Below, piece by piece: positions 1 to 64,000 of a DNA stretch of 64,000 nucleotides. How positions within the stretch are numbered: position 1 is the stretch's first letter; each line of letters opens with the position of its first letter. A model generated the notes under the pieces. It was given only the letters and a program-made list of their open reading frames with translations, was not told where the DNA came from and made no database searches. Location: assembly GCA_965205025.1 (NCBI GenBank), contig CBDBFU010000002.1, positions 320,001-384,000 on the forward strand. The letters run 5' to 3'. Both the position numbers and the translations under genes were made by a program. The DNA comes from Candidatus Poribacteria bacterium. Lineage in GTDB: Bacteria; Poribacteria; WGA-4E; WGA-3G.

Positions 1-270
1 CTTAAAACACTCGTTCGAAAATTCGACAGACGTGTTCCCGTATCAAAAACTGGGAGAGGCAGTTCAATCCCAACGGCTTGCAGAATATCCTCATGAATGG
101 ATTGGGGGAAATGTGCATCTAACAGATTTTGAACTATTTCAAAACATAGTACATGATCATTTTGAAGTTGTTCGCTTATAGTTTCGTTGAAACCACCAGA
201 AACATTGTGATTTCTCAGATCAGTTACATGCGCATCACCACTTGCTGTTTCTCTAATCCTATCTGAATTA

Positions 271-1175
271 TAGTAAACTTTAGAATTAATGATACATGTT
301 TATAACTTCATCAATGGTTATATCAGCATTGTATTCTCTGAGACGTTTGATATTCGCAAAGTCGTGTTCAATCGGGTTGTAGTCCGGTGAATAAGGTGGC
401 AAAAACAATACCTCTGCTCCCGATGCTTCTATCAACTCACGCGTCCGAAGCGTCTTGTGGATCTTCGCATTATCAAGAACAACCACGTCTGAGACAGACA
501 GCCGTGGACATAAATAGGCTTCAAGCCACGCATTGAAACACGCAGAATCGCAGCTTCCATCAAACAAACAAGGTGCCGTAAAAGTCGAACCGATACGCGC
601 TGCGACCAGCGTCGTTGTTCGTGTTCTTGTGCCTGAGATCAAACCTAAGACACATTCACCTTTCGGGGCATAGCCATGACGCCTATAACTTTCAGCACGA
701 AAACCGCATTCATCAACATAAACTATCTTTTTACCAGCGGCGTGTTTCTCGGTGAGTGTCTGACGGTAGCCCCTACGTTTCTCATCGCACCGCTCCTTAT
801 ATCCGATTGTTTTTTTTTCGTGTGATGCCGAGTTTCCGCAACCCATAGGCTATAGAAGACTCTGAAACACCGAAATGTGAGGCGCGTTCGTTTTGCGTCA
901 AGTCTGGGAAATCAGCGACATGTTTTTTCAGTGCTGCCTCGTCAAGCACTCTCATGCTTTTGGGCCCCGGTTTTTGGGTCGAAAGCGGGTCTTCAGCGGC
1001 TAACCATCTATAAATCGTTGAACGATTCAGAGAAAAACGACGGGCAGCTTCGGCTTTTTTCCCGCCAGCTTCAATAAAATCTAAAACGCGTTTGCGTAAA
1101 TCTGTTGAATATGCCATAATAGACACATTCTACTACAAAATACAAAAAATGTCTCTTTAATTCTGATGGTCACTA
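271..1175 (-). mobile_element. IS630-family insertion sequence (~905 bp) with TA target duplication
   Basis: Imperfect TIRs TAGTAAACTTTAGAATTAA / TAGTGACCATCAGAATTAA. TA at 269-270 and 1176-1177. Contains an HTH ORF and a DDE_3 ORF. Confidence 0.92.
286..1126 (-). CDS. IS630 transposase in two frames (HTH 797-1126; DDE 286-846) joined at an A9 run
   Basis: MAYSTDLRKRV HTH; catalytic VYVDECGF, VLDNAKIH, YNPIEH; A9 run (T at 810-818) at the overlap. Confidence 0.9.
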
Positions 1176-1455
1176 TAGTCACTTCCCAGATGCCATCGTT
1201 TTGTAATCGCCAAAATGGAAAATGTGGATTGTAGCTATCGCGTCTTGGACCAAAATCTCTCAACAGGTTTCTTAAGTTATCTTCTATATCGTCAGTATAT
1301 GAGATTAACCTATCTTCACCACGTAACAATTTTCCAATTGCATATAGAAGTAACAAGGGTTTATGGGGTGCTCTTTCACCACCACTTGTCCATAGTCGGA
1401 AAGTTTCAAAAAGCCGAATTAATTCCGCCCTATCCATAACCAATATCCTACAATA

Positions 1456-2274
1456 TCATTTATGACACACCAAACACGGTTCCTCGTCATCCTCATCGTC
1501 ATGCACATCTGTGAGAATTTCGATGAGGCGTTGATTTGGTTTATCTTTTTTCTTTGATGCCTTCGCTTGTTCAGTACGTTCTTTGATCTGCTCTATACGT
1601 TCAGGGTTTGCCAATTCCTCTAAACTCTCTCCCTGACTCCATGTGAACCGTTCACCAGTCTCTGGATTAAACTTTTCGTAACTCTTGGCAAGTTCAAACA
1701 GATCTGGATGTTGTTCTAAGAGTCCAACCCATTCGGATTTACGTTGGAAAAAACAGAAGTAACAACCGGAACGTGTTCGCCAGTTGTAGTAGTCTGGCAT
1801 ACCGAGACCGCTTTCCTCCAGAATTTGGTATACATTCTCTTTGGTAATACCGTCCTCTTTGAACGGATATTTGGGTTCGATGTTTCGGAGAGAGGTGGTT
1901 TTTAGCGGTTTATATCCAACACGATCTTCGTCAGCACGGATAGCAATGTAGTGATATGCATGATCTTCACCGACATATTCTTCAAACGGTCTGATCTTGA
2001 GTTTGATAGTGCACCAACGCACTTGGGAAGAGGGCAGCATCCCGCCGTGAAGTGTTAGCCAGTGGTCGAAATCTCGTTCTACGTTGAGACGTGCAATCGG
2101 TTTGCCAAGGAATGCTTCTAAACGGTCAAGAAAGTCGTAGGTCTCTGGTAGTTCTTTCCCAGTATCCGTAAAGAAATACTCCATTTCTGGAACTCTGTCA
2201 CGCATATAGACTGCAAGTGCAGAACTATCTTTTCCACCTGAGAGTCCAAGAAGATGCCGTATATTTTTTGCCAT
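1456..2274 (-). CDS. sspD: PAPS-reductase-family phosphorothioation protein SspD (copy 2)
   Basis: SGGKDS PP-loop, RWCT, GCYFCF, C-terminal CLVCHK; near-identical to 12578-13408. Confidence 0.8.
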   Translation of the reverse strand: MAKNIRHLLGLSGGKDSSALAVYMRDRVPEMEYFFTDTGKELPETYDFLDRLEAFLGKPIARLNVERDFDHWLTLHGGMLPSSQVRWCTIKLKIRPFEEYVGEDHAYHYIAIRADEDRVGYKPLKTTSLRNIEPKYPFKEDGITKENVYQILEESGLGMPDYYNWRTRSGCYFCFFQRKSEWVGLLEQHPDLFELAKSYEKFNPETGERFTWSQGESLEELANPERIEQIKERTEQAKASKKKDKPNQRLIEILTDVHDDEDDEEPCLVCHK

Positions 2275-2332
2275 GTTCTCCCCTGTTTACATCCTGTTAT
2301 TGATTTAGCACATATATAGGAATAAACAAATG

Positions 2333-5030
2333 TTATTCTTCCGATTCTTGCAATATTTCTTTTGAAATTCGCGCTAAAACTGCGAGACGAAGTTCTGAAT
2401 CATTTTCTACATCCAGATCATTAAGAACCTTTTTAATCGCCTGTTCAATTCTATCCGCGTGTTCAGGGTTAGTTAAGGTAACAACCCGTTCCTGTTCCTG
2501 TTCATTCGGTGAAGTGATACCTATCCGTATTGTCTCACCTTCAATTTCCGTGTGTTGCAGTTTTTCATAAGACACTGCTTCAAAATGGTTAAATTTTCTT
2601 ACGATTTGGGATAGGTTAATCTCAAATTGAGCGATGTCTGTATCTGTCCAAGATGCGGGTGGTTTTTTCACAACAAAAGTCCCAATTGATTCAATCCAAC
2701 TTGTGAAATCATGCCCTTCATTGTAAAGGTGTATTATAAATCCTTTGAGTTGTGGTTCAATAACGAATTCTAATAAAGATTCAGCCCTTTTGCCTAATTC
2801 AGTTCTAAGTTCTGCTCCTGTCGACTTCAAGGCAAATGCTTCTGCAAGCATCCGTTCAAGTAAGTTCAGCAACCCTTCGTACGCACCCCCAAGTTCGGAT
2901 AGTGTGTCTTGTAATGTGTTGAAAAAGTCTGAAAGGATCTTTGGATCTGATTTTTCTGTACCAAAACTTGGAAAACCTAATACCTTAGGTAACGCATTAA
3001 AGAGTAATTCGTCTGGTTCACTTGCTTTGTTAACCACCTCACGTAGATTTCTTGCGTTATCGCTTAACACTTGTGTTTTTTGTGTATACGCAGGAAGTTG
3101 TGCAACAAAACGGATCAACGGTGTAATGATTGTCAAAAGGTCCGGATTTTCGCTTTCCATAGGTTGATTGAGCATATCCAAAAATCGTTTAAATAGATCC
3201 CTACGTATACCTTCCATTCGGAACCGTTTAAGTTCAAAGTGTTGAGGTGCTTTAAGTAATCTTTCAAAAACCGGTACAGATAGATCTGCAACAAAGGTTC
3301 CATTTTCATAGAGTGCAACTTCAGTTTTATAGTAGATAATCGCCGCACACAACAAAATTGGTAGTGGACCTTCCCGTACTCCATAGGGAAGAGACATTAG
3401 ACTTTTATAAAGTTTTTCAACAGGTTGCCGTTCCTCTTCACATTCAACAAGGCATTCCTCAATTGCATTCCATATATGTTTGAGACCATTTGCATCATCT
3501 GCTCTTGGGGGATGGAACCCAAACTGTCCTGTCTCGTAACGATGTATCCCCGTATTCCATAGCAATGAACGGAATATACTCATCTCAGCAGGATACCCTT
3601 TGATACCAAGATCTTTTTGATCCCCATTCTCAAGCATGTGTTGAATCAGTTTTCTACGGGCGGAAGTAGAAGCACCAGATATTTTCCGCCTATTTATGAG
3701 TTCATTCTTAATAATTGGTGTCTTATGATACACCTGATCACATATTATTGACAAATATCGGTTTCGTTCACGTATCGAAGTTATTTTTATGTGTTCCCTT
3801 TTGTAATACCAATCACATGTATCTTGATTCATACTCTCAAAAGTCTTCATTATTTCATCCTGTACATTGCGTTCAGCCTCAACTTGTCGTATTGAGAGTT
3901 CTCGTCTTGCGACAGCATCGCCTTCAAGTTCAGGTGTATTCTCGTTAATCCAACGTAAGTAAGCAAGTTGGGAGACTGCGTCACGTAGAAACCCAATGGA
4001 TCGTGGAATAGCAACCAAAACCCTACTGTATGTTTCAGGATCTAATAACTGCGCTTTTTCAGTCAGTAGTTTCACTTCATGTTCATGTGATGGTAGTGTA
4101 TATAGCACAAGTCCATCTGCATCATCCAGTGGCTCAGATATATCCGAGTCAAAGTTATCAATATCGGTATATCTAACATTGAAATATCGTAGTGTACCAG
4201 TCTGATATAAATGTCTGCTGGCAATAAGAGGACGGGTTGGCATGTGGTTCGATAAATCAGTCGCAAGTGTTACATGTGTATCAACATGTTTTTCTGCCTC
4301 GCGGAGTCTCTCTTCAATGTCAATATCACTTCCTTCCCAAAGTGAGAAGTTATCATTGAAACGACGGTAAATTACAATTGAACGGTTCTTTAAAGTGGAA
4401 AGAGCATCTTGAAATTCGGTATTGGACGCTTGCGTACTATCAAGTGCGTAACGAAGTAATTGTTCAGAGGCTTTTAGGTTTGGAATTGGCTCGCTTACGA
4501 TACCGAGTAGACCAATAGTCTTTATCAATCTAACAGTCATTTCTGAAGGATTCTCTAATTGATGAATAGCGGATTCAATCTCTGTCCATTTCTTTCCAGC
4601 ATCAGCTGTATAGAATCGGCTCGCATGTGCAGCATTTAGATAATCGTATAAATGGGAAAGTGTATATGTTGGTAATACTTTTCCATCATAATGATTGTTA
4701 GAAAGAAATTCTTGTAAACCGTACGGTTCACTGGAACTAAGAAATGCAAAAAGTGATCGTTCATTCTGAGCAAAACGTCTGAATAAGGGTCCGATGAGGA
4801 GTGCGACAGTCGGATGAAGTGGGAAACAATTTTCTAATAATTGTGTGAATTCTGTATCCTCAAGTTGATGTGGTTTTAGTGCCAATTCAAGTGCAGTTTC
4901 AAGATTTTGGTTTACATCAATTTCTGAACGATTTTCTAATGCCTCCCCTACCAAACGTAGCACCTGTTCAGTGGGTTCAACAAAGGCGACATCCTCAAAC
5001 CGTCCCTGTATTTTTGCCCACTCTTCACGG
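2333..5030 (-). pseudogene. sspC: 5'-truncated SspC-like ATPase (copy 2), lacking Walker A/B
   Basis: Homology to 13477-16992 begins at REEWAKIQGRFEDV (~5030) and includes PLHP and QNERSLFAFL. The N-terminal ~260 aa are missing next to the IS1595 remnant. Confidence 0.75.
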
Positions 5031-5049
5031 ATGGAGCAAAAGATAACAT

Positions 5050-5976
5050 GGCGAAGTCATCAGCGAAACTGTACATCAGATGCTTCACGATTTCATCATA
5101 TTGTGCTATGTAAAGTGTTTCGCAGTTAGTCGTTTTGGACTTAGGAATTATACAGTTTCCCATCCCATAGATTCAAATAGATACCTCCAAAAGACTTGTG
5201 GGTCCTTCCTATAATTATACTTATAACACCCTCTGCCACATACAATGGTGCATACGCAATGCTATAGTGATGATGTGATCCGTACCACGCTCGTTTTAAA
5301 AGAGACCAAAACCCTTCTATTGTGTTAGTATGAACATCTCCATCTACAAATTGACTTTCGTGACGAATAACAGAATGTCTAATCTCTCTGCTAACAATAT
5401 TGTAAATCCGAAATTCATCTGTGATTAGTTCAGATTCATCCATGCTTACATAAACCTTACCGTCTCTTTCAACAGCGCCAATCACTGCCTGTTTAGATGT
5501 TCCACGACCTCGCTTTATAGGTTCATCGTCTTCGCACTTATTTCGTTTTCTCGGTTTACCACCAATATAGGTTTCATCTGCTTCTATAATACCTGATAAT
5601 AACGGATCTGTTTTATCTGCCATTTCTGCACGTATACGAGTCATCATATACCACGCAACTTTTTGCTTTATATCCAAATCACGGGCTAATTGACAACTTG
5701 ATAAGTTTTCTTGGCATTCAACATTAACGCAATCGCTAAAAACCATTTCTGTAATGGTATTTTAGTACCATGAAAATACTGTGCCTTGTGTAACTTTGAA
5801 ACTGACTTTACATGAGTTCCAATTCCATCTGCCGATTCTACCTGTTTCTTTGCGTTTAGTAACTCGATCTCCACCACAATGAACATAAACAGGATTATCA
5901 CTCCATCGGATATGCTCTAAGAATGATATGCAGGTTGACTGATCGGGAATAATTCCATGAATTCAACTAAATTCAT
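5050..5976 (-). mobile_element. Degenerate IS1595-family transposase (multiple frameshifts); possible element end near 5050
   Basis: Zn-ribbon-like N-terminus, FHGTKIPLQKWFLAI, SSCQLARDL, IEADETYIGG, HTNTIEGFWSLLKR. Candidate TIR GGCGAAGTCATC at 5050; partner end not found. Confidence 0.8.
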
Positions 5977-6401
5977 ATCTATTTTCCTTTTTTTATAATG
6001 AGACAACTTGCCAATCTATCACACAACAATCATAATCAACTGCCGTTATATTACATATTGTGCCGTATCATCAATCATTGTCAATCAAAAAAAATGATTC
6101 TATCGTTTAAATTTAAATCACAATCGTTAACTGCCATAATATCAGTTGAAAGTGTGGAATAGTCTATGACTGCACAATTTGCGAAATGGTAATTACGGGT
6201 TTTTCTGAAACATTTAGCTGAAAATTACGTTCATTAATAATGCTTTAAGTTGTCTTCACAATGTTACACAAGTAAAAATGTTGTGTTTTTTCAAAAAGTA
6301 TGATACCATATATTACTGCAAAACGGCAATTTGCCCTAGTTACAAACGTGTTTTTAGTCAATTGCGTTACAAAATTTGCAGTAATATATGGAGGGTATGA
6401 T

Positions 6402-6644
6402 ATGGATGACCAAGAAATTAATGAGATTTCAAATACTATACTTGAAAAATTAACAACTTTTATAGATGAGAAATTTGAATCCGTTGAAAAAAGGCTGGGG
6501 CAAGTTGAAAAAAGGCTGGATCAAATTTCTGATGATATTGAATCTATTAGAGAACATCTTAATCTTGAGAGGTCTAGACATACAGGTCGTGTGATGCCGT
6601 ACAAGAAGAATCATACAGACTATGGAAGTGTATGGCGTCCATAA
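6402..6644 (+). CDS. Small coiled-coil hypothetical protein
   Basis: GGAGG RBS before ATG 6402; heptad repeat VEKRLGQ/VEKRLDQ from a 21-bp duplication. Confidence 0.6.
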   Translation: MDDQEINEISNTILEKLTTFIDEKFESVEKRLGQVEKRLDQISDDIESIREHLNLERSRHTGRVMPYKKNHTDYGSVWRP

Positions 6645-6683
6645 TTATTTTTTTACAATGTTTTAAAAAGGGGTCATAAGCAA

Positions 6684-6965
6684 ATGGATTTTAAAGAACT
6701 TATAGAAAAAGGCAATCAACTTAAAGATGACTCAAAACTTTCAGAAGCTGCAGAAATATATTCTAAAGCTTACGAACTTGCTGAAAACGATCGGCAAAGG
6801 TCGGAATGTTTACAATATTTACTACATGTGCATACTGATAGGTGTATATCAGTATTTTTAGAGATAAGAAATATTCCTGGATACTACAATTTTGAGTGGC
6901 CTTGGTTCCCAGGTAATATACCACTAAATTATACAAAACCTCCAACAGATGAAATTTTTGTTTAA
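6684..6965 (+). CDS. Small TPR-like hypothetical protein
   Basis: KGNQL...AAEIYSKAYEL TPR-like helix pair; AAGGGG RBS. Confidence 0.55.
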   Translation: MDFKELIEKGNQLKDDSKLSEAAEIYSKAYELAENDRQRSECLQYLLHVHTDRCISVFLEIRNIPGYYNFEWPWFPGNIPLNYTKPPTDEIFV

Positions 6966-7035
6966 GTGATACTGAACAAATAACACACCAATCTGTTATT
7001 ATATCATAAAAATCTTTGAAGTCAATTTAATAATA

Positions 7036-7065
7036 TTGTCTTCAAAGATTTTTTCATGTTATAAT
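7036..7065 (+). promoter_or_regulatory. sigma70 promoter upstream of tRNA-like gene, overlapped by an inverted repeat
   Basis: TTGTCT-N18-TATAAT with extended TG; inverted repeat AAAATCTTTGAAG...CTTCAAAGATTTT at ~7009-7053. Confidence 0.55.
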
Positions 7066-7096
7066 GCGGAATAGAAAATTGCCAAGTATCCTAAAT

Positions 7097-7169
7097 TGGG
7101 GAGTAGCTTAATTGGTAAAGCAGCTGGCTGCGAGCCAAAAGGTTAGGGGTTCAAATCCCTCTCCTCCAT
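7097..7169 (+). tRNA. Degenerate tRNA-like gene, anticodon GCG (Arg), probable pseudo-tRNA
   Basis: Good D-arm (GCTT-AATTGGTA-AAGC) and GGTTCAAATCC T-loop. Mismatches in the anticodon (GCTGG/CCAAA), T and acceptor stems; no CCA after the discriminator. Confidence 0.55.
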
Positions 7170-7779
7170 AATATAGAATACCTGACATTATTTACATCAA
7201 ATATTTTATAAAAAATTAATCATACATTAAAAAAATACGGTGTCAAGAAATTTAATTGAATTTTACGGAGAATTAATTGATTTTTTCTTGAATTTTAGTT
7301 GATTACCTAATTTAGGTTATTGTATTATTCTGGTAATAATTACCTATATGTCAAAATACTACAAATTCTTAACTTTTATACTTAACTCTAAGTATTTTGC
7401 ATAGGCATTTTTCAATGCCTCATATATACGATCATAGTGATTATACGTTTTCTTTAACAAAGATTTACAGCCACTACCACCCTTAATGGATCCCTCAATC
7501 AATTCAGCAACATTAACGGGTATCGATCCTTTCCATAACTCTATATTTTTCTGTTCTAAATAGTTGTACATCATCTACTCTTGGTATTTCACTCTCAATA
7601 ATAGATATAAGGTTCTCAGTAAAGTTTATTTGATGATCCAAACTCTTTAATAATGATTAGGAAAATCATTTAACCTGTCCATGGTTACAAACGCAACGCC
7701 TCCCCATCTACCTCCATGCCAAGTGAAACTCCAATCAGTACTCCCTTTCCAATCTCCATTTAGTTTGACAGTAAGTTTA

Positions 7780-10212
7780 TTATTCTATCCATTGCCTGAT
7801 TTCATCTACACCAAAATTTATGATAAATTCTGCGTAATGACTTGAAAACAGATCTCTAAGGTATGTACCAACTTCAATGTCCGATTTTACTCCATCCTCA
7901 TTCTCTTGCACAAGTTGATATTTATGTGCTTTTGTAATTGTGTACAAAAACAGTGTGTGCGCGTAGACAGAAGCAATATACTTTCGATTACCATTTTCAA
8001 TTTGCTCCTCGCTAGGATTTCTGTTTTTGGCTCTGAAATTCATCAAAACATTACTATCCATATTGATGTATATCTTTTCTAACTTCTCCCCATTAACTAT
8101 AGGATGTATTACTGTGGTATAGTCCATTGTATATCCAGTTCCCGATTCAAAACGTTCCCATGATATTGAACCATTCTTTTCTGTCTGATTAACCAATATC
8201 GGTTCCGGTAAACCTAAGGTAGGTGCGTCCTTTTGTTCCGGTTTTGGGGTAGGTTCGGTAGGAACTTTAGTTTCGCTAATTTTAACCCAAAATATTTCAT
8301 TGTATTCTCCTACTGGATCTGCTAATGTGACTTTTATCTCAATTTCATCTCCAACATCCAGTTCTTCTTTTGGACTAAGATGGAGTTTAATAGTTCCATC
8401 TTGTGGACTGCTTTTACGAGCATTAAATACATCCTCAACTCGGTCAACCTTTCCTGGAGCATTCCCACCTGTAGTTTCATTTTTATTATAATTCAAAATG
8501 GCAATTTTTAATTCACCAGGTTCTTCAATTCGATCAAAATAATTATTCTCCACATCTGTATCAAAAAGAATTGTTTTCTCTCCACCAGACGGTATAGAAA
8601 CGACCTCCCTATCAGCTTTCCCTTGTGATCGGCGTTTGAAGGAAGAAGGAAAACGTTGGGGGTTAAACGGTTCAGGAACAATGTCTTTTCGTTTCTTCTT
8701 AGAATGGTTTGTATTTTGTTTTCCTTTAGCTTTAAGATCCAGATTTAAAGTCTGATCCAATAATTTAAACAATTCTTCGTTATGTGTAATATCCTTTAGA
8801 AAAGTTTTGAGCAATTCTTTTGTACCTTCACTCTCAACTGATATAGAATCCTTCCTACGTTTTTGAATTTCCGCTAAACGACCATCCTTAGCCGTAAGTT
8901 TTCTAGCTAAAAAATCTCTTAACTTCAGGGATTCCTCACCCTTCTTTAACCGATCTCGCGATGCCATAAATAATTCTTTGCTAAAACTCCTTTTCATATT
9001 TGTACAATCAACATGAATTAGGAGATGGTTCTTAAGAATACTCATTTTTAATGAATTGGATATAAATTCAGTTGTATAATGTCCATGAACTTGTCCATTG
9101 ATAGAAAACAGAACACGCATATTATTTTTGAAAAACTCTCTATCAATTGTATCTTTAGTTTCTTTTACTGATTTATCCTCAATTTTTGTTTTAAAGATAT
9201 AACAGGTAACTTTCATTTTACCAAAAAGCGTGTCATCATACTCATCTGAAAAAGAATCCTCAACATACTTGTTGTCTTCTTGTTCTAATCTACGTTTTAA
9301 CCCGTATAAGCCTCTACGTAAGGAACTTTGAGGATATCGTTTTTCGTCTTCAATGGTGTAGACAGGGAGAACTGGTTCAAACAGATATTCATTAATACTC
9401 CGGTTCAAATCTCTTGAAATATCAGAAATTCTTGGAAGATCGTAAGAGTAAAGTTTAATGACTGTACCAGTAATGAATTTTCTTTTGAAGAGACCTAAAT
9501 CCAGTTCATCAATAGAGAATGCGGGGATTTTCCCGTCAATCTTTAAGTATTCATACCATGTATTCTTTTTTGTACTTTCTTCTTCTATGGACAGTGGATG
9601 TTCTCTGATAAGAGTAAAACCGAATTCTCCAGTATTGTCGAAACGTTTTGAGGCAATTAATTGGTAACGTTTCTTACCACAAAATACAATTGCCCCACTT
9701 CCGCCCATATTGTATTTTCCTTGCACAAAGTGTATTTCATTTTTATTACCACGTAATAAGGATAAGAAAGTATCTTTAAAGTCTTCAGGGCGTTGTCCTT
9801 CACCATTATCATAGATTATTAGAGAAGTATTTTTCCTTGGACCATCGGCTAAAATCTGTATATTTTCAGCTTGTTTATTTCTTGTATTTGCCAGATCCCA
9901 ATCTCTATGTTTTGGGAAGAATAAGGTTCTGGCTTCTTCCATAGATTGTGGGGCTTGAAGTGATTTCGGATCGATGTTTGCTTCAAGGCATTTCTTCATT
10001 AAGACAGCATCAATTGAATTTGTGATTTTCTCTATCAATGCTGCAATTGGAGTAGATTGTTGGTTTTCGACTATAGCAAAGTTGTTCTCTCTATCACCAA
10101 GGAGAGACCAGTTATCTGACTTGAAAATGTTGGGATGATTGTTGATAATTGTATCAACTTCTTGCTCAGTTTGAGCAAAATATAGCTTATCAAAAAGTTG
10201 TTTCATGTTCAT
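7780..10212 (-). CDS. GHKL (Hsp90/MORC-like) ATPase-domain protein, 810 aa
   Basis: N-box IEKITNSIDA, G1 IYDNGEG, G2 GKYNMGGSG, GTVIKL. Confidence 0.75.
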   Translation of the reverse strand: MNMKQLFDKLYFAQTEQEVDTIINNHPNIFKSDNWSLLGDRENNFAIVENQQSTPIAALIEKITNSIDAVLMKKCLEANIDPKSLQAPQSMEEARTLFFPKHRDWDLANTRNKQAENIQILADGPRKNTSLIIYDNGEGQRPEDFKDTFLSLLRGNKNEIHFVQGKYNMGGSGAIVFCGKKRYQLIASKRFDNTGEFGFTLIREHPLSIEEESTKKNTWYEYLKIDGKIPAFSIDELDLGLFKRKFITGTVIKLYSYDLPRISDISRDLNRSINEYLFEPVLPVYTIEDEKRYPQSSLRRGLYGLKRRLEQEDNKYVEDSFSDEYDDTLFGKMKVTCYIFKTKIEDKSVKETKDTIDREFFKNNMRVLFSINGQVHGHYTTEFISNSLKMSILKNHLLIHVDCTNMKRSFSKELFMASRDRLKKGEESLKLRDFLARKLTAKDGRLAEIQKRRKDSISVESEGTKELLKTFLKDITHNEELFKLLDQTLNLDLKAKGKQNTNHSKKKRKDIVPEPFNPQRFPSSFKRRSQGKADREVVSIPSGGEKTILFDTDVENNYFDRIEEPGELKIAILNYNKNETTGGNAPGKVDRVEDVFNARKSSPQDGTIKLHLSPKEELDVGDEIEIKVTLADPVGEYNEIFWVKISETKVPTEPTPKPEQKDAPTLGLPEPILVNQTEKNGSISWERFESGTGYTMDYTTVIHPIVNGEKLEKIYINMDSNVLMNFRAKNRNPSEEQIENGNRKYIASVYAHTLFLYTITKAHKYQLVQENEDGVKSDIEVGTYLRDLFSSHYAEFIINFGVDEIRQWIE

Positions 10213-10258
10213 TCATAGTTTGTTTTGCATAGCATAAATATCAATTAAGGCTGGACAT

Positions 10259-12553
10259 CTAGTATTCAAGCCAAGGTGCAATTACATCCCAAGCAAGTTG
10301 TAGGATGTTTTTTGTCCGTTTTTGGATAAGGCACTTCGTCCAGTCGGTCACTTCAGCAATAGGTTCTAACATATCAAGCCGTACTTGTTTCTTGAGTAAA
10401 TTTTCGGTCCGCTTCGGAAAAGTTAAACCTTCATTCTTGGCTTCTTCAAATTGATTTTTTCTTTCTTCTTCTGTTTTTGCGGCTAACGCACGGTAAAATA
10501 ATTGTTTCTTAGTCCAAGGTGCGTTACCAACGTATGAATTTTCCTTTTGTGGAAGCAAAATAATGTTTCCTATCGTATGCCGGGTATATAATTCCTTATA
10601 TATTTCATCATCCCAACCATCGGATTTTGAAACAGGGGCTACATGTTCAATGGTTTTATATTTATCATCTTGCCACTTACTAAAGTTAAGAAATGCTAAT
10701 TGATCACTATGTATTGTATCTTCTTCACGTGTAAGGAGACCTGGATTTCCTTGATCTGTCGTAGAGTTATCGGAAGCTGCAAAGAGCAAAAATCGACACA
10801 AAGGCTTTGAAGAACTGGCTAAAGGCACTTCACATACGCGAGAAACCCAAGTTTCCTTGTCTTCCACTCCGATACGCGGGATAGCCAAATATTCTTTCAA
10901 TGTTTCCTTAAGTTCATCTAAACTGGGTAGCGAATTTGAATAGTCTAAACCAGTGCAAAGTGTTCTCATCATCTTTCTAAAGTCAGTATCAATTCCTCCA
11001 GTAGTACCTGTTATTGAGCGCCTTAGAGCGAGAAAAGCGGTAAGTGCCATTACAGCATGAGTGAAAGTATCTTCTTTTCCATCTTGCTGATATTGTGCCC
11101 AATATCGTGCCATTATTGGAAGTGCCAGACTCGTTTTCATATCAGATATGAACGCGCAGCATAGTTTAAGTCGATTACTTGTATCGTTGGAATGAATACT
11201 ATCAAGAGTGTGGATAGAATCTTTGTTCCAATAAGTTTGCCGAAATTCTGCGATATCCGCTAACGATTGAACGATTCGACGTTTAAGGTTTGAAGTCGCA
11301 GCTCTTTCAAGTATTGTCCTCAAATAAATACGCTGATCAGCAAGGTTCTCTGGTAACTTGTAACCTTCCATGTATAAAGCGAATGTAACCAGTAAGTCTC
11401 TTGTCTCATTTTGCCGTTTATCATTTTCAAGATAAATGTGGTCTAAATTTTCTTCAAGCCTTTCAAACTGCTTTGCACTCTCAGTTATACTAAAGTTTGT
11501 ATTTCTGTTTTCACGTTCAAAACTCATTACATTAGGTTTGAACGTTTCGATAGCTGTCAGTGGTTCACCAGTTGTATTTAGAGAATCAAATATATCAAAG
11601 GCAGCATTTTCGTCGCTTGTCTCAATCCGCATTAGAACAACTGATTTCAATACGTAGTGAGAAAATAATATAAGTCGGACGAGACCATGTGAATCGGAAT
11701 TACTAACTATATCTGAAATTGCATTGTACTTTTCCGTTCGGTCAGACAGCATATCCAATTTTTTAAACAAATTACACAATCCATCATTCTGAAAATTATC
11801 ATGACTAATTTGATTGAAATCTAGGTCACTTTGCTCTGTAGTGTCTGACGTATCATTTCCATTATAAATACCAAACTTTACTTGTTTTTTTATATAATCA
11901 TAATTTTGAAAAAATCGAAGTGTATCAGCGTTATCATCTGTTTGGACTGGAGAGAAAGTAGAACAGTTTTGTAAACAGTAATTGTCAAAATCATGCAAGA
12001 ATTTGGCAATTACAGATTGATATTTTGCCTCGGAGTGGCTAAATGCCCGGTTATCATCTTGAAAACGAACTACACGAGGGAACCCAGATGTATTACCATT
12101 ACTGTGAAGTTGACCTACAGCACAGTCATATAGTCTTTCAAGAATAAACTCAATTTCCTTTTTTATCCAATCTATTGTAGGTTCTCGAAGGTTGTTAGTG
12201 TTGTCTTTTTGTAGGGATAATTCTTCAGTTAAAGCACAGCAGAGGAGGATTAATGTTATTAATCTCTGCTGTCCGTCAACTACAGAGAGTGAAGTGCCAT
12301 CAAATGAAGATTCAGGTTCCTCTTTTACAAGTATTAATGTGCCGAGGAAGGTATATGATTCATCATTAGACGTAGAAAGATTATAGAATCTATTTAGGCA
12401 ATCCTCTAGGAGACGCTTTATATTATCCGCGTTCCAATCGTAGGTCCGTTGATATTCAGGAATGCGAAAACCTACGTTTTTATTATGGCAAGTCATTGTT
12501 CCTTGATAATGATCAGATTTTGCGGAGTAAATCTTTGAGACTGGTTGTGACAC
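10259..12553 (-). CDS. sspE: SspE-like DUF262 NTPase + DUF1524 nuclease
   Basis: IPEYQRTYDW, VVDGQQRL, IFDSLNTTGEPL, TIEHVAP...IGNIILL; 764 aa directly downstream of sspD. Confidence 0.85.
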   Translation of the reverse strand: MSQPVSKIYSAKSDHYQGTMTCHNKNVGFRIPEYQRTYDWNADNIKRLLEDCLNRFYNLSTSNDESYTFLGTLILVKEEPESSFDGTSLSVVDGQQRLITLILLCCALTEELSLQKDNTNNLREPTIDWIKKEIEFILERLYDCAVGQLHSNGNTSGFPRVVRFQDDNRAFSHSEAKYQSVIAKFLHDFDNYCLQNCSTFSPVQTDDNADTLRFFQNYDYIKKQVKFGIYNGNDTSDTTEQSDLDFNQISHDNFQNDGLCNLFKKLDMLSDRTEKYNAISDIVSNSDSHGLVRLILFSHYVLKSVVLMRIETSDENAAFDIFDSLNTTGEPLTAIETFKPNVMSFERENRNTNFSITESAKQFERLEENLDHIYLENDKRQNETRDLLVTFALYMEGYKLPENLADQRIYLRTILERAATSNLKRRIVQSLADIAEFRQTYWNKDSIHTLDSIHSNDTSNRLKLCCAFISDMKTSLALPIMARYWAQYQQDGKEDTFTHAVMALTAFLALRRSITGTTGGIDTDFRKMMRTLCTGLDYSNSLPSLDELKETLKEYLAIPRIGVEDKETWVSRVCEVPLASSSKPLCRFLLFAASDNSTTDQGNPGLLTREEDTIHSDQLAFLNFSKWQDDKYKTIEHVAPVSKSDGWDDEIYKELYTRHTIGNIILLPQKENSYVGNAPWTKKQLFYRALAAKTEEERKNQFEEAKNEGLTFPKRTENLLKKQVRLDMLEPIAEVTDWTKCLIQKRTKNILQLAWDVIAPWLEY

Positions 12554-12577
12554 GTAGAAACTCCTTATAATGAATTA

Positions 12578-13408
12578 TTACTTATGACATACCAAACAAG
12601 GTTCCTCGTCATCCTCATCGTCATGCACATCGGTGAGGATTTCAATAAGGCGTTGATTTGGTTTATCTTTTTTCTTTGATGCCTTCGCTTGTTCGGTGTG
12701 TTCTTTAATTTGTTCTATCCGTTCAGGAGTTGCCAATTCTTCTAAACTCTCGCCTTGACTCCATGTAAACCGTTCGCCAGTTTCTGGATTGAACTTCTCG
12801 TATCCTTTGGCACGTTCAAACAGATCTGGATGTTGTTCCAAGAGTCCAACCCATTCGGATTTGCGTTGGAAGAAACAGAAGTAGCAACCGGAACGTGTCC
12901 GCCAGTTGTAGTAATCAGGCATTCCGAGACCGCTCTCCTCCAGAATTTGGTACACATCCTCTTTGGTAATACCGTCTTCTTTGAATGGATATTTGGGTTC
13001 GATGTTTCGGAGAGAGGTTGTTTTTAGAGGCTTGTAACCAACCCGATCCTCATCGGCACGTATAGCAATGTAATGATACGCCTTACTATCTCCAATGTTT
13101 TTTTCTACATATTTCTCAAAAGGTTTTATTTTCAGTTTGATGGTACACCAACGCACTTGAGATGACGGCAACATATTTCCGTGAAGTGTTAACCAGTGAT
13201 CAAAATCTCGCTCAACATTTAGTCGTTTAATCGTTTTACCGAGAAATACCTCAAGGCGTTCAAGAAACTCATATGTTTCTGGTAATTCCTTACCGGTATC
13301 AGTAAAAAAATATTCCATCTCAGGAATTTTGTCCCGCATATAAATAGCGAGTGCTGAGCTGTCTTTGCCACCCGAAAGTCCAAGAAGATGGTGTATTTTT
13401 CTTGCCAT
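12578..13408 (-). CDS. sspD: PAPS-reductase-family protein SspD (copy 1)
   Basis: SGGKDS, RWCT, GCYFCF, CLVCHK; operon position. Confidence 0.85.
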   Translation of the reverse strand: MARKIHHLLGLSGGKDSSALAIYMRDKIPEMEYFFTDTGKELPETYEFLERLEVFLGKTIKRLNVERDFDHWLTLHGNMLPSSQVRWCTIKLKIKPFEKYVEKNIGDSKAYHYIAIRADEDRVGYKPLKTTSLRNIEPKYPFKEDGITKEDVYQILEESGLGMPDYYNWRTRSGCYFCFFQRKSEWVGLLEQHPDLFERAKGYEKFNPETGERFTWSQGESLEELATPERIEQIKEHTEQAKASKKKDKPNQRLIEILTDVHDDEDDEEPCLVCHK

Positions 13409-13476
13409 TCTGCCTCCGTAAATAATTTATTGACAATACTTTTTAATATTAAACAACACTCTGAGAAAATGTAAAA

Positions 13477-16400
13477 CTAATTATTTTTTTCATATTCTTC
13501 TTCCCGTTGCATCTCTTTATTAACAATTTGTGCTAATACCCAAAGACGGAGTTTCGATCTTTTATCTTTATCAAGGTCTTCAATCAATTCTTGAATTTTC
13601 TCAACCATTTCATTAGCTTGTTTCTCATTCGATTGAAGTAATGTAACAACCTGTTCTTGTTCATCTCTGTTTGGTATAGTTGTACCTATCCTAATCGGTT
13701 TGGTTCCAGATAATACGTCCAGTTTTCTCCTTTCATAGGATATCACTTCAAAGTGTTGGAACTCTCTTATTAGTTGTGATAGTTTAATCTCAAATTGTAC
13801 TTTGTCTGTGTCATTCCAAGAGGATGGTAGTTTGTTAATGACAAATGCAGCAATTGCCTCAAGCCAATTCTTGAATTTAAGTTCATTATCACAAATCCGT
13901 GTTATAAACCCCATTAGTTGTGTACCACTTGTAACTTCCTGTAATGATTTAGATAAATCTATTAATTCCTTACGGAGTCTTTCATTCTTATATTCTATAG
14001 AGAAATTGGATGCTAATTGTTGTTCGATAAAATCAAGGAGAGAAGGATATGCCTGCTTCAATTCAACTAATACCCTTCGTAATGTTCTAAAAAATTGGAC
14101 AGTATTCGGGTTTATATCTGTTTCGACACAAAGAGGCACACAGTTTACGGATTTAGGCAGATCATGAAATAGCAGTCTGTCAGGTTCACGTGCTTCAATA
14201 ACAGTTTTACATAGGTCTTTGGCATTTTTACTTAAGCTTTGGGTTTGCAAAGTATACTTAGGAAGCCGGTTAACAAATACCATAAGTGGTGTTGCTATTG
14301 TTAATAGGTTTGGTGTAACTGTTTCTGGACTCTGAGTTGAAAAATCTATGATTTCTTCTATAACATTCAGATACTTTACTAAAACATTTGTTCGTTGACC
14401 TATCATTTGAAACCGTTTAAGTTCAAATTTATCAGGTGCTTTTAGTAATCGTTCAAAAACCGGCATTGACAGATCAGGTACAAAAGAACCGTTTTCATAG
14501 AGTGCTACTTCTGATCGGTAACATAACATCGCAGCACACAACAAAATCGGCAATGGACCGTTTCGTACACCGTATGGTGGTTTCCTAAGACCTTTGTATA
14601 ATAATTCAATAGGTTGTCGTTTACTTTCACACGCGGTAAGAAACTTTTCAATTTTCTGCCATGTTGGATATATTTTACTCTTATCACGTTTTTTCGGTGG
14701 ATGGAATCCCCATAAATCTGTTTCGCAACGATGTATTCCTGTCTTCAATAAAAGGGACTGGTAGATACTCATTTCAGGAGGATTTCTTTTGATACCAAGG
14801 TTTTCTTTATCTCCACTTTCAACCATGGCTTGAATTAATTCTCTCCTTGCAGCTGTAACAGTACCAGAGATTTGCCGTCGATTAATAAGTTCATTCCGAA
14901 AAATCGGAGTTTTATTGTAAATCTGTTGACAAATTTCTGATAAATATACATTTCTTTCTCTAAAAGTTCTGAAAAATTCTTTTTTCCCTTTGTAATACCA
15001 AAAACAAGCATTTTCATTGTCTTCATCAAAAATTGTTCTTAATTGTTTTCTAACATCTGTTTCCACTTCTAAAAGCCTTGTCGAGAATTCACGTCTTGCA
15101 ATATCATCTTTCTGTAACTCAGGAGTATTTTGTTGAATCCACCGTAATCTTGCCACTTCAATAACCTTTTCTCGTAAAGAACCTATCGCGCCGGGTATTG
15201 CAATTAATACACCTTTTTCTGTTGTTTTTTCCGCCTTTTTACATAACTGATCCGCTTCATGTTCACTTGCGGGTAATGTGTAAAGGATCAGTCCATCTGC
15301 ATCGTAGGGTTCAATCAAATCCATCTCAAAATTATCTAAATTCGTGTAGCGAACGGTGAAATATCGTAGAGTGCCTGTTTCGAAAAGATGTCGTCTTGCA
15401 ACGAGGTATTGGGTCGGTAGATAGCGTGATAAATCATTTTCAAGTACCATATATGTGTCAACATGTGTTTGTGCCTCACTGAGTTTCTCATCAATATCAA
15501 TATCGCTTCCTTCCCATATTATAAAAGTATCGTTATAACTCCGGTAGGTAATTATTGAATTCTTTATTAATTCATTGAGTGCTAAGTCGAATTCCTTAGG
15601 AAAAGATTTTGTATTATCATCAAGAATATAGTAGAGAAGTTTTTTGGAAGCTTTCAGATTTGTAATAACTTCACCTGTAATATTGAGTAGTCCAATAACT
15701 TTTATCAACTTCACCGTTACTTTGGAGGGTTCTGGCAATCTATTTATAGCTGATTCAATTTCTACCCAATTCTTACTATTGCTTGAAGTGTAGAGTTTAT
15801 TCCCTTGTGTAATGTAAAGGTAATCGTAAAGGTCTGATATTGAGAACAAAGGCAGGATGTCTTCCTCACAATGCTGTTTTGTAAGGAAATCTTGTAATCC
15901 GTTGGGTTCACTTGAACTAAGGAAAGCAAAAAGAGAACGTTCATTCTGTCCAAATTGCCGGAATAACGGTCCGATGAGGAGTGCTACTATTGGGTGAAGA
16001 GGCAGACAATGCTCTAACAAGAGAATTAATTCGGTCTCGTCTAATTGCGGGGTTTTCAACCCTAATTCAATTACAGGATTAAAGTTGACGTTCCATGAAG
16101 TATTTGTACGATTATCTAACGCAGTTCCAACTAAGCGTAAGACTTGTTCTACAGGTTCGGTGAAAGGCACATCTTCAAAACGTCCTTGTACTTTTGCCCA
16201 TTCCTCACGCTGTGATATAGCGGCATGTTTGGCATACATATCAAATGCTTGGTGAAGAATAGTTAATAAAAATAAAGGTGTTTCCGTGCTTCGATCAGCA
16301 ATTTCAGCTAAAGCCTGTAAAATAAACACATCACCTTTAGTAGGATCTTGAGAAGCATATTCGAGAAATTTCCCAAGTTCATCAATTACAAGTAATATTC

Positions 16401-16992
16401 CAGCCCCTTTATGCCTTTTCACTTGTTGTGTTGCTGATTCAAAGAGTTTAATAATTTCAGATACTTGTGGAAGTTTTCCATTTTCTGCTGTTTTTAACAA
16501 GCTATTGATTTGTCGAATTGACGAACAGGTCTTTGATATTCCATTGAAAGAGATAAGACCTTGCTGCAAACCTTGAAGAATAGCAAGGGAAATTGGAGCA
16601 CGTTCCCCTGAAATAAGAACAGGACAGAAACCCAACGAAGATGTTTGTTCTTTACCGTTTAGGTTAGTTAATCGATTATATAATATTCTATCTCCTTGTT
16701 TAAGTAAACTTAATGCTTGTTCTGTTCTCGTAGAATCTAAATCTCCGAGTAGATTTGCTGCAAAAAGAGCGAATGCAGATTTTCCTGATCCATAAGGTCC
16801 AGTAAGGGACCACGCTTTTGATGATTCATTATTCTCTAATGCTGAAACGATACGTCCTAATACCTCGCGTGCTGTCGCAGTTACCACATATCCTTCCAAT
16901 ACATTTTCATCGGTATAAAAGTCTCGCTCTAAATGAACAGAACGATGAAAACGCCCTCTAACGTGAAAAAGATCTGATAATGGATTATTCAT
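13477..16992 (-). CDS. sspC: SspC-like large P-loop ATPase
   Basis: RSVHLERD, Walker A GPYGSGKS, Walker B LLVIDELGK; likely start MNNPLS overlapping the sspB stop. Confidence 0.8.
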   Translation of the reverse strand: MNNPLSDLFHVRGRFHRSVHLERDFYTDENVLEGYVVTATAREVLGRIVSALENNESSKAWSLTGPYGSGKSAFALFAANLLGDLDSTRTEQALSLLKQGDRILYNRLTNLNGKEQTSSLGFCPVLISGERAPISLAILQGLQQGLISFNGISKTCSSIRQINSLLKTAENGKLPQVSEIIKLFESATQQVKRHKGAGILLVIDELGKFLEYASQDPTKGDVFILQALAEIADRSTETPLFLLTILHQAFDMYAKHAAISQREEWAKVQGRFEDVPFTEPVEQVLRLVGTALDNRTNTSWNVNFNPVIELGLKTPQLDETELILLLEHCLPLHPIVALLIGPLFRQFGQNERSLFAFLSSSEPNGLQDFLTKQHCEEDILPLFSISDLYDYLYITQGNKLYTSSNSKNWVEIESAINRLPEPSKVTVKLIKVIGLLNITGEVITNLKASKKLLYYILDDNTKSFPKEFDLALNELIKNSIITYRSYNDTFIIWEGSDIDIDEKLSEAQTHVDTYMVLENDLSRYLPTQYLVARRHLFETGTLRYFTVRYTNLDNFEMDLIEPYDADGLILYTLPASEHEADQLCKKAEKTTEKGVLIAIPGAIGSLREKVIEVARLRWIQQNTPELQKDDIARREFSTRLLEVETDVRKQLRTIFDEDNENACFWYYKGKKEFFRTFRERNVYLSEICQQIYNKTPIFRNELINRRQISGTVTAARRELIQAMVESGDKENLGIKRNPPEMSIYQSLLLKTGIHRCETDLWGFHPPKKRDKSKIYPTWQKIEKFLTACESKRQPIELLYKGLRKPPYGVRNGPLPILLCAAMLCYRSEVALYENGSFVPDLSMPVFERLLKAPDKFELKRFQMIGQRTNVLVKYLNVIEEIIDFSTQSPETVTPNLLTIATPLMVFVNRLPKYTLQTQSLSKNAKDLCKTVIEAREPDRLLFHDLPKSVNCVPLCVETDINPNTVQFFRTLRRVLVELKQAYPSLLDFIEQQLASNFSIEYKNERLRKELIDLSKSLQEVTSGTQLMGFITRICDNELKFKNWLEAIAAFVINKLPSSWNDTDKVQFEIKLSQLIREFQHFEVISYERRKLDVLSGTKPIRIGTTIPNRDEQEQVVTLLQSNEKQANEMVEKIQELIEDLDKDKRSKLRLWVLAQIVNKEMQREEEYEKNN

Positions 16993-17935
16993 AAATTCTC
17001 TTAAATAAATCAAATGAATCTATTTTTTCGTGCCGTGAAATCTCTTTTAATCCAGCGGTATCATCGTACGTAAACGCCCTGTTAGTCATCAACTCAAGAT
17101 TTTCAAGATGCATTACCATTGTATTTTCATCTATTTTAAGAACTTGCCCAGGACTGAATTTTGAATACATAATTTTTGAAAAAGAAAGTGTGCTCGTATC
17201 TGAAGGTTGATGATCCCAAAAGTCAGAGATAAAAAAAGTAATTATTGAATCACTTAAAGATGGTTTAGTACCTAAATTGAATTGGTATCTGTTTTCGTTT
17301 GGCACTTCGCTAATTAAGTCTAATTCAACAAGTGGACAATCAAATGTATCCTCAATAATTGAATCTACTGCTGACCGAGAATTACAATATGTCCGAATGA
17401 AACAACCGATATCTTGTTTAATTGTTTTTTCAGAAGGTAGTTTTCTTATATTTTCTTGCTGTTTTAACCAGTCCATCAGGTCTTTAATAAGAGATTCACG
17501 TGTAAATTCTGGGTAATTGAAGAAACTAAATGCCCAAGACCATGTAGCTGCACTAACTTGGTTTCTTGCAATATTCCAATGGAGCCACCACAAAGTTGCA
17601 GGATTTTCCAAGTAGGGGTCAAGACCTTTTTCATCGTCGAAGATCGCTTTTCCAAAGTCTGTACCTTTAAACGCATTCCGTTTATCTGAACTGTTTTGTA
17701 TTTTTTCAATTATTTTTGTTGTTAAACACCAATGCTGAATAGAACTTACCATATTTTTTCCTACGCCTAATGTAACAAGAGCGTCCTCATCAGAAAAAAC
17801 GTTTGCATTTTTCTTAACAGCATCAAAACCTTTTTTAAGCCACGTGTACCTAAACGGAAAAGTTTGATGTCCTGAGAAGGAGGGATTTTTAAAGTAAGGT
17901 GTGGTTGTGTTTTCAGCAAGTAATCGGGAATCCAT
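16985..17935 (-). CDS. sspB: DUF4007 protein SspB
   Basis: FSGHQTFPFRYTWLKKG, LGVGKNMVSSI, DPYLE...TLWWLHW, CPLVELDLI. Confidence 0.85.
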   Translation of the reverse strand: MDSRLLAENTTTPYFKNPSFSGHQTFPFRYTWLKKGFDAVKKNANVFSDEDALVTLGVGKNMVSSIQHWCLTTKIIEKIQNSSDKRNAFKGTDFGKAIFDDEKGLDPYLENPATLWWLHWNIARNQVSAATWSWAFSFFNYPEFTRESLIKDLMDWLKQQENIRKLPSEKTIKQDIGCFIRTYCNSRSAVDSIIEDTFDCPLVELDLISEVPNENRYQFNLGTKPSLSDSIITFFISDFWDHQPSDTSTLSFSKIMYSKFSPGQVLKIDENTMVMHLENLELMTNRAFTYDDTAGLKEISRHEKIDSFDLFKRIYE

Positions 17936-19156
17936 ACCATATATCTTACCATAAATTTGGGTGTAATTTCAATAGGATTTCTACAGGATTGGAACAGCAA
18001 AATCATCCGTTTTCAACGCCAAATTGTCCCATCTTTAAAATAATTGAAAAATAAAGTGAAGAAAATATAAACCACCAACAACTAACATACAACATCACAG
18101 TCGCATAAAATAATTTGTCAAAATAGAAATAATATTATATAATACTATATTGTTCATTATATGTATACCAATACTAATCCATCATTTAAGGGTTCATCAT
18201 GTATAAGTTAAACAGATATACAAATAAAATGCAATCTCATAGGAACGGCATATCTTTGGTACAAAACAGGTGTAATTATTTTAGTTTTTCTAATTTTGAA
18301 ATTTTCACCTGTATAATTCAAACCTTCATAAACCTTGTCCTCAACAGGGTTTATAGGGTATTGCAAAGACCAATTCTTAAAAATCAACTAAAAAAAACTT
18401 GAAAAACTAAAAGAACTCAAAAAACTTGAAAACAGACCGACTTTGGACAATACAGGCAAAATGCGGATCATACCCAACAGTGTTCCCATAAATACAAATC
18501 GTCCATACAGAAATAATTATCTTCATAGAATCGGTGTCTCCCTGTCCGTTAGTTCAAAATATAGCAAATGGCAAGATCAAAGAATCTCCAATTATATTAT
18601 TTATGAGATATATTCAAACATCTTGTCAGAATGGATGGTTAAGATATTTCACATGCAAACGATTCCAAATCAATGGATGAGAAAAAAAGTAAAAGACACA
18701 AGATTTATATTTTTTGTAAATTCTTGTAACTTAAAAAAAGTGGCTGTAAACCCAGTGTAGGACTGACGGGATAGGACATTTACCAATGTCACACCATGTG
18801 ACAAAAAGTGTAACTTTTTACAACGATATAATACACACAATATAACTAATGTGAATAGAGAATATACACTTTTACTTCACATTCTTGAGTCCCGGGGAAT
18901 GCCTAAATGGCATTCCCCCTACCGGGTTTGGGAAAATTAGAATTAACGTGAGTTTGATAAGACACACTGTAACCTGATCTTTTAGTTAACACCAGAGTGC
19001 ACAAACTGGAAAGTTTGTGCTACAAAGACTATCTTCAGGACAAAATTCTGTTTATCGAACTGACATTTTTTATTATCAAACTGACGTTAGAATTACCAAA
19101 ATATTTTATTAAACTTCATAAGTCATTCACAAGGACTTGGATATTGATAGAAGATA

Positions 19157-19852
19157 ATGATTTAGAAAAATCAATCTTATCCGTGTAATCCGTGTAATCC
19201 GCGTAATCCGCGATTCTAAAAAAAACAATGATTTAGAAAAATTACTCTTATCCGCGTAATCCGTGTAATCCGTGTAATCCGCGATTCTGACAAACACAAA
19301 AGAAGTAGTTCTGACAGAATGGAAATCAGAAAACCATAGACATGCAACGCATATATTAACAATTGTTATTTTCACGGAGAATTAATAGGGTCAAATCTGT
19401 AAACCCTTACCACGACTGCGTTCATAAATTACCTCCGTGAAGGTTTCCGTGAAACGTACTATCAAACTTAGCCGTGTAATCCGCGTAATCCGCGATTCTA
19501 ACAAAATACAATGATTTAGAAAAATCAATCTTAGCCGTGTAATCCGTGTAATCCGCGTAATCCGCGATTCTAACAAAAAACAATGACTAAGAAAAATCAC
19601 TCTTATCCGCGTAATCCGTGTAATCCGCGTAATCCGCGATTCTGACAAACACAAAAGAATTGGGGATCGGAATCCCATCCCATACAAGAAGCAGTTCTGA
19701 CAGAATGGAAATCAGAAAACCATAGACATGCAACGCACATATTAACAATTGTTATTTTCACGGAGAATTGATAGGGTCAAATCTGTAAACCCTTACCACG
19801 ACTGAGTTCATAAATTATCTCCGTGAAGGTTTCCGTGAAACGTACTATCAAA
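19157..19852. repeat. Higher-order repeat: (TAATCCGYG)n 9-mer clusters in ~60-bp units inside a ~310-bp tandem duplication
   Basis: 19157-19466 recurs at ~19511-19852, including a ~166-bp block (19301-19466 vs 19687-19852). Confidence 0.85.
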
Positions 19853-20022
19853 ATTTCTCTCAAAATCAGCAAGTTTTTAACAGACTTCTTCCCATTCACG
19901 CTATATCTTTTGACAATAACAATTTTATATCAAATTAAGATTACCCTTGAATAAAGCGGACGTTAATGTGATAATTAGGATACAGATATCTTGACATGCA
20001 CGCTTGATTTTGGGAGCGTGAT

Positions 20023-21090
20023 ATGAAACCTAATGCTACGAAATCTATTCCTTATGCACTAATTCTTTCAATAGGTCTTCATATCGTTTTGGTGGCTATC
20101 CTGAGTCTACTCTATCAAACCAAACCTACCCAGATTTCTGATGTAACACATTTTGATATTCTGCATGTCCCTTCCCAACGTTCCCTGCGTACTCTAAAAC
20201 GTGAACGTTTTGTTCCCCAAGAATATAATACACCAATCCCACAGAAACAGATTGCGTCCGTGGCTACATCTCCAGTGGCATCTGTACAACCGACTGCACC
20301 GATTACCCATAATAATCCTGTAGCACCTGTTCGGGATTATACTTTACCCGCTCCACGCACATTAGGAGAAACCCTCCACAACGGTAGTTCTCCTGTTCCC
20401 ACGGTGGGTGGAAATCCTGTGAGTGGTACCGGAACGGCAGTATCCAATTTACGAGGGATAACCCGTGGCACAAAATCCTCATCTTACAAACCGTCCGTTA
20501 ATCATATCTTTCCAAAAGTAAGTGATCTTCCGCTACCAATTGTATTACTGGAACGTATTGGGAATCACATTGTCTCTCATCTAAATTCTGACTTAGTGGA
20601 TATTGTTTTCATTATTGATGGAAGCGGGAGTATGAAGGATAATATCAATGCAGTACGGAATCATCTGAATAGAATGACACAGATTTTTCAAAATGCGGGG
20701 ATAGATTTTACTATGGGGATTGTCATCTTCCGGGATAGCACAACCTATAGTATGCTCGGTTGGGATTTCGAGGTGACACCACAGACAAAATCGGTTAGTG
20801 AGATAAAAAAAGCACTTTCGAAGGTCAAGTGTAGAGGTGGAGAAAAGGCTTTAGATGCACTTATTCGGGCTGCTGATGAGGTAGAATTTCGACAGAACAG
20901 TGAGGTGCATTTCATCTTGGTCACGGATGAATATGTGACTGGTAACTACACTGCAAGGGATGTGTTAACGAAGATGAGGAGCAGTAACATTAAGGTTGAT
21001 GTTATAGGTCTTGAGGAACCGTTTCATGGATTTATTACGCGTAAAACGGGTGGTATTTGGTTGCCTATATCAAGTTTAGGAGCACAATGA
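20023..21090 (+). CDS. Membrane-anchored von Willebrand factor A domain protein
   Basis: N-terminal TM (LSIGLHIVL), Pro/Thr linker, MIDAS DIVFIIDGSGSM and ILVTDE. Confidence 0.85.
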   Translation: MKPNATKSIPYALILSIGLHIVLVAILSLLYQTKPTQISDVTHFDILHVPSQRSLRTLKRERFVPQEYNTPIPQKQIASVATSPVASVQPTAPITHNNPVAPVRDYTLPAPRTLGETLHNGSSPVPTVGGNPVSGTGTAVSNLRGITRGTKSSSYKPSVNHIFPKVSDLPLPIVLLERIGNHIVSHLNSDLVDIVFIIDGSGSMKDNINAVRNHLNRMTQIFQNAGIDFTMGIVIFRDSTTYSMLGWDFEVTPQTKSVSEIKKALSKVKCRGGEKALDALIRAADEVEFRQNSEVHFILVTDEYVTGNYTARDVLTKMRSSNIKVDVIGLEEPFHGFITRKTGGIWLPISSLGAQ

Positions 21091-21097
21091 ATTAGCG

Positions 21098-22696
21098 ATG
21101 AAGATTCTTGAGAAGTTATCACCCTTCACAGACCTTGTTCTTTCAACGTTGCCCCCATCTGATCCGCCAAATCCCACGGCAAGAGAAAATCTATATTACG
21201 CATCTTGGATAACCGCTATTTTCGTGATTGTGTGTGGTTATGGTGCGATGAATCACGAAATGTGGCGTGATGAAATCCAAGCATGGCTTCTTGCGAGAGA
21301 CAGCACTTCATTCTTTAACCTCCTTGCCAACATGAAATATGAGGGACATCCTGCTTTTTGGCATCTCTGTTTAATGCCGTTGAGCCGTATATCGGTGTCC
21401 CCTATTATGATGCAGGTGTTTCATCTGCTCATCGCGGCTACCACCGTATTTCTCTTCAATCGTTACGCCCCCTTCAATCGACTACATAAATTCCTTTTTA
21501 GTTTTGGGTATTTTGCATTATACGAATACGGTATTGTGGTTAGGAATTATGCGATCGGTGTAATGCTGATTACTATCTTTTGTGTGCTTTACAATGAACG
21601 GTACAGGCGTTTTATTTGGGTGGGTATTGTCCTCTTTTTAACATGCCACACCAGTGTACATGCCCTGATTGTGGTTATAGCAATCGGATGTGCGTTGTTG
21701 TGTGAATATCTGCTATTTTATTGCTGTAAGGAAGATGTACCGTGGGAGAATAAACACCATGTCTGGATAGGTTTTTCGTTGATTGGTCTCGGTATTGTTA
21801 CTGCTGTTTTACAACTTAATCCACCTGCGGATACGGGTTTCGCTGTGGGATGGAATTTTAATTTTACGGTAGAACGTATGAACAATATCGTGAAAATCAT
21901 AACCAACGCATTACTTCCGTTTACCAAAGCAACGATGGGACATTGGGGAAACATGCAACTCCATAGCTACGGGTTGTTCCAGAAATATCGATTACTGCTC
22001 TGTTATCTGATTATCTTCTGGTGTGTTCTGCGTTTCTTAAAACGTCCTACCTCCTTATTTATCTATCTGATTGCTACGATTGGTCTCCTATCCTTCTTCT
22101 ATGTGAAGTATGGGGGCAGTATGCGTCATCACGGTTTTTTATTCATTACGTTTGTTATGGCAAGTTGGATCTATTATGATGCCCCGGAATTCAAGTTTCC
22201 AGTAGATATTATCAGTGTCTATGCACAACGATGTTTTTCTGCTATATTTATGGTGTTCCTAATTTTCCATTTTATGGGTGGTATGAATTCGCTTTCGATG
22301 GATACACAATATATCTTTTCTAATGGGAAAAGAACGGCAGAATATATCAAAGCCGAGAATATGCAGGATTTACCTATGGTTGGTATTACCGATTTTGCGA
22401 TCAGTACGGTTGTGGGTTATTTAGGGAAAGATCGGATTTATTATCCCCAAGGGAGTCGATACGGTTCATTTGTAAGATGGGATAAGGCACGAACACACGG
22501 TGTTTCTGATACGGAAGTTATTGAGGCTGCAAAGGAGATTAGTGCCGAGAATTCCGAGGATGTGTTGCTTATTTTGAATCGCAATTTGCCTGCGGAATTG
22601 ATTGAAGAGAATTCGCTTACATTTTTGAAGGAATTTACTGGGTCAACAATTGGTGATGAGGGTTTTCGTCTTTATCTATTGAAAGGATCTATGTAG
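21098..22696 (+). CDS. Polytopic membrane protein, GT-C/PMT-like glycosyltransferase candidate
   Basis: About 11 TM segments; HEMWRDEIQAW and YEGHP motifs in the first loop. Confidence 0.6.
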   Translation: MKILEKLSPFTDLVLSTLPPSDPPNPTARENLYYASWITAIFVIVCGYGAMNHEMWRDEIQAWLLARDSTSFFNLLANMKYEGHPAFWHLCLMPLSRISVSPIMMQVFHLLIAATTVFLFNRYAPFNRLHKFLFSFGYFALYEYGIVVRNYAIGVMLITIFCVLYNERYRRFIWVGIVLFLTCHTSVHALIVVIAIGCALLCEYLLFYCCKEDVPWENKHHVWIGFSLIGLGIVTAVLQLNPPADTGFAVGWNFNFTVERMNNIVKIITNALLPFTKATMGHWGNMQLHSYGLFQKYRLLLCYLIIFWCVLRFLKRPTSLFIYLIATIGLLSFFYVKYGGSMRHHGFLFITFVMASWIYYDAPEFKFPVDIISVYAQRCFSAIFMVFLIFHFMGGMNSLSMDTQYIFSNGKRTAEYIKAENMQDLPMVGITDFAISTVVGYLGKDRIYYPQGSRYGSFVRWDKARTHGVSDTEVIEAAKEISAENSEDVLLILNRNLPAELIEENSLTFLKEFTGSTIGDEGFRLYLLKGSM

Positions 22697-22736
22697 TTGT
22701 TAGTTATTGGTTAATATGGTGAATGCGGTTTGTAAC

Positions 22737-22949
22737 CACGGGGAATGCCATAAGGCATTCATACCGTTGATTCATAGGTGTCAATTTTAAACTATGACTT
22801 TTTGGTTTTGAGTCCCGTAGGGACGGAATGTCTATAGAAAAAGGATCAATTAACTAAATGAGTCCCGTAGGGACGGAATGTCTATAGAAGTGGTTATCAC
22901 CAATATACCAAGCCCCGGGGAATGCCATAAGGCATTCATACCGTTGATT
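22737..22949. repeat. Cluster of ~36-bp palindromic mini-elements (CNCGGGGAATGCC-loop-GGCATTCATACCGTTGATT) and GAGTCCCGTAGGGACGGAATG repeats
   Basis: Copies at 22737-22772 and 22914-22949; related copies at 18891, 28651 (minus), 36956, 44217/45475; GAGTCCCGTAGGGAC at 22810, 22860, 45575. Confidence 0.8.
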
Positions 22950-22986
22950 CGCGGGGCGAAAGGTGTATCACATAAAATTGATAGGG

Positions 22987-23787
22987 TTATGAGGTTTCAT
23001 TTCTTGCTTTAGCAAGCTGCGCACGAAGTTGTTCGTTTTCAACTTCCAATGCTTGTAAACGTAAGGCTTCTTCTGATGCCTTCTCTTCCGCTTGGTTTAG
23101 TAGGTTTTCTGCTTCAATGCGAAGATGTTTTTCTTCCAAAAATGTAGTAATCGGTGTTCCATCAGGTAGAGACGGACGTAAAAGTCTAACACCCGTATCT
23201 TGATGTTCCTTCCATCGGAACCAAAGATTCAATGCCTCACTAAATATGCCACCCTCCACATCCGATTCCATCTCTATAATGTCCCCTGAAGGACTACGCT
23301 GCCATCCACAAAATTCTGACGGTTTATCCATTTCAGGTTGGTGAATGAAGTATTCTTGAACGCCTATATCTCTTAGATATACGTCTACTTTTTGATTCCT
23401 ATCATGATGAGCAGTTGCATCAGATAGAAATTCAAAAACAGCCACTGGTGATGCCCCTTCTGCCCATGTATAAAAACTACGCCGTAGAGGATATTTATCT
23501 ACACCAAAAACAACATAAATATCTGGTGCGACAAACTTCGTAATGTCCCCTTCGTGATAGTATACGAAGTTGTCAATCCCAATGTGAATATGAGGGTCAA
23601 TTTCAAAATATCCTAAAAATTGGTGATATAAAGTAGCAATCTGCTCTCCGTGGAATCCGGTTGCTGCCATGGGTTCATCGTCCTCAAAAGGATAGCCTTC
23701 GATATAAACAGTCGGTTTTCCACTGGCTTTTGGAAAAACAGGTATATACTTTTTCTGTTTGATACTGAAATCGTTTAAGGTATCCAT
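22987..23787 (-). CDS. Uma2 (DUF820) family PD-(D/E)xK nuclease-like protein with C-terminal coiled coil
   Basis: VAPDIYVVFG, PVAVFEFLS, GVQEYFIH; likely start MDTLNDF with GGAG RBS. Confidence 0.85.
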   Translation of the reverse strand: MDTLNDFSIKQKKYIPVFPKASGKPTVYIEGYPFEDDEPMAATGFHGEQIATLYHQFLGYFEIDPHIHIGIDNFVYYHEGDITKFVAPDIYVVFGVDKYPLRRSFYTWAEGASPVAVFEFLSDATAHHDRNQKVDVYLRDIGVQEYFIHQPEMDKPSEFCGWQRSPSGDIIEMESDVEGGIFSEALNLWFRWKEHQDTGVRLLRPSLPDGTPITTFLEEKHLRIEAENLLNQAEEKASEEALRLQALEVENEQLRAQLAKARNETS

Positions 23788-23888
23788 GCTTATCTCCACT
23801 GTATATTGGTTTTGGAATATAGTGTACAATAAAATTAATACAACATTTTCTGTTGGCTCAACTTACGTTCGCGTCCCACACCTTTTCT

Positions 23889-23930
23889 GTAGGAGCGACC
23901 TCCTGGTCGCGACCGGGAGGTCGCTCCTAC
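23889..23930. repeat. GTAG-type REP doublet (REPIN-like palindrome); inverted copy at 33471-33513
   Basis: GTAGGAGCGACCTCCTGGTCGCGACCGGGAGGTCGCTCCTAC. Confidence 0.8.
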
Positions 23931-23948
23931 AAGCAAAGTGTGTAATTA

Positions 23949-24071
23949 TAGTAAAATTCATAATTACTTGAACACAATGGTAGGTTCGGTTTCCTAACCG
24001 AACCTATGTCCAATCGTGCGGTTAGAAACCGCACCTACCAGGGAGTGTAAACATATTTTTGGATTTCACTA
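23949..24071. mobile_element. MITE with IS630-like ends, TA duplication, carrying a REP pair
   Basis: Ends TAGTAAAATTC / GATTTCACTA flanked by TA; the empty homologous site is present (inverted) at ~33436-33470. Confidence 0.75.
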
Positions 24072-24153
24072 TAAATCTAAAGTTTACTATTAACGTATTT
24101 TAACCGAATATACACATTTTTTCAAACACAATTGGTTATACTTTGCAGAATTA

Positions 24154-24181
24154 TGCAACCGTTTTCCTCCTAAGTCGCGTC
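24154..24181 (+). promoter_or_regulatory. ECF-type promoter of fusion gene 1 (TGCAAC-N18-CGTC)
   Basis: Homologous motif upstream of all nine ECF genes (33767, 37142, 40543, 46005, 49437, 54034, 57280, 60316). Confidence 0.75.
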
Positions 24182-24229
24182 ATAAGGGTTCAATATCATT
24201 TTTGAACCTATTCTCTCTGGAGGTATCCG

Positions 24230-27211
24230 ATGAAACACACCGATGTTGAACTGATCCAATACACCCTTGCTGGTGATGAAACCGCTTTCGCAGAACTTGT
24301 GAAAAGGCATCAAAAGCCTGTTCATACATTGGCTTGGCGTAAAATCGGGGATTTTCAGATCGCTGAAGAAATTACACAGGACACCTTCCTGAAAGTATAT
24401 CAAAGATTGCACACCCTGAAAGACCCAAACCAGTTTTCTGGTTGGCTTTATGTGATTGCGACACGCCGTTGCTACGCTTGGCTCCGCAAAAAACGGATAC
24501 GTACCGATCCGTTGGAGGATGTAGATACCACAATGATACACAAAGATGCTTATTCACACCATGTCATAGAAGACAGGAGAAATTCTGCTATTGATGCGCA
24601 CCGCGAAGCCGTCAAAAAACTCCTCGCAAAGCTGAAAGAGAGTGAACGGACTGTGATGACGCTCCACTATCTCGGTGAAATGACTGTTGAGGAGATAAGC
24701 AAGTTTATTGGGGTGTCCGCGGGGACAATCAAGAGTCGATTGCAACGTGCGCGAAACCGACTCCAAAAGGAGGAAACAATGATTAGAGAAGCACTCGAAC
24801 ATTTCCAAATATCACCAAACCTGACAGATAACATTATGCAAGAGGTACATCGTCTTAAACCTACACCTACCGGGAGTAAACCGCTTATCCCGTGGGCAGT
24901 TGCTGCGTCTACCGCTGTTTTGATTGCATTGATGTTGGGGATAGGAAGTCAACACTTAGCACGTTTCCAGCAACCCTATAATTTGGAAGCACAATCCGAG
25001 ATGTCAGTTGAACTCGTTGAGGCACCTATTGTGCCAATACTTGAGATGGAACCGGATGTACGACGCCAGATTGGAAATACGAATGCTGTTGGTAAGAGTA
25101 ATAGACCGAAACAAAACCCTGATGAGGTATTATTTGCTTCCACACAAGTACAAGGAGAAAATATGTCTAACCAAAAACAACAATGGATTCATGCAAAACG
25201 GGTGAAAGGCGCTCCAGCCATGAACCTGAGCACTACACCTGATGGGGATCTCTATGCTTTCTTAAATTTTCTTTCTGTCTATAGACAATCTAAAGATACA
25301 AATACATGGCAACATCTCTCCAGCATAAACAAACTAAGAACTAATTGGGGAGGCGATCCATCAATAGTGAAGTGGAACAATACTTTGTATTTCAGTATAT
25401 CCAATAATTTTTATTCTTCTACGAATAACGGTGAAACTTGGGATTTACTCTATTCTTGGAAAAACGGAGAAAACGTGTTCCCACTTAACGACTACGAGTT
25501 TCCAATTAAATTCATTATAACAGAGCAAGCTTTTTACCTTGCTTTTAGGAATGGTGTTTTCCAGTCTGATGACAACGGCAAAACATGGAAAAATATTAGC
25601 GTTGGATTGAAGGGAAGATCTGTACATTTTATTAACTCATTTATTAATATCCAGAACACGGTCTTTGTTGGAGCTAACGATGGTTGCTACCGTTACAATG
25701 GTAATGAATGGGAACGCTTGGAATTCCCAAGCAAAGTTTTCAGTGTTGTTTCAACTGCAGCAGATGCGGGGAAACTCTATGTTATGGCGGAGTTGAATTG
25801 GTGGAAAGCCGATCAAGAGTTCAAACGTACTTGGGGAATATTCCGATCAACTGACCTCGGAGATTCATGGGTAGATATTACACCTACACATGCTTGGCAA
25901 TTAGATGGTGATCGTCCAAATTTAGTATTAATTGCTGTAGGTGAAACACTTTTGGCAATGGAGCATGGAATGGTACGTTCGTTGGATAGTGGGGACACAT
26001 GGCTGAGTCCTCAAACACAAGACACATCACCACAAATGGGTAATCTTTCCCCAGTTGCAGTCATGAATGACCAGACTATTTATGTTGGCAGCGGGGACGG
26101 TCTATATTCTTCCACTGATCTCGGTGAATCGTGGCACAAGGCGAACATAAGGCAAAATGGAGGAAGTATATATGATCTTATTGCATTAAAAAAGGCTGAT
26201 AAAGGTCAAACTAACCCTTCGTCGCTCTATGCAATAGTAGAGGGAGAAACAAATTCGTCAAATGACATACAAAAAACAGATGATAGCGGGAATTCTTGGA
26301 AACGCGTCCAAATTGCGAAACCAATGACAGATCCTATCAGAAGGGTAACTCCGGATTTTACCCACATTTTAAAATCAGGGGAAGTTCTTTATGCCAAGGG
26401 AAAGGATGGTATTGGCGATGTTAATAAAGTGTATATACATCGTGTATCCAATGATAGTAAAACGATTGAACGGATTCAAGGGATGCCGACTTTCAGTTCG
26501 GAAGGGTTAGATGATAAGTTTTCTGAAGAAGAAGTTCATGGCGGAACTCAGTTTTTTAAACAGTTGACACAACCGAATTACGAAAAGGGTAGTAAGCCTC
26601 GAAAAAACCTTATAAAGCAAGGGTTACGCGGACCGTTTGCTGTTGATAAAGACACATACTACATTGAATTCAACTTTAAGCTCTTCCGGTGGAAGATGGG
26701 GGATACAGAATTGTATGACACGGAACAGGAAGAAACAATTGAATTGAGTGAGGACACAATAAAGAAAGATCTCAAACTTGCGGTTTCAGGAAACACTGTC
26801 TACGTAGGAAAACGGGATGGACATTTCGTTGTATCGTTTGATAGGGCAACTAATTGGATTGATTTCACACCGGCACTACCATTTGCTGTTAATGACTATA
26901 AACAGATTTTGGTTGCTGGAACTACTGTATATGTAGCAACGGACGCTGGCATGATTACATCTGATGATGGAAGAAGTTGGAATACCATCACCGATGCAGT
27001 AGGAGATAATCTCATAATGGAACACTTAGCAAATGATGGAAATGCATTGTATGGTACTACAGAGAAGTCCGGTATCTATCGCTTAGAAAATGGCAGTTGG
27101 AATCAGATTGTATCTGAAATACCAGACAGTATAACTTCTATGGCTGTTGATGGAAATACCTTATACGTAGGCACACGCAACCAAGGCATGCTTCACTATA
27201 CTTTTGAATAG
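24230..27211 (+). CDS. ECF sigma factor - TM - BNR/Asp-box beta-propeller fusion (#1)
   Basis: sigma2 (AEEITQDTF, FSGWL), sigma4 (GTIKSRLQRAR), TM after KPLIPW, repeated SxDxGxTW motifs. Confidence 0.9.
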   Translation: MKHTDVELIQYTLAGDETAFAELVKRHQKPVHTLAWRKIGDFQIAEEITQDTFLKVYQRLHTLKDPNQFSGWLYVIATRRCYAWLRKKRIRTDPLEDVDTTMIHKDAYSHHVIEDRRNSAIDAHREAVKKLLAKLKESERTVMTLHYLGEMTVEEISKFIGVSAGTIKSRLQRARNRLQKEETMIREALEHFQISPNLTDNIMQEVHRLKPTPTGSKPLIPWAVAASTAVLIALMLGIGSQHLARFQQPYNLEAQSEMSVELVEAPIVPILEMEPDVRRQIGNTNAVGKSNRPKQNPDEVLFASTQVQGENMSNQKQQWIHAKRVKGAPAMNLSTTPDGDLYAFLNFLSVYRQSKDTNTWQHLSSINKLRTNWGGDPSIVKWNNTLYFSISNNFYSSTNNGETWDLLYSWKNGENVFPLNDYEFPIKFIITEQAFYLAFRNGVFQSDDNGKTWKNISVGLKGRSVHFINSFINIQNTVFVGANDGCYRYNGNEWERLEFPSKVFSVVSTAADAGKLYVMAELNWWKADQEFKRTWGIFRSTDLGDSWVDITPTHAWQLDGDRPNLVLIAVGETLLAMEHGMVRSLDSGDTWLSPQTQDTSPQMGNLSPVAVMNDQTIYVGSGDGLYSSTDLGESWHKANIRQNGGSIYDLIALKKADKGQTNPSSLYAIVEGETNSSNDIQKTDDSGNSWKRVQIAKPMTDPIRRVTPDFTHILKSGEVLYAKGKDGIGDVNKVYIHRVSNDSKTIERIQGMPTFSSEGLDDKFSEEEVHGGTQFFKQLTQPNYEKGSKPRKNLIKQGLRGPFAVDKDTYYIEFNFKLFRWKMGDTELYDTEQEETIELSEDTIKKDLKLAVSGNTVYVGKRDGHFVVSFDRATNWIDFTPALPFAVNDYKQILVAGTTVYVATDAGMITSDDGRSWNTITDAVGDNLIMEHLANDGNALYGTTEKSGIYRLENGSWNQIVSEIPDSITSMAVDGNTLYVGTRNQGMLHYTFE

Positions 27212-27305
27212 CATTTAATACCTTCAAGTATTTACATACAAACACTATTTTATGTAACGTGAAGAGGAACTGCATAAGTCCTGATTGAATCTAACTATAA
27301 GCTCT

Positions 27306-28358
27306 TCAGAAGGTAACATCATCTAACCTTGAGGATTTAAGCACTTCCTCAAAAAGCGAGTCAAGTTGAACAAGATCATTGATCTGTCTTACTTTATTAG
27401 CAAAACTGTCGGGAACTTCATTAAACTTATGTTGGCTCAGTCTGATTACAGAGTTCTGCTTCTCCTGAATTATGCCCTGCATCACGCCTTTTTCTATAAG
27501 TAATTCGGCACTTGTCATAACCATATCTTGTACCTCTTTGTCTTGTATATGCGTCTGCATAACTTCTAATAAATCTGTCCGATCTTCCGATGGACGACGA
27601 AAAAATATTAACTGATATAGATACAATAGTACATTCTGATACTGCGATACAGATACTGAATCTAAACTTTGAATATATGCTAATGCCTTATTTAATGCAT
27701 TCCGAATAGTTGATGTGTCAGCATCCTCTTGTTGAATAACCTGCAACAACCATCCTAACGGATTACCTGTTTTCGTTAGATCCCTAACATCCACATCCTT
27801 CACACCGAGGAATAATGTATCAAACTTCGGTACAAATGGCGTAAACAAGGATGGCACTTCCATCGCTGTTGTAAGAGATATAGGCGTCTTCCATTTTTGA
27901 GAACCCGTATAATAAACGATTGGAAGGATTGGACGCAATCGCCATTCACTTCTTGGTATGTCTGATGCCTCTAATTCCCGTCTTTGACCATCCCAAATTT
28001 GACACATATAAAACAATACACGGAATGCCATCATCCGATCAACCGTGGATTGATGTTCTATTAGAATATAGATCAACAATTCTTCAGTGGTTTTTTCACT
28101 TTCGAAAGGAACACTGAAAATCATATCAGATTCTAATTCTTTTAGTGAGTCAGAAATATAACTCCTATTCAGTTCAGTGAGTCTACTAAAATCAAGATAT
28201 TCCACTAATTCACTTGCGACAATCTCCACTAATCCACGCACATTCTCTTTTTCAGTAAATAACCACCGAGCACTCCTATCTGGATAATGTGCTGGAGAGA
28301 TATCAAAAAGACTGCGTATTTCTTGTAATAGTTTATCCTGCTTATCTTCTTCTTTCAG
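27306..28358 (-). CDS. Rpn/YhgA-like (Transposase_31, PD-(D/E)xK) recombination-promoting nuclease; probable CTG start
   Basis: ELESDMIFSV, ILIEHQS, ILPIVYYTG; frame extends upstream to a CTG at 28358 with GGAGG 6 nt before. Confidence 0.8.
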   Translation of the reverse strand: MKEEDKQDKLLQEIRSLFDISPAHYPDRSARWLFTEKENVRGLVEIVASELVEYLDFSRLTELNRSYISDSLKELESDMIFSVPFESEKTTEELLIYILIEHQSTVDRMMAFRVLFYMCQIWDGQRRELEASDIPRSEWRLRPILPIVYYTGSQKWKTPISLTTAMEVPSLFTPFVPKFDTLFLGVKDVDVRDLTKTGNPLGWLLQVIQQEDADTSTIRNALNKALAYIQSLDSVSVSQYQNVLLYLYQLIFFRRPSEDRTDLLEVMQTHIQDKEVQDMVMTSAELLIEKGVMQGIIQEKQNSVIRLSQHKFNEVPDSFANKVRQINDLVQLDSLFEEVLKSSRLDDVTF

Positions 28359-28608
28359 TATTTTCCTCCAAATACGGATGTTATTTTATAAATTAACATA
28401 ATTGGTACAGAATGTCAAACTGATCTATAGCTGGGGGTGTGTAAACTTTTTGTCACCATAGGTATTATTTTACTCATTAGTCTCTTCTGTAGGAGGGAAC
28501 TCCGATTCCCGACTCTTCTCTTCCTCTTCGTAGGGGCGGGGTCTCCCCGCCCGATATTTGTATCGCAATCTTCATCCAGATTGTGTCTTGCGGTATAGCA
28601 CAAACTAA

Positions 28609-28751
28609 ATGAAGATTAAAATAATAATTCGGTAATGTGTTAGAAATTCGAATCAACGGTATGAATGCTATTTAGCATTCCCCGTGGTTAGGAAACCGAA
28701 CCTACCGAGTTTGGAAAATAGGAATTACCGAATTTAAAACTTAATCCTCAT
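28609..28751. mobile_element. MITE-B (143 bp), non-autonomous derivative of the IS at 44232
   Basis: Ends ATGAAGATTAAAATAATAATTCGGTAA / TTACCGAATTTAAAACTTAATCCTCAT match the IS TIR; inverted copy at 36890-37033. Confidence 0.85.
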
Positions 28752-28920
28752 ACAGTTTGTGCTACAAAATTGACACATATAGAGACAAATTATTTACATA
28801 CCCTATTGATTTAATAGCCGTAAAGGTGTATCCTTATATAAGTAAAGTATCACTCCGTTCAATTCAACACACTAACGTTTTGCACAATAGCATTCTAATA
28901 AACATTTGAGGTATCTCTTT

Positions 28921-31900
28921 ATGGTAAATCATAAATTATATATCTTCTCAACCGTAACGATCTTTTTCATGTTAGGTGTTTTCATAGGTGTCCTTGAAGC
29001 GGGACAAGCCGATGAGACGATAATTGATGAAGAACAAGCAATTATTCAGGAATTTGTTAAGAAAGCACAAGAATACGTGGAGCTTAATCAGATTAAGGAA
29101 GCAATAGAAATCTACGAGAGAATAGTCATTTCAGACCCAGAAAACCAAGATATTCGATTAGAACTTGCAAGACTCTATAAGGTGACATATCAGTACGAAA
29201 AAGCTATCGGAATTTGGAATGAATTGCTTGAAAGTGAACCACGAAACAGAGAATATCAAGAACAACTATTTAATAGTTTACAGGATGCTGGTAAAAGTAG
29301 TGAAGCGTTTGAACTCGCACAAGCATATAGTAAAACACAACCAGAAGTCGGTTTCTATTATACGCAACTCGCAGGACTCTATGCTGATGAAGATAATATA
29401 GATGCAGCTATAACCAACTATGAAAAAGCAATTGAATTCTCAGACGGTAGTGTAACAACATGTTTCATTCTTGCGAGATTATATTTTCTAAAAGAGGACT
29501 TCAAAGCTTCTGAAAAAGCACTGAAGACCGCTATGCTATACGCATCATCAGAGTGGGAACAGAGTAGAATTCAACAGCAATTGATTAACCTATATCGGCA
29601 TCAAGGAAATATAGCACAGGCGGCACAAAAGGTTGAAAATAATGACATTACATTCGATTTACAGAGAGAATATGCACGACTTCTTTTAACAACAGGGGAA
29701 TTGGAAAAATCTGTAAATGCTTTCAAAAAAGCTCTTGAAATGACCACCGATTCTTATGATATAAATAGGGTTACCGAAGAACTGATCAAGGTATATATTA
29801 AACAAGGTAGAACCGACTTAGCATTGGATTTCTTTGATGCTGAATCATCAAAACATCCCAGAACAGAAATCGCGGAAAGATATTATAGTTCAAACTACGT
29901 TACAGTGGAATTTCATCATGATTACGCACGCGAAATACTCATAAATGCCTATAAAGATCAAGGGGAATTTGAGAGTTTGAGAAACCTCTTCATAGAGAGA
30001 ATTGAAGAGGAAGCAGACAATCCAACTAACTTAGAAATGTTGGCTGATATTTATTGGAACTCCTACCATTATCCTCAAGCAGCTAATACTTACCTTAAAC
30101 TCAGTAAAGCCGAACCTTACAATATACGAAGTTTTTACCTCGCAGCCGCTGCATTCCAGAGTAGTGACGAACCTGATATGGTGAAAAAGGTATTGGCAGA
30201 AGCGGATAACGCTCTTGCAACCAGTCAATATAGGAATGATTGGTTATACATCGGTTCTCTTGCCACAATATGTCGGGACAGAAATTTGTATGACCACGCA
30301 ATAAAACTCTCTAATGAGGCTATTAACATATTAAAGGAATCGGAAAACGAATGGACTCTCAGGTATATGTACGAAATACTTGCCAAGATTTATCTTGATG
30401 TCAAACGTTATGAGGATGCTTTTTTAGCAATATCATGAAATGGCGAATGCTACAACAAACAGCTATACGCGACAAAGAGCAGCAAGAGGAATGAGAGAAA
30501 TCGCTAAAGTTGCAAATGTATATGAAAAATTGATACCAGAGCAACTTAGACAGCTTCAGCAAAATCCTAACGATCCCGATCTAATCCTAAAACTCGCTGA
30601 AAGCTACCAATTATCTAATAAATATAATGAAGCAGTTGAACAATATGAAAAACTCACTATGCTCCAACCTGACGAATCTCAGTGGTACAAGCATTTAGGG
30701 GACCTGTATCAACACGTTGCGATAGAGAAAAATAACACAGACGAAGTAATTGAAGATACGGCACTTTCTCTCGGGGGAAATCTGAGTTATGTTGAAATCA
30801 AAGACAGTGAAACTATAGACAATACTACCCAACAGTTAACTGTGTCAACATGGGTAAAACCTACCGTTTTTCCGAATAGATATACCCCAATAATTTTTAA
30901 AGGTGATGAATGGGATGACAACTTTGAAAAACGCAGTTATCTCCTTAATCTTATGGACACTGGTGCCATTCAATTTTCTGCCTCTCCAGCAATGACACCT
31001 GATGTTTCTATCTATTCCCCTGCCGGATCCGTCAAACTCAACACATGGACACATATTGCAGGTGTCATTGATACAAAAAACGACCTTCAAAAGCTATTTA
31101 TTAACGGTGTTGAAGTAAGTCGTAGTCATTTCAAAGGAAAGGCCAGTATTCATAAAAGCCGTCTACCCCTTCGTATCGGATGGACACATGAGGCAGACCA
31201 TCCTTGGCACGCATCTTTTATTGGACAAATTGATGATGTACGGGTTTGGAACATTGCACGTACTGAATCCGAAATTCAATCTGATATGAACACTCAACTC
31301 AAGGGAGATGAGGACGGCTTAGTCGGATATTGGAAATTTAATGAAATAATCGAAGAAAAAATAGCAGATGTTTCACCTAATAGAAATGTTGGTAATACCG
31401 TTGGAAATGTAAAACTTGAACAGTATACACGACCAATTATAAAGTCATTACAGAAGGGAACAGATGGCAAAATCTATTGAGGCTTATGAAAAGGCGATCA
31501 CACTTGAGCCTACTTTGTATGAACACTATGACTTGTTAGCACAATCCTTTGCAAGAAGTGGACACACTTCAGAAGGCTGAAAGCCGTATATCGACGCACA
31601 TTGGACACACCTCTAAAACAGTATGAGTACGATTCAGCAATCATGGCTATTTCTAACCTTTATTCTGACGAGAGCCAAGAAAATAAACGACTCGCTTTGC
31701 TTGAAGAAATAAAACCGAAAATGGAAAATAGTGCTACACTTCATATTCTCTTAGGTGACCTGTATAAAAAAGCAGATGAAACCGAAAAGGCAGAACAGCA
31801 TTATGCTGAATGGTTGAAAATACGGGAGAGAGAACTTAACAACGAACAGGAAGCAAGGGTATTACACGATTTTGCTGAAGAACTCCTTGATAAAGAACTC

Positions 31901-33396
31901 TTTCCAGAAACTGCCTTAAAATTTGCTAAACGTGCATTCCATAAAAACACCGGTTCAGATTATATCTATTCAGATACAATCGGACAAGCGTGTATGGCAA
32001 ACGGGTCATTTGGTGAAGCACTCAAGTATTACAGTTATGCGATAGGCAGTAAATCCTCTGTATATGCATCGGAAAGAGTTTGGAAAAAAATTATTGAGGA
32101 AGGAAAGAAATACAAAGAGGATGAACAGTTCATATACATGCTTGATGTCTTACTCGATTCTATCCCTCAGGTAGAAATTAGTAATCGGGCAAATGCACAC
32201 CGTATGATCGCACAATTCTATGGCAAGCAAGGGATGCAATGAAAAATCAGAATACTATACTTTAAAAGGTGGGTTCATCCCTGAAAATCGATGGTTAATT
32301 TTGGGACCATTTGAAAGTATATTTGGATTCGGTCATTCAAACGCATATATCCCTGAAGAGGTGACACAGATTGACACAACAGCAAAATACTATGGTAAGA
32401 ATGAACTTATAAGTTGGGAAAAATCAAACATATCAGTTGTTAGATGGAAGTTATTATATTCACGGTAACAATGATTCAAGCGCTGCATATTTTTGGGCTA
32501 CTGTTATCTCCCCTGATGAACGGGATGTTAATATTCGGTTTGACAGTGACGATATGGGAACCATTTGGTTAAACGGGAAACAGATTTTTAAACATGACAG
32601 AGCCAGTGGTACGCAACTTGATCGGTATACCATACCTTGTACACTAAAGCAGGGAGAAAACACAATCTTACTCAAAGTATGCCAATCAACACAAAGTTGG
32701 GAATTCTACTTCCGCTTTACAGATGCAGACGGTATTCCGTTTAAAGATCTCAAATATAAAACAGCAGATGAGTTGTTGATCGCTACACCTCCTGAACCTA
32801 CATTTCATCTGAATAGTATGCTTGGTATGATTGAATATTATAGTAAAAACGACATGCAGGATAAAGCGATGGCACTGATCCAACAAACTGGACTTATTCA
32901 TGAACATTTCTGGCTAACTCTCGGACCGTTCGATAACACAGAAGGGATTGCATACAATACAGAGTATATCCCCGAAAACACACCGAATATTGACATGACT
33001 GCAGAATATGAAGGCGTAAACGGACAGATAAGTTGGGAAAAATTTACGGATGCTGTGTTCGACGGTTTTATTGATTTCGGAAAAGATATTAATTGGTCTG
33101 CTTCCTACGCATTGGCAACTGTAACCTCCCCTGATGCACGAGAAGTCCAATTCCGAGTCGGAAATGATGACCAAGCGAAAATATGGTTAAATGGCAAACA
33201 AGTGTATGCTAACACAATTGAAGGATGGGCAATTGTTGACAACAACATTTTTCCTGTCAAACTCAAAGCAGGTAAAAACACTATCCTTATCAAGGTGTGT
33301 AATGCGAAACGTGAATGGGGATTCTATCTAAGGATTACGGATACTGATGGAAAACCATTTAGCGATTTGACTTTTGACACTTTTCAGGATAATTAA
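28921..33396 (+). CDS. Large secreted TPR + LamG/concanavalin + duplicated beta-sandwich protein, split into 5 ORFs by probable +1 errors
   Basis: Signal peptide, many TPRs, LamG (WTHIAGV, FIGQIDDVRVWN, GLVGYWKF), two WLxLGPF...DD..IWLNG...WGFY domains; frames rejoin on removing single bases. Confidence 0.75.
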
Positions 33397-33627
33397 ATCA
33401 TGTTCTGTATATTCCCACCGAAAAATATTGCTTATATACTAAACTTTAGATTTAATCAGACACTTTACTTGTAGGAGCGACCTCCCGGTCGCGACCAGGG
33501 AGGTCGCTCCTACAGAAGAAGGTGGGACGCAAACATAAGATGTATACATTCCCGTCCAAACAGAAATCTAATTCTGCCTACATTCCTCCGCATAACAATA
33601 ATCTGAAATATAATCCTCCTTATGTAA

Positions 33628-33741
33628 TACCGTCTCTAATTGAAAATGTTTCTTTTTTTGTACCACAAACTTTCAGTTTGTGACCTGAAAAATGACTACC
33701 ATAATAACCGCCTAATGAAACAATAATTTATAGAAATAGTA
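33628..33741. mobile_element. MITE-A (TIR TACCATTTCTA-like) containing the palindrome CACAAACT-NNN-AGTTTGTG
   Basis: Related copies at 36845-37102 (with nested MITE-B), 40344-40453, 45654-45766, partial ~53455-53537. Confidence 0.75.
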
Positions 33742-33821
33742 TAAATATGTACCATCATTAAATTTATGCACCAGTTTAACTCAGTGACTCGCGGTCACTA
33801 TAGAGTAATCTGAGGTAATCC

Positions 33822-36775
33822 ATGCAAAACAATGATGTTGAAATAATTCGTCGTATTCTTGATGGTAATGATACCGCATTCGCTGAACTTGTGAATAAGT
33901 ATCAAAGAACAGTTCACGCACTGGTATGGCGTAAGATTGAAGATTTTCATATCGCCGAAGAATTAACACAAGACATCTTTTTGAAAGTGTATCAAAAATT
34001 GAATACCTTGAAGAAACCACACTGTTTCACAAGCTGGCTCTATGTGATTGCTTCGCGACGCTGCACTGCTTGGTTGCGTAAAAAGCGTATGTTAACGCAG
34101 CCAATTGAAGATACTACGGATTTAGAACCTGAAAAAAGTAAATACTCAAAGTATGTCACTGAAGAAAACGAACGTACAGCAATAGAAGCACAACGTGAAA
34201 TCGTCCGAAAGTTGCTTGCTAAACTGCCAGAGAGTGAACGAACTGTCATAACATTACGCTACTTCAGTGATATGTCCAGTGCAGAAATTGGTGCGTTTTT
34301 AGGGGTATCCGCAAATACGGTGAGAAGTCGTCTTCGTCGAGCACGGAACCGTTTACAAAAGGAGGAAACAATGATAAGAGAAGCACTCGAACATTTCCAA
34401 ATATCACCAAACCTAACCGATAACATAATGCGAGAAGTTTCACGTCTCAAACCTGCTGCCCCTTCTACCAGCAAACCTATAATCCCGTGGGTGATAGGTG
34501 CTACAAGTGCAGTATTGATTGTGCTAATGCTCGGTATTGGCAACCAGTACTTAGCATATTACCAACAACCTTATAGTATAGAAGCACAAACTGAGATGTC
34601 GGTTGAACTTCTTGACACTCCCATTGTTCCATTAATTGAGACAGAACCGAATGTGCGTCGACAGTTTGGAAATATAAATGCAGTTGGTAAAGACAATAGT
34701 CCAAGACAAAATCCGGATGACGTATTATTGGCTTCTGCACAAGCGGAAGGAGAAGATGTTTCTGTCCCTAAACAGCAGTGGATTCAGTCGGCACCAATGT
34801 CCGGAAGTTCTACACAGGAACTCCTTGCTACATCCGATGGGGATCTCTACTCTTATACAACTGGACATCTCTACAAATTGCCTGCTGACGGGAAAATCTG
34901 GCAACATCTCTTTGAAATTTGGACACTGAATCATACCCAATTAAATAATCCAGTTCTTGCTGAGTGGAACAAAACATTGTACTTTACGCAATCAAGTGAA
35001 CTTTTTGCTTCAATAGATGATGGTAAAACATGGAATTTAGTTTACTCTTGGAAAGAAACACACTCTAATCCGATTGAAATGATTCTAACAGACCACGAAT
35101 TTTTATATCGCTTTTGACAACGGTATTTTCCGTTCTAATGATTACGGTGAAACTTGGAAGCCTATAAGTGGGGTATTTGATGGAAGTATTAATGCCTTAG
35201 TTAAGGTACAAAACACACTTCTTGCAGGAACAGATAACGGACTTTATCGTTTAGATACAGAAGGCTGGAAACGTCTGGAATTTCCAGAACCTATAGAATG
35301 GGTGTATTCAGTCGCTGTAACTGAAAACATGATCTATATTTTGGCATCACTCGAGAGATCTGCACTTAATCCTGCCAAAGTGTCACGTGGACATGAACGA
35401 GGGTGGGTGTTATTTGGGTCAAGCAACCTTGGTAATAGATGGATTGATATAACCCCAATAAATGCATGGGCAGTAAATGGCTTTATTCCTGAAGCCAAAC
35501 TAATTGCAACAGGTGATACCATTTTACTAATGGAAAGAGGCATGGTTCGGTCTGCTGATTCGTGGAATAACGTGGTCACCTCCACAATTATCAGGTACCA
35601 CACCTTTTATGGATAGTTATAGTCCTGCTGCAGTAGTGAACGCTGATACTATTTATGTCGATGGGGGTAGTCTACACCGATCCACCGATTACGGGAAATC
35701 ATGGGAAATAGTGAATATTACACCAGATAATAAAAATGATGGAATATATAATCTCATAGTGTTCGCAGGAGGTGAAAAAGATAATAACACGCGTCCTTTC
35801 CTTTACGGTAAATTCGGAGCAGAAGGCATAAAAACAACCGATAAAGGTAAGTCTTGGAAAGATGTTCCCGTTGAAATTTCGATGTCAAAACCCTTCAGGG
35901 AAAATTCCTTAAGTATAAATCAGATAATCAAATCTGGTGATATACTTTATGCAAGCGTAGACTATCAGTTAAGTGGAGAAAAAGTACGGATCTATAAACT
36001 CTCATCTAATGGCAGCAGGTTTTTACCAATACAAGAGATCCCAATTTTTGACTCAGGTAGGTTAGCGCTTGAATTAGAACGTAATCTCTCTGTTGATCAT
36101 TTGCAAACCCAATTTCTTGGAGCTCCACAGTTCTTCAAACAGCTGGTTATTGGAAATGCACAACAACAAAAAATGCTTATACAACGTGGATTAGAAGGAG
36201 CTTTTGATGTCAGTGACGATACGTTCTACATGGAATATAATTTTAAGCTCTTCAGATGGAAGATGGGTGATACTGAATGGTATGATACCGGTGTTGAAGA
36301 AACTGTTGAATTGTCTGAGAGTAATGCAAAGAAAAAACTAAAACTTGCTGCCTTTGAGAATGCTGTCTACGTCGGGAAACGGAATGGACATCTCATAGTA
36401 TCCTTTGATAGGGGAACTAATTGGATAGATCTAACACCAGCCCTACCTTTTTCCGTTCAAACATTCAATGAAATCGTGTTTGTAGGAACTACTGTGTATG
36501 TAGCAACAAATGCTGGTGTAATAGCATCAAGTGATGGGAAGCAGTGGTCAATTGCCTCCAATTCTGATGACGCAAATCTCATTATGGAACACTTATCTGT
36601 TGATGAAAACACCCTTTATGGGATTAAGGACACAGGTATTTATCGCTTGGAAAACGGTATTTGGAAACAGATCGTCACAGAGATACCTGATAAGGTAACT
36701 TCTCTGGCTGTTGATGGGAAAACCTTATACGTAGGTACAGAAACCCAAGGCATGCTACACTATACTCTTGAATAA
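33822..36775 (+). CDS. ECF sigma - TM - BNR propeller fusion (#2), two +1 frameshifts
   Basis: ORFs 33822-35117, 35302-35616 and 35609-36775 are colinear with #1/#7; extra T at ~35100 and ~35560. Confidence 0.85.
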
Positions 36776-36793
36776 CATTTAGACATAATTCAG

Positions 36794-36817
36794 TGGACGG
36801 TGTACCAGCACCGTCCA
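36794..36817 (+). terminator. Hairpin after ECF #2
   Basis: TGGACGGTG-taccag-CACCGTCCA; weak U-tract. Confidence 0.45.
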
Positions 36818-36844
36818 TTCCTACCCATCTCCTAATTTACTTTA

Positions 36845-37102
36845 TACCAATTCTAATTGAAAATGTCTCTTTTTTGTACCACAAACTTTATGAGGATTAA
36901 GTTTTAAATTCGGTAATTCCCATTTTCCCAAACTTGGTAGGTTCGGTTTCCTAACCACGGGGAATGCTAAATAGCATTCATACCGTTGATTCGAATTTCT
37001 AACACATTACCGGATTATTATTTTAATCTTCATTCAGTTTGTGACCTGAAAAATGACTACCATAATAACCGCCTAATGAGACAATAATTTATAGAATTGG
37101 TA
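36845..37102. mobile_element. MITE-A with nested MITE-B (36890-37033)
   Basis: Compared with empty MITE-A copies at 33628 and 45654. Confidence 0.85.
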
Positions 37103-37226
37103 TAATATCTTAATCTCATTGATAAATACACTCCTAAAATGTGAGACTTTTTCATCTCAGTATGCGTCACTATATTATGAATATGTCAATACACAACCAT
37201 ACACATTTCATGTACAGAGGTATCTG

Positions 37227-40142
37227 ATGAAAAATGAAGATGTTGAACTCATTAACCGTGTCCTTGATGGCGATGATGATGCATTCTCTGTCTTAGTGAA
37301 TAAATATCAGAAATCAGTTCACACACTTGTTTGGCGGAAGATTGAAGATTTTCACATAGCTGAGGATATCACTCAGGAAACATTCCTAAAAGCATATCAA
37401 GAACTGGCATCCCTGAAAAAACCACAACGATTTTCCAGTTGGCTATATGTAATTGCGACAAATCACAGTAACACATGGCTACGTAAAAGACGTTTATCCA
37501 TGCAATCAATAGAGAATACAAGTGATGTACAGATAGAAAATGCAACATACTCAGAATATATAAGCTCGGAAAACGAGAAAACAGTTGCTGAAGTACAGCG
37601 TGAAGTCGTCAAGAAAATACTTGGACAGTTACAGGAAAGTGATAGAACTGTCATGACTCTTTACTACCTCGGGGAAATGAGCTATGAGGAAATCAGCGAG
37701 TTTTTAGGAATATCGGTGAGTGCCATTAAGAACCGACTTTACCGTGCACGACAACGCTTAAAGAAGGAAGAACCAATGATAAGAAAAGCTTTAGACCATT
37801 TCAATATCACACCAAATCTCACAGAAAATATAATGAGCGAAATTTCAAAAACGAAACAGGTGACACCATCGGGTAGTAAACCATTTATCCCGTGGGTGCT
37901 TGCTGCTTCAAGTACTCTCCTTATTGTGTTCATGCTTGGAATAAATAGTCACTTCTTCGTCCGTTTCCAAAAACCTTATAGTTTAGATGCGCAGGCTGAA
38001 ATGCAGGTAGAACTTGTTGACACTCCAATTGTGCTTAACCTCGAATCCGAATCAGATCACCCAACACAACTAAAAAATGCTAACCTAAGTGAAAATAACA
38101 CCTCTAATCGGCAGCCTGATAACATCTCAGTATCAGCGGCAGAAGCACAATCAGAGAAAATAAATAAACATTACTCACAATGGAAACTACCCAAAAAGGC
38201 AAAAGCGCGCTTAGGAAAGGGTGGTATTAAGGTGATTCAATATTCACCGGATGGAACGCTACTTGCTGTGGGTACGAATATCGGTGTGTGGTTGTACGAT
38301 GTGGAAACTGGTGAAGAGAAAACCTTATTTCCAGGAATGTGCCAATCTATTGCTTTTTCACCTGACAGTCGCTTCTTGGCAAATGGGGGTGGTAGATCAT
38401 CAGGAACAAGAATCAATTTGTGGGAAATTGCTACGGAACGTGAAGTATTACTCACGGATATGTATGATTCTGCTTCAACGCTAAAATTCACCTCAGATGG
38501 GAAAACACTTATCAGTATTAGCAATTTAGGGGATACAATTACCAGATCAGATGTTGAAACAGGAAAAGGAATTATGAAGCATCTCAAAACTGGGAGATTA
38601 AACGCTTTTGGTCCAGATATTCTTGATGCTGGTGTTTATGCAATCACACATGATAAAGTCGCAATTGGAAGGAGGAATGGAAAGATCCAAATACGGGACA
38701 CATCAACTCATAAGGAATTATTCAATCTCAACGGACATTCAAATACGTTTAGGAAAAACAGCAAAGACCAAATCTTAGCATTGACATTTTCATACGACGG
38801 TACGCGCCTTGCCAGTGGAAGTACCGATACAACAGTACGTTTATGGGATACTGATAAACCTGATGACAGTATCATACTTCAAAAACATACAGGTTGGACA
38901 AATGTCTTATCGTTTTCACCGAACGGAAAGATGCTTGCCAGTGGCAGTACGGATAAAACTGTACAGTTGTGGGATACAACTACAGGAAAAATCCTCGCTA
39001 CATTTACTGGACATATCAACGGCATTACAGCATTAGCGTTTTCGCCGGATAGCACAACGCTTGCCAGCGGCAGCACAGACGGCACGATTAAGTTCTGGCA
39101 TACCGAAACTGGAAATCCATTAACTAATCGTATCACGGGGCACACGCAATGGACAAGAGCAGCAACCTTCTTTAAAGACAGTTCCACGCTTGCGAGTGTA
39201 GCATTTAATGGCGTCATTACACTTTGGGATGTGAAAACAATGCAAAAGTCTACTGTTCATACTGTAGGACATCGAGATTTGGTCTCGACATTAGCGTTTA
39301 CACCGGATGGTACGAAACTTGTTAGTGTAGGAGCAGATGGGAGTGCAATCTTCGAATCGGCTTCTGGACATCCTTTTTCTTCGTGGCAACCGGATCATCT
39401 GGTTAGTTTGACTGATGTTCGTACGGGTCGCGAAGTAACAATCTTAAACTTTAGTAGAGGCATCGCACATATGATTTTTTCTCCTAATGGAAAGACAGTA
39501 GCATTTGGTAGTTTAGGGGAAATTCATTTGTGGAATACGGAAACCGGTAATGAACTGAACATCCGCATGGATAATCAGGAAACCAATATCCACAATATGT
39601 CATTCGTCACTGTCTTAGCATTTTCCCCAGACGGCACAACCCTTGTTAGCGGAACTGATCAGGGTGATATCCAAGGGTGGAATGTTGAAACAGGAAAAGC
39701 ATTACCAGTATTTGCAAAATTGAAAGAACAAAAGGACTTGGATAATATTTCAGCACTTAGTTTTGCACCTGATGGCACCTTGCTTGCTGCCGGAGCACAT
39801 AATCGGATTCATATATGGGAAGTGAATACTGGGAATAAGCTTCTATCAGTTAAGACCGAACATAAGCGAGGTAAAATGATCTTCCAAAGCTACCCAGAAC
39901 CGTTGGTATTTTCACCAGATGGAACGATTCTTGTTAACGGACATATCCACGGTGCAATTCAATTGTGGGACGTTACAACTGGCAATCAGATCGCTGTCCT
40001 TGATGGACACACACAGAAAGTGGAGACGTTGAATTTTTCACCTGATGGCAAAACTCTCGTTAGTACTGCCGCAGATGGTACAATCCTCTTGTGGGATTGG
40101 GATGAAGTCCTTGCTGATTCATCCAAAAGCAAACAACAGTAA
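37227..40142 (+). CDS. ECF sigma - TM - WD40 fusion (#3)
   Basis: Start MKNEDV after GAGGT; sigma4 SAIKNRLYRAR; WKLPKKAKARLGKG then about 14 FSPDG/WD repeats. Confidence 0.9.
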   Translation: MKNEDVELINRVLDGDDDAFSVLVNKYQKSVHTLVWRKIEDFHIAEDITQETFLKAYQELASLKKPQRFSSWLYVIATNHSNTWLRKRRLSMQSIENTSDVQIENATYSEYISSENEKTVAEVQREVVKKILGQLQESDRTVMTLYYLGEMSYEEISEFLGISVSAIKNRLYRARQRLKKEEPMIRKALDHFNITPNLTENIMSEISKTKQVTPSGSKPFIPWVLAASSTLLIVFMLGINSHFFVRFQKPYSLDAQAEMQVELVDTPIVLNLESESDHPTQLKNANLSENNTSNRQPDNISVSAAEAQSEKINKHYSQWKLPKKAKARLGKGGIKVIQYSPDGTLLAVGTNIGVWLYDVETGEEKTLFPGMCQSIAFSPDSRFLANGGGRSSGTRINLWEIATEREVLLTDMYDSASTLKFTSDGKTLISISNLGDTITRSDVETGKGIMKHLKTGRLNAFGPDILDAGVYAITHDKVAIGRRNGKIQIRDTSTHKELFNLNGHSNTFRKNSKDQILALTFSYDGTRLASGSTDTTVRLWDTDKPDDSIILQKHTGWTNVLSFSPNGKMLASGSTDKTVQLWDTTTGKILATFTGHINGITALAFSPDSTTLASGSTDGTIKFWHTETGNPLTNRITGHTQWTRAATFFKDSSTLASVAFNGVITLWDVKTMQKSTVHTVGHRDLVSTLAFTPDGTKLVSVGADGSAIFESASGHPFSSWQPDHLVSLTDVRTGREVTILNFSRGIAHMIFSPNGKTVAFGSLGEIHLWNTETGNELNIRMDNQETNIHNMSFVTVLAFSPDGTTLVSGTDQGDIQGWNVETGKALPVFAKLKEQKDLDNISALSFAPDGTLLAAGAHNRIHIWEVNTGNKLLSVKTEHKRGKMIFQSYPEPLVFSPDGTILVNGHIHGAIQLWDVTTGNQIAVLDGHTQKVETLNFSPDGKTLVSTAADGTILLWDWDEVLADSSKSKQQ

Positions 40143-40618
40143 AACAGGTTATAGAAGAGGTAACTACCTGCAGATTGCAAGTGCTTGCCTCCTTATCCTT
40201 GATTCACTCAAAAGTCCAATTAAGTCGCACACCTCACGTTAAACCTCCGCGCTTACTGTCATCTCCAGACTATATTTCAGTTTCCACATGGACAGAGTTT
40301 TAATGAACCTACCTCAAAATAATCTCCTGTCAATTAGCAGTTATACCATTTCTCATGTTTAATGCATCTTAGATGTAGCGTAACTTTCAGTTTGGGCAGT
40401 ATTTCAAGTCCGCACAACAACTATTCATGGAAGAAACATTTATAGAGATGGTATTATATCCTTATCAACAGGATAGAACTAAACCCTCTTTTCACAAACT
40501 CTCATCTATAATAATGTTGATAATCAGCATATTGCAGAATTATGAGACCTTTTTTATCTCAAGTAGCATCATTAAATGTTGATATCAATTGATGACCATT
40601 CCATTTTCAGAGGTGCTG

Positions 40619-43600
40619 ATGAAGAACAACGATGCAAAACTCATCCAACGTGTCCTTGAAGGCGATGATACGGCGTTCTCCACACTCGTGCAAAAATATC
40701 AGAAGTCCATTCACGCATTAGCGTGGCGAAAGATCGGAGATTTCCATATCGCAGAAGATATTACACAAGATACATTACTGAAAGCGTATCAAGAACTCTC
40801 GACGCTAAATGAACCGCAGCGTTTTGCGAGTTGGCTCTATGTGATAGCTTCAAACTACTGTAAGATGTGGCTACGTAAGAGAGGTTTATCAACGGAGTCG
40901 TTGGAAAACATAAGTAGCACCCAATTAGAGAAAACGACCTATTCTGAGTTTGTCATTGAGGAAAAAGAACGGTCAGCAGAAGAAACACAGCGTGAAGTCG
41001 TTAAGAAATTGCTTGCGAAACTGCAGGAGAGTGAGCGCACCGTCATGACACTTTATTACCTCGGAGGAATGACACACGAAGAGATAAGTGAGTTTTTAGG
41101 AGTATCGGTAGCTGCGATTAAGAATCGTTTATACCGAGCACGAAACCGATTAAAGAAGGAGGAAACAATGATAAGAGAAGCACTTGAACATTTTCAAATA
41201 TCACCTAACCTGACTGATAATATTATGAAGGAAATTTCTCGGACAAAACAGATGACACCATCGGGTAGTAAACCGTTTATCCCGTGGATAGTTGGTGTTA
41301 CTGCTGTAACGATAGTGATGCTGATGCTTGGATTTAGCAACCAATTCTTATCACGTTTCCAGAAGCCATATAATTTCAATGCGGCTTCAGATATGAGGGT
41401 TGAATTGATTGATACTCCTATTGTGCAAAACCTTGAATCTGATCCAGATGACCGAACGCAGTTCGAAAATGCAAATGCAAAAGGTGAGAACATTGAAGTT
41501 GGGCAGCAAACCGATAGCATCGCTTCACTTGACTTAGATACAATAATTTCAAAGATAAAACACAACGATAATGCTGTTACCTCCGTAACCGGTGATTTCG
41601 TAAGGGAACGCCATCGAGGGAATAATAAAAAGGGAATTAGAGGAACAGAATTTACATTGACTTTTGAAGGCAAGAAAATCAAAGTAGAAGGACAGGAGGG
41701 ATTCCCTTCTATCTTGTATTGGGATGGTGAACGCACATGGGAGGGGGCAAAGTCCCAAAATCTGATATTTAATTTTGAAATTGCACATGGCAAGGAGAAA
41801 ACTGATCTTGAGATGATTCAACAAGCATTCAAACAACAAGGTATTGAACTCACTGATGATGTTAGCATCGTTGCTGGGGACGAACCGCAGAGTTTCACAC
41901 TTATTGAGAACAAGACAGATAAAACTTACCATTTTTGGTTGGAGGGAGAAACGACGCTGTTTGTTTACGATTATCAACTCGAATATAGTACTCGACCTAT
42001 GTGGATGATTTTTTTCTGACTATGACCCGAGGTATTGGCTTACCTTTGCAATCGTTTCAGGAAACTCCTATTTATCCGAGCCGCTTTGGCATTTGCTTGA
42101 GAAACATGATAGCAAAATTATTGGTAATGAGATATTGAACGGTGAAAAGACATCCGTTATCCGTCTAACTATACCTGTTGTGTCCAATGGAGACATCAAA
42201 AGACCTGATAAGTCCTATAAACTCTGGGATTTCTCATGACAAAGGCTTTCGATTGGTTAAATCAGAAGAAACATTTACTGTTGAAAATCCGACAGAATGG
42301 AGCTCCTTCAAAGCGGGTGTAACTTATATTAGAACCCGAAAAATTGATTATCATGAATACATACCGGGTGTCTGGTTTCCTAAAAGAATTGAGTCGTCTA
42401 CGGCTCAAAAAGCATCATCGGAACAACAGGGTGGAGAAAATGTTATTTACAAAGATGTCCCTTCTCACGAAGCAGTGTCGGGTAAATACCGATGTCACTG
42501 AGTTATTAAGTTTAGGTCTACATCCTGCTACACCTGTAATCGATTACGCGGATGGCCGGCAAAAGACAATAACCGATGTGTTAAATCCAAAGGTTATTGA
42601 TACTTGGATACTTCTCAATAATGCTACTATGTCAGATAGGAAAGATGCCTCTAACCAGCAAATCTATAAACCCGCTTCAATTGACTTAGGTACGATTATC
42701 GCCAAGATGAAGGAATATGATGATGCGATACTCTCAGCAAGTGGAAAATTCGTTATTGAACACCAAAAAGAAACTGGGGCAGCCAACACAGAATATGCCT
42801 TGACGATTGAAGATCAGAAAGTCCGTATCCAACGAGAATGGCTTCCTTCCCCTATAGTAAAAGATACTCCACTCGTAGAACAACTTTTACCAAATGTAGA
42901 GTTATATGATGGGAACCAAAGATGGGACATATATAAGTACAAGAAACTACTCTTAAGCATTGAAATTGTACGGAATAAAGAGCATTCTCTCCTACAAACA
43001 ATTAAACAGACGTTCAAACAACAAGACATTGAAATTGCTGACGATCTACACATCATTGCAGAGAACGCACCAGATAGTTATACGCTTGTTGAAAGCAAGA
43101 CCGGCAAAACCTATTCTGTCATATTGATAGGAGAGACAACATTAAAGATTTATGATCTTAAACATGTGGAATATGCCGTTCGAGATTATATGGAACATCA
43201 GGACCGCCGACTCCATGATCCTGTTCGTCATCAGTGGGGTATGTTTTCAAACCTTGATCCGAGATATTGGCTTACTTATCCAAGCGCTGGTGGAATAACC
43301 TATTTAACTGAACCACTTTGGCAGCTGCTTGAAACACATGAGAGTCAACTCCTTGGTAGCGAAAATCTGAATGGTGAAGAAACATCCGTTATTCGTGTAA
43401 ATACACCTGATCAATCTCTCAAACTGTGGATTTCTCATGAGAAAGGTTTTCGTTTGGTTAAGATGCAAAGAGCATTTCTTATAGAAAATCCGAAAGGTAT
43501 TTTGGAATTAAAATACTTCCAACCGGGAATAACTTATGTTGAAACACGTGAAATTGATTATCAAGAATATTCACCAAATATTTGGTTCCCTAAGAAAATT

Positions 43601-44065
43601 GAACGGTACTATATTCCTAATGCAGTAGAGGAACCACAACTCAAGGAGCAGGTTATTTTAAAAACTGTAATTCACACCAAACAATGCCAAATAAATACTG
43701 ATGTCACTAAGTTAATCCGTTTAGATCTGCCTCCTGACACACCGGTTTTCGGTTTAAGGATGGGAAAAGATACACCTAAGGCAGAAAAAATCGATTATTT
43801 ACGAGAAGAAATCTTTCGTACTCTTAAACGTCGTCTTGACTTACGTAAAATAGATAACAAGCTTGTCGAATTTGATCATGAAAATCCTAATGTCTTTCTG
43901 CTAAGAAATCAAGTCCACGAAGAAAAAAGCAAACTACGACATGTAATTTCTCTTATAATTTCTGAGTATATGACGTATTCCAAGGATTTCTCAGTTATTG
44001 AGTCTGGTGGTCTGTTCTATGACCTGATGGAACAAAACGGTATTTATATTCAGATGGGTAAATAA
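40619..44065 (+). CDS. ECF sigma - TM - tandem LolA-like-domain fusion (#4), split by probable +1 errors
   Basis: ORFs 40589-42019, 42178-42501 and 42344-44065; duplicated unit DLxTII.K...DPRYWLT...LWISHxKGFRLVK...WFPKxIE. The LolA-like fold is inferred. Confidence 0.75.
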
Positions 44066-44231
44066 TCACTAAAATCCATGAAGGTTCCATCACAAACTTT
44101 CAAATTTCTTTGACTGTACCCCCTGCGGGTGAACGGTGAATATTATACCATTTTCAATTAATACACTTACATTATGATTTAAGTGAAACAGGAACAATCA
44201 TATAAGATTTATGAGTCCCGGGGAATGCCTA

Positions 44232-45472
44232 ATGAAGATTAATTTTTTAATTCGGTAAATTTTATTTTTGTGCTATCCTCTTGTTCAAGGAGGTATTTAT
44301 TCATGGCAAAACATCATAAACTTGAACTCAGTGAAACTGAACGACAAAAACTCGTTGAACTCCGTGATAAAGGCGAACCGGCTTATCTACGAGAACGCGC
44401 TGCTGCCCTTTTGAAAATAAGCGAGGGGTTTTCCCCTCACAAAGTCGCCCGAAAAATGCTCTTGAAAGAACGCGATCCTGATACGGTCTATTCGTGGCTT
44501 CACCGATACAATGAAAACGGTATTCAAGGTTTATTCTATACACCCGGTCGTGGTCGCAAACCTGCTTATTCCCCTAAATCCCCCGAAGAAGCAGAGGCGG
44601 AGGTCTATAATACTATCGCACAGGGACCTGAACAACATAATCCGCATCAAACACGATGGACACTCCGATCCCTTGGAAACATCGTCCCTTGGCTCAGTGA
44701 TGTGTCTGTGCCGGGTATTCACAAAATCCTTAGTCGACTCGGTCTCAGCTATAAACGCGCTCGCTTATACATACATAGTCCGGATACAGACTATGCCCAA
44801 AAAATAGACAGGGTCCAGCAAGTTTTGGAAGAGACCCGTCAACATCCACAGACCTGTGTTGCGCTTTACCAAGATGAGTTCTCGTTTTATCGCAACCCTA
44901 CCATAGCAAAAGACTGGGCACAAACAGGCACGAAAACACCTTTAGCCCGTCAGAGCTACAGACACAACCAAACGTGCTATGGGATCGGGGCTCTGAACCC
45001 ACATACTGGAGATGTTGTTTACCAGCAAGTTTCACGCTGCACTGCTGAAGCACTTCATTCTTTTTACACCGAGATTTGCCAACGCTACGCAAACAAGCAA
45101 CGGATATATTTGATACAAGACAATTGGTCAACCCACTTTCAAGCTAACTTATTGGAAGCACTTCTCCCGCAAACAGCATCGTTTGTGAAACCGAAGCCAC
45201 CGAATTGGACAGGTAAACCCTCAGAGAAAATCGGAACACTACAAAAACTTCCGATTGAGATAATACAACTACCGACTTATGCGCCGTGGACGAACCCGAT
45301 TGAAAAGTTATGGCGATGGGTGCGTCAATCGGTTTTACATAACCATCGTCATTGCGATGATTGGGAAATCGTGAAAGACAAGGTGATTAGTTTTATGTCG
45401 CAGTTCATAGGAGGATCACAGATGCTGCTACGCCAGATCGGATTATTACCGAATTAAAAAATTAATCTTCAT
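44232..45472 (+). mobile_element. IS630-family element (1241 bp), perfect 27-bp TIRs, inserted at a palindrome centre
   Basis: TIR ATGAAGATTAATTTTTTAATTCGGTAA at 44232-44258 and 45446-45472; flanks GAATGCC-TA | AT-GGCATTC. Confidence 0.92.
44303..45457 (+). CDS. Intact IS630-family transposase
   Basis: AAGGAGGT RBS; HTH, PGRGRKP, YQDEF, IQDNWSTH, NPIEKLW. Confidence 0.9.
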   Translation: MAKHHKLELSETERQKLVELRDKGEPAYLRERAAALLKISEGFSPHKVARKMLLKERDPDTVYSWLHRYNENGIQGLFYTPGRGRKPAYSPKSPEEAEAEVYNTIAQGPEQHNPHQTRWTLRSLGNIVPWLSDVSVPGIHKILSRLGLSYKRARLYIHSPDTDYAQKIDRVQQVLEETRQHPQTCVALYQDEFSFYRNPTIAKDWAQTGTKTPLARQSYRHNQTCYGIGALNPHTGDVVYQQVSRCTAEALHSFYTEICQRYANKQRIYLIQDNWSTHFQANLLEALLPQTASFVKPKPPNWTGKPSEKIGTLQKLPIEIIQLPTYAPWTNPIEKLWRWVRQSVLHNHRHCDDWEIVKDKVISFMSQFIGGSQMLLRQIGLLPN

Positions 45473-46079
45473 ATGGCATTCATACCCGGGTAACGCCAAA
45501 AGGCGTTCATACCGTTGATTCCTTGATTTGGTAGGGACGGAATGTCTATAGCAAAGGTTTATATCCACATAATTGAGTCCCGTAGGGACGGAATGTTTAT
45601 AGAATATCTTTGAACTAAATTAGCTTCTCTGATTTGCTGTTAATGTAAACTAATACCATTTCTAATTGAAAATGTCTCTTTTTTGTACCACAAACTTTCA
45701 GTTTGTGATCTGAAAAATGACTAACATACTAACCGCCTAATGAGACAATAATTTATAGAAATGGTATAAAATATGAAATTAATGGTTGATTGATCTGAAT
45801 TATCCTCCCATTTTATATTTCAGCCCCCTTTCATTGAAGCTAAAATCTATATCTATTCGGAAATATCGGGCTTAAGTTATAGATTATGGTATAATTCCCC
45901 ATAGTTCAGCAATCATCCCACTACAAGTATCCATACCTTCCGTTATCAAATGGATAGAATTTTAACCCAATTTAGATGAAATAATTCCTCCTTTTTCAAA
46001 ATTGTGAGATTATTTTTCTTCTCATCGCGTCACTCTATATAGATGCGAAATGATACATATTTCCTTTAAGAGGTATTTG

Positions 46080-49007
46080 ATGAAGAACAACGATGATGCT
46101 CTCATCCAAGATGTTCTTGATGGTGATGATACGGCGTTTGCCACGCTTGTAAAAAAACACCACAAATCTGTTCACGCCCTTGTGTGGCGGAAAATCGGTG
46201 ATTTTCATATCGCTGAGGAAATTACACAGGATACATTCTTGAAAGCGTATCAGAGACTTTCAACGCTAAAAGAACCACAGCGTTTCTTGAGTTGGCTCTA
46301 TGTTATAGCAACAAACCGTTGTAAGGCATGGCATCGTAAGAAGCGTCTGTGGACACAACCGTTGGATAAAGCAAGTAATTCAGAGTTAGAAAAATCAGCT
46401 TATTCCAATTATGTCATCGAACAAAATAAACGAAAATTAGCTGAAACACAACAGGAAGTCGTCAAGAAACTGCTTGCCAAATTACCTGAGAGTGACCGGA
46501 CAGTCATCACACTCTACTACCTCGCGGAAATGTCCTATGAAGAGATTAGTAATTTTTTAGGTGTATCGGAAGCCGCTATTAGAAATCGTCTTTACCGAGC
46601 ACGACGCCGTCTAAAAAAGGAGGAAACAATGATTAGAGAAGCACTCGAACATTTCCAACTTTCACCGAACTTAACCGATAATATAATGCGAGAAGTTTCA
46701 CGTCTCAAACCTGCTGCCCCTTCTACCAGCAAACCTATAATCCCGTGGGTGATAGGTGCTACAAGCGCAGTATTGATTGCACTGATGTTTGGTATAGGGG
46801 GGCAGTTCTTAGCACATTTCCAAAAGCCGTATAGTTTAGACGCACAATCTGAAACTTCAGTTGAAATTGTTAATGCACAAGTTGTTCAAAACTTTGAGGT
46901 AAAATCAGACAACCGAAATCAGTCTGGAAATAGAACAGATTTAGGTGGTAGAAATGATGGCAATGATGAGAATACCAAACAGGTTATAGGTAATGGTGAT
47001 GGTGATTATACCCGATGGAATCTACCGGAAAGGGCGAAAGCACGTCTCAGCAAAGGACGCATAAATGGAATAAACTTTTCACCAGACGGAACTCAAATTG
47101 CAGTAGGTAGTGCTACTGGTGTTTGGATCTATGATGTTCGCACAGGTGCTGAACTTGCCCTGCTTACTGACCATACATCACGTACAGGGGAAGTAGTATT
47201 CTCTCCAGATGGTAAAACATTGGCAACGGGATTGAATAGTAAAATCTTACTGTGGAATACAGCAACAGGAAAACTTTTAAAGACTTTTAAAATAATAGAG
47301 GATGGGGTGGTAAAAGCACTAAGATTTATTGACGACGGCAAAACCCTTCGCTGTGACTATTACGACGGTTCAGTTCGCTTATGGGATATTACCACTGGCG
47401 TAAAAAAGGATTTCCGTCCTGCACCCCCACGTGGATTAAAAGGAATACCGAGACACATTATGGGGCAGGAAGTTACAGCCGCAGACTTATACCTTAACAA
47501 TGTTGACAACAAAGGCATTTTTGCGGTCGGGGAAATAGATGGTAAAATTCGGTTGGATGATGCTATGACCGGACAACACCTAAAAACTCTTCAAGACCAC
47601 AAAAACCGTATTTCAAAGTTGTTATTTTCACCTGATGGCACTCTTCTTGTTTCTAATGCCTATAATCAGGCTCCACTCCGTTTATGGGATGTAACCACCG
47701 GAAAATTGCTAAAAACGCTAACTAAAGATCTGGATATTCATAGGCAGATCCTGAATTTCTCTAAAGATGGGAAAACCTTGGCTTGTTCGGCGTGGATGAG
47801 GAAGACAGGGGATCGAAAAATTGAGTTATGGGATGTTGCAACTAAAACACTTCGTACCACTCTTTTCACAAAGTTAGACTCTAATATTCATCATCTGGCA
47901 TTTTCACTTGATTCTAAGACGGTTGCAACGGTGAACTGGAACGATGAAATCCAAGTATGGGATGTTAACACCGGTAAAGAATTGTCTTCTTTTACAACAA
48001 ACCATACGCCGGGGTCTACAACATTAGCGTTTTCATCAGATAGTACCATCTTGGCAAGCGGACAGGGCAAAACAATAAGGTTATGGGATACGTTCAACTT
48101 TACAGAACTTTCTCACCATATAGACACTGATACTGGCATCATTACCATCGTCTTATCACCTAATGGCAGAATATTGACTGGTGTAAGTGACTTCAGGATC
48201 GAGATAAAAAGAGGGAATGATTCTGTCATCGAAACTGTACGCGGTAGATTGCATGTATGGGAAACACACACAGGGAACAAACTATCTGAAACACCAGTTG
48301 AATCTCACAAAGGAGACGGACCAGAACATCCAGAGCAGAATTTTAATTCATCTGCTTACCTTGGAATGTATAATCCATCTATTTTTTCTAAAAATGGTCA
48401 CCTGCTTGCAACTGTTATAAATAAGAGAGGTGAGCACATGCTTATGACTAATCCAAATTCAGAATGGGCAAACAACCGATTTACTGTCCACTTATGGGCT
48501 GTTCCCTATGAGAAGTCTCATGCCACTCTCAAGGGACATACAAAAAAAATTAACGTATTAGCATTCACCCATAATGGAAAAATGATTGCAAGCGGAAGTG
48601 ACGACGGGACAATTCGACTGTGGAATACAAGTACTGGGACACAGATGTTAAGTATCCCCTCAAGAAAAACCAATTCCTTAGCATTTTCTGAGGATGGTAA
48701 AATCCTTGCAAGCAGCAATCCTGTTAATATTCAACTGTGGGATGTTGGTACCGGCACACAACTGAAATCTCTTAAAGCAGAAAACGATTCCGTGACCGTT
48801 TTGACATTTTCAACGGATAGCAATATTCTTGCATGTGGCAACCGAGACGGGACAATTCGACTGTGGGACCTTTCTACTGGGAACGAATTAACAACCTTCA
48901 AAGGTCATGTTGATCGGATAAACGCCTTATCTTTTTCATCAGATGGCAAAATGCTTGCCAGTAGTAGCGTTGATGGTGCCATATTCTTATGGAACATCTC
49001 TGCTTAA
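46080..49007 (+). CDS. ECF sigma - TM - WD40 fusion (#5)
   Basis: Start MKNNDD after GAGGT; sigma4 AAIRNRLYRAR; WNLPERAKARL then WD40 repeats. Confidence 0.9.
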   Translation: MKNNDDALIQDVLDGDDTAFATLVKKHHKSVHALVWRKIGDFHIAEEITQDTFLKAYQRLSTLKEPQRFLSWLYVIATNRCKAWHRKKRLWTQPLDKASNSELEKSAYSNYVIEQNKRKLAETQQEVVKKLLAKLPESDRTVITLYYLAEMSYEEISNFLGVSEAAIRNRLYRARRRLKKEETMIREALEHFQLSPNLTDNIMREVSRLKPAAPSTSKPIIPWVIGATSAVLIALMFGIGGQFLAHFQKPYSLDAQSETSVEIVNAQVVQNFEVKSDNRNQSGNRTDLGGRNDGNDENTKQVIGNGDGDYTRWNLPERAKARLSKGRINGINFSPDGTQIAVGSATGVWIYDVRTGAELALLTDHTSRTGEVVFSPDGKTLATGLNSKILLWNTATGKLLKTFKIIEDGVVKALRFIDDGKTLRCDYYDGSVRLWDITTGVKKDFRPAPPRGLKGIPRHIMGQEVTAADLYLNNVDNKGIFAVGEIDGKIRLDDAMTGQHLKTLQDHKNRISKLLFSPDGTLLVSNAYNQAPLRLWDVTTGKLLKTLTKDLDIHRQILNFSKDGKTLACSAWMRKTGDRKIELWDVATKTLRTTLFTKLDSNIHHLAFSLDSKTVATVNWNDEIQVWDVNTGKELSSFTTNHTPGSTTLAFSSDSTILASGQGKTIRLWDTFNFTELSHHIDTDTGIITIVLSPNGRILTGVSDFRIEIKRGNDSVIETVRGRLHVWETHTGNKLSETPVESHKGDGPEHPEQNFNSSAYLGMYNPSIFSKNGHLLATVINKRGEHMLMTNPNSEWANNRFTVHLWAVPYEKSHATLKGHTKKINVLAFTHNGKMIASGSDDGTIRLWNTSTGTQMLSIPSRKTNSLAFSEDGKILASSNPVNIQLWDVGTGTQLKSLKAENDSVTVLTFSTDSNILACGNRDGTIRLWDLSTGNELTTFKGHVDRINALSFSSDGKMLASSSVDGAIFLWNISA

Positions 49008-49513
49008 AGAAACTACGATCCCTGTAATATTTCTCTTTTCTGATCACGTGTTTGTTATTCTTAAGATGTATTGAAAGTGTCTACAATTGATGGCAATTTT
49101 CACAATCATAAATAGCGAAAACTATCAATCAATTATTACTTCCATTTCACTTTATTCCATATATTTCCCACCGCGGTTTCTCACCTCAAATAGACCTTAC
49201 ATCTTGACAAACCCGACTGATTTAGTAGAATAGTATTTCAATGTTTCCGACCAATCCTATCTAACCATTCTTACTTTTAGATAATCATCAATATTCTGTT
49301 ATTGTATTTATGGTATAATTCAACCTTCAGAAATAAATCGTACACATTTAAGACCTTCCCTTCTATCAATAATTAACCTTTTACTCGAATGATATATTAA
49401 CCTCCTTATATCAGCATGTTTTATTTTGCAGAATTACGCGACCATTTTACACCTATCATGCGTCACTATAGTTTGATATGACATTAATCAATTTATAGTT
49501 TCGGAGGTATCTG

Positions 49514-52500
49514 ATGAAAAACGACGATGTTGAACTTATCCAGATGTTTCTCGCTGGCGATGAACTCGCTTTCACTGAACTCGTAAAAAAGTATCATAAA
49601 CCAGTTCACGCACTGGCTTGGCGAAAAATTGAGGATTTCCATATCGCTGAGGACATCACTCAGGATACCTTCCTAAAAGTGTATCAGAGACTCCATACCT
49701 TGAAAGATCTCAGTCATTTTTCAGGATGGCTCTATGTCATAACAACAAACTTATGTACCACATGGCTACGCAGAAATCGAAAACAGACTGAACGATTGAA
49801 GGATGCAGAGATAACAATGACACAAAGTGATACTTACTCACAACATGTCAGAGATGATCGTGCTAACAGTGTAACGCAGGAACAACGAGAAGTTGTTAAG
49901 AAACTCCTCGCGAAGCTGAAAGAGAGTGAACGCACTGTGATGACACTCCACTACCTTGGAGAGATGAAGATTGAGGAAATCAGCAAATTCTTAGGAGTAT
50001 CCGTAAGCACAATCAAAACCCGTCTCATGCGTGCAAGACAACGTCTAAAAAAGGAGGAAACAATGATTAGAGAAGCACTCGAACATTTCCAAATATCACC
50101 AAACCTGACCAATAATATTATGCAAGAGGTGATGCGTTTAAAACCTACACCTTCTGGAAACAAACCCGTAATCCCATGGGCAATTACTGCAACAAGTATT
50201 GTTTTAATTGCGTTGATGTTAGGAATCGGCAACCAGTACTTAGCATACTTCCAACAACCTTATAGTTTAGAAGCACAAACTGAGATGGCAGTTGAACTTC
50301 TTGACACTCCCATTGTTCGATTACTTGAGACGGAACCGAATGTGCATCGACAGTTTGGCAATGCGAATGCGGAAGGTAAGAACGACACCCCAAGCCAAAC
50401 CCCTGATGATCTCTTATTGGCTGCTGCAGATATAGAAGGAGAAGACACTCCAACGACTAAACAACAATGGATTCAGGGAAACGCACCTGAATATCAATAT
50501 GGTACATCAGTAAGATCTCTATATCCTACCCCTGAAGGAGATATCTATATTTTTGCAAACGATCGTATAATCGCTAAATTACCAGCAAATGGAACTGAAT
50601 GGGAAGTTGTCAGTGATGTTAGTACACTGCACGATTATAGAAATCGGGATGATGAAATCCCTATCACCACTTTAAACGATACACTCTATATTGTCCTATC
50701 TGATGAACTCTTTTCATCTACAGATAAAGGTAAGACATGGCAGTCAGTCAGCAAATGTCCTCAAGGAAACATACTCGATTTGGTGGTAATAGACAATGTG
50801 TTTTATCTCGCCATGCAACATCAGATATTTCGTTCTACAGACATTGGAAAAACATGGGTAGCAGTGGAAGATGGCTTGCCAGCGGACATACGTGCAGTTA
50901 AGGTTATTCAAAATACGCTTTTTGTTTCCACACCCATTGATTGGGGGCAGGCACTGTATCGGCTTAATGGTGATAGTTGGGAACGCCTGCAGTTTCCAAA
51001 TGCTGAAATCCATAGTGTCCCTTCCTTTGGGGGAACTAAAGACGTTCTCTATGTAATTGCATCATTAAATGTAAGGAAAATTGATGGACGGAAGCAGGGG
51101 TGGTGGATTTTCCGCTCAGCTGACAAAGGAGATTCATGGACAGATGTAACACCCAAATACGCATGGAACATAAATGATGATCCACCTTCTGTAACATTTG
51201 CCTCAGCAGGAAATACAGTTTTGGTAATTGGTGCAAATGATGGTGCTGTCGTTCGTTCAATTGATAGGGGAAATTCATGGACACTGAAGGAAATCACCGG
51301 TATACCTGTAAAGTCTTACGGTATTATCGATACATTTTCACTTGACGAAAACACATTTTATTCACTTGGCAATTCTGGCTTCTTACGTTCTCTTGATGGT
51401 GGTCAATCGTGGAATAGAGTTGAAATTAGCCAAGAAAGTCGAATAGACCAACTCATCTGGATTAAACCTGACAAAAAGCAGAACACATCAGGAGACCTAT
51501 ACTGTAAGATAGTGAATGAGATATTTAAATCCAGTGATGCGGGAAAATCTTGGCAGATAGTTAATCCAAAGATCAATATTAGAGAATATAATATAGACGG
51601 ACCTCCAGTTTTTACTCGAATCAATAGTTCCGGTGATATTCTCTATGCAAAATATGGTGGATATTCGCTATCCAGTCTAAATACAGGTATATACCGTATA
51701 TCGGATGATGGGGACACATTTGTACCCATACAAGGCATGCCTATTTTCGATTCACGAAGATTACAATCTCTGATGTCTGCAGTATTAAATGGTAATTTGG
51801 ATTTATCAGAGAAAACCTTTGAAGAACAATTAAAAGAAGAATTCCTCGGTGCGGATCAGTTCTTTAAGACGTTGGGGAATTGGGATACCGATGAACAAGA
51901 AGGAATTACTGAGAGAAAACTATATTCAGAATATATTGAACTAATAAGTCAAGGGGTACGCGGTATGTTTGCCGTCAGCGGCAACACCTTCTACATGGAA
52001 TACAACTATAAACTCTTTCGATGGAAGCCGGGTGAATCAGAATGGTATGATACCGGTGTAGAAGAGACAGGTGAACTTAACAGAAGAAAATTTGTAAAAT
52101 CATTAGAACTTAAGGGTTTGTCACAGGAAATGATATACGATATCATCAGGGCATCGGCAGATTTTAAACTTGCTGTTTCAGGGAACACCATCTACGTCGG
52201 AAAACGAGATGGACAACTTGTCGCATCGTTTGACGAAGGGAATAATTGGATCGATTTCACGCCGGCTCTACCATTTCCTGTCACCTATTTTAAAGAGATT
52301 CTATTTGCTGGACCTACGGTGTATGTAGCAACAGATGCAGGTGTTGCAGCGACAGAAAATGGCAAAAGTTGGTATCCTCTCTCCGATGCATCAGGAACAC
52401 CTGTCAACATTGATAAACTTGCTGTTGATGGAAACACTCTTTACGGGTATAGCAAAAAAACAGGTATTTATCGCGTGGAAAACGGAAATTGGGTGCAGAT

Positions 52501-52609
52501 TTCCTCAGAGACACTACCTTATGTGAATTCTTTGGCTGTGTATGGGAACACACTATATGTGGGTTCGATGGAACAAGGCATGCATTTATACAAACTTGAA
52601 GATAACTAA
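49514..52609 (+). CDS. ECF sigma - TM - BNR propeller fusion (#6)
   Basis: sigma4 STIKTRLMRAR; SxDxGxTW repeats; paralog of #1/#2/#7. Confidence 0.9.
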   Translation: MKNDDVELIQMFLAGDELAFTELVKKYHKPVHALAWRKIEDFHIAEDITQDTFLKVYQRLHTLKDLSHFSGWLYVITTNLCTTWLRRNRKQTERLKDAEITMTQSDTYSQHVRDDRANSVTQEQREVVKKLLAKLKESERTVMTLHYLGEMKIEEISKFLGVSVSTIKTRLMRARQRLKKEETMIREALEHFQISPNLTNNIMQEVMRLKPTPSGNKPVIPWAITATSIVLIALMLGIGNQYLAYFQQPYSLEAQTEMAVELLDTPIVRLLETEPNVHRQFGNANAEGKNDTPSQTPDDLLLAAADIEGEDTPTTKQQWIQGNAPEYQYGTSVRSLYPTPEGDIYIFANDRIIAKLPANGTEWEVVSDVSTLHDYRNRDDEIPITTLNDTLYIVLSDELFSSTDKGKTWQSVSKCPQGNILDLVVIDNVFYLAMQHQIFRSTDIGKTWVAVEDGLPADIRAVKVIQNTLFVSTPIDWGQALYRLNGDSWERLQFPNAEIHSVPSFGGTKDVLYVIASLNVRKIDGRKQGWWIFRSADKGDSWTDVTPKYAWNINDDPPSVTFASAGNTVLVIGANDGAVVRSIDRGNSWTLKEITGIPVKSYGIIDTFSLDENTFYSLGNSGFLRSLDGGQSWNRVEISQESRIDQLIWIKPDKKQNTSGDLYCKIVNEIFKSSDAGKSWQIVNPKINIREYNIDGPPVFTRINSSGDILYAKYGGYSLSSLNTGIYRISDDGDTFVPIQGMPIFDSRRLQSLMSAVLNGNLDLSEKTFEEQLKEEFLGADQFFKTLGNWDTDEQEGITERKLYSEYIELISQGVRGMFAVSGNTFYMEYNYKLFRWKPGESEWYDTGVEETGELNRRKFVKSLELKGLSQEMIYDIIRASADFKLAVSGNTIYVGKRDGQLVASFDEGNNWIDFTPALPFPVTYFKEILFAGPTVYVATDAGVAATENGKSWYPLSDASGTPVNIDKLAVDGNTLYGYSKKTGIYRVENGNWVQISSETLPYVNSLAVYGNTLYVGSMEQGMHLYKLEDN

Positions 52610-52643
52610 TACCATATATTTCAATTCCTAAAGGAGAATAAAA

Positions 52644-53357
52644 ATGCGAAAGATCGTCGTTACAGGTATCATCTTTATTCTGATAATGATTGTTTGGATC
52701 GGTTATTTGAAATATGACACAAAGAATTTCATTGAAGAATTGTCTCATGAACCACTAAAACAAGTCGACAAAGATGCAAAGAACACAACAGAAACTACCA
52801 AGGACACCGTTACTAAAACCGAACAAACGGGTTTTGAAAACCCACTGTCGTCTTTACCAGAGGAAAAAACGGAAATTATCCAAGAAAATAATCATTCCGA
52901 CACCAACACAGAAAATAAAGACAACGTTTTGCAATCTGTACAGACCCCTGAAGAAACTGGAATCTCTCCTGAACTAAAGAAAGTCTTCTCAGAATACCAT
53001 AATCTCTATCGGAAATCGGAAGAGTTAAGCCTTGTGCTTGCTCCCCTTATTACACGTTCTGTTGAACTATCGCTCCGTCTCACGACGATTGGACAAGATC
53101 TCTCCGCAGCCAAAGATCAAGAAACAAGACGTAAAATAAGATCGGAATGGAATGAAATTGACAAATGGATTGAAGAGAACAAACCAGACATTATCAAACT
53201 TCAAAACGAAGCCACACAATTGTCTAATGAACGGTTACGTATCATCAACGCATACGGTTTTGCGACCGAAACAGATTTTTTGAAGGTTCATCGGAAAGAT
53301 TATGAAACTTGGGTATCTGACGAAGGGCTAAGTCAGTTATCTATTTTCAGAAGGTAA
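52644..53357 (+). CDS. Hypothetical protein with N-terminal membrane anchor and helical C-terminal domain
   Basis: AAGGAG RBS; hydrophobic N-terminus; 34 bp after ECF #6. Confidence 0.7.
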   Translation: MRKIVVTGIIFILIMIVWIGYLKYDTKNFIEELSHEPLKQVDKDAKNTTETTKDTVTKTEQTGFENPLSSLPEEKTEIIQENNHSDTNTENKDNVLQSVQTPEETGISPELKKVFSEYHNLYRKSEELSLVLAPLITRSVELSLRLTTIGQDLSAAKDQETRRKIRSEWNEIDKWIEENKPDIIKLQNEATQLSNERLRIINAYGFATETDFLKVHRKDYETWVSDEGLSQLSIFRR

Positions 53358-53725
53358 TTTACGGGCGGGGAAACCCCACCCTACGATAATTTTATGGACT
53401 GGATCACCGAAATATTTACTTAATCCTCATACGGTGTAGACAATAACCCTCTCTTTGTGCCACAAACTTCCAGTTTGTGTAGTATTTCAAGAAATAAATA
53501 TCACCTTATCATGGGAGAATCATTTATAGAAATGGTATTACTTAATCCTCATACGGTGTAGACAATAACCCCCTCTTTGTACCACAAACTTTTAGTTTGT
53601 GATCTTACTCCCTATCCTCCCCAATCACCCATCTCACTTTTCAACTGCTAAACCCAACCAAATTGCAAGGTTATTTAGTTTTCGTATTTTCTGCTATATT
53701 TTTCACATTTCTATATAAACTACCT

Positions 53726-53811
53726 GTAGGTTGGGTTGAGGAACGAAACCCAACAGGTAAAGCTGTCCATCAGGGAATGTTGAGTTTCACCTACGGTTCA
53801 ACCCAACCTAC
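53726..53811. repeat. GTAG-type REP doublet
   Basis: GTAGGTTGGGTTGAGGAACGAAACCCAAC ... GTTGAGTTTCACCTACGGTTCAACCCAACCTAC. Confidence 0.75.
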
Positions 53812-54086
53812 GAAATAAACTATTAGTAACACTAATCAACTGATAATTCTTTAAACTAAATAACCCAACCAAAATACGTAAGTCTGTATATGTTGATAAA
53901 TTGATGATATAATTCTATTCAAGGAATCAATCATACAGACTCTGTTCGTACCTTCTCGTTATCTGTAAAATTCATAATCCGTATAATCAGATAGTGTCCT
54001 CCTATATGTAAACCTGTTCCATTTTCAAATTTATGCACCAGTTTACCCTCAAATTTGCGTCACTATAGGGTAATCTGAGGATATTC

Positions 54087-57000
54087 ATGAAAACCACTGA
54101 TATTGATCTCATCCACCGCATTCTTGATGGCGATGATACTGCTTTCACAGAACTTGTGGAGAAATACCAAAAACCAGTTCATGCACTTGTGTGGCGTAAG
54201 ATTGGGGATTTCCATATTGCCGAGGAAATTACCCAGGATACATTTCTAAAGGTTTATCAGGAATTGAAGACACTGAAGAAACCACACAGTTTTGCAAGTT
54301 GGCTTTATGTAATTGCTGCAAACAACTGCAGTACGTGGCTACGTAATAAGCGTCAAATGCCAGAGTCGTTTGAGGATACAAACACCACACAATTGGAAAA
54401 ACCAACCTATTCGAGGTATGTCATCTCGGAAAAAGAACGAATAGCAATAGAATCGCAGCGTGAAGTCGTGGAAAAATTGCTTGCAAAACTTCAGGAAAGT
54501 GAACGTACAGTCATCACACTACACTATTTTGGTGAGATGTCAAGTGCGGAAATCGGAGCGTTCTTAGGTGTATCTGCAAATACGGTAAGAAGTCGTCTCC
54601 GACGCGCACAACAACGCCTAAAAAAGGAGGAAACAATGATTAGAGAAGCACTCGAACATTTTCAAATATCACCTAACTTGACTGATAATATCATAAAGAA
54701 AATTTCTCGAACAAAACAGGTCATACCGACATCTGGAAAACCAGTTATCCCATGGGCAATAGGGGCATCAAGTATTGTTTTTATTGTGTTACTATTGGGA
54801 TTCGGAAGCCAATACTTAGCACGTTTTCAGATACCCTATAGCCTGGATGCACAGACTGAAATGACGGTTGAACTTGTTGACGCTCCCGTTGTGCTAAATC
54901 TTGAGACGAGGTCAGATGCACGTCGTCAGTTTGGAAATCCAAATGCACTTGGTACAAGTGAAAATAACGGTCAGAAACCAGATGAGGTTTTATTAGCTGC
55001 TGCAGAGCCAGAAGGAGAAACCGTTTCTGTTCCCAAACAGCAGTGGATTCAGTCTGAAGCCATCAAAGGAAGTCGTGCTACAAGTTTGCACGCGACACCT
55101 GAAGGAGATCTCTACGTTTATGATTTTGATTTTCATAATAATATCTATAAATTACCTGCTAATGGAACAATGTGGCAATCTATCTCAGAAAATATCCGTT
55201 TGGATACTGTTTGGAGCATATCTCCAGCTATTACAAAATGGAATGATACACTCTATTTTATGCCAACGAACAAACTCTTTGCTTCAAAAGATGAAGGTAA
55301 AACCTGGAATTTACTTCATTCGTGGCAAGAGGGACATGGAGCAATCGAATTTGTACAAATGGAACAGGTTCTTTACGTTGCGTTTGAAAATGGAATCTTT
55401 AAATCAGAAGATGCTGGCAAGTCTTGGAATGCAATACACGATGAGAAAATCGAGTATATTGATTCACTGATCAATATCCAAAACACTTTATTTGTCCAAG
55501 CTTATAATAAACTCTACCGTTTGGAGGATGATAAATGGCAACTTCTTGAATTTCCAGTACCCGTCAGGAGGATTTTGTCAGTTGCAGTTTCTGAAGATAA
55601 GCTTTATGTTGCGGTATTCTTCAATTGGGAGGAAGCGAATGTAGATAGAGAAAAAATGGAACAGGGACTGGTACGTGGTTGGTGGATATACCGTTCAACG
55701 GACCTTGGCAACTCATGGCAAGATATAACACCGACAAACGCTTGGAACATAAAAGGATGGCCTCCCTATCCCAAAATGATTGCTACTGGTGAAACACTAC
55801 TCGTAATGGAACGGGGTATGGTGCGTTCTACCGATGGCGGGGCCACATGGATGCCACCACAACCACCGGACACCTCTCCGTTTATGCGGGATGATAATAA
55901 TGCTGTAGCATTAAATGAAAACACCTTTTATGTCAGTAGCGATGACGGTCTCTATCGTTCCACTGATGGCGGCAGTTCGTGGGAAATGGTAAAAGTTCCT
56001 CTGGATAAGACGAGGAGGATATTTTACAACCTAATCACTTCAGAAGGGAGCAAAAAAGGACAGAACAAACAAAATACTCTCTATGGGATAGTTGAAGTTT
56101 GGAAAATAACAAAAACTACTGACAATGGCAAGACTTGGAAGGACGTTAAAGTTGATCTGCCTATGACAAAACAACTTACAGAACCCATACCACATTTTAT
56201 CCAAATTGTTCCTTCCGGAAATGCAGTCTATGCCAAAGGTGGATCTGTTGGCGGAGGGAAAATGCGCCACTACAAAGTATCTAAAGATGGATATACATTG
56301 GTACCTATTCAAGACATGCCTGCCTTCAACTCGATTGAATTAAGAATGCATCTACATCAAGTACAAGACCTTTCTATTGAAGCGCTACAAGACAGTTTTT
56401 CAGGGGCGACTCAATTCTTCAAACAGATGCTCCAGCTACCTCCACAACTTCGGACAAAACTTGAAGAACTTGGATTACTTGGGCCTTTTGCAGTCAGTGG
56501 TGATACATTCTATTCGGAATATAACTTTAAGCTCTTCAGATGGGAACCCAGTAATACTGAATGGTACGACACTGGACAGGAAGAAACTACTGAATTGTCC
56601 TTGGACATATTTAAACCCCACTTCATCATTCCCAAACTTGCAGTATTAGGCGACACTGTCTACTACGGAAAGCGGGACGGCAGCCTTGTCGTATCGTTTG
56701 ATAGGGGAGACAATTGGATTGACCTCACACCGGGACTACCGTTTAAGGTGAAAACTTTCAAAGGGATCGTATTTGCTGGTACTACAGTGTACGTAGCGAC
56801 GAACGCAGGCATCATTACATCAGATGATGGAAAAGCTTGGAAAGTCGTCACTGACTCTGATGGAACCAATGTTATCATGGAGCATTTGGCAGCCGACGGT
56901 ACAACGCTATATGGCATCACCAAGAAAACAGCAGTATATCGTTTGGAAAGTGATAGTGACACTTGGAAACTACTTGATTCAGAGATACCTGCCATCCTAT

Positions 57001-57104
57001 ATTACGAGGGAGGGGATATCGTAACTTCTCTCGCTGCAGCTGATAACACGCTATACATAGGTAGTGAAAGAAGCGGTATGCTTCATTTCACTATTGAAAA
57101 ATAA
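54087..57104 (+). CDS. ECF sigma - TM - BNR propeller fusion (#7)
   Basis: sigma4 SANTVRSRLRRA; SxDxGxTW repeats. Confidence 0.9.
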   Translation: MKTTDIDLIHRILDGDDTAFTELVEKYQKPVHALVWRKIGDFHIAEEITQDTFLKVYQELKTLKKPHSFASWLYVIAANNCSTWLRNKRQMPESFEDTNTTQLEKPTYSRYVISEKERIAIESQREVVEKLLAKLQESERTVITLHYFGEMSSAEIGAFLGVSANTVRSRLRRAQQRLKKEETMIREALEHFQISPNLTDNIIKKISRTKQVIPTSGKPVIPWAIGASSIVFIVLLLGFGSQYLARFQIPYSLDAQTEMTVELVDAPVVLNLETRSDARRQFGNPNALGTSENNGQKPDEVLLAAAEPEGETVSVPKQQWIQSEAIKGSRATSLHATPEGDLYVYDFDFHNNIYKLPANGTMWQSISENIRLDTVWSISPAITKWNDTLYFMPTNKLFASKDEGKTWNLLHSWQEGHGAIEFVQMEQVLYVAFENGIFKSEDAGKSWNAIHDEKIEYIDSLINIQNTLFVQAYNKLYRLEDDKWQLLEFPVPVRRILSVAVSEDKLYVAVFFNWEEANVDREKMEQGLVRGWWIYRSTDLGNSWQDITPTNAWNIKGWPPYPKMIATGETLLVMERGMVRSTDGGATWMPPQPPDTSPFMRDDNNAVALNENTFYVSSDDGLYRSTDGGSSWEMVKVPLDKTRRIFYNLITSEGSKKGQNKQNTLYGIVEVWKITKTTDNGKTWKDVKVDLPMTKQLTEPIPHFIQIVPSGNAVYAKGGSVGGGKMRHYKVSKDGYTLVPIQDMPAFNSIELRMHLHQVQDLSIEALQDSFSGATQFFKQMLQLPPQLRTKLEELGLLGPFAVSGDTFYSEYNFKLFRWEPSNTEWYDTGQEETTELSLDIFKPHFIIPKLAVLGDTVYYGKRDGSLVVSFDRGDNWIDLTPGLPFKVKTFKGIVFAGTTVYVATNAGIITSDDGKAWKVVTDSDGTNVIMEHLAADGTTLYGITKKTAVYRLESDSDTWKLLDSEIPAILYYEGGDIVTSLAAADNTLYIGSERSGMLHFTIEK

Positions 57105-57205
57105 TGTAGTAAAGTCTATAATGCTATAAACACTATTGACAGCACGTTTATTGCGGATAGTATACATATTTTTAGATTTGACAATAAAATCAGGGCATTT
57201 TGTCT

Positions 57206-57232
57206 GGGCGGTGCTAAATACCGCCCTTTTCT
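57206..57232 (+). terminator. Rho-independent terminator
   Basis: GGGCGGT-gctaaat-ACCGCCC followed by TTTTCTTCTTT. Confidence 0.7.
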
Positions 57233-57358
57233 TCTTTATCCTTCTCTCTTTCCTTCCAAATTCTCATAATGCAGAATTATGCAACCGTTTTACAGCTAAT
57301 TTGCGTCATAATAGTCTGATATGTATTTGATCAAACTATCGCCTAATGGAGATACCTT

Positions 57359-60097
57359 GTGAAAAACGACGATGTTGCGCTTATCAGAAAGATACTCAAC
57401 GGTGATGAAATCGCATTTGCAAAACTCGTGAAAAAATATCAAAAGGCAGTACATACGCTTGCTTGGCGAAAAATTGGAGACTTCCACATTGCAGAGGACA
57501 TCACCCAAGATGTCTTTCTAAAAGTGTATCAGAGACTCCACAGCCTGAAAGATCCAAATCAATTTTCTGGGTGGCTCTATGTAGTTACAACAAACCTTTG
57601 TAACACATGGTTCCGCAAAAATCGGATTCAAACCCAGCCGATGGAAAACGTTGAGACAACCAAGATAGAAAAAGACGCATATTCACGACATATCGCAGAA
57701 GAGCGAGTTAAGACCACTATTGAGGCACAACGTGAAGTAGTCAAGAAACTCCTCGCGAAGTTGAAAGAGAGTGAACGCACAGTCATGACGCTCCATTACC
57801 TCGGTGAGATGTCAGTCGAAGACATCAGCAAGTTCATAGGGGTATCTTCTGGAACGATAAAGAGCCGACTTCAACGAGCGCGCAACCGTCTTAAGAAGGA
57901 GGAAACAATGATCAGAGAAGCACTCGAACATTTCCAAATATCCCCTACCCTGACTGATAATATTATGAAGGAAATTTCTCGAACAAAACAAGTTACACCA
58001 ACATCTGGAAAACCAATTATCCCTTGGGCAATAGGGGCATCAAGTGTTATTTTTATTGTGTTACTATTGGGATTCGGAAGCCAATATTTAGGATTATTCC
58101 AGAAACCTTATAGTTTGGTAGCACAAACCGAAACCACAGTGGAACTTGTTGATGCACAAGTAATCCAAAATCTTGATGCAAATCCAAGTGTGCTAAATCA
58201 ACTCAATCAACAGAATTCGGATAGAGATGGCAGAGAAAATGCTGATGATGAGAAATCAAATCAAACATCAGGTGATATAGGAGACTATACCCGATGGAAT
58301 TTACCGGAAGGTGCTAAAACCCGAATCGGAAAAGGCAGAATCTATGACATTGCGTATTCGCCGGATGGCACGCGTCTGGCTGTAGCAAGTTCGATCGGGG
58401 TATGGCTCTATGATGCAAACAGTGGAAAAGAACTTAACCTGTTAACAGAGCATACGGACAAGGTCTTGAGCATAGCATTCAATCTTAATGGAAACATACT
58501 GGCAAGTGGAAGTGATGATGGCAGCATAGACTTGTGGGATACACGCACCAGTAAACATCTTCGGACAATGACAGAGGATACGTCCTTGATCACGAACGTG
58601 GTCTTTAGTGGGGATGGCAAAATGTTGGCAAGTGCAAATAAGGATAACACTATTCGACTGTGGGATACACAGTCAGGCAAAATCCGAAAGACTCTTAAGG
58701 GGCATGCAGATAAGATCTTCAGTATATGGCTCAGTTGGGATGCCAAAATGTTGGAAAGTGCGAGTAAGGATAACACTATTCAACTGTGGGATACACAGTC
58801 AGGCAAAATCCGAAAAACCCTCAACCTTGAGCATTCACAGGAAATTGACAGAATGGCGTTCAGCGCGGATGGCAAAACATTGGCGAGTTGGTGTATTGAA
58901 AGCCCAATTTATCTATGGAATGCACAAACAGGTGAGGTTCGCCATACTCTCCCGTTAGAACAAATGGATATTGTCAATGAATTTGCATTCAGTCCAGATG
59001 GAAAAACGATCGCAAGTGCTATGCACAGCGGCACCGTCCATCTGTGGAATGTACAGACAGGTGAACACCTTCGAAGCCTCATAGGGCATACGCACTGGGC
59101 ATTGAACGTGGTGTTCAGTCCTGATAGCAAAACACTCGCAAGTGGGAGTTTCGATAATACTATCCGTTTTTGGGAGGTCCAGACGGGAAAAACACAAAAA
59201 ACGCTCACAGGACATTTGAGCGATACCGTGCATGTAGCGTTTAGTCCAGATGGAAAAACACTTGCAAATGCAATGGAAGATGATACCATCCGTTTATGGA
59301 ATGCACAGACAGGAGAAGTTCGCCAAATTCTCAAAAGGCAAAATATGCCTTCAATCGCGGGTGTAGCGTTCAGTCCAGATGGAAAAACACTTGTAGGTGG
59401 CACAGATGGAAGTGATTCTTACGCCATTCGTCTGTGGGATATACAAACAGGCAAAATTCACAAAACTTTCGGTGGACATACGGATTATGTTACGAGCGTG
59501 GCATTCAGTCCAGATGGTACTTTGTTAGTAAGTGGAAGTTGGGATAAGACCATCCAGCTGTATCATGCGCAGACAGGAGAACTCCTCAAAACTTTCTCAG
59601 GACATACGGATTGGGTTATGAGTGTGGCGTTCAGTCCAGATAGAAAAATGATAGCAAGTGGGAGTAAGGATAACACCGTCCGTATATGGGATGTGCAAAC
59701 AAGTGAAGTCCTTAAAACCCTAACAGGACATGCGGGTGTAGTCTTTAGCGTGGCGTTCGCCCCCAACGGCAAAACACTCGCAAGTGGGAGTCATGATGGT
59801 CTCATCCATCTGTGGGATGTGCAAACAGGTGAAATCCTTGAAACCACAGAACATACAGATTGGGTTATGAGCGTGGCATTCAGTCCAGATAGCCGAACGC
59901 TCGCAAGTGGAAGCAAGGATAGCACCATTCAACTGTGGGATACACAGACAAATATAACCCAACAAATTCCCATGGGTCATACGAGCTGGGTTACAAGCGT
60001 GGCATTCAGTTCAGATGGCAGGACGCTCGCAAGTGGAAGTAAAGACGGCACTATCCTGTTGTGGGAACATAAACCTAAGACAATCCAGCAAAAGTAA
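57359..60097 (+). CDS. ECF sigma - TM - WD40 fusion (#8)
   Basis: GTG start; sigma4 GTIKSRLQRAR; highly regular GH...VAFSPDG..LASGS.D.TI.LWD repeats. Confidence 0.9.
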   Translation: MKNDDVALIRKILNGDEIAFAKLVKKYQKAVHTLAWRKIGDFHIAEDITQDVFLKVYQRLHSLKDPNQFSGWLYVVTTNLCNTWFRKNRIQTQPMENVETTKIEKDAYSRHIAEERVKTTIEAQREVVKKLLAKLKESERTVMTLHYLGEMSVEDISKFIGVSSGTIKSRLQRARNRLKKEETMIREALEHFQISPTLTDNIMKEISRTKQVTPTSGKPIIPWAIGASSVIFIVLLLGFGSQYLGLFQKPYSLVAQTETTVELVDAQVIQNLDANPSVLNQLNQQNSDRDGRENADDEKSNQTSGDIGDYTRWNLPEGAKTRIGKGRIYDIAYSPDGTRLAVASSIGVWLYDANSGKELNLLTEHTDKVLSIAFNLNGNILASGSDDGSIDLWDTRTSKHLRTMTEDTSLITNVVFSGDGKMLASANKDNTIRLWDTQSGKIRKTLKGHADKIFSIWLSWDAKMLESASKDNTIQLWDTQSGKIRKTLNLEHSQEIDRMAFSADGKTLASWCIESPIYLWNAQTGEVRHTLPLEQMDIVNEFAFSPDGKTIASAMHSGTVHLWNVQTGEHLRSLIGHTHWALNVVFSPDSKTLASGSFDNTIRFWEVQTGKTQKTLTGHLSDTVHVAFSPDGKTLANAMEDDTIRLWNAQTGEVRQILKRQNMPSIAGVAFSPDGKTLVGGTDGSDSYAIRLWDIQTGKIHKTFGGHTDYVTSVAFSPDGTLLVSGSWDKTIQLYHAQTGELLKTFSGHTDWVMSVAFSPDRKMIASGSKDNTVRIWDVQTSEVLKTLTGHAGVVFSVAFAPNGKTLASGSHDGLIHLWDVQTGEILETTEHTDWVMSVAFSPDSRTLASGSKDSTIQLWDTQTNITQQIPMGHTSWVTSVAFSSDGRTLASGSKDGTILLWEHKPKTIQQK

Positions 60098-60389
60098 GTT
60101 TATCATGAATCAAATTGAATATGAGATCACCTTAATAGATTCGCCAGGATCTAAATTCCCTCCTACCAAGAAATTTCAGCTAAATGGCAATTATTGATGT
60201 AATGTATATCTCTGCGTTAATTCTCACCCATATTGACTAAAATTGTACTATAATTCCATTAATAGTAAATAACTATAAATCTTTCTTATCTCTATCCGCA
60301 TAAATTCAAAAAATGTGAAACTTTTTACTCGCTTGTCGCGTCACTAAGGGTTGATATCTAATTGAACATACCCTTTGCAGAGGTATCCG

Positions 60390-63300
60390 ATGAATAACAA
60401 CGATGATGTTCTCATTCAACGTGTCCTTGATGGCGATGATACGGCATTCTCCGATCTCGTCCGAAAATATCAAAGGTCCGTTCACGCATTGGCGTGGCGA
60501 AAGATAGGAGATTTCCATATCGCCGAAGATATTACACAAGATACGTTCCTGAAAGCATATCAAAAACTCTCAACACTAAAGGAACCTCAACGTTTCTTAA
60601 GTTGGCTCTATGTCATAGCAACAAACCGTTGTAAAGCATGGCTGCGTAAGAAAAATCTGTGGACACAACCGTTTGACAAAGTAAGTAGTTCAGAATCTGA
60701 GAAAGCAACATATTCTGGACATATCATAGAAGAAAACAAGAAAATGGCTATGGAGACACAACGAGAGGTTGTTCAAAAACTACTTGAAAAGTTACAAGAG
60801 AGTGACCGGACAGTCATCACACTCTACTACCTTGGGGGAATGACATACGAGGAAATAAGCGAGTTTTTAGGTGTATCAATAGGAGCAATTAAAAGCCGAC
60901 TTCACCGAGCAAGACAACGTCTTAAGAAGGAAGAAACGATGATTAGAGAAGCACTCGAACATTTCCAAATATCACCTACCCTGACTGATAATATTATGCA
61001 AGAAATTTCTCGGACGAAACAGGTCGCACCAACAACTGGAAAACCACTTATCCCGTGGATAGTTGGTGTGACTGCAGTAACAATAGTGCTGCTGATGCTC
61101 GGTTTTAGCAACCAATTCTTGTCACGTTTCCAGAAGCCTTACAACTTCAATGCGGCTTCAGAGATGAAGGTTGAATTAATTGATACTCCGATTGTACAAA
61201 ACCTTGAATCTGATCCAGATGACCGAACGCAGTTAGGAAATGTTAATGCACAAGGAAAAAACAACGGATCCGATCAGCAAATCAATAATGCCGCTCCGGT
61301 TGATTTGGAGACAATTATTACAAAGATGAAACACTTTGAGAATTTCGTTGCATCTGTAACCGGTGATTTCGTCAGGGAAATGCATATAGATGGTGATTTC
61401 GTCAGGGAAATGCCTATAGAAGGAAGGCATATAGAAACAGACAAGAAAGATGAATATAGCTTGACGTTTGAGGGTGAGAAAGTCAGGGTTGAATGGAAAA
61501 AACGGAGTGCTATGAATTTACCACTCGTTGAGTATTGGGATGGAAAACAACAGTGGGGGGTAAACAGACCTGACAATTTTCTTTTTAAGGTCGAGATTAC
61601 CCCTAACAAGAAAAATACTGTCCTTGAGAAAATTCAACAAGCGTTCAAACAGGTAGGGATTAAAATAACCGGTGATGTCCATATCGTCCCTGGTGATTTA
61701 GCCAATAGTTATAAAGTCAGTGAAAGAGATAAAACATACTTTGTCTTATTCATAGGAGACACAACCCTGAAGGTTTATGGTAGCGATGTTAGATATACAG
61801 TTCGACCTAACTGGATGAATGCCGATCGTGATCCACGGCTATGGCTTACCTTCTCATATTCTGACACTCACGATTCCTATCTATCTGAACCGCTTTGGCA
61901 TTTACTTGAGAAATTTGATAGTGAAATTATAGGAAGCGAAGTACTAAACGGAGAATTAACCTCCGTTATTCGTCTTAGTATACCTAATCGGCCCACTGCA
62001 AAACTCTGGATTTCTCACAACATTGGTTTCCGCATGGTTAAATCAGAAGAGAAAATGTTTGCTGCGGAAGACCCGAAAGCGGGGGCAACTTTTATTATAA
62101 CTCGAGAAATTGATTACCACGAATATTTACCGAACGTCTGGTTTCCCAAGAGAATTGAGAGAACTATTGCTCTAGTGAAATTACCGAATCCACAGCAGCA
62201 AGGGGCGAATATGATATCTAAAACCATTCTTCGCACGAAGCAATGTAAGGTAAATACCGATGTAAGTAGATTACTCCGTTTAAACCTATCTACAGATACA
62301 CGTGTTTTCGATTACAAGGTTAATCACAAGCACACGATCGACGATCTTGAAGTCAAACCAAATTTCCAGATGCAGCTTGCTAATTCCAATTTAGCAAACA
62401 ATAACAGGGCAACCGAACAACATATATCTGATTCTACCTCCCCAAAGACGTTGAAATGGAACCTGCCTGAAGGTGCTAAAGCGCGTATCGGTAAAGGATG
62501 GATAGATAAAATTGAGTATTCCCCAGATGGTAGGCTTCTGGCGGTTGTGAGTTCTATAGGGATATGGCTTTATGATGCACACACTGGACAAGAGCTTGAT
62601 TTGCTCATGGCTCATACCGAACGAGTTCAGTCAATGGCATTCAGTCCAGATGGAAAAACCCTCGTTAGCGGTAACTCAGATAGCACTATTCACCTATGGG
62701 ACACACAAACCCATACACTACGAAAAACCTTCAAGGGACATACGAAGCCGGTGTTAAGCGTGGTTTTCAGTTCTGATGGAACTTCACTGGCAAGCGGGAG
62801 TAAAGATAACACCATCTGTCTGTGGGATGTGCAAACCGGTAAACTCCAAAAAACGCTGAAAGGACATACGAATGCTGTCTTAAGTGTGATGTTTGATCCC
62901 AAGGGGGAAACTTTGGCAAGCGGAGGTAAGGATAACACCTTCCGACTATGGGATGTAGAAACAGGAACTCTCAAGGAAACGAATCTCGTTGAGAGTGCGG
63001 AGATAAGGAGAATGCGGTTCAGTCCCGATGGAAAGACACTTGCTGCTTGGGATTGGGGAACTATCCATCTGTGGGACGTAGGGACTGGTGTAATTGACAA
63101 AACACTCAATAGACACGAAAGGGGCGTTGTCTATGACATAGCGTTCAATCCAGATGGAAAAACATTCGCAAGTGCAATGGGCAACGGTACCGTTAGTCTA
63201 TGGCATACACAAACAGGGGAACAGCACAGAATCCTCATGGGACATAAGGACTTTGTATTGAGCGTAGCATTCAGTCCAGACGGAAAAACACTCACAAGTG

Positions 63301-64000
63301 GAGGGTTTGACGGCACCCTCCGTTGGTGGGATTTGGAAACGGGTGAATGCCGCAATACCCGCACGGAACATTACAGTAGTATTTTTAATGTATCCTACAA
63401 TCCAGACGGGAAAACAATCGCAAGTACGATAAGTAATGACACAATCAGTTTGTGGAACGCACAAACTGGTATACTTCTTCATACTCTTAAAATACTACAT
63501 ACAGATTCTGATTCAATCAACAGTATTTCATTTAGTCCGGACGGAAAAATGTTAGCAGGTGGAGGCTATGGAAGAGAAATCCATCTATGGGATGTGGAGA
63601 CAGGTGAACGCCAAAATACACTTAAAGGACATGATACCATCGGGAGTGTGGCATTCAACGCTGCCGGGAAAATACTTGCGAGTGCGAGTTGGGATACTAA
63701 CACCATCCGTTTGTTGGATACAGAAACAGGAACAATCCGTCATACCTTTGAAGAACATACGGATGTGGTTAATAGCGTGGTGTTTAGTCCAGATGGAAAG
63801 ACGCTGGTAAGTGGTAGTGAGGATAAGACTATTCGTCTATGGGATACACAAACAGGGAAACTACGCAAAACGCTAACAGAACATAAGGACGAAGTGACAA
63901 GCGTAGCCTACAATCCTAATGGAGAAACAATCGCAAGTGGAAGTAAAGATAAGACTGTCCGTCTATGGGATGCACAAACAGGGAAACTACGCAAAAAACT
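60390..64000 (+). CDS. ECF sigma - TM - LolA-like - WD40 fusion (#9), runs off window end (absent from ORF track)
   Basis: GAGGT RBS, MNNNDDVLIQRVLDGDD..., sigma4 GAIKSRLHRAR; the WD40 cap LKWNLPEGAKARIGKG at 62451 is in the same frame. Confidence 0.88.
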   Translation, partial: MNNNDDVLIQRVLDGDDTAFSDLVRKYQRSVHALAWRKIGDFHIAEDITQDTFLKAYQKLSTLKEPQRFLSWLYVIATNRCKAWLRKKNLWTQPFDKVSSSESEKATYSGHIIEENKKMAMETQREVVQKLLEKLQESDRTVITLYYLGGMTYEEISEFLGVSIGAIKSRLHRARQRLKKEETMIREALEHFQISPTLTDNIMQEISRTKQVAPTTGKPLIPWIVGVTAVTIVLLMLGFSNQFLSRFQKPYNFNAASEMKVELIDTPIVQNLESDPDDRTQLGNVNAQGKNNGSDQQINNAAPVDLETIITKMKHFENFVASVTGDFVREMHIDGDFVREMPIEGRHIETDKKDEYSLTFEGEKVRVEWKKRSAMNLPLVEYWDGKQQWGVNRPDNFLFKVEITPNKKNTVLEKIQQAFKQVGIKITGDVHIVPGDLANSYKVSERDKTYFVLFIGDTTLKVYGSDVRYTVRPNWMNADRDPRLWLTFSYSDTHDSYLSEPLWHLLEKFDSEIIGSEVLNGELTSVIRLSIPNRPTAKLWISHNIGFRMVKSEEKMFAAEDPKAGATFIITREIDYHEYLPNVWFPKRIERTIALVKLPNPQQQGANMISKTILRTKQCKVNTDVSRLLRLNLSTDTRVFDYKVNHKHTIDDLEVKPNFQMQLANSNLANNNRATEQHISDSTSPKTLKWNLPEGAKARIGKGWIDKIEYSPDGRLLAVVSSIGIWLYDAHTGQELDLLMAHTERVQSMAFSPDGKTLVSGNSDSTIHLWDTQTHTLRKTFKGHTKPVLSVVFSSDGTSLASGSKDNTICLWDVQTGKLQKTLKGHTNAVLSVMFDPKGETLASGGKDNTFRLWDVETGTLKETNLVESAEIRRMRFSPDGKTLAAWDWGTIHLWDVGTGVIDKTLNRHERGVVYDIAFNPDGKTFASAMGNGTVSLWHTQTGEQHRILMGHKDFVLSVAFSPDGKTLTSGGFDGTLRWWDLETGECRNTRTEHYSSIFNVSYNPDGKTIASTISNDTISLWNAQTGILLHTLKILHTDSDSINSISFSPDGKMLAGGGYGREIHLWDVETGERQNTLKGHDTIGSVAFNAAGKILASASWDTNTIRLLDTETGTIRHTFEEHTDVVNSVVFSPDGKTLVSGSEDKTIRLWDTQTGKLRKTLTEHKDEVTSVAYNPNGETIASGSKDKTVRLWDAQTGKLRKK

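Follow-up and report, generated by a model that had tools for sequence, protein, structure and literature searches.

A tandem array of nine Poribacteria sigma-propeller genes in which putative ECF promoters match the sigma4 helix of their own gene

ECF sigma factors fused to long C-terminal parts have precedents. Members of ECF57 carry a WD40-rich long C-terminal extension, together with two conserved cysteines that could link sigma2 and sigma4 (PMC8999054). The same source describes sigma/membrane-anchor fusions that are activated by proteolysis, IutY (ECF243) and SCO4117 (ECF52). For promoter recognition, E. coli sigmaE provides the reference contacts, with R176 at the -35 G, S172 at -34, F175 at -33' and R171 at -31'/-32', and group IV -35 elements follow a pattern of an upstream G, an AAC-type core and a T-rich downstream part (Lane and Darst 2006, PMC1540707). 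The R171/-31 and S172/-34 relations have been tested by mutagenesis (Todor et al. 2020, PMC7776599).

Here, we describe a tandem array of nine neighbouring paralogues, all on one strand of a 64-kb window (the whole stretch of DNA analysed), which belong to a large family of proteins in Poribacteria, a sponge symbiont. In each protein an ECF sigma factor leads, through a short conserved linker and one transmembrane (TM) helix, to a large propeller of WD40 or BNR/Sortilin type, except that gene 4 has a domain of no Pfam family instead. We propose that each paralogue probably has its own ECF promoter, with a -35 box matched to its own sigma4, and that the array would operate through positive feedback limited to genes of one class. 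The features are listed below by position in the window; promoter scores come from a two-block weight matrix trained on 111 sites, taken from other genomes only, which was scanned over the 64 kb on both strands at 12 bits or more.

24154..24182, + strand: predicted promoter of gene 1, ECF-type, TGCAAC / 18-nt spacer / CGTCA, matrix 39.5 bits
24230..27211, + strand: gene 1, ECF sigma, one TM helix and BNR/Sortilin-Vps10 propeller, 993 aa
nt 24716-24748, + strand: sigma4 helix of gene 1, SAGTIKSRLQR (class GTIKSRLQR)
33767..33797, + strand: predicted promoter of gene 2, TGCACC / 20-nt spacer / GGTCA, deviant in spacing and -10, absent from the matrix matches
33822..36775, + strand: gene 2, ECF sigma, TM helix and BNR propeller, two frameshifts
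nt 34308-34340, + strand: sigma4 helix of gene 2, SANTVRSRLRR (class NTVRSRLRR)
37142..37169, + strand: predicted promoter of gene 3, TGAGAC / 17-nt spacer / CGTCA, matrix 19.5 bits
37227..40142, + strand: gene 3, ECF sigma, TM helix and WD40 propellers, 971 aa from the homologous start
nt 37713-37745, + strand: sigma4 helix of gene 3, SVSAIKNRLYR (class AIKNRLYR)
40543..40571, + strand: predicted promoter of gene 4, TGAGAC / 18-nt spacer / CATCA, matrix 27.4 bits
40619..42679, + strand: gene 4, ECF sigma, TM helix and domain of no Pfam family, frame-disrupted
nt 41105-41137, + strand: sigma4 helix of gene 4, SVAAIKNRLYR (class AIKNRLYR)
46005..46032, + strand: predicted promoter of gene 5, TGAGAT / 17-nt spacer / CGTCA, matrix 18.3 bits
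46080..49007, + strand: gene 5, ECF sigma, TM helix and WD40
nt 46566-46598, + strand: sigma4 helix of gene 5, SEAAIRNRLYR (class AIRNRLYR)
49437..49465, + strand: predicted promoter of gene 6, CGCGAC / 18-nt spacer / CGTCA, matrix 30.2 bits
49514..52609, + strand: gene 6, ECF sigma, TM helix and BNR propeller, 1031 aa
nt 50000-50032, + strand: sigma4 helix of gene 6, SVSTIKTRLMR (class STIKTRLMR)
54034..54062, + strand: predicted promoter of gene 7, TGCACC / 18-nt spacer / CGTCA, matrix 32.4 bits
54087..57104, + strand: gene 7, ECF sigma, TM helix and BNR propeller, 1005 aa
nt 54573-54605, + strand: sigma4 helix of gene 7, SANTVRSRLRR (class NTVRSRLRR)
57280..57308, + strand: predicted promoter of gene 8, TGCAAC / 18-nt spacer / CGTCA, matrix 39.5 bits
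57359..60097, + strand: gene 8, ECF sigma, TM helix and WD40, 912 aa, GTG start
nt 57845-57877, + strand: sigma4 helix of gene 8, SSGTIKSRLQR (class GTIKSRLQR)
60316..60343, + strand: predicted promoter of gene 9, TGAAAC / 17-nt spacer / CGTCA, matrix 21.3 bits
60390..63998, + strand: gene 9, ECF sigma, TM helix, unnamed domain and WD40, runs off the window
nt 60876-60908, + strand: sigma4 helix of gene 9, SIGAIKSRLHR (class GAIKSRLHR)

The array proteins resemble ECF57 in part. Genes 3, 5, 8 and 9, all with Pfam WD40 matches, share its WD40-rich C-terminal extension, whereas genes 1, 2, 6 and 7 have BNR/Sortilin propellers (Pfam BNR/Sortilin-Vps10 matches in genes 1, 6 and 7 and in the third piece of gene 2) and gene 4 has its unnamed domain. 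Where ECF57 is described as having two conserved cysteines (PMC8999054), the first 200 residues hold only C81 in genes 1, 5, 6, 7 and 8 and no cysteine in gene 3. The likeness to IutY and SCO4117 lies in the order of the parts, a sigma domain, then a membrane span, then an extracytoplasmic sensor part. One hydrophobic helix is present at about residues 218-245, with K/R on the sigma side and only about 35 residues between it and sigma4, and the propeller domain is predicted to be extracytoplasmic. This membrane span is shared with the IutY type as described in that source, but the FecR-like anti-sigma domain that the span links there is not: Pfam returned neither a FecR-like nor a zinc-finger anti-sigma domain (for the WD40-type proteins, among the best 25 of 64-68 families).

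The sigma part is that of an ECF (group IV) sigma-70 protein, with sigma2 and sigma4, without sigma3, and with a match to the superfamily model; Pfam Sigma70_r2, Sigma70_r4_2 and Sigma70_ECF exceed their cut-offs in genes 1, 2, 4, 6 and 7, and in the five genes scanned (1, 3, 6, 7 and 9) the NCBIfam superfamily model TIGR02937, with a cut-off of 42.9 bits, reaches 101-110. A family sigma-domain HMM matches all nine at E<=1e-102, which follows by construction, these nine domains being its training set. Among named NCBIfam models and solved structures, those of the SigW, RpoE and SigM types score best, with a match to the SigW structure 5wuq at E=1.4e-20, and the SigW helix GTVKTRIHR aligns ungapped with the Poribacteria sigma4 helices. 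All named subfamily and equivalog models nevertheless stay below their cut-offs (SigW NF007223, 103-126 bits vs 209; RpoE TIGR02939, 77-121 vs 236; SigM family TIGR02950, 88-107 vs 148). The promoter consensus of the Bacillus SigM/SigW type is TGAAAC...CGTC/CGTA.

The nine paralogues are 55-78% identical to one another and have at least 541 family relatives in the genome collection, with Poribacteria titles on 63 of the 66 loci kept and at least 6857 proteins at E<=0.001 among 8000 scored. Across the phylum, purifying selection is clear on sigma2, sigma4 and the promoter boxes. Two members of the array are probably pseudogenes: gene 2 is frameshifted relative to gene 7 (two frameshifts, frames 3>1>2), and gene 4 relative to gene 9, its reading frame changing three times from 42007 to 42459. 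The longest open reading frame of gene 3 starts at 37119 and takes in the promoter of the gene, whose homologous start lies at 37227.

A preliminary description of this DNA had reported a -35 hexamer, 17-18 nt and CGTCA upstream of the genes, and had given each gene its own ECF promoter. Both points hold at the level of sequence. Nine sites lie on the + strand, and at nine of nine the features of an autoregulated ECF promoter are found (conserved G, AAC-type core, 16-18 nt spacer, CGTC-type -10); spacers are 17-18 nt at eight sites, and gene 2 has 20 nt and GGTCA. Start codons follow the end of the -10 by 24-57 nt, with a GGAG-type ribosome site at the start. The matrix finds eight matches in the window where 0.1 is expected, each directly upstream of an array gene; the 20-nt spacer of gene 2 makes it miss that site. 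Matches averaged 0.1 over 30 dinucleotide shuffles, in which the best score was 16.8 bits, against 18.3-39.5 for the real sites. The start sites would be expected just downstream of these elements, and the genes would be autoregulated.

The same element precedes 120 of 124 family genes; in the other four it is missing within 220 nt, and three genes have it displaced to 146-180 nt upstream. The -35 reads xGxxxC, the spacer after it begins T-rich, and the -10 is common to all paralogues. No variation occurs among the 120 sites at the G of hexamer position 2 or the C of CGTCA position 4. Spacers measure 18 nt (93 sites), 17 nt (26) or 20 nt (1). CGTCA is present at 102 of the 120 sites and CATCA at six, five of which are in the clade of gene 4 (W_40618, L019_707, L018_3946, L033_7996 and L029_7303) and one is L033_786; on these sequences, the CATCA of gene 4 is not decay. 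The matrix scan of the window found no regulon targets beyond the array's own promoters. A loose exact-pattern search adds sites at 534, 20799 and 54902 (+) and at 21026 (-), with odd -10 boxes or inside a gene, which we take as chance.

The -35 boxes are matched to the sigma4 helix of their own gene. All nine pairings of hexamer and helix reported earlier are present in the window, where the genes fall into six -35/helix classes, a small sample of nine genes with two frameshifted. One class each is shared by genes 1 and 8, 2 and 7, and 3 and 4, and the TGAGAT of gene 5 is one base from TGAGAC. Within the family at least 12 different -35 boxes occur, and the pairs recur: GTIKSRLQR is found with TGCAAC at 26/26 sites, NTIKSRLRR with TGCACCc at 16/16, NT(V/I)RSRLRR with TGCACCa at 16/16 and SAIKNRLYR with TGAGAC at 8/8, while the TGAGAT/AAIRNRLYR pair of gene 5 is seen again in locus L029. 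The code is degenerate in both directions. TGCAAC pairs with GTIKSRLQR, GTIKSRLRR and GAIKSRLSR, and the single helix STIKSRLRR pairs with AGCAAC, GGCAAC and GGTAAC.

Promoter and helix belong to one duplicated cassette, with about 560 bp between them, and so share their history, which raises the question of whether they match by pure hitch-hiking, with no functional meaning. We consider this quite unlikely. It is true that the classes largely follow clades, and that recombination breakpoints fall downstream of sigma4, so that promoter and sigma domain stay linked. Independent events are also few in number, and sign tests on independent pairs for single traits were non-significant; with only 2-4 pairs each they cannot reach p<0.05, and they were never opposite in direction. 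In their place we used pooled edge-disjoint pairs and per-column co-change controls on 120 family promoters, with a tree from a quick search in which 46 of 121 inner branches have less than 80% support and 23 are starred. Hitch-hiking predicts that the -35 drifts as the spacer does, yet hexamer positions 3-6, with 0.12-1.08 bit of entropy in total, keep 0.00-0.05 bit within a helix class (120 sites), as against 0.66-1.18 bit in spacer columns (+12 to +16). Parsimony places 14/16 changes at positions 3-6 on branches where the helix changes, compared with 54/307 in the flanks (Fisher p = 9e-9), where 17-23% of changes at a base coincide with a helix change. Among edge-disjoint pairs, hexamer positions 3-7 change in 9/16 when the helix differs and in 2/29 when it is the same (p = 4.8e-4), and distance-matched same-helix pairs (protein distance of at least 0.15), with equal flank divergence, show 0/10 changes (p = 0.004). 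The seven of 16 helix-differing pairs with no change at positions 3-7 involve L/I swaps, Q/R alone or S/N at residue 165, and two of them change only at hexamer position 1. We also scanned 190 protein columns against hexamer positions 3-7, flagging those in which at least half of the changes, and at least two, coincide (background 420/2083, 20%). All flagged columns but one lie in the DNA-binding region of sigma4: 157 (2/2), 165 (9/11), 166 (4/5), 168 (5/5), 169 (7/9) and 172 (7/11); the exception, residue 189 (2/3), belongs to the post-sigma linker. For the -10 box the tree shows 11 changes, and no sigma2 column stood out. Judging from these comparisons, shared descent alone does not explain the match of -35 and helix, and the covariation noted earlier survives the control for descent.

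The remaining alternatives differ on what the sites or the proteins do. The elements could be real promoters that are read by another sigma, either in a cascade from gene to neighbouring gene or by a single master ECF, a reading suited to tandem genes on one strand and to three window pairs that share a class, for which cross-reading within the class is expected anyway. It has a slim chance at best: given its own helix, a hexamer retains 0.0-0.09 of 2.0 bit of uncertainty at positions 3-6, whereas the neighbour's helix leaves 1.14-1.28 bit (54 adjacent pairs), and at least 12 different -35 boxes cannot fit one master sigma. That the element is no promoter at all, but the site of another regulator or a duplication junction, is remoter still. 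It does form part of a longer stretch conserved upstream (GCAGAATTA ahead of the hexamer), yet its two blocks, its fixed 17-18 nt spacer and CGTC-type -10, its place before a ribosome site and start codon, and its covariation with residues aligned to known DNA contacts are those of a promoter, and the -35 fits the group IV pattern as given by Lane and Darst (PMC1540707). Similarly improbable, in our view, is that the sigma domains never leave the membrane and serve some other protein role, the promoters being relics. The analysis identified neither an anti-sigma domain nor a protease gene or release signal, and two of nine genes are decaying, as this would have it; against it stand the purifying selection seen on sigma2, sigma4 and promoter boxes throughout the phylum and the proteolysis-activated fusions IutY and SCO4117 (as described in PMC8999054).

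Promoters read by their own sigma4 also agree with the residues involved. Residues 165, 166, 168, 169, 172 and 173 align ungapped to sigmaE G168, T169, R171, S172, F175 and R176; the first five of these sigmaE residues correspond to covarying positions, and four are described DNA contacts. The R176 equivalent, an invariant arginine, is paired with the G of hexamer position 2, which is invariant too. The S172 equivalent tracks hexamer position 3 (-34), that of F175 position 4 (-33/-32), that of R171 positions 5-7 (-31 and its neighbour), and that of G168 position 1. These are the same residues and the same bases as in the published code, as far as it is set out in PMC1540707 and PMC7776599, and those studies likewise use autoregulatory promoters as the dictionary. 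The idea of a natural recognition code is already in print in these sources; the recognition rule is known, and the array is a clear natural case of it. What differs is that the covariation occurs inside one young family, in single genomes, and with a constant -10. Some pairings depart from the general rules as quoted there: an arginine equivalent to F175 accompanies A or C at -32, where the quoted rule is T, and a serine equivalent to S172 accompanies C, once A, at -34. The words 'Poribacteria' and 'paralog' are absent from the main text of Todor et al. (PMC7776599), and our literature search found no papers on three -35 hexamers with ECF sigmas.

We propose a model where the sigma domain is activated, probably by its release from the membrane as in other sigma/anti-sigma fusions. 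A membrane-tethered sigma must either be released or act in place, and by analogy proteolytic release would be the obvious route of activation. The active sigma domain would then transcribe its own gene from its own promoter, giving positive feedback, and the match of -35 and helix would confine this feedback to genes of the same class. The preliminary description had envisaged insulated channels. The match to the own helix fits that picture, but there are six classes for nine genes and not nine private channels, and genes 2 and 4 are frameshifted. Cross-activation is therefore expected between genes 1 and 8, 2 and 7, and 3 and 4 (perhaps with 5), and a large degree of separation between different classes. 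Genes 1 (BNR) and 8 (WD40), being of one class with unlike sensors, would feed one channel.

In synthetic biology, orthogonal switches are drawn mainly from ECF sigma/promoter pairs, and regulatory evolution poses the general question of how paralogues escape cross-talk once they have been duplicated. This family offers closely related natural pairs in which five contact residues and one to three -35 bases vary around a common -10, which makes it possible to rebuild and test a specificity switch step by step, for example between genes 5 and 9, which are 78% identical, or between L018_3946 and L033_786. The sponge-symbiont repeat proteins listed as 'eukaryote-like' would also gain a concrete function, that of sigma-factor sensor domains. 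Our literature search found no paper linking the eukaryote-like WD40/BNR repeat proteins of Poribacteria to ECF sigmas, and the word 'sigma' is absent from the main text of Kamke et al. 2014. It is tempting to speculate further, in a reading that we regard as rather doubtful, that WD40/BNR propellers of Poribacteria are in large part the outward sensors of thousands of anchored one-component ECF sigmas. Sensors would be swapped through recombination at the conserved linker after sigma4, and the cassette recoded through five helix residues and one to three -35 bases at a constant -10, into at least 12 largely separate self-activating channels. If so, the arrays would be a receptor-like repertoire that reads the environment of the sponge host, as well as a natural record of orthogonal sigma/promoter pairs arising after duplication.

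Two further candidate features of the upstream regions were set aside. A conserved hairpin in the 5' leaders, suggested by inverted repeats such as that at 24186-24209, had 0 predicted pairs by RNAalifold on 44 leaders. A housekeeping promoter before every gene was likewise rejected, sigma-70-like sites being unenriched (54 vs 59.7 expected, and 55 vs 51.2). Good individual sigma-70-like matches do lie upstream of gene 6 (49204) and of gene 8 (57094 and 57136).

The nine pairings of a -35 hexamer with a sigma4 recognition helix listed in the preliminary description, together with its -10 variants, were all found in the window as written. The promoter of #3 is hidden within the longest open reading frame (ORF) of that gene, the homologous start being at 37227. 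A two-block weight matrix, trained on 111 promoters from other genomes only and scanned over both strands, returned eight sites, every one directly upstream of the array sigma genes, versus a mean of 0.1 matches in shuffled sequence; the promoter motif is therefore real and specific. The promoter of #2 escaped the scan on account of its 20-nt spacer. The scan of the 64 kb gave no motif targets besides the sigma genes themselves.

Searching one genome per species with the nine sigma domains as queries gave at least 541 relatives. We sampled 80 of these loci and kept 66, of which 63 are titled Candidatus Poribacteria and three 'uncultured bacterium'. Of 8000 candidates scored in a protein search, at least 6857 counted as relatives by the threshold E<=0.001, the named matches all being Poribacteria. 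When the 66 loci and the window were searched with a sigma-domain HMM, 131 domains matched, 125 of them full-length and 124 after removal of one duplicate. All 124 lie on the query's strand, so tandem arrays are general in the family. An anchored search placed a promoter before 120/124 genes, and four had none within 220 nt; in three genes inserted sequence displaces the promoter to 146-180 nt upstream. The -10 box is CGTCA in 102/120 promoters, and the spacer is 18 nt (93), 17 nt (26) or 20 nt (1). CATCA (6/120) and CGACA (3/120) are clade-specific -10 variants, and no sigma2 columns stood out as covarying with them.

Carriers of the -10 variants (family genes and loci of other genomes, and the window)
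L018_3946, L033_7996, L029_7303, L019_707, L033_786 and window #4
loci L028, L030 and L039

Each helix listed below goes with one hexamer or a narrow set of hexamers throughout the family; several helices can share one hexamer, just as one helix can go with several hexamers.

Helix and hexamer pairings, family-wide
GTIKSRLQR with TGCAAC, 26/26
NTIKSRLRR with TGCACC then C, 16/16
NT(V/I)RSRLRR with TGCACC then A, 16/16
SAIKNRLYR with TGAGAC, 8/8
SAIK(L/I)RLHR with TGTAAC or AGTAAC, 11/11
STIKSRLRR with AGCAAC (11), GGCAAC (8) or GGTAAC (1)
SAIKSRLSR with TGCGAC (3), AGCGAC (1) or TGCCAC (1)

Linkage and shared descent could also produce such covariation, as the preliminary description had cautioned. 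The promoter tracks its own gene's helix and not the neighbour's: the entropy left in hexamer positions 3-6 is 0.0-0.09 bit given the own helix versus 1.14-1.28 bit given that of the adjacent gene. Within a helix class the entropy of these positions falls to 0.00-0.05 bit (0.12-1.08 bit overall), while spacer columns +12 to +16 retain 0.66-1.18 bit; the -35 core is therefore fixed within a class as its surroundings drift. The phylogeny-controlled check proposed at the outset was run over 120 promoters on a tree of sigma domains minus the helix columns, from a quick IQ-TREE search in which 23/121 inner branches were starred and 46/121 fell below 80% support. By parsimony, 14/16 changes at hexamer positions 3-6 fall on branches where the helix changes too, versus 54/307 in the flanking columns (23/134 and 31/173; Fisher's test, p = 9e-9); for the -10 block the count is 53/228. 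Over all 190 protein columns, the background rate of joint change with hexamer positions 3-7 was 420/2083 (20%). The scan flagged residues 157 (2/2), 165 (9/11), 166 (4/5), 168 (5/5), 169 (7/9) and 172 (7/11), all within the DNA-binding part of sigma4, plus residue 189 (2/3) in the linker after the sigma domain.

Edge-disjoint tip pairs point the same way: positions 3-7 differ in 9/16 pairs with different helices versus 2/29 with the same helix (p = 4.8e-4), and same-helix pairs separated by a protein distance of 0.15 or more differ in 0/10 cases at equal flank divergence (5.5 of 19 nt; p = 0.004). Counter to this reading, 7/16 helix-differing pairs retain identical positions 3-7, the helix/hexamer code is degenerate both ways, and single-trait sign tests, with just two to four independent pairs each, were not significant.

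The sigma4 region aligns gap-free to SigW, an AlgU-like sigma and E. coli sigmaE, including the sigma4/-35 DNA complex 2h27. With a numbering offset inferred from three extra residues of chain 1or7_A, residues 165, 166, 168, 169, 172 and 173 correspond to sigmaE G168, T169, R171, S172, F175 and R176. According to Lane and Darst (2006, PMC1540707), R176 binds the -35 G, S172 reads -34, F175 touches -33', R171 reads -31' and -32', and T169 is one of the residues that interact with the nontemplate strand upstream, at -35/-34. In the family, neither the R176 equivalent nor the G at hexamer position 2 varies, and the variable helix residues are the described sigmaE contacts plus the G168 equivalent. 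The principle is known, since a specificity code was already derived from mutual information over 41,665 ECF sigmas paired with their putative autoregulatory promoters, with R171/-31 and S172/-34 confirmed by saturation mutagenesis (Todor et al. 2020, PMC7776599). Some local pairings nevertheless deviate from the general rules set out there, with arginine at the F175 position occurring here with A or C at -32. Lane and Darst (PMC1540707) state that group IV sigmas within one species are told apart mainly by the -10 element, whereas the Poribacteria paralogues share a single -10 box and vary at -35. We regard the array as a natural test set of moderate interest.

We propose a model where each sigma, once active, would transcribe its own gene from the upstream promoter, and where the common -10 with a class-specific -35 would confine feedback to genes of the same class. 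In the window, the insulated channels of the preliminary description would come to six classes for nine genes. A scheme with a separate channel for every sensor fails, because #1 (BNR) and #8 (WD40) share a class despite different sensors. Activation probably proceeds by release from the membrane, by analogy with IutY, for which this is described, and SCO4117, for which it is proposed (review PMC8999054). Pfam found no anti-sigma domain in the array proteins (among the best 25 families for the WD40-rich ones).

The array comprises nine long + strand genes, from 24.2 kb to the window end, whose first 190 residues share 55-78% identity in an alignment without internal gaps. Pfam matched sigma-70 regions 2 and 4 and the ECF model in #1, #2, #4, #6 and #7; in four WD40-rich proteins the best 25 families listed were all WD40 or beta-propeller models. 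The NCBIfam ECF superfamily model was passed by 5/5 genes scanned (101-110 bits versus a cut-off of 42.9), and none of the named subfamily models was passed by these five. A nearly invariant stretch of ~28 residues directly follows sigma4, and then a single hydrophobic helix (~aa 218-245) with lysine/arginine on the sigma side and acidic residues on the far side. Beyond it lies a BNR/Sortilin-Vps10-type propeller in #1, #2, #6 and #7, a WD40 propeller in #3, #5 and #8, an unnamed domain in #4, and the same unnamed domain plus WD40 in #9. Among described kinds, the array comes closest to the ECF specificity code, to ECF57-type sigmas extended by WD40 repeats and to sigma/anti-sigma hybrids; the pair of conserved cysteines given as a feature of ECF57 is absent from the six array proteins checked. 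We found no literature linking Poribacteria repeat proteins with sigma factors.

Two frame changes in #2 versus #7 (window 33822-36775) and three in #4 versus #9 (40619-42679) make #2 and #4 look like pseudogenes, unless they are assembly errors. The promoter of the frameshifted #2 is also the only one with an aberrant spacer length (20 nt), and its -10 box is GGTCA. Downstream of the broken #4, an ORF without a Pfam match (42344-44065) carries another copy of the unnamed extracytoplasmic domain seen in #4 and #9, with 40% identity to #9 residues 282-640. The interval between #1 and #2 (28906-33396) encodes TPR proteins, a concanavalin-like Laminin_G_3 protein and one that weakly matches glycosidase beta-domains; the ECF promoter motif is absent from these genes. 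Two transposase-like genes lie inside the array.

27306-28241, - strand, YhgA-like Transposase_31
44270-45457, + strand, DDE_3 domain with helix-turn-helix domains

Short REP-like hairpin repeats rich in GC, GGTAGGTTCGGTTTCCTAACCGAACCTA and a relative of it, lie upstream of ECF genes, and in L042_4000 and L022_874, family genes of other genomes, inserted sequence of this type parts promoter from gene by 146-180 nt. Several ECF promoters are preceded, at a distance of ~60-300 nt, by a repeated block in which TGG or TAG comes before a TATAAT-like box, as in TTTATAGAAATGGTATAA; this block could be a second, housekeeping promoter. Good sigma-70-type matches occur upstream of #6 and #8, and sigma-70-type sites show no enrichment over shuffles.

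REP-like hairpin repeats: window 23981-24006, ~24016-24036 and ~36937-36960; also loci L042, L046 and L022
TATAAT-like block: window 33650-33745 versus 37010-37110
TATAAT-like block, further sites: 40470-40490, 45750-45775, 45880-45905, 49204-49231 and 57094-57163

The stretch after sigma4 (aa 179-206, KEETMIREALEHFQISPNLTDNIM; window 24764-24847 in #1) shows 84% DNA identity across the nine paralogues, with third codon positions 71% identical versus ~50% in the sigma domains. Such conservation is suggestive of gene conversion, a hot spot of recombination or a nucleic-acid-level function. The array genes evolve as mosaics. Membrane-helix segments (aa 205-260) pair #2/#5, #4/#9 and #7/#8, across sigma-domain clades. 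Among relatives from the protein search, P0002 and P0003 (BNR/Sortilin) are 96% identical to #1, and P0004 and P0005 carry WD40, yet match #1 at 96-97% identity across the first 250 aa; sensor domains have therefore been swapped onto the same sigma cassette.

What the first reader, a model, noticed from the sequence alone, without database searches (positions are those of the whole stretch)
24230..64000. Array of nine membrane-tethered ECF sigma / variable-sensor fusion genes: a one-component receptor repertoire
Seen: nine co-oriented paralogs share a sigma cassette of identical length (start to hinge Met is 549 bp in all nine). Each has a KPxIPW-TM segment and a conserved post-TM motif resembling FQKPYSLxAQxExxVELxDxPIV. 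The sensors differ: BNR propeller (#1,2,6,7), WD40 (#3,5,8), LolA-like x2 (#4) and LolA-like+WD40 (#9). No recognisable anti-sigma or protease gene lies in the array. Known: membrane-anchored ECFs with propeller extensions (ECF57-like) are described from Planctomycetes, and their release mechanism is largely uncharacterised. Inference: a diversified surface-sensing system in which ligand binding triggers proteolytic release of the sigma domain.
Basis: partly seen in the sequence, partly recalled or inferred. Interest (0 to 1): 0.85.

Follow-up and report, generated by a model that had tools for sequence, protein, structure and literature searches.

The report
Membrane-tethered sigma factor receptor family
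A sponge-symbiont bacterium carries dozens of genes in which a gene-switching sigma factor is joined through a membrane anchor to varied outward-facing sensor domains, so each protein may act as a complete receptor-to-gene switch.

Summary
Nine co-oriented genes (24230-64000+) encode an ECF sigma factor (sigma2+sigma4), a conserved 40-aa linker, one hydrophobic helix, a conserved juxtamembrane motif and a variable C-terminal domain. The variable domains are GH74-like BNR propellers (#1, 2, 6, 7), WD40 (#3, 5, 8), two LolA-fold modules (#4), or a LolA-fold module plus WD40 (#9).

The start-to-hinge distance is 549 bp in 9 of 9. The frameshifts in #2 and #4 are probably assembly indel errors.

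The array is part of a family of about 48 loci in this Candidatus Poribacteria genome. The family has tens of copies per genome in two genera and 1-5 copies in sister families. It was not found in the more distant genomes of the phylum that I searched.

New points:
- Each gene has its own ECF-type promoter (TTATGCA[A/C]CC-N14-15-GCGTCA), and its -35 variants track the sigma4 helix.
- Sigma cassettes and sensors have been recombined repeatedly.
- An RseP-type protease exists elsewhere in the genome.
- Conserved paralogs without the membrane helix also exist.

Best reading: self-inducing one-component transmembrane ECF receptors, probably activated by intramembrane proteolysis. The proteolysis step is unproven. 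This is a new variant of a known kind (ECFs with fused regulatory extensions).

The parts
24151..24184 (+). ECF-type promoter motif of gene #1 (TTATGCAACC-N15-CGCGTCATA)
   Evidence: PWM score 28.4. The motif is found genome-wide 52 times against 3 in the control, and 34 of the 52 lie upstream of family genes.
24230..27211 (+). Gene #1, 993 aa: ECF sigma, linker, TM, GH74-like BNR propellers
27306..28241 (-). Intervening gene: YhgA-like putative transposase (Transposase_31)
   Evidence: E 2.3e-25.
28906..33396 (+). Intervening ORFs (four): TPR, TPR+Laminin_G_3, TPR, galactose-binding-like. Possibly one fragmented gene. Not a sigma fusion.
33764..33799 (+). Promoter motif of #2. As written the spacer is 17 and the -10 reads GCGGTCACT. 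Other runs' contigs lack one base at 33784 and one at 33793, which would give CGCGTCACT with spacer 15.
33822..36775 (+). Gene #2 (BNR class). Split into three ORFs in the window by single extra bases at 35100 and 35559. Reads as 983 aa without them.
37227..40142 (+). Gene #3, 971 aa: ECF sigma, linker, TM, WD40
40619..44065 (+). Gene #4: ECF sigma, linker, TM, two LolA-fold modules. Three frame changes in the window, at 42009, 42226 and 42459. Reads as 1147 aa without them, matching intact relatives of 1115-1150 aa.
44270..45457 (+). Intervening IS630-type transposase (DDE_3 + HTH)
46080..49007 (+). Gene #5, 975 aa: ECF sigma, linker, TM, WD40
49434..49467 (+). Promoter motif of #6 (TTACGCGACC-N15-TGCGTCACT)
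   Evidence: score 22.9.
49514..52609 (+). Gene #6, 1031 aa: ECF sigma, linker, TM, BNR/GH74-like
52644..53357 (+). Intervening 237-aa protein with an N-terminal hydrophobic segment. Only 3 related copies in the genome, so not a regular partner.
54031..54064 (+). Promoter motif of #7 (TTATGCACCA-N15-TGCGTCACT)
   Evidence: score 25.7.
54087..57104 (+). Gene #7, 1005 aa: ECF sigma, linker, TM, BNR/GH74-like. This is the gene whose N-terminal cassette was modelled.
54153..54620 (+). #7 sigma2 (residues 23-89) and sigma4 (126-178)
   Evidence: Pfam. AF2 helices with pLDDT 85-94. Foldseek match to SigW, AlgU, sigmaE and CnrH.
54630..54725 (+). #7 conserved cytoplasmic linker (EETMIREALEHFQISPNLTDNI...), two predicted helices, 182-190 and 198-211
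54738..54821 (+). #7 KPxIPW plus the single hydrophobic helix
   Evidence: Kyte-Doolittle 2.29 over residues 220-238. AF2 helix 226-245 at low confidence.
54825..54902 (+). #7 conserved juxtamembrane motif (FQxPYSLDAxxExxVELVDAPxV)
   Evidence: This linker-TM-motif module matches only 285 cluster representatives among 1.84 billion.
57277..57310 (+). Promoter motif of #8 (TTATGCAACC-N15-TGCGTCATA)
   Evidence: score 28.1.
57359..60097 (+). Gene #8, 912 aa (GTG start): ECF sigma, linker, TM, WD40
60390..64000 (+). Gene #9: ECF sigma, linker, TM, LolA-fold module (about residues 296-700), WD40. Runs past the window end; 1285 aa in the genome.

Best explanation
Each gene encodes a self-contained transmembrane signalling protein.

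Anatomy: an N-terminal cytoplasmic ECF sigma factor is tethered by a conserved two-helix linker and one membrane helix. Beyond the membrane lies an extracytoplasmic stalk and a ligand-binding domain, which is a GH74-like BNR propeller pair, a WD40 propeller, a LolA-fold module, or a combination.

How it most likely works:
1. While tethered, the sigma domain is kept away from RNA polymerase or held closed.
2. A signal at the sensor leads to cleavage near the conserved juxtamembrane motif.
3. The genome's RseP-type protease then cuts within the membrane.
4. The sigma domain is freed and transcribes from an ECF-type promoter (TTATGCA[A/C]CC-N14-15-GCGTCA). That promoter sits in front of nearly every family member, so each receptor induces itself.
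5. Variants of the -35 element follow variants of the sigma4 recognition helix, so the paralogs probably form partly insulated channels.

The family grew by duplication and repeated recombination between sigma cassettes and sensor modules in sponge-associated Poribacteria. It probably serves to sense host or matrix glycans and proteins.

Shown here: architecture, copy number, distribution, promoter motif, purifying selection, recombination.

Inferred: topology, sequestration, proteolytic release, ligands.
For: Architecture:
- Sigma70_r2 and Sigma70_r4_2 by Pfam. TIGR02937 is above its cut-off (101-105 bits against 42.9) in 3 of 3 cassettes scanned.
- 41 of 48 family loci have one strongly hydrophobic 19-residue window (KD 1.85-2.57) at residues 213-242.
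- The AF2 cassette model has confident sigma2 and sigma4, followed by two linker helices.
- Its best superpositions are sigma factors in anti-sigma-bound closed form: CnrH-CnrY 4cxf (rmsd 4.1, TMt 0.74) and SigW-RsiW. RNAP-bound sigmas superpose at rmsd about 27.

Sensors of extracytoplasmic type:
- The BNR-class profile hits GH74 xyloglucanases (2cn2, E 4.7e-20).
- The unknown module has a LolA/LolB/RseB-type fold.

Protease and anti-sigmas:
- A Peptidase_M50 gene scores 213 bits at C7:217266-218873.
- The six zf-HC2 anti-sigmas lie beside canonical ECFs, none in the array.

Promoter:
- 36 of 48 loci score at least 17 bits for the motif, mostly 56-82 nt before the start.
- Genome-wide there are 52 hits at 19 bits or more against 3 in reversed or complemented controls. 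34 of the 52 are upstream of family genes.
- All nine window genes have a best site within 150 nt.
- Covariation: sigma4 'RL-R-RA' goes with TGCACC in 9 of 10. N/Q/S/T goes with TGCAAC in 9 of 9. The Y clade (#3, 4, 5) goes with TGAGAC-type.

Selection: dN/dS is 0.11-0.21 in sigma, 0.06-0.26 in the linker-TM part (one pair 0.71) and 0.24-0.39 in sensors.

Recombination:
- Sensor class changes 8-9 times on the sigma tree, and starred branches force at least 4-5 of these.
- dS of sigma is far below dS of the sensor in the same gene pairs, for example 0.063 against 2.06.

Distribution.
Against: - No cleavage, release or expression was observed, and no RNA run holds the locus.
- Topology rests on a hydropathy scale and logic only. 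The flanking charges give only a weak positive-inside bias.
- 7 of 48 family loci lack the helix. One sigma-WD40 fusion without a TM helix has full-junction orthologs in 10 of 24 other genus genomes. The same sensor classes therefore also work on the cytoplasmic side.
- 5 of 5 stand-alone WD40 relatives examined have no N-terminal hydrophobic stretch.
- The promoter PWM was trained on the same upstream regions that it then scored, which is circular. Only the genome-wide control and the fixed position are independent of that.
- The sigma4/-35 covariation has only 2 phylogenetically independent pairs on well-supported branches (6 on all branches), so it is not significant.
- AlphaFold often models free ECFs in a closed form, so the closed model is weak evidence.
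Confidence: 0.5

Rival explanations
1. The sigma domain is never released. The protein acts while tethered, as ToxR/CadC-type membrane-bound regulators do, or it is switched by a conformational change passed through the linker. The conserved linker would act as a minimal intramolecular anti-sigma segment.
For: - The linker is as conserved as sigma itself and forms two short helices next to sigma4.
- The model's closed form superposes best on CnrH bound to the short anti-sigma CnrY.
- Conserved paralogs without a TM helix show that control without a membrane step is possible in this family.
- The review passages place WD40-bearing ECF57 under 'protein interaction', not proteolysis.
Against: - A sigma factor has to join RNA polymerase on DNA. 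I found no precedent for a permanently tethered ECF in the passages I read.
- The juxtamembrane motif on the far side of the membrane is conserved in every sensor class. That fits a processing or docking site better than a passive tether.
Confidence: 0.2
2. The family is mainly a set of extracytoplasmic binding or enzymatic proteins ('eukaryote-like' WD40 proteins, GH74-like hydrolases) for host interaction or glycan breakdown. The sigma part would be a relic that serves only as a cytoplasmic anchor.
For: - WD40 and GH74 abundance in Poribacteria has been read this way (passages of PMC3909097, and of PMC6081418).
- 18 of 19 loci with this BNR type lie in sigma fusions.
Against: - The sigma domain is under the strongest purifying selection in the protein (dN/dS 0.11-0.21).
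- It keeps a fixed length of 183 codons.
- It is preceded by a promoter of ECF type whose -35 tracks sigma4.
Confidence: 0.07
3. The array is an assembly artefact of collapsed or chimeric paralogs, or a decaying pseudogene cluster.
For: - Two of the nine genes carry frameshifts in the window.
- Short-read contigs break inside the region.
Against: - The copies are only 54-77% identical in sigma and 36-53% identical within a sensor class, so they cannot be collapsed.
- Single-contig genomes of the genus carry 24-39 matches, often in similar arrays.
- The frameshifts sit at homopolymer starts and are absent from other runs' contigs.
Confidence: 0.02

Closest known systems
ECF57 (and, as I recall, the older 'ECF01-Gob' group of Planctomycetes): ECF sigma factors with long C-terminal extensions rich in WD40-like repeats
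   Same: An ECF core fused to a long C-terminal extension with WD40-type repeats, and no separate anti-sigma (review passages).
   Different: - The review describes two conserved Cys linking sigma2 and sigma4. Here only one Cys (C81) is near-invariant and there is none in sigma4.
- This family has a family-specific linker-TM-juxtamembrane module.
- It has three interchangeable sensor classes.
- It has 10-50 copies per genome and occurs in Poribacteria.
- Group HMMs were not available, and the group descriptions are in supplements I could not open.
IutY of Pseudomonas putida (ECF243): sigma/anti-sigma hybrid released by Prc and RseP
   Same: One polypeptide with an N-terminal ECF sigma, a membrane span and an extracytoplasmic sensing part. 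Activation is by regulated intramembrane proteolysis, and a truncated form is constitutively active. This is the mechanistic model I adopt.
   Different: IutY is FecI/FecR-like and works with a TonB-dependent receptor. No FecR or other anti-sigma Pfam domain is found here. IutY is a single gene, not a repertoire.
ECF52 SCO4117 (with ECF48/53) of Actinobacteria
   Same: An ECF with a fused transmembrane extension ending in an extracytoplasmic carbohydrate-binding domain. Proteolytic activation is proposed.
   Different: Those extensions hold a zinc-finger (ZAS-like) anti-sigma domain. The linker here has no Cys/His motif and no zf-HC2 hit.
SigI/RsgI paralog sets of cellulolytic clostridia (recalled; the abstract of PMC10575876 was seen in the listing)
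   Same: Many paralogous sigma plus membrane-sensor units in one genome. Their outward-facing domains are carbohydrate-binding or glycoside-hydrolase-like, and they are autoregulated. This is the closest functional analogy for the GH74-like class.
   Different: In those systems sigma and anti-sigma are separate genes. SigI is not an ECF, and the organisms are Firmicutes.
RseA-RseB / MucA-MucB
   Same: A LolA-fold periplasmic module is attached to a sigma-control pathway. The module's model matches RseB/MucB at E 1.5e-4 to 9e-4.
   Different: RseB is a separate protein with low TM-score to the model (0.18-0.25). The best matches are LolA/LolB/DUF1329.

Membership tests
ECF (group 4) sigma-70 factors | Sigma2 and sigma4 domains only, matching the ECF superfamily model | tested here: met
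   Pfam Sigma70_r2 and Sigma70_r4_2. TIGR02937 scores 101-105 bits against a cut-off of 42.9. Foldseek matches SigW, AlgU, sigmaE and CnrH. No NCBIfam subfamily or equivalog model reaches its cut-off.
ECF57 | WD40-like repeats in the C-terminal extension | tested here: met
   Met for #3, 5, 8 and 9. Not met for the BNR class (#1, 2, 6, 7) or for #4.
ECF57 | Two conserved cysteines proposed to link sigma2 and sigma4 (review PMC8999054, passage) | tested here: not met
   In 76 aligned cassettes only C81 is near-invariant (at least 90%). There is no conserved Cys in sigma4.
ECF57 | Score against the ECF group HMM / placement in the ECF tree | not testable with these tools
   No ECF Hub models are on hand. 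The group descriptions of PMC7826278 are in closed supplements.
FecI/FecR-type hybrid (ECF243, IutY) | FecR-like anti-sigma and sensor domain after the sigma core | tested here: not met
   No FecR or related Pfam family is listed in the five proteins whose Pfam tables were shown in full. The WD40 proteins' tables were cut at 25 rows.
ECF52/48/53 | Zinc-finger (ZAS) anti-sigma domain between sigma and the membrane span | tested here: not met
   There is no zf-HC2 hit in the array. The genome's six zf-HC2 matches lie elsewhere. The linker consensus has no Cys/His pattern.
GH74 glycoside hydrolases (BNR-class sensor) | Sequence similarity to the GH74 two-propeller fold | tested here: met
   A profile of 15 BNR-class domains hits 2cn2/2cn3 (E 5e-20), 4lgn, 2ebs and others, over partial stretches. 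A single sequence gave 0 hits.
GH74 glycoside hydrolases (BNR-class sensor) | Catalytic acid/base residues present | not tested
LolA superfamily (module of #4 and #9) | LolA-type open beta-barrel fold | tested here: inconclusive
   AF2 pLDDT 73.8, but the other four models score 48-59. Foldseek probability is 1.0 with E 4.6e-8, but TM is only 0.5-0.58 on the target side. There is no Pfam or NCBIfam hit.
Substrates of regulated intramembrane proteolysis | Site-2 protease present in the genome | tested here: met
   Peptidase_M50, 213 bits, 586-aa frame at C7:217266-218873.
Substrates of regulated intramembrane proteolysis | Observed cleavage or release | not testable with these tools
   This needs protein work.

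The most novel reading that the evidence does not exclude
Sponge-associated Poribacteria run a combinatorial receptor repertoire. Dozens of one-component transmembrane ECF sigma receptors each have their own -35 specificity and self-inducing promoter. New members are made by recombining a portable promoter-plus-sigma cassette onto old, diverged sensor modules.

On this reading, much of what has been counted as 'eukaryote-like WD40 proteins' and 'GH74 hydrolases' in these symbionts would be the input domains of a host-sensing transcription network, not effectors or enzymes.
Probability: 0.3. Interest if true: 0.8.

Novelty: new variant of a known kind. Interest (0 to 1): 0.62.

Why it matters
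ECF sigma factors with fused extensions are called the one-component systems of the sigma world, and few have been studied. This family offers a natural experiment of about 10-50 paralogs per genome with three swappable sensor classes. It also has a recognisable cognate promoter and apparent sigma4/-35 co-variation. That makes questions about ECF insulation, promoter specificity and transmembrane activation directly testable with synthetic constructs.

For sponge symbiosis it changes the reading of two often-quoted genomic hallmarks of Poribacteria. In this genome 25 of 96 WD40 loci, and 18 of 19 loci of this GH74-like BNR type, are parts of sigma-factor fusions. This points to sensing of the host matrix rather than, or besides, degradation or mimicry.

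My searches found no paper that connects Poribacteria with ECF or sigma-factor fusions: 'Poribacteria'+'ECF', +'sigma factor', +'sigma'+'WD40'. Kamke 2014 has 0 occurrences of 'sigma' in its main text. Supplements and subscription journals were not searchable, so this may already be tabulated there or in the ECF Hub.

Tried and rejected
- **Complex prediction** of the sigma core (residues 1-181) against the linker (182-222). No verdict (score 0.02, controls not run). It is not used as evidence either way.
- **The look-up of sequencing runs.** No RNA holder is listed, so nothing can be said on expression.
- **Read laying.** No single contig spans the stretch and some bins have no cover in X3 and X4. 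I draw no conclusion from those holes.
- **Single-sequence PDB search** with the BNR domain of #1 gave 0 hits. A profile was needed.
- **Independent-pairs test** of sigma4 residue against the -35 base. There are only 2 pairs on supported branches (p 0.5), so the covariation stays descriptive.
- **Pseudogene reading of #2 and #4.** I considered it and rejected it. The truncated paralogs elsewhere in this assembly may therefore also be indel errors, so I give no pseudogene fraction.
- **Stand-alone anti-sigma ancestor.** Proteins without sigma that start at or near the hinge Met (P0017, P0031, P0068, P0094; G000 C2:282229) begin at differing points and may be cut gene calls or 5' deletions. In one search the module starts near residue 181 in about 108 of the 150 listed representatives (my hand count of the table). 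The rest are mostly short fragments. I found no clear free-standing homolog.
- **The 237-aa membrane protein as a partner.** It has only 3 related copies in the genome, so I rejected it.
- **Other dead ends.** Kamke 2013 (PMC3834845) is not held. Supplements of PMC7826278 and PMC3909097 were not opened because they are closed; they may list these proteins. I made no ECF-group assignment because no group HMMs were available.

Full report
**What is there.**

ORF listing and translation show nine + strand genes that share an N-terminal cassette of about 270 residues. Their starts are 24230, 33822, 37227, 40619, 46080, 49514, 54087, 57359 and 60390.

In 9 of 9 the Met of the EETMIRE box is residue 184, which is 549 bp from the start. 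KPxIPW lies at 217/218 and [F/Y]QxPY at 246/247.

Pfam finds Sigma70_r2 and Sigma70_r4_2 in the N-termini. It finds Sortilin-Vps10/BNR in #1, 6 and 7, and in the last ORF of #2. It finds WD40 in #3, 5, 8 and 9. Of the NCBIfam models only the ECF superfamily model passes its cut-off.

The ORFs between the genes are two transposases, TPR/LamG pieces and a small membrane protein. None is an anti-sigma or a protease.

**The 'broken' genes.**

In the window #2 has two frame changes and #4 has three. When contigs of four public runs were laid on 33000-45999, contigs otherwise identical to the window (run X2), and contigs of two other studies (X3, X4), lacked one base at 35100, 35559, 42009, 42226 and 42459.

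All five places are the first base of a homopolymer. Without them the frames run 983 and 1147 aa. The 1147 aa matches intact relatives of 1115-1150 aa.

I read the frameshifts as indel errors of this assembly. Two further single-base differences in the promoter of #2 restore the consensus -10.

**Scale and distribution.**

The cassette finds 48 loci in this 5.66-Mb genome (at least 44% identity, ORF of at least 300 aa). The organism is a Candidatus Poribacteria MAG, to judge from its nearest named relatives.

| Search | Result |
|---|---|
| Cassette, genus g1 | 23 of 24 other genomes match at E<=1e-30, with 9-50 matches each; single-contig genomes have 24-39 |
| Linker-TM-juxtamembrane profile, phylum sample | 86 of 101 genomes match |
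| Family f1 | 64 of 66, with tens of copies in genera g1 and g9 |
| Family f2 | 5 of 7, with 1-5 copies |
| Family f3 | 16 of 18, with 1-5 copies |
| Family f4 | 0 of 3 |
| Other families and classes sampled | 0 of 6 |

Among 1.84 billion cluster representatives only 285 match the linker-TM-juxtamembrane module. It is thus a lineage-specific invention that expanded in one family.

**Anatomy and topology.**

41 of 48 loci have one strongly hydrophobic window at residues 213-242, and 7 have none.

The AF2 model of the #7 cassette (mean pLDDT 70) gives confident sigma2 and sigma4, two linker helices (182-190 and 198-211) and a low-confidence helix at 226-245. It superposes best on sigma factors in anti-sigma-bound form and poorly on RNAP-bound forms. 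This is weak evidence, because free ECFs are often modelled closed.

The sensors are of types usually found outside the cytoplasm:
- The BNR class is GH74-like.
- The unnamed module of #4 and #9 has a LolA/LolB/RseB-type fold.

Against a simple picture:
- BNR and WD40 domains also occur fused to the sigma core without any helix (L095, L110, L112).
- The L110 type is conserved across its junction in 10 of 24 genus genomes.
- Five of five stand-alone WD40 relatives examined lack an N-terminal hydrophobic stretch.

**Output side.**

A k-mer screen of the 48 upstream regions gave TTATGCA[A/C]CC and CGCGTCA. These form one bipartite motif with a 14-15-nt spacer, mostly 56-82 nt before the start. 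36 of 48 loci score at least 17 bits.

Genome-wide the motif occurs 52 times at 19 bits or more, against 3 in reversed or complemented controls. 34 of the 52 lie in front of family genes. The other 18 include a MoxR-like ATPase gene, an ABC ATPase gene and small membrane proteins.

The 'AAC' in the -35 and 'CGT' in the -10 fit the general ECF promoter pattern, which I recall rather than tested.

The -35 variant follows the residue in the sigma4 helix:
- R goes with TGCACC in 9 of 10.
- N/Q/S/T goes with TGCAAC in 9 of 9.
- The clade of #3, 4 and 5 (Y) goes with TGAGAC-type.

The independent contrasts are too few for a test. I take this as good, though partly circular, support for positive autoregulation with partly separate specificities.

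**Evolution.**

| Region | Identity between window genes | dN/dS |
|---|---|---|
| Sigma | 54-77% | 0.11-0.21 |
| Linker-TM part | 55-85% | 0.06-0.26 (one pair 0.71) |
| Sensor, same class | 36-53% | 0.24-0.39 |
| Sensor, across classes | about 23% | not computed |

On a sigma-only tree the sensor class changes 8-9 times, and well-supported branches force at least 4-5 of these. Neighbours C2:393698 (WD40) and C2:397327 (BNR) have nearly identical sigma domains.

In several pairs the synonymous divergence of the sigma part is 5-30 times lower than that of the sensor. Cassettes have therefore been moved or converted between old sensors.

**Mechanism.**

The genome has an RseP-type site-2 protease. 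Its six ZAS anti-sigmas all sit beside ordinary ECF genes elsewhere. The known fused ECFs with membrane spans, IutY and SCO4117, are activated or proposed to be activated by proteolysis (review passages).

I therefore favour regulated intramembrane proteolysis, with the invariant juxtamembrane motif as the first-cut or docking site. My confidence in this step is about 0.45. Confidence in the architecture and the repertoire is about 0.9, and in autoregulation about 0.75. A tethered or conformational mechanism remains possible.

**Comparison and novelty.**

This is an ECF with a fused regulatory extension, which is a known kind. It fails one stated ECF57 feature (two conserved Cys). It lacks the FecR or ZAS domains of the other fused groups.

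It differs from all of them in several ways:
- It has its own juxtamembrane module.
- It has three swappable sensor classes.
- Its copy number is 10-50 per genome.
- It shows evident cassette recombination.

Public names for these proteins are only 'RNA polymerase sigma factor' or 'hypothetical protein'.

Searches of the paper library found nothing that links Poribacteria with ECF fusions. Kamke 2014 reports abundant WD40 'eukaryote-like' proteins without the word sigma in the main text. [quoted passage not shown]

In this genome 25 of 96 WD40 loci and 18 of 19 loci of this BNR type belong to sigma fusions.

**Verdict.**

Interest is 0.62.

Noticed in passing
window 33784, 33793, 35100, 35559, 40298, 42009, 42226, 42459: There are single extra bases at homopolymer starts relative to contigs of other runs. 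The assembly seems to carry homopolymer indel errors, so other 'truncated' genes in this genome may be artefacts.
   Followed up: partly
window 7780-17935 (- strand): A probable defence island. It holds an HATPase_c_3 protein, a GmrSD-type restriction endonuclease, a PAPS_reduct-domain protein, a 1177-aa protein without a Pfam hit, and DUF4007. A second PAPS_reduct gene lies at 1456-2274.
   Followed up: no
window 5141-5746 (-), 27306-28241 (-), 44270-45457 (+): Three transposase-type genes lie in or beside the array: IS1595-like, YhgA-like and IS630/DDE_3.
   Followed up: no
window 33627-33745, 36844-37106, 45653-45770: An intergenic repeat of about 90-140 nt occurs upstream of #2, #3 and #5 (84-98% alike). 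The bins holding it, and 45152-45999, have very high contig depth in sponge metagenomes, with many joints between copies. It is probably a multi-copy small repeat element.
   Followed up: no
G000 C26:93613-96228 (L110), C28:108165-110672 (L112), C12:177750-180518 (L095): These paralogs have no membrane helix. The sigma core is joined directly to WD40 (L110, L112) or BNR (L095). The L110 junction is conserved in 10 of 24 genus genomes.
   Followed up: partly
G000, e.g. C28:124546, C20:123821, C20:125898, C24:60122: A large family of stand-alone WD40 proteins of about 665-720 aa shares the W-x-LPEGA-x-ARLGRG entry motif of the sigma-fused WD40 sensors and has no N-terminal hydrophobic stretch. 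They often sit in tandem arrays, and there are 71 WD40 loci outside sigma fusions.
   Followed up: partly
G000 C2:282229-284800 (+): This family copy has no sigma domain. Its frame opens at the hinge Met (MIREAL...), followed by the TM helix and WD40, for 857 aa, with stops just upstream. It is either a 5' deletion or a free-standing sensor.
   Followed up: partly
window 52644-53357; G000 C2:388387-389097; C10:16528-17229: A small protein with an N-terminal hydrophobic segment lies next to family genes in three places. The C10 copy has the family promoter motif upstream.
   Followed up: partly
G000 C32:50395-52081 (-), C29:23108-23327 (+): There are repeated near-identical promoter-like sites (TTTTGCACCT-N16-TGGGTCATT) without a clear downstream ORF.
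   Followed up: no

What the first reader, a model, noticed from the sequence alone, without database searches (positions are those of the whole stretch)
24767..60941. Hidden in-frame Shine-Dalgarno + ATG at the sigma/sensor hinge: each fusion gene may encode two proteins
Seen: right after sigma4 the DNA reads AAGGAGG-AAACA-ATG in 7/9 copies (SD at 24767, 34359, 41156, 46617, 50051, 54624, 57896). The other two read AAGGAAG-N5-ATG (ATG at 37776 and 60939). The ATG is always in frame (codon 184) and starts MIR(E/K)AL(E/D)HF...TM-sensor. Lys is AAG in 9/9 and the first Glu is GAG in 7/9, although this AT-rich DNA visibly favours AAA/GAA. The internal SD matches at least as well as the real 5' RBSs (mostly GAGGT). 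Inference: the genes are fused ancestral sigma + anti-sigma pairs that kept the anti-sigma start. They would yield a sigma-less TM-sensor isoform able to act in trans as anti-sigma, decoy or oligomer partner.
Basis: partly seen in the sequence, partly recalled or inferred. Interest (0 to 1): 0.9.

Follow-up and report, generated by a model that had tools for sequence, protein, structure and literature searches.

The report
Internal start inside fused sigma-sensor genes
A sponge-symbiont bacterium carries dozens of genes that join a transcription (sigma) factor to a membrane sensor, and many keep a strong ribosome-binding site plus start codon at the joint, so one gene probably makes both the full protein and a sigma-less sensor.

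Summary
Seven AAGGAGG-N5-ATG and two AAGGAAG-N5-ATG sites lie at codon 184 of nine paralogous genes. The genes encode ECF sigma (regions 2 and 4), a hinge, two short helices, one TM helix and a WD40 or BNR/sortilin-like propeller. The genome is a Candidatus Poribacteria MAG with 49 such fused paralogs.

The motif behaves as a selected translation start. The 16S tail carries CCUCC and the genome uses SD sites. Across 226 unique homologs, GGAGG lies upstream of 115 of 165 hinges with ATG/GTG and 0 of 61 without. In 16-19 phylogenetically independent contrasts the SD followed the start codon about 8 times and never went the other way (median p 0.008).

Where K-E precedes a start codon, the codons are AAG 107/115 and GAG 105/115, against 29% each in the rest of the same genes. 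Without a start codon they are AAG 3/18 and GAG 10/18. Flanking synonymous sites are near saturation, which argues against gene conversion.

Sigma-less sensor genes that begin at exactly this codon exist and are under purifying selection. No RNA or protein data exist, and the role of the short isoform is inferred. I rate it a new variant of known kinds.

The parts
24230..27211 (+). Fused ECF sigma - TM - BNR/sortilin-like propeller gene (993 aa). The short form from the hinge ATG would be 810 aa.
   Evidence: Pfam Sigma70_r2, Sigma70_r4_2, Sigma70_ECF, Sortilin-Vps10 and DUF6242. ORF and codon count.
24767..24781 (+). Hinge site AAGGAGG-AAACA-ATG (codon 184)
   Evidence: dG -12.2 against -10.6 for the 5' RBS
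33822..35117 (+). Truncated copy (431 aa). The C-terminal propeller remnant is a separate ORF at 35609-36775.
34359..34373 (+). Hinge site AAGGAGG-AAACA-ATG
37227..40142 (+). Fused ECF sigma - TM - WD40 gene (971 aa from the aligned ATG)
   Evidence: Pfam WD40 and beta-propeller families
37764..37778 (+). Weaker hinge site AAGGAAG-AACCA-ATG
   Evidence: dG -6.6
40619..42019 (+). Truncated copy (466 aa). It is followed by ORF 42344-44065 and an IS630-type transposase at 44270-45457.
41156..41170 (+). Hinge site AAGGAGG-AAACA-ATG
46080..49007 (+). Fused ECF sigma - TM - WD40 gene (975 aa)
46617..46631 (+). Hinge site AAGGAGG-AAACA-ATG
49514..52609 (+). Fused ECF sigma - TM - BNR-like propeller gene (1031 aa; short form 848 aa). 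This copy was the query for most searches and for the AF2 model.
50051..50065 (+). Hinge site AAGGAGG-AAACA-ATG
54087..57104 (+). Fused ECF sigma - TM - BNR-like propeller gene (1005 aa)
54624..54638 (+). Hinge site AAGGAGG-AAACA-ATG
57359..60097 (+). Fused ECF sigma - TM - WD40 gene (912 aa, GTG start)
57896..57910 (+). Hinge site AAGGAGG-AAACA-ATG
60390..64000 (+). Fused ECF sigma - TM - extra domain - WD40 gene. It runs off the window; its reading frame ends at C2:384244.
60927..60941 (+). Weaker hinge site AAGGAAG-AAACG-ATG

Best explanation
Each gene encodes a membrane-tethered ECF sigma factor. Its parts are sigma2-sigma4 (residues 1-183), two short helices (182-190 and 198-209), one TM helix (about 224-237), a linker and an extracytoplasmic beta-propeller sensor.

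In about half of the paralogs, including all nine in this window, the last codons of sigma region 4 (K-E-E, written AAG GAG GAA) form a Shine-Dalgarno site. It is complementary to the 16S tail and lies 5 nt upstream of an in-frame ATG or GTG. Ribosomes initiate there as well as at the 5' start. One ORF therefore yields the full sigma-sensor and an N-terminally truncated, sigma-less TM-sensor that starts MIREALEHF....

Step by step:
- Shown: the motif, the match to the anti-SD, genome-wide SD use, and joint selection on the SD and the start codon.
- Inferred, about 0.65-0.7: the short protein is made in vivo.
- Inferred, about 0.3: its 40-residue cytoplasmic head binds released sigma like a short (CnrY-type) anti-sigma, so the ratio of the two RBS strengths sets the sigma to anti-sigma stoichiometry. 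Acting as a decoy for the site-1/site-2 proteases, or as an oligomer partner, is equally open.
- Inferred from relatives such as IutY: the full-length protein is activated by regulated intramembrane proteolysis.
For: 1. The 16S 3' tail reads GGATCACCTCCTTTCTA. SD sites are used: dG <= -6 at 40% of the first ATGs of 3165 long ORFs, against 8.6% of 18975 internal in-frame ATGs.
2. Only 68 of 18975 internal ATGs reach dG <= -11, and 14 of those are hinges of this family.
3. In 226 unique homologs from the window's genome, its unnamed relatives and named Poribacteria MAGs, GGAGG lies at -18..-5 in 115/165 hinges with ATG/GTG and in 0/61 without. In the unbiased set of all 49 paralogs of this genome the counts are 17 start+GGAGG, 11 start only, 0 GGAGG only and 21 neither.
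4. Phylogenetically independent pairs, with the hinge columns left out of the tree:
   - FastTree: 19 pairs, SD same way 8.0, other way 0.0, unchanged 11.0, median p 0.008.
   - IQ-TREE quick: 16 pairs, 8.2 / 0.0 / 7.8, median p 0.008.
   - Eleven neighbouring third positions used as controls gave p 0.18-1.
5. Codon choice is contingent on the start codon:
   - K-E before ATG/GTG (n=115): AAG 107, GAG 105, both 98. The rest of the same genes use AAG 0.29 and GAG 0.29.
   - K-E before a non-start codon (n=18): AAG 3, GAG 10, both 1.
   - Close sister pairs show ATG>ATA or GTC together with AAG>AAA or GAG>GAA while K-E-E is kept.
6. Third-position entropy among 113 KEE+start homologs is 0.37, 0.43 and 0.07 bits at -10, -7 and -4. 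It is 0.95 at -13, 1.53 at -1 and 1.47 at +5. Constraint therefore sits on the SD core and not on a converted tract.
7. The position tolerates I/V/L/F (61/226, many with intact long ORFs), so the protein does not need Met there.
8. Sigma-less genes begin at this very codon:
   - G000 C2:282232-284802 (856 aa) and its G004 ortholog (828 aa), dN/dS 0.35.
   - C16:75591-77885 (764 aa, GTG).
   - G037, where an out-of-frame deletion of about 490 nt removed sigma, leaving an 825-aa ORF reachable only from CAGGAGG-N5-ATG.
9. More distant homologs from other families of the order, with other residues (KKEMIPM, KEELIKM), still carry GGAG 9-11 nt before the ATG.
10. The hinge SD is stronger than the 5' SD in 9/11 copies.
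11. Internal in-frame starts are an established source of bacterial isoforms (Meydan et al., bioRxiv 10.1101/520783; abstract read).
Against: - There is no direct evidence of the short product. No RNA run holds the locus, and there are no proteomic or ribosome-profiling data.
- 50 of 165 start-bearing homologs lack GGAGG and 35 lack even GGAG. 61 of 226 lack a start codon. The feature is therefore dispensable and not universal.
- Local mRNA folding at the hinge is only modestly weaker than elsewhere in the gene (z +0.97, n=40). It is also weak in copies without a start (z +0.65, n=40), so it does not discriminate.
- SD strength alone does not define start sites in E. coli (Saito et al., PMC7043885; abstract as listed).
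- Sampling favoured relatives of the window's clade. 226 hinges were analysed, out of at least 580 matches in the first 21 genomes alone.
- The trees are FastTree or 'quick' trees.
- The other-family genomes have about 50% GC, and their codon usage was not measured, so GGAG there is less surprising.
- The G037 deletion is recent. The G039 ortholog, 93% identical in DNA, is still fused, so the intact ORF in G037 says little.
- The stretch after the hinge matches no Pfam anti-sigma family.
Confidence: 0.65

Rival explanations
1. The site is a neutral relic or a product of concerted evolution. It would be the old RBS and start of a once-separate anti-sigma gene, or a hinge tract homogenised among paralogs by gene conversion, with no selected function. 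Any initiation there would be noise.
For: Distant unfused ECF operons carry the anti-sigma SD inside the last sigma codons, so a fusion would inherit one. The 11 closest copies share a conserved stretch of about 48 nt. Paralogs lie in tandem arrays, which favours conversion. 61/226 homologs have lost the start and remain long ORFs.
Against: Among 113 homologs the synonymous sites next to the SD core are near saturation (H 0.95-1.53), while the three inside it are nearly fixed against the genome's codon bias. The SD is lost only where the start codon is lost: 0/61, and independent pairs 8 to 0. Neighbouring sites used as controls do not follow the start codon. A neutral relic in a 38.5% GC genome (AAA 0.71, GAA 0.76) should have decayed in the start-bearing copies too.
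Confidence: 0.15
2. The SD-like heptamer acts on elongating ribosomes and not on initiation. It would be a programmed pause at the end of the sigma domain, helping sigma folding or SRP targeting of the TM helix about 40 codons downstream. The Met would be incidental.
For: The motif sits exactly at a domain boundary upstream of a TM helix. SD-like pausing has been proposed in the literature (recalled; no paper was read here).
Against: A pause site has no need for an ATG/GTG 5 nt downstream, yet GGAGG is never found without one (0/61). Val written GTG goes with GGAGG in 4/8 cases, and Val written GTC or GTA in 0/6. The spacing of 5 nt and the A-rich spacer (GAA 112/113 at -2) fit initiation.
Confidence: 0.07
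3. A nucleotide-level element of another kind overlaps the hinge, such as an internal promoter or an RNA structure or binding site. In that case a separate transcript, and not internal initiation on the full mRNA, would give the sigma-less sensor.
For: GGAAAC-N18-CGAAC within the hinge faintly resembles an ECF -35/-10 pair (read; not tested). The stand-alone gene at C2:282232 has its own TTGACG-N18-TATAAT-like promoter.
Against: Conservation in the wide set is confined to the SD core and the start codon. The downstream bases that would form a -10 element vary. The family's own promoters read TGCAACC-N16-GCGTCA, which the hinge does not match. Even with an internal transcript, the same SD and ATG would be the start.
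Confidence: 0.05

Closest known systems
IutY of Pseudomonas putida (ECF243), a sigma/anti-sigma hybrid
   Same: One polypeptide carries a cytosolic ECF sigma domain, a single TM segment and an extracytoplasmic sensing domain. It is activated by proteolysis by Prc and RseP (PMC5411451, passages read; review PMC8999054, passages read). An M50 site-2 protease gene is present in this genome.
   Different: The ECF group and the extracytoplasmic domain differ: IutY's periplasmic domain is described as an anti-sigma factor domain within a cell-surface signalling system, whereas here it is a WD40 or BNR-like propeller. IutY is a single gene, while this family has about 49 paralogs. No internal start is described for IutY; the word 'translation' occurs 0 times in that paper's main text.
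ECF57 (Planctomycetes, WD40-like C-terminal extensions) and ECF48/52/53 (Actinobacteria, fused ZAS-TM anti-sigma)
   Same: These are ECF sigma factors with long C-terminal regulatory extensions. ECF57 has WD40-like repeats, and ECF48/52/53 have TM helices that act as a fused anti-sigma (review PMC8999054, passages read).
   Different: Assignment of the Poribacteria genes to any numbered ECF group was not tested here. No zinc-finger anti-sigma motif was found. For ECF57 the review proposes regulation by protein interaction. No internal start is reported in the passages read.
CnrH-CnrY (short, class II anti-sigma) and SigW-RsiW complexes
   Same: The AF2 model of residues 1-243 puts sigma2 and sigma4 in a compact arrangement. 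It superposes best on anti-sigma-bound sigmas: 4cxf_A at TMt 0.69 and rmsd 5.7 A, and 5wuq_A at TMt 0.64. RNAP-bound ECF sigmas give rmsd of about 27-28 A. The two helices after the hinge have pLDDT >= 90 and are followed by a TM helix. That layout resembles a short cytosolic anti-sigma head followed by a TM helix; the CnrY topology is recalled and was not checked here.
   Different: There is no sequence homology to any anti-sigma family. Binding in trans was not established.
In-frame internal translation initiation sites giving N-terminally truncated isoforms (Ribo-RET survey of E. coli)
   Same: An SD plus an in-frame start inside an ORF gives a second, shorter protein with its own function (Meydan et al., bioRxiv 10.1101/520783; abstract and outline read).
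   Different: Here the site lies at the joint of a sigma and a sensor, recurs in a family with 49 fused paralogs in this genome and homologs in every relative searched, and is supported only by comparative evidence.
Classical ECF sigma / anti-sigma operon with the anti-sigma RBS inside the sigma 3' end
   Same: The SD lies in the last sigma codons and the start follows within a few bases. This is seen in Opitutia and Lacunisphaera loci, for example ...CTAGGAGAAGACTTCAAATAATG.
   Different: In those operons a stop codon separates two genes. Here there is none, so the upstream frame reads through.

Membership tests
ECF (group 4) sigma-70 family | Sigma regions 2 and 4 are present, with no region 3 or 1.1 | tested here: met
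   Pfam Sigma70_r2, Sigma70_r4_2, Sigma70_r4 and Sigma70_ECF are the only sigma hits, within residues 7-182. NCBIfam TIGR02937 sigma70-ECF scores 98.3 bits against a cut-off of 42.9. SigW-type equivalogs score below their cut-offs.
ECF (group 4) sigma-70 family | An autoregulatory ECF-type promoter (AAC-like -35, CGTC-like -10) lies upstream | tested here: inconclusive
   TGNRAHH-N14-19-SCGTCW was found within 160 nt upstream of 13 of 49 paralogs, typically as TGCAACC-N16-GCGTCA. The regex was my own, no shuffle control was run, and no expression data exist.
Sigma/anti-sigma hybrid (IutY type) | One polypeptide: cytosolic sigma, a single TM segment and an extracytoplasmic domain | tested here: met
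   All 49 paralogs read through from sigma4 into tails of at least 150 aa. AF2 gives a helix at 224-237 over the hydrophobic stretch. Propeller domains lie downstream.
Sigma/anti-sigma hybrid (IutY type) | Release of sigma by site-1 and site-2 proteolysis | not testable with these tools
   Only the presence of an M50 (RseP-like) gene at G000:C7:217266-218873 was shown.
Class I anti-sigma domain (ASD / zf-HC2) | Sequence match to a known anti-sigma domain family | tested here: not met
   Pfam at E <= 5 on residues 184-349 of two copies and on the stand-alone gene gave no anti-sigma family.
Class II (CnrY-like) short anti-sigma | A short cytosolic peptide that clamps sigma2 and sigma4, followed by a TM helix | tested here: inconclusive
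   The layout and the compact sigma conformation fit. Contacts could not be inspected, and there is no sequence similarity.
Internal translation initiation site | An SD complementary to the organism's own anti-SD at 5-10 nt from an in-frame start codon | tested here: met
   The 16S tail is CCTCCTTTCTA. AAGGAGG-N5-ATG gives dG -12.2 to -15.8.
Internal translation initiation site | Synonymous constraint on the SD and the start, beyond what the protein needs | tested here: met
Internal translation initiation site | An initiating ribosome or an N-terminal peptide detected at the site | not testable with these tools
   No RNA run holds the locus. There are no Ribo-seq or proteome data.

The most novel reading that the evidence does not exclude
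A whole expanded family of membrane-tethered ECF sigma factors is bicistronic within one reading frame. The 5' RBS makes sigma fused to its sensor. A stronger RBS written into the last sigma codons makes an excess of the sigma-less sensor, which acts as anti-sigma or decoy. The sigma to anti-sigma ratio, and so the threshold of each of about 50 parallel sensory channels, would then be set and evolved by silent changes in three codons. It could be switched off paralog by paralog through a single ATG>ATA change.
Probability: 0.3. Interest if true: 0.85.

Novelty: new variant of a known kind. Interest (0 to 1): 0.72.

Why it matters
Fused sigma/anti-sigma proteins are treated as single products released by proteolysis. 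If one ORF also supplies the free membrane partner, models of their stoichiometry, feedback and threshold need a second species.

The case also shows that silent sites inside sigma region 4 can carry regulatory information, and that annotation pipelines miss a whole class of proteins.

For Poribacteria, which are uncultivated sponge symbionts, about 50 such channels per genome with WD40 or BNR propeller sensors may be a main route for sensing the host milieu. I found no paper on this. Searches for 'Poribacteria' with 'sigma factor' and 'WD40' gave 0 papers. 'Poribacteria' with 'ECF' gave 2 unrelated papers. 'anti-sigma' with 'internal translation', 'sigma factor' and 'fusion' gave 4 papers. 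I read passages of one and found it unrelated; the other three looked unrelated from their titles and abstract starts.

The prediction is cheap to test by heterologous expression with silent mutations.

Tried and rejected
- Complex prediction. Complex prediction with the sigma domain (1-183) against residues 184-224, both cut from alignment A2, returned 'no answer' (score 0.02). It is no evidence either way.
- RNA data. The look-up of sequencing runs (kind rna) listed no RNA holder. It listed 4 runs whose kind is not on record, kept as Logan contigs.
- -1 frameshift. I considered a dnaX-like A_AAA_AAG heptamer just before the SD, which would end the protein just after sigma4. The heptamer is present in 3 of 9 window copies but in only 12 of 226 homologs, so I rejected it.
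- mRNA accessibility. The hinge window is somewhat less folded than the rest of the gene, but this holds with or without a start codon, so it is not discriminating.
- The G037 sigma-deletion allele as a natural experiment. The junction occurs in G037 only, and the 93%-identical G039 ortholog is still fused. The allele is too recent to show maintenance.
- Pfam search for an anti-sigma domain after the hinge found nothing.
- Unfused close relatives were not found. All 49 paralogs in G000 are fused.
- Miscount. A first codon count (first part) used the wrong codon offsets and was replaced.
- Literature. One hit for 'internal translation' plus 'anti-sigma' (PMC9546586) concerned an mCherry doublet and is unrelated.
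- Supplementary files of papers were not requested.


Full report
WHAT IS THERE

The window (G000:C2:320001-384000) holds nine paralogous genes on the + strand between 24230 and the window's end. Each begins with an ECF sigma factor. Pfam finds Sigma70_r2, Sigma70_r4_2 and Sigma70_ECF within residues 7-182. NCBIfam sigma70-ECF scores 98 bits against a cut-off of 42.9.

After the sigma domain comes the sequence ...RLKKEET-MIREALEHFQISPNLTDNIM..., then a hydrophobic helix, a linker and a WD40 or BNR/sortilin-like propeller. Two copies are truncated: 33822-35117 and 40619-42019. The second lies next to an IS630-type transposase.

The genome has 5.66 Mb in 33 contigs at 38.5% GC. Related loci in named public records are all titled Candidatus Poribacteria.

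THE OBSERVATION

- AAGGAGGAAACAATG occurs seven times, at the stated coordinates (0.08 expected).
- AAGGAAG-N5-ATG occurs twice.
- Every ATG is codon 184 of its gene.
- Two more copies lie on contig C1.

IS IT A PLAUSIBLE START?

- The 16S rRNA ends ...GGATCACCTCCTTTCTA, so AAGGAGG is a perfect 7-base complement.
- The genome uses SD sites. 40% of the first ATGs of 3165 long ORFs have dG <= -6, against 8.6% of 18975 internal in-frame ATGs.
- Only 68 internal ATGs reach dG <= -11, and 14 of them are hinges of this family.
- In 9 of 11 copies the hinge SD (-12.2 to -15.8) is stronger than the gene's own 5' SD (-5.6 to -10.8).

HOW BIG IS THE FAMILY?

- All 49 sigma paralogs of this group in the genome read through into a tail of at least 150 aa. 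None is a stand-alone sigma.
- 12 same-genus genomes hold 5-55 matches each, and 8 genomes of three other families of the order hold 1-25.
- I assembled 226 unique hinge regions. They came from the window's genome, from 20-kb stretches of its relatives and from 56 named Poribacteria MAG loci.
- This is a part of what exists: at least 580 matches in the first 21 genomes alone. The sample leans towards relatives of the window's clade. The 49 paralogs of G000 are the unbiased subset.

THE KEY RESULT

The residue at position 184 is M, V, I, L or F (rarely another residue), so the protein tolerates a range of mostly hydrophobic residues there. The SD tracks the start codon.

1. Co-occurrence. GGAGG at -18..-5 is present in 115 of 165 hinges with ATG/GTG and in 0 of 61 without. 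Within G000 alone the counts are 17 with start and GGAGG, 11 with start only, 0 with GGAGG only and 21 with neither.
2. Independent contrasts. On trees built without the hinge columns, the SD changed in the same direction as the start codon about 8 times and in the opposite direction 0 times.
   - FastTree: 19 pairs, median p 0.008.
   - IQ-TREE quick: 16 pairs, median p 0.008.
3. Controls. The same test on eleven neighbouring third-codon positions gave p 0.18-1. The two SD positions taken singly gave 7.3 to 1.5 and 4.9 to 0.7.
4. Sister pairs. The closest pairs show ATG>ATA (or GTC) together with AAG>AAA or GAG>GAA, while the residues K-E-E are kept.
5. Codon counts.
   - K-E before a start codon (n=115): AAG 107, GAG 105.
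   - The rest of the same genes use 29% AAG and 29% GAG.
   - K-E before a non-start codon (n=18): AAG 3, GAG 10.
6. Genome background. The genome writes K-E as AAGGAG in 6.9% of cases.

GENE CONVERSION

Among the 11 closest copies a stretch of about 48 nt looks conserved, which could be concerted evolution. In 113 wider homologs the picture is different. Third-position entropy is:
- 0.37 bits at -10, 0.43 at -7 and 0.07 at -4, inside the SD core;
- 0.95 at -13, 1.53 at -1 and 1.47 at +5, just outside it.

The constraint is on seven bases flanked by freely varying silent sites. A converted tract would not look like that.

SIGMA-LESS GENES

Three natural sigma-less genes begin at exactly this codon.

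1. G000 C2:282232-284802 (856 aa, MIREALHNLKIS...).
   - It has stop codons 24 nt upstream and an intergenic TTGACG-N18-TATAAT-like promoter.
   - G004 has the same arrangement (828 aa).
   - The two differ with dN/dS 0.35, like the fused G022 ortholog at 0.33-0.37.
   - G004 is closer to the fused G022 gene (dS 0.18) than to G000 (dS 0.27), so the history of this deletion is not simple.
2. G000 C16:75591-77885 (764 aa). It starts with GTG after in-frame stops.
3. G037.
   - An out-of-frame deletion of about 490 nt joins the first 11-12 sigma codons to the hinge.
   - The 825-aa ORF can then be reached only from CAGGAGG-N5-ATG.
   - This allele is recent, because the 93%-identical G039 ortholog is still fused. 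It is an illustration and not proof.

WHAT THE HEAD OF THE SHORT FORM MIGHT DO

- AF2 on a 101-sequence alignment gives mean pLDDT 84. It shows helices at 182-190 and 198-209 with pLDDT >= 90 and a TM helix at 224-237.
- By Foldseek the whole-sigma superpositions are best with anti-sigma-bound sigmas: CnrH of CnrH-CnrY (TMt 0.69, rmsd 5.7 A) and SigW of SigW-RsiW (TMt 0.63-0.64). They are poor with RNAP-bound ECF sigmas (rmsd about 27-28 A).
- This fits a short inhibitory clamp after the hinge. However, no anti-sigma family matches in sequence, and I could not inspect contacts.
- Binding in trans is therefore an inference.
- An M50 site-2 protease gene is present, as regulated proteolysis would require.

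MECHANISM PROPOSED

Two products come from one frame.
- The full-length tethered sigma-sensor would be activated by proteolysis, as in IutY (PMC5411451 and PMC8999054; passages read). It would probably be autoregulated from TGCAACC-N16-GCGTCA promoters. That motif was found upstream of 13 of 49 paralogs with my own regex and no shuffle control.
- The sigma-less sensor would come from the hinge start.
- Its role as anti-sigma, decoy or partner is open. I give the anti-sigma reading about 0.3.

WHAT IS KNOWN

- Fused sigma/anti-sigma proteins are known: IutY, ECF48/52/53 and ECF57 with WD40.
- Internal in-frame starts are known (Meydan et al., abstract read).
- I found no report of an internal start at a sigma/sensor joint, nor of this Poribacteria family. 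The IutY paper's main text has no occurrence of 'translation'.

LIMITS

- There are no RNA, ribosome or protein data.
- 30% of start-bearing homologs lack GGAGG, and 27% of all homologs lack the start.
- The trees are quick trees, and the sample is partial and biased.
- Codon usage of the 50%-GC families was not measured.
- SD strength alone does not define starts in E. coli (PMC7043885; abstract as listed).

VERDICT

It is most likely a selected internal translation start (0.65), which makes it a new variant of known kinds. Interest 0.72.

Noticed in passing
genome-wide; window 24230-64000; also C2:260000-283000, C9:58000-70000, C16:63000-83000, C28, C26, C1: The fused ECF sigma-TM-propeller family is massively expanded: 49 fused paralogs in this genome, often in tandem arrays. 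Every other genome searched also has matches: 5-55 in each of 12 same-genus genomes and 1-25 in each of 8 genomes of other families of the order. Neither search pairing Poribacteria with sigma-factor terms found a relevant paper.
   Followed up: partly
window 33822-36775 and 40589-45457: Two copies are broken. One is split into a 431-aa N-terminal ORF and a 388-aa C-terminal ORF. The other is cut after 466 aa, followed by a 573-aa ORF with no Pfam match and an IS630-type (DDE_3) transposase at 44270-45457.
   Followed up: no
about 35-60 nt upstream of the 5' starts, e.g. window about 24140-24185 and 57270-57310: A conserved ECF-type promoter-like motif, TGCAACC-N16-GCGTCA, precedes 13 of 49 paralogs by a strict regex. 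This suggests autoregulation or cross-regulation among paralogs.
   Followed up: partly
window 60375-64000 and 40589-44065: The sensor part is modular. After a conserved TM and linker (…FQKPYSL…VEL.D.P.V…) the copies carry WD40, BNR/sortilin-like (DUF6242) or an extra unassigned domain of about 400 aa before the WD40. This suggests domain shuffling at a fixed joint.
   Followed up: no
G000 C2:282232-284802 (L176/L178), G004 (L181), G000 C16:75591-77885 (L177), G037 (L183): These are sigma-less derivatives of family members that start at the hinge codon. The one in G037 arose by a recent out-of-frame deletion of about 490 nt, which leaves a 33-codon upstream ORF overlapping the hinge ATG.
   Followed up: yes
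window 46612-46618, 50046-50052, 54619-54625: A dnaX-like slippery heptamer, A_AAA_AAG, lies in frame immediately before the SD in 3 window copies. The -1 frame stops 6 codons later. It is present in only 12 of 226 homologs and is probably chance.
   Followed up: yes
L161 (Phycisphaerae MAG record DASRZG010000273.1): A 540-aa ORF in a planctomycete also reads from sigma4 through ...RLKERMLD-MVEQVFDRNRLP..., with AAGGAAAGG upstream of the ATG. The fused design with a Met at the joint may therefore extend beyond Poribacteria.
   Followed up: no
position -2 codon of the hinge (e.g. window 50057-50059): The second Glu is GAA in 112 of 113 start-bearing KEE homologs, more than codon bias predicts (0.76). 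This may keep an A-rich spacer or fix the SD register.
   Followed up: no

Follow-up and report, generated by a model that had tools for sequence, protein, structure and literature searches.

The window, meaning the whole 64,000-nucleotide stretch that was analysed, belongs to a Candidatus Poribacteria MAG, a sponge symbiont whose genome we surveyed in full. It holds a complete insertion sequence (IS), two MITEs with the same ends, hairpin halves on both sides of each, uninterrupted copies of one of these hairpins, and a second IS630-family element (in flank notations below, a slash stands for the inserted element).

271 to 1175, minus strand: another IS630-family element, unrelated to the IS at 44232, whose transposase has two ORFs; internal control; TA at 269-270 and 1176-1177
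28599 to 28608, plus strand: left target half, arm CACAAACT and loop bases AA
28609 to 28751, plus strand: MITE of 143 bp, family 1, with the inverted repeats of the IS
28752 to 28761, plus strand: right target half, loop bases AC and arm AGTTTGTG
33664 to 33682, plus strand: empty paralogous hairpin CACAAACT-TTC-AGTTTGTG, single-stranded DNA fold -6.4 kcal/mol
36880 to 36889, plus strand: left target half, arm CACAAACT and loop bases TT
36890 to 37033, plus strand: MITE of 144 bp, family 1, in the orientation opposite to that of the MITE at 28609
37034 to 37043, plus strand: right target half, loop bases TC and arm AGTTTGTG
44223 to 44231, plus strand: left half of the IS target hairpin, arm GAATGCC and loop bases TA
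44232 to 45472, plus strand: full-length IS of the IS630 family, 1241 bp, one of seven paired genome copies that are 99-100% identical
44232 to 44258, plus strand: left terminal inverted repeat of the IS, 27 bp, a perfect match to the right one (read directly)
44303 to 45457, plus strand: transposase ORF of the IS, 384 aa and stop, with HTH_32/HTH_29 and DDE_3 domains
45446 to 45472, plus strand: right terminal inverted repeat of the IS, 27 bp, enclosing the final transposase codons
45473 to 45481, plus strand: right half of the IS target hairpin, loop bases AT and arm GGCATTC
45689 to 45707, plus strand: empty paralogous hairpin CACAAACT-TTC-AGTTTGTG, inside a longer repeat common to the filled site at 36890
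53461 to 53479, plus strand: empty hairpin of the CACAAACT/AGTTTGTG family, loop TCC
53583 to 53601, plus strand: empty hairpin of the CACAAACT/AGTTTGTG family, loop TTT

The element at 44232-45472 is an autonomous IS630-family insertion sequence with one HTH and DDE transposase. It has the length (1.1-1.3 kb), the terminal inverted repeats (starting ATGAAG) and the single transposase gene of that family, with AAGGAGG upstream of the ORF. The protein scored 181.7 bits against the NCBIfam IS630-family model NF033545 (cut-off 100) and matched PF13358 DDE_3 (E = 1.4e-22), with HTH_32, HTH_29 and HTH_23 matches at residues 32-146, the N-terminal paired helix-turn-helix region, while a search by sequence found no relative in the PDB. 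The putative catalytic residues, assigned by reading, place the second D about 60 residues from the E (QDNWSTH..NPIE), versus a family norm of about 34-35 and about 35, likewise by reading, in the canonical IS630 element at 271-1175, and the DDE_3 match spans 164 residues for 138 profile positions. An insertion of about 26 residues between the second D and the E may be a hairpin-reading module.

At all three sites the flanks are those that the original prediction had described, namely GAATGCC-TA/AT-GGCATTC around the IS and CACAAACT-AA/AC-AGTTTGTG and CACAAACT-TT/TC-AGTTTGTG around the MITEs. The empty copies CACAAACTTTCAGTTTGTG it had placed at 33664 and 45689 exist, and 53461 and 53583 mark two more empty hairpins of this family, against a chance expectation, from shuffles, of 0 such matches. 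These empty sites fold as DNA hairpins of 8 bp with a 3-nt loop (-6.3 to -6.4 kcal/mol).

Genome-wide, 305 ends carrying the IS inverted repeat yielded 125 paired elements, seven of them full 1.24-kb IS copies and the remainder mostly MITEs. The IS ends are borne by about 116 paired elements 99-720 bp in length, whose main families have 53, 35 and 14 copies; these are MITEs in that they are non-coding, occur in many copies and carry the terminal repeats of an autonomous element in the genome. Insertion at the exact centre of a palindrome, as first proposed from three sites, extended to 98 of the 125 elements (perfect palindrome, stem at least 5 bp) compared with 461 of 200,000 random positions (0.23%), and shifting the junction by 1-3 bases left only 0-2 elements palindrome-centred. 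When the flanks of all paired copies were examined for dyad symmetry, in 92/125 complementary arms of at least 5 bp began after exactly two unpaired bases on either side (hereafter 2+2), with 50/50,000 in the control. The stems are indeed unrelated in sequence, with 52 different arm 7-mers, and MITE family and oriented site combine in 84 different ways. Single-copy palindromes are targeted too (TTTAGATT-TA/AC-AATCTAAA, GTTGTTT-TC/CT-AAACAAC and ATAGGCACGGT-GT/AA-ACCGTGCCTAT), and IS copies occupy three compensatory arm variants (GCC with GGC, GAC with GTC, GTC with GAC). TA is dispensable, most targets, such as CACAAACTTTCAGTTTGTG, having none. The internal control behaved as had been expected of it, with TA on both sides in 11/11 genome copies, including that at 271-1175, and arms of at least 5 bp in only 2/11. 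Target sites are mostly REP-like intergenic repeats, in line with the intergenic location first suggested, and each target family has tens to hundreds of empty copies. Elements accumulate in intergenic hairpins and also within one another.

Loop length separates the sites further when filled sites are set beside empty ones, the latter being paralogs with identical 10+10 flanks and not true pre-insertion alleles. Among ACAAACT-type sites, which have 3-nt loops, exact empty paralogs were found solely under a reconstruction with a 1-bp duplication in 54/62, the other eight being without a match, and the same reconstruction is exact for the AACCCTTAT, CGCAATCT and CCCCCTT repeats. In another genome, G005, 80/80 empty sites read CCCCCTT-GAT-AAGGGGG and five IS copies are flanked GA/AT. 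In the comparison with paralogous empty sites, a 1-bp duplication is backed for 58 sites, whose count excludes G005, and 17 others lack a base.

The missing base belongs to 5-nt-loop repeats, which house 6/7 complete IS copies, including that at 44232, and whose filled sites are 1 base shorter than their empty paralogs. For the IS at 44232, paralogs with the same 10+10 flanks were one base longer in 27 copies (TAAAT), equal in length in seven (TAAT) and never one base shorter. The 1-bp duplication originally claimed for all three sites thus stands at both MITE sites and fails at the IS, where it needs a TAT loop: this loop was found in 0/335 GAATG..CATTC hairpins of the genome and once across 40 genus genomes, there with non-complementary arms, as opposed to about 930 matches for TA(A)AT in 36/40 of those genomes. 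Over 30 GAATGNC sites, empty paralogs were exclusively one base longer at 17, equal or one longer at five, exclusively equal at two and absent at five; the one remaining site would suit either a blunt insertion or duplication of 1 bp, and none fits duplication alone. The search for orthologous empty alleles of GAATGNC sites yielded none. The paralog loop predicts the filled site (CTAAT gives CT/AT, ATTAA gives AT/AA, TAAAT gives TA/AT), a TT/AT site agrees with the loop TTAAT of same-flank paralogs, and TACTTC-ATATA-GAAGTA (three paralogs) is filled as AT/TA. In these 5-nt-loop cases the missing central base is always A or T, like the element's terminal A..T, and a lost base is therefore inseparable from an insert one base shorter. 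What is constant, irrespective of arm sequence, is the 2 nt between each element end and the hairpin arm; the net change follows the loop, being +1 in 3-nt loops, -1 in 5-nt loops and none in even palindromes with a central TA.

Even loops and unused hairpins set bounds on this rule. The 4-nt loops of used families are used about 10-fold less than 3- or 5-nt loops, and where the distance from the arms predicts blunt central insertion, ACAAACT-GGAA (58 empty copies) is filled three times as GG/GAA and CCCCCT-GATA (43 empty copies) twice as GA/ATA. Where T flanks the element on its left and A on its right, at the centre of an even palindrome, as happens at a minority of sites, the outcome is indistinguishable from canonical duplication of TA by an element that is 2 bp shorter. 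Structure alone is insufficient for target choice, because abundant 3-nt-loop hairpin families stay unused: no filled copy was found among GCACTCC/GTACTCC hairpins with loop GCT (about 143 copies), AAAAAGT-GTA hairpins (67) or GTCCC-GTA-GGGAC hairpins (207), nor among TGTCACA hairpins (49-97 copies). Arms of 8 bp are also short for spontaneous cruciform extrusion.

We consider it probable, at roughly 70%, that the IS and its MITEs integrate at the dyad centre of hairpin-forming palindromes with the joining measured from the arms. Each strand transfer would then be measured from the point where stem meets loop and fall, on the strand that is joined, 2 nt 5' of the 3' arm, with no fixed stagger between the two. 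If the arms do position the strand transfers, the target would therefore be captured with its centre unpaired, either extruded into a cruciform or hairpin or in the form of a strongly distorted duplex, and host repair would afterwards deal with one-nucleotide flaps or gaps. Additional preferences presumably act for pyrimidines at the last two arm positions, for an adjoining A/T, for odd loops and for certain repeat families only, and landing in intergenic repeats would leave most insertions harmless. More tentatively, a clade of IS630/Tc1-mariner-type DDE transposases may capture an extruded hairpin or cruciform and carry out strand transfer 2 nt from the stem-loop junction; the "target duplication" would therefore depend on loop length (+1, 0 and -1 for 3, 4 and 5 nt) and not be a constant.

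A hairpin would not be needed if the transposase dimer read a weak symmetric sequence or bendability in ordinary duplex DNA, much as Tc1/mariner elements are known to prefer palindromic flanks but more strongly, with the repeats targeted because they carry that signal. The half-site consensus (pyrimidine at -4 in 39/52 arms and at -3 in 45/52, A/T at -2 in 43/52) is in keeping with this, as are the very unequal use of hairpin families of equal geometry, the orientation bias in each MITE family, and the preference of IS copies for GAATGNC repeats and of MITEs mainly for ACAAACT repeats. We nevertheless regard it as unlikely, given that the arms share nothing beyond these three degenerate positions and insertion is still base-exact in 92/125, that unrelated single-copy palindromes are targeted at the centre, and that the position tracks the junction of arm and loop whether the spacer is 3 or 5 nt, which a rigid dimer on B-DNA would not do.

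The original prediction had instead combined structure-directed targeting with a fixed 1-nt stagger at the middle of a 3-nt loop, always duplicating 1 bp. Its structural half is borne out by dyad-centre insertion between unrelated arms, and for the stagger speak the 3-nt-loop repeats, the same base on both sides of 111/125 elements (26% at random; all four bases occur as the duplicated one), and TA/AT itself, which formally fits a duplicated A. The shorter 5-nt-loop sites argue against any fixed stagger, which would require the GAATGNC targets to have been TAT variants that are now all filled, with 6/7 near-identical, recently moved IS copies each needing an otherwise unseen variant. Moreover, CT/AT, AT/AA and TT/AT have unlike bases at the two ends and match the 5-nt loops of their same-flank paralogs, making a constant stagger quite unlikely.

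Not every copy inside a repeat family has to reflect an insertion of its own, and a still less probable reading is that most do not: one insertion per family, after which joint amplification of repeat and MITE, or gene conversion between paralogous repeats, copied position and orientation. Many filled sites do have at least 20 bases of common flank, orientation bias is strong (17:0 for family 1 in asymmetric ACAAACT loops), the filled composite folds with arms and inverted repeats paired as one continuous hairpin, and the genome has three Y1 transposases that could mobilise hairpins. The same rule is obeyed, however, at single-copy sites without a donor, and by the IS and at least four MITE families whichever way round they lie, while the arms adjoining IS copies vary and the pair of loop bases retained at either end agrees with the local repeat subfamily and not with a single donor. 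Diverged elements elsewhere obey it as well: related IS copies in five other genomes, including G005 and a further named MAG, are 2+2 (10 copies in G005, three in G026 and one apiece in G001 and G007), and over the initial 1.6 Mb of G005 10/17 paired elements are 2+2 and 14/17 symmetric. That the palindromic flanks are extended inverted repeats of the element, as continuous pairing in the folded composite might suggest, can be set aside, since hundreds of uninterrupted hairpins have the same flanks, empty sites that already contradict it, and unrelated arms adjoin identical elements and identical arms different ones.

Integration at hairpin centres measured from the arms would matter because members of the IS630/Tc1/mariner superfamily, those employed as genetic tools among them, are regarded as characteristically TA-targeting. 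Should a natural clade disregard TA and read DNA shape, target choice in this fold would prove open to rewiring, and the clade would offer a simple model, one protein and 27-bp ends, for recognition of non-B DNA by a DDE transposase. Loop-length-dependent junctions, if real, would be a direct sequence-level readout of where strand transfer is positioned. Such targeting also accounts for the tolerance of more than 100 transposon copies by the symbiont genome, since they pile up in harmless intergenic hairpins and inside one another, and annotators may note that absence of a constant target duplication is compatible with a cut-and-paste transposon.

Our literature search found no description of hairpin-tip insertion by such elements and no report of shape-measured target joining in the IS630/Tc1-mariner superfamily. 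With canonical members such as ISY100 of Synechocystis the IS shares an HTH + DDE_3 transposase (NF033545 model), a single ORF, a length of about 1.2 kb, terminal inverted repeats and MITE offspring, and its minority of T/A sites would pass for TA duplications. ISY100 inserts near-exclusively at TA and duplicates it (PMC2170065), whereas here most targets lack TA, any base or none is duplicated, and dyad symmetry sets the site. Insertion at one fixed position within repetitive extragenic palindromes, as harmless landing sites, is shared with the REP-targeting IS (Tobes and Pareja 2006, PMC1525189), given there as IS1397/ISKpn1 and ISPsy8 (IS3), IS621, ISPpu9/10 and ISPa11 (IS110) and ISRm22 (IS4), the last likewise on the palindromy axis. 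That paper names the families IS3, IS110, IS4, IS256 and IS5, with 0 occurrences of IS630 in its text, and assigns each IS one REP family and a constant direct repeat of 0, 2, 3 or 6 bp; unlike these, the elements here use many unrelated hairpins (52 arm 7-mers) with a net change of +1, 0 or -1.

IS200/IS605 and REP-associated Y1 (HUH) transposases likewise recognise hairpin shape. These work by single-strand HUH chemistry and without inverted repeats; in contrast, the element here encodes a DDE transposase. Three Y1_Tnp genes in the genome are flanked by GTCCC-GTA-GGGAC hairpins, the very family unused as an IS or MITE target. IS1272 of Staphylococcus aureus belongs to the IS1182 family and has a transposase other than that of the elements here. 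Its targets are inverted repeats or potential stem-loops of varied size and sequence, inserted into with no target duplication (PMC5678879), so that inverted-repeat targets of diverse sequence are common to both; IS1272 is reported to replace its target inverted repeat, which is lost, whereas the elements described here keep both arms and two loop bases on each side.

The elements concerned are an insertion sequence (IS) and two of its non-coding relatives (MITEs), and the window also holds uninterrupted copies of the hairpin that a MITE entered:

44232-45472: IS of 1241 bp with 27-bp perfect terminal inverted repeats
44303-45457: transposase ORF of 384 amino acids, the only ORF of the IS, with HTH_32/HTH_29 and DDE_3 domains
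28609 and 36890: two MITEs of 143/144 bp, non-coding, with ends common to the IS
33664 and 45689: empty hairpins CACAAACT-TTC-AGTTTGTG, uninterrupted copies of the MITE target
53461 and 53583: two more empty hairpins of the same family

The shuffled-sequence expectation for matches to this empty hairpin family was 0, and the sequence at the three filled sites (44232, 28609, and 36890) reads exactly as in the original prediction, which held that insertion occurs at palindrome centres with a fixed 1-bp duplication of the middle loop base, and not at TA. The IS belongs to the IS630 family, its ORF scoring 181.7 bits against the NCBIfam model NF033545 ("IS630 family transposase"; cut-off 100). The DDE_3 match covers 138 profile positions with 164 residues, and the putative distance from the second D to the E, read by eye, is ~60 residues versus ~35 in the canonical IS630 element of the window; one might speculate that this extra segment of roughly 26 residues is the part that reads hairpins. 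A PDB sequence search with the transposase yielded no match at E up to 1. In metagenome assemblies, the transposase clade comprised 2625 proteins at E ≤1e-10, the best 120 of which had identities of 59% or more and, for the most part, a length of exactly 384 amino acids; many lay on ~1241-bp contigs, indicating that assemblies break at the element ends.

An inverted-repeat scan of all 33 contigs of the assembly (5.66 Mb) recovered 305 ends, of which 55 were solo and the others formed 125 paired elements, the pairs consisting of seven IS copies of 1241-1244 bp, two 1590-bp composites, and otherwise MITEs of 99-720 bp, whose main families number 53, 35, and 14 copies. Identical bases flanked both ends in 111 of the 125 elements, versus 26% at random. 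With one base removed, and requiring a stem of at least 5 bp and a loop of 1 or 3, the junction fell exactly at the midpoint of a perfect palindrome in 98 of 125 elements as compared to 461 of 200,000 random positions, and moving the junction by 1-3 bases reduced the centred elements to 0-2. When no duplication was assumed, 92 of 125 elements were flanked on either side by exactly two unpaired bases and, beyond these, by complementary arms of at least 5 bp (hereafter 2+2), versus 50 of 50,000 controls; ten further elements were symmetric with 0, 1, 4, or 5 unpaired bases per side, while 13 were asymmetric and 10 armless, some of these being plainly chimeric or nested. This geometry is independent of arm sequence: filled sites presented 52 distinct arm 7-mers and 84 different pairings of a MITE family with an oriented site, single-copy palindromes were also entered at their centre, and the seven near-identical IS copies occupied a single repeat in three compensatory forms, GAATG(C/A/T)C, plus one unique hairpin. 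Insertion at palindrome centres was thus upheld once all copies were gathered.

The site follows the dyad centre and TA is not the target of the IS and its MITEs, as had been predicted, while a second, unrelated IS630-family element (window 271-1175), which served as an internal control, uses TA. The predicted TA at both of its flanks was present in all 11 genomic copies, and arms of at least 5 bp occurred at just two of them. This control element is ~905 bp long with its transposase split over two ORFs, and many of its sites resemble AACTA|TAAAT (bases left and right of the element), a non-palindromic preference; one copy sits off-centre within a GAATGC-TAAATA-GCATTC hairpin. Diverged relatives of the hairpin-centred IS keep the 2+2 geometry in other genomes, including G005 (ten copies, 82-83% identical), G026 (three copies at about 70%; this genome belongs to another family in the order), G001 and G007 (one copy each, at 68% and 64%), and two further MAGs (relatives at 84%). 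Seventeen paired elements lie in the first 1.6 Mb of G005; of these, 10 were 2+2 and 14 symmetric.

The net change at the target depends on loop length. For this comparison, filled sites were matched to empty sites with identical 10+10 flanks, which are paralogs and not pre-insertion alleles. Among all 125 sites, 58 matched under a 1-bp duplication only, 17 only if the filled site lacked one base, six under zero or one base missing, and two under blunt insertion only, while seven were ambiguous between duplication and another reading and 35 had no paralog. ACAAACT-type sites (hairpins are named by their arms) matched solely under a one-base duplication in 54 of 62 cases, the other eight having no match, and all four bases were represented as the duplicated base. 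The 80 empty CCCCCTT-GAT-AAGGGGG copies of G005 all have a 3-nt loop, and GA|AT flanks five of the IS copies in that genome. Together, these flank-matched paralogs and the G005 empty sites provide solid comparative support for a 1-bp duplication in 3-nt loops, including both MITE sites of the window. This part of the predicted duplication therefore stands; it does not extend to the IS site at 44232, nor does it hold as a universal rule.

The IS at 44232 lies in a member of the GAATGNC repeat family, in which 29 other elements also sit. The TAT loop that had been proposed for it was not borne out, being found in none of the 335 hairpins of this family in the genome and matching once across 40 genus genomes, with non-complementary arms. 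A pattern allowing TA(A)AT loops gave ~930 matches in 36 of the 40 genus genomes, and among the 150 matches listed nearly all were TAAAT and none TAT. Empty copies with the IS site's own 10+10 flanks had TAAAT in 27 cases, TAAT in seven, and TAT never, and TAAAT was also the loop of each of the five paralogs most similar over 45+45 bases. Filled loops elsewhere mirror those of their paralogs, CT|AT pairing with CTAAT and AT|AA with ATTAA; a TT|AT site, for which no flank-matched paralog was found, would suit the TTAAT loop of the family; and an unrelated repeat, TACTTC-ATATA-GAAGTA (3/3 paralogs), has the filled form AT|TA. Judged by the TAAAT, CTAAT, ATTAA, and ATATA paralogs, 5-nt loops keep two outer bases per side, with the central base absent. 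The missing base is invariably A or T, and so are the element's own terminal bases (A..T); a true loss and an insert shorter by one base therefore look alike. That TAAAT might instead be an excision footprint was rejected, because TAAAT alone was seen and TATAT never, footprint-like loops (TTTC, TCCC) were absent from the ACAAACT family, and TAAAT predominates throughout the genus.

Well-formed sites with unlike bases on both sides and no 5-nt-loop explanation were GT|AA, GT|AT, and AT|AT in this genome, TT|AA in G005, and GT|AC twice in G026, all reading T|A across the junction; a G001 site, TA|TA, reads A|T there instead. Because an element A-X-T placed between T and A is equivalent to X with a TA duplication, the T|A sites can be read as canonical IS630-type events at the centre of an even palindrome. 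One site of this class, that of the MITE on contig C16 (C16:32546), has its orthologous terminator hairpin preserved in another genome, G034; the loop there is 4 nt long, which hints that a 4-nt GTAA may have been the target. Other 4-nt loops are poor targets and depart from the simple 2+2 rule: ACAAACT-GGAA had 58 empty copies and three filled (as GG|GAA), CCCCCT-GATA 43 empty and two filled (as GA|ATA), and GAATGCC-ATAA/CTAA 62 empty and 0-1 filled, compared to 84 empty and 62 filled for ACAAACT 3-nt loops and 57 empty and ~28 filled for GAATGNC 5-nt loops.

True empty alleles were also sought. Short-read contigs of four public runs over 28000-46500 were broken at repeats and bridged none of the insertion sites, and two exact-pattern metagenome scans, seeking unfilled alleles of the window's IS site and of that on contig C13, gave 0 matches. 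No orthologous empty site of the C13 IS was recovered among 40 genus genomes, the site being unalignable because just the first 331 of 800 flank bases were conserved.

Hairpin shape is necessary yet insufficient for target use, since abundant 3-nt-loop families were never entered in this genome, including GCACTCC/GTACTCC with loop GCT (~143 copies), AAAAAGT-GTA (67), TGTCACA (49-97), and GTCCC-GTA-GGGAC (207). The last of these, though unoccupied by MITEs here, is the insertion site of the G007 IS relative. GTCCC-GTA-GGGAC hairpins also occur in the window near 45530-45600, and in inverted orientation they border on both sides each of three Y1_Tnp (HUH) transposase genes on contig C27 (53137-53481, 72631-72975, and 86996-87340; loci L040-L042), a REP/RAYT-like layout. 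The 52 distinct arms shared a weak half-site consensus: Y occupied position -4 in 39 arms and position -3 in 45, and A/T position -2 in 43. Every MITE family strongly favoured one orientation with respect to the loop strand of its asymmetric-loop target, a preference that may reflect a strand-specific step, unequal ends, or co-amplification. At ACAAACT hairpins the orientation counts were 17:0 for family 1 and about 18:6 for family 0, and at GAATGNC 9:1 for family 0.

Some copies are nested or composite. Two 1590-bp copies of the family-0 MITE (C26:41879-43468 and C32:142925-144514, locus L107), 99.6% identical, enclose a nested 463-aa DDE_Tnp_1 (PF01609) transposase ORF and lie in two different hairpins, ACAAACT and GAATGAC, with 2+2 in both; a whole foreign IS seems to have been moved as cargo by MITE ends. 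MITE interiors (e.g., window 28650-28700 and 36940-36990) have REP-like hairpins of their own, GAATGC-TAAATA-GCATTC in one family and GTGCGGTT-AGGA-AACCGCAC in another, and these receive further insertions, yielding nested elements (e.g., C2:183886 and C31:28425). A sequence matching a MITE interior exactly (TGGTAGGTTCGGTTTCCTAACCACGGGGAATGCTAA..) occurs at C15:455170-455225, immediately after CCACAAACT and lacking an intervening terminal inverted repeat; it could be what is left of an element after deletion, or else another kind of small repeat that likewise inserts into hairpin loops.

Mechanistically, we infer that each 3′ end would be attached to its target strand 2 nt upstream of that strand's 3′ arm, which would give a 1-nt 5′ stagger in a 3-nt loop, a blunt event in a 4-nt loop, and, in a 5-nt loop, a 1-nt 3′ stagger whose flaps would be taken off in repair. 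Two other cut positions disagree with the observed junctions: a cut two bases past the 5′ arm would cause a deletion in 3-nt loops, and a cut one base past it would duplicate 2 bp in 4-nt loops. Were the target B-DNA bound by a rigid dimer, the stagger would be constant and the dyad symmetry of unrelated sequences would go unread; hence the target centre was most likely unpaired at capture, whether as a hairpin or cruciform or through severe distortion. As DNA, empty sites fold into hairpins with an 8-bp stem and a 3-nt loop at about -6.4 kcal/mol, and the filled composite is predicted to fold as a single continuous hairpin of arms, a 2×2 internal loop, and paired inverted repeats.

This is an IS630-family element with a real, highly non-random, and apparently undescribed target behaviour. 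Our literature search found no report of IS630-type hairpin-centre targeting or of a 1-bp duplication, though prior curation in ISfinder/TnPedia is possible. ISY100 has the canonical TA target, which it duplicates, with cleavage 2 nt inside the 5′ ends (PMC2170065). REP targeting is documented in IS3, IS110, IS4, IS256, and IS5 elements, each using one fixed repeat family with a constant direct repeat, and IS630 is absent from the text of that survey (PMC1525189). The targets of IS1272 are inverted repeats of varied sequence without duplication; however, IS1272 reportedly replaces its target inverted repeat (PMC5678879), whereas the IS630-type element here leaves both arms in place, each with two loop bases.
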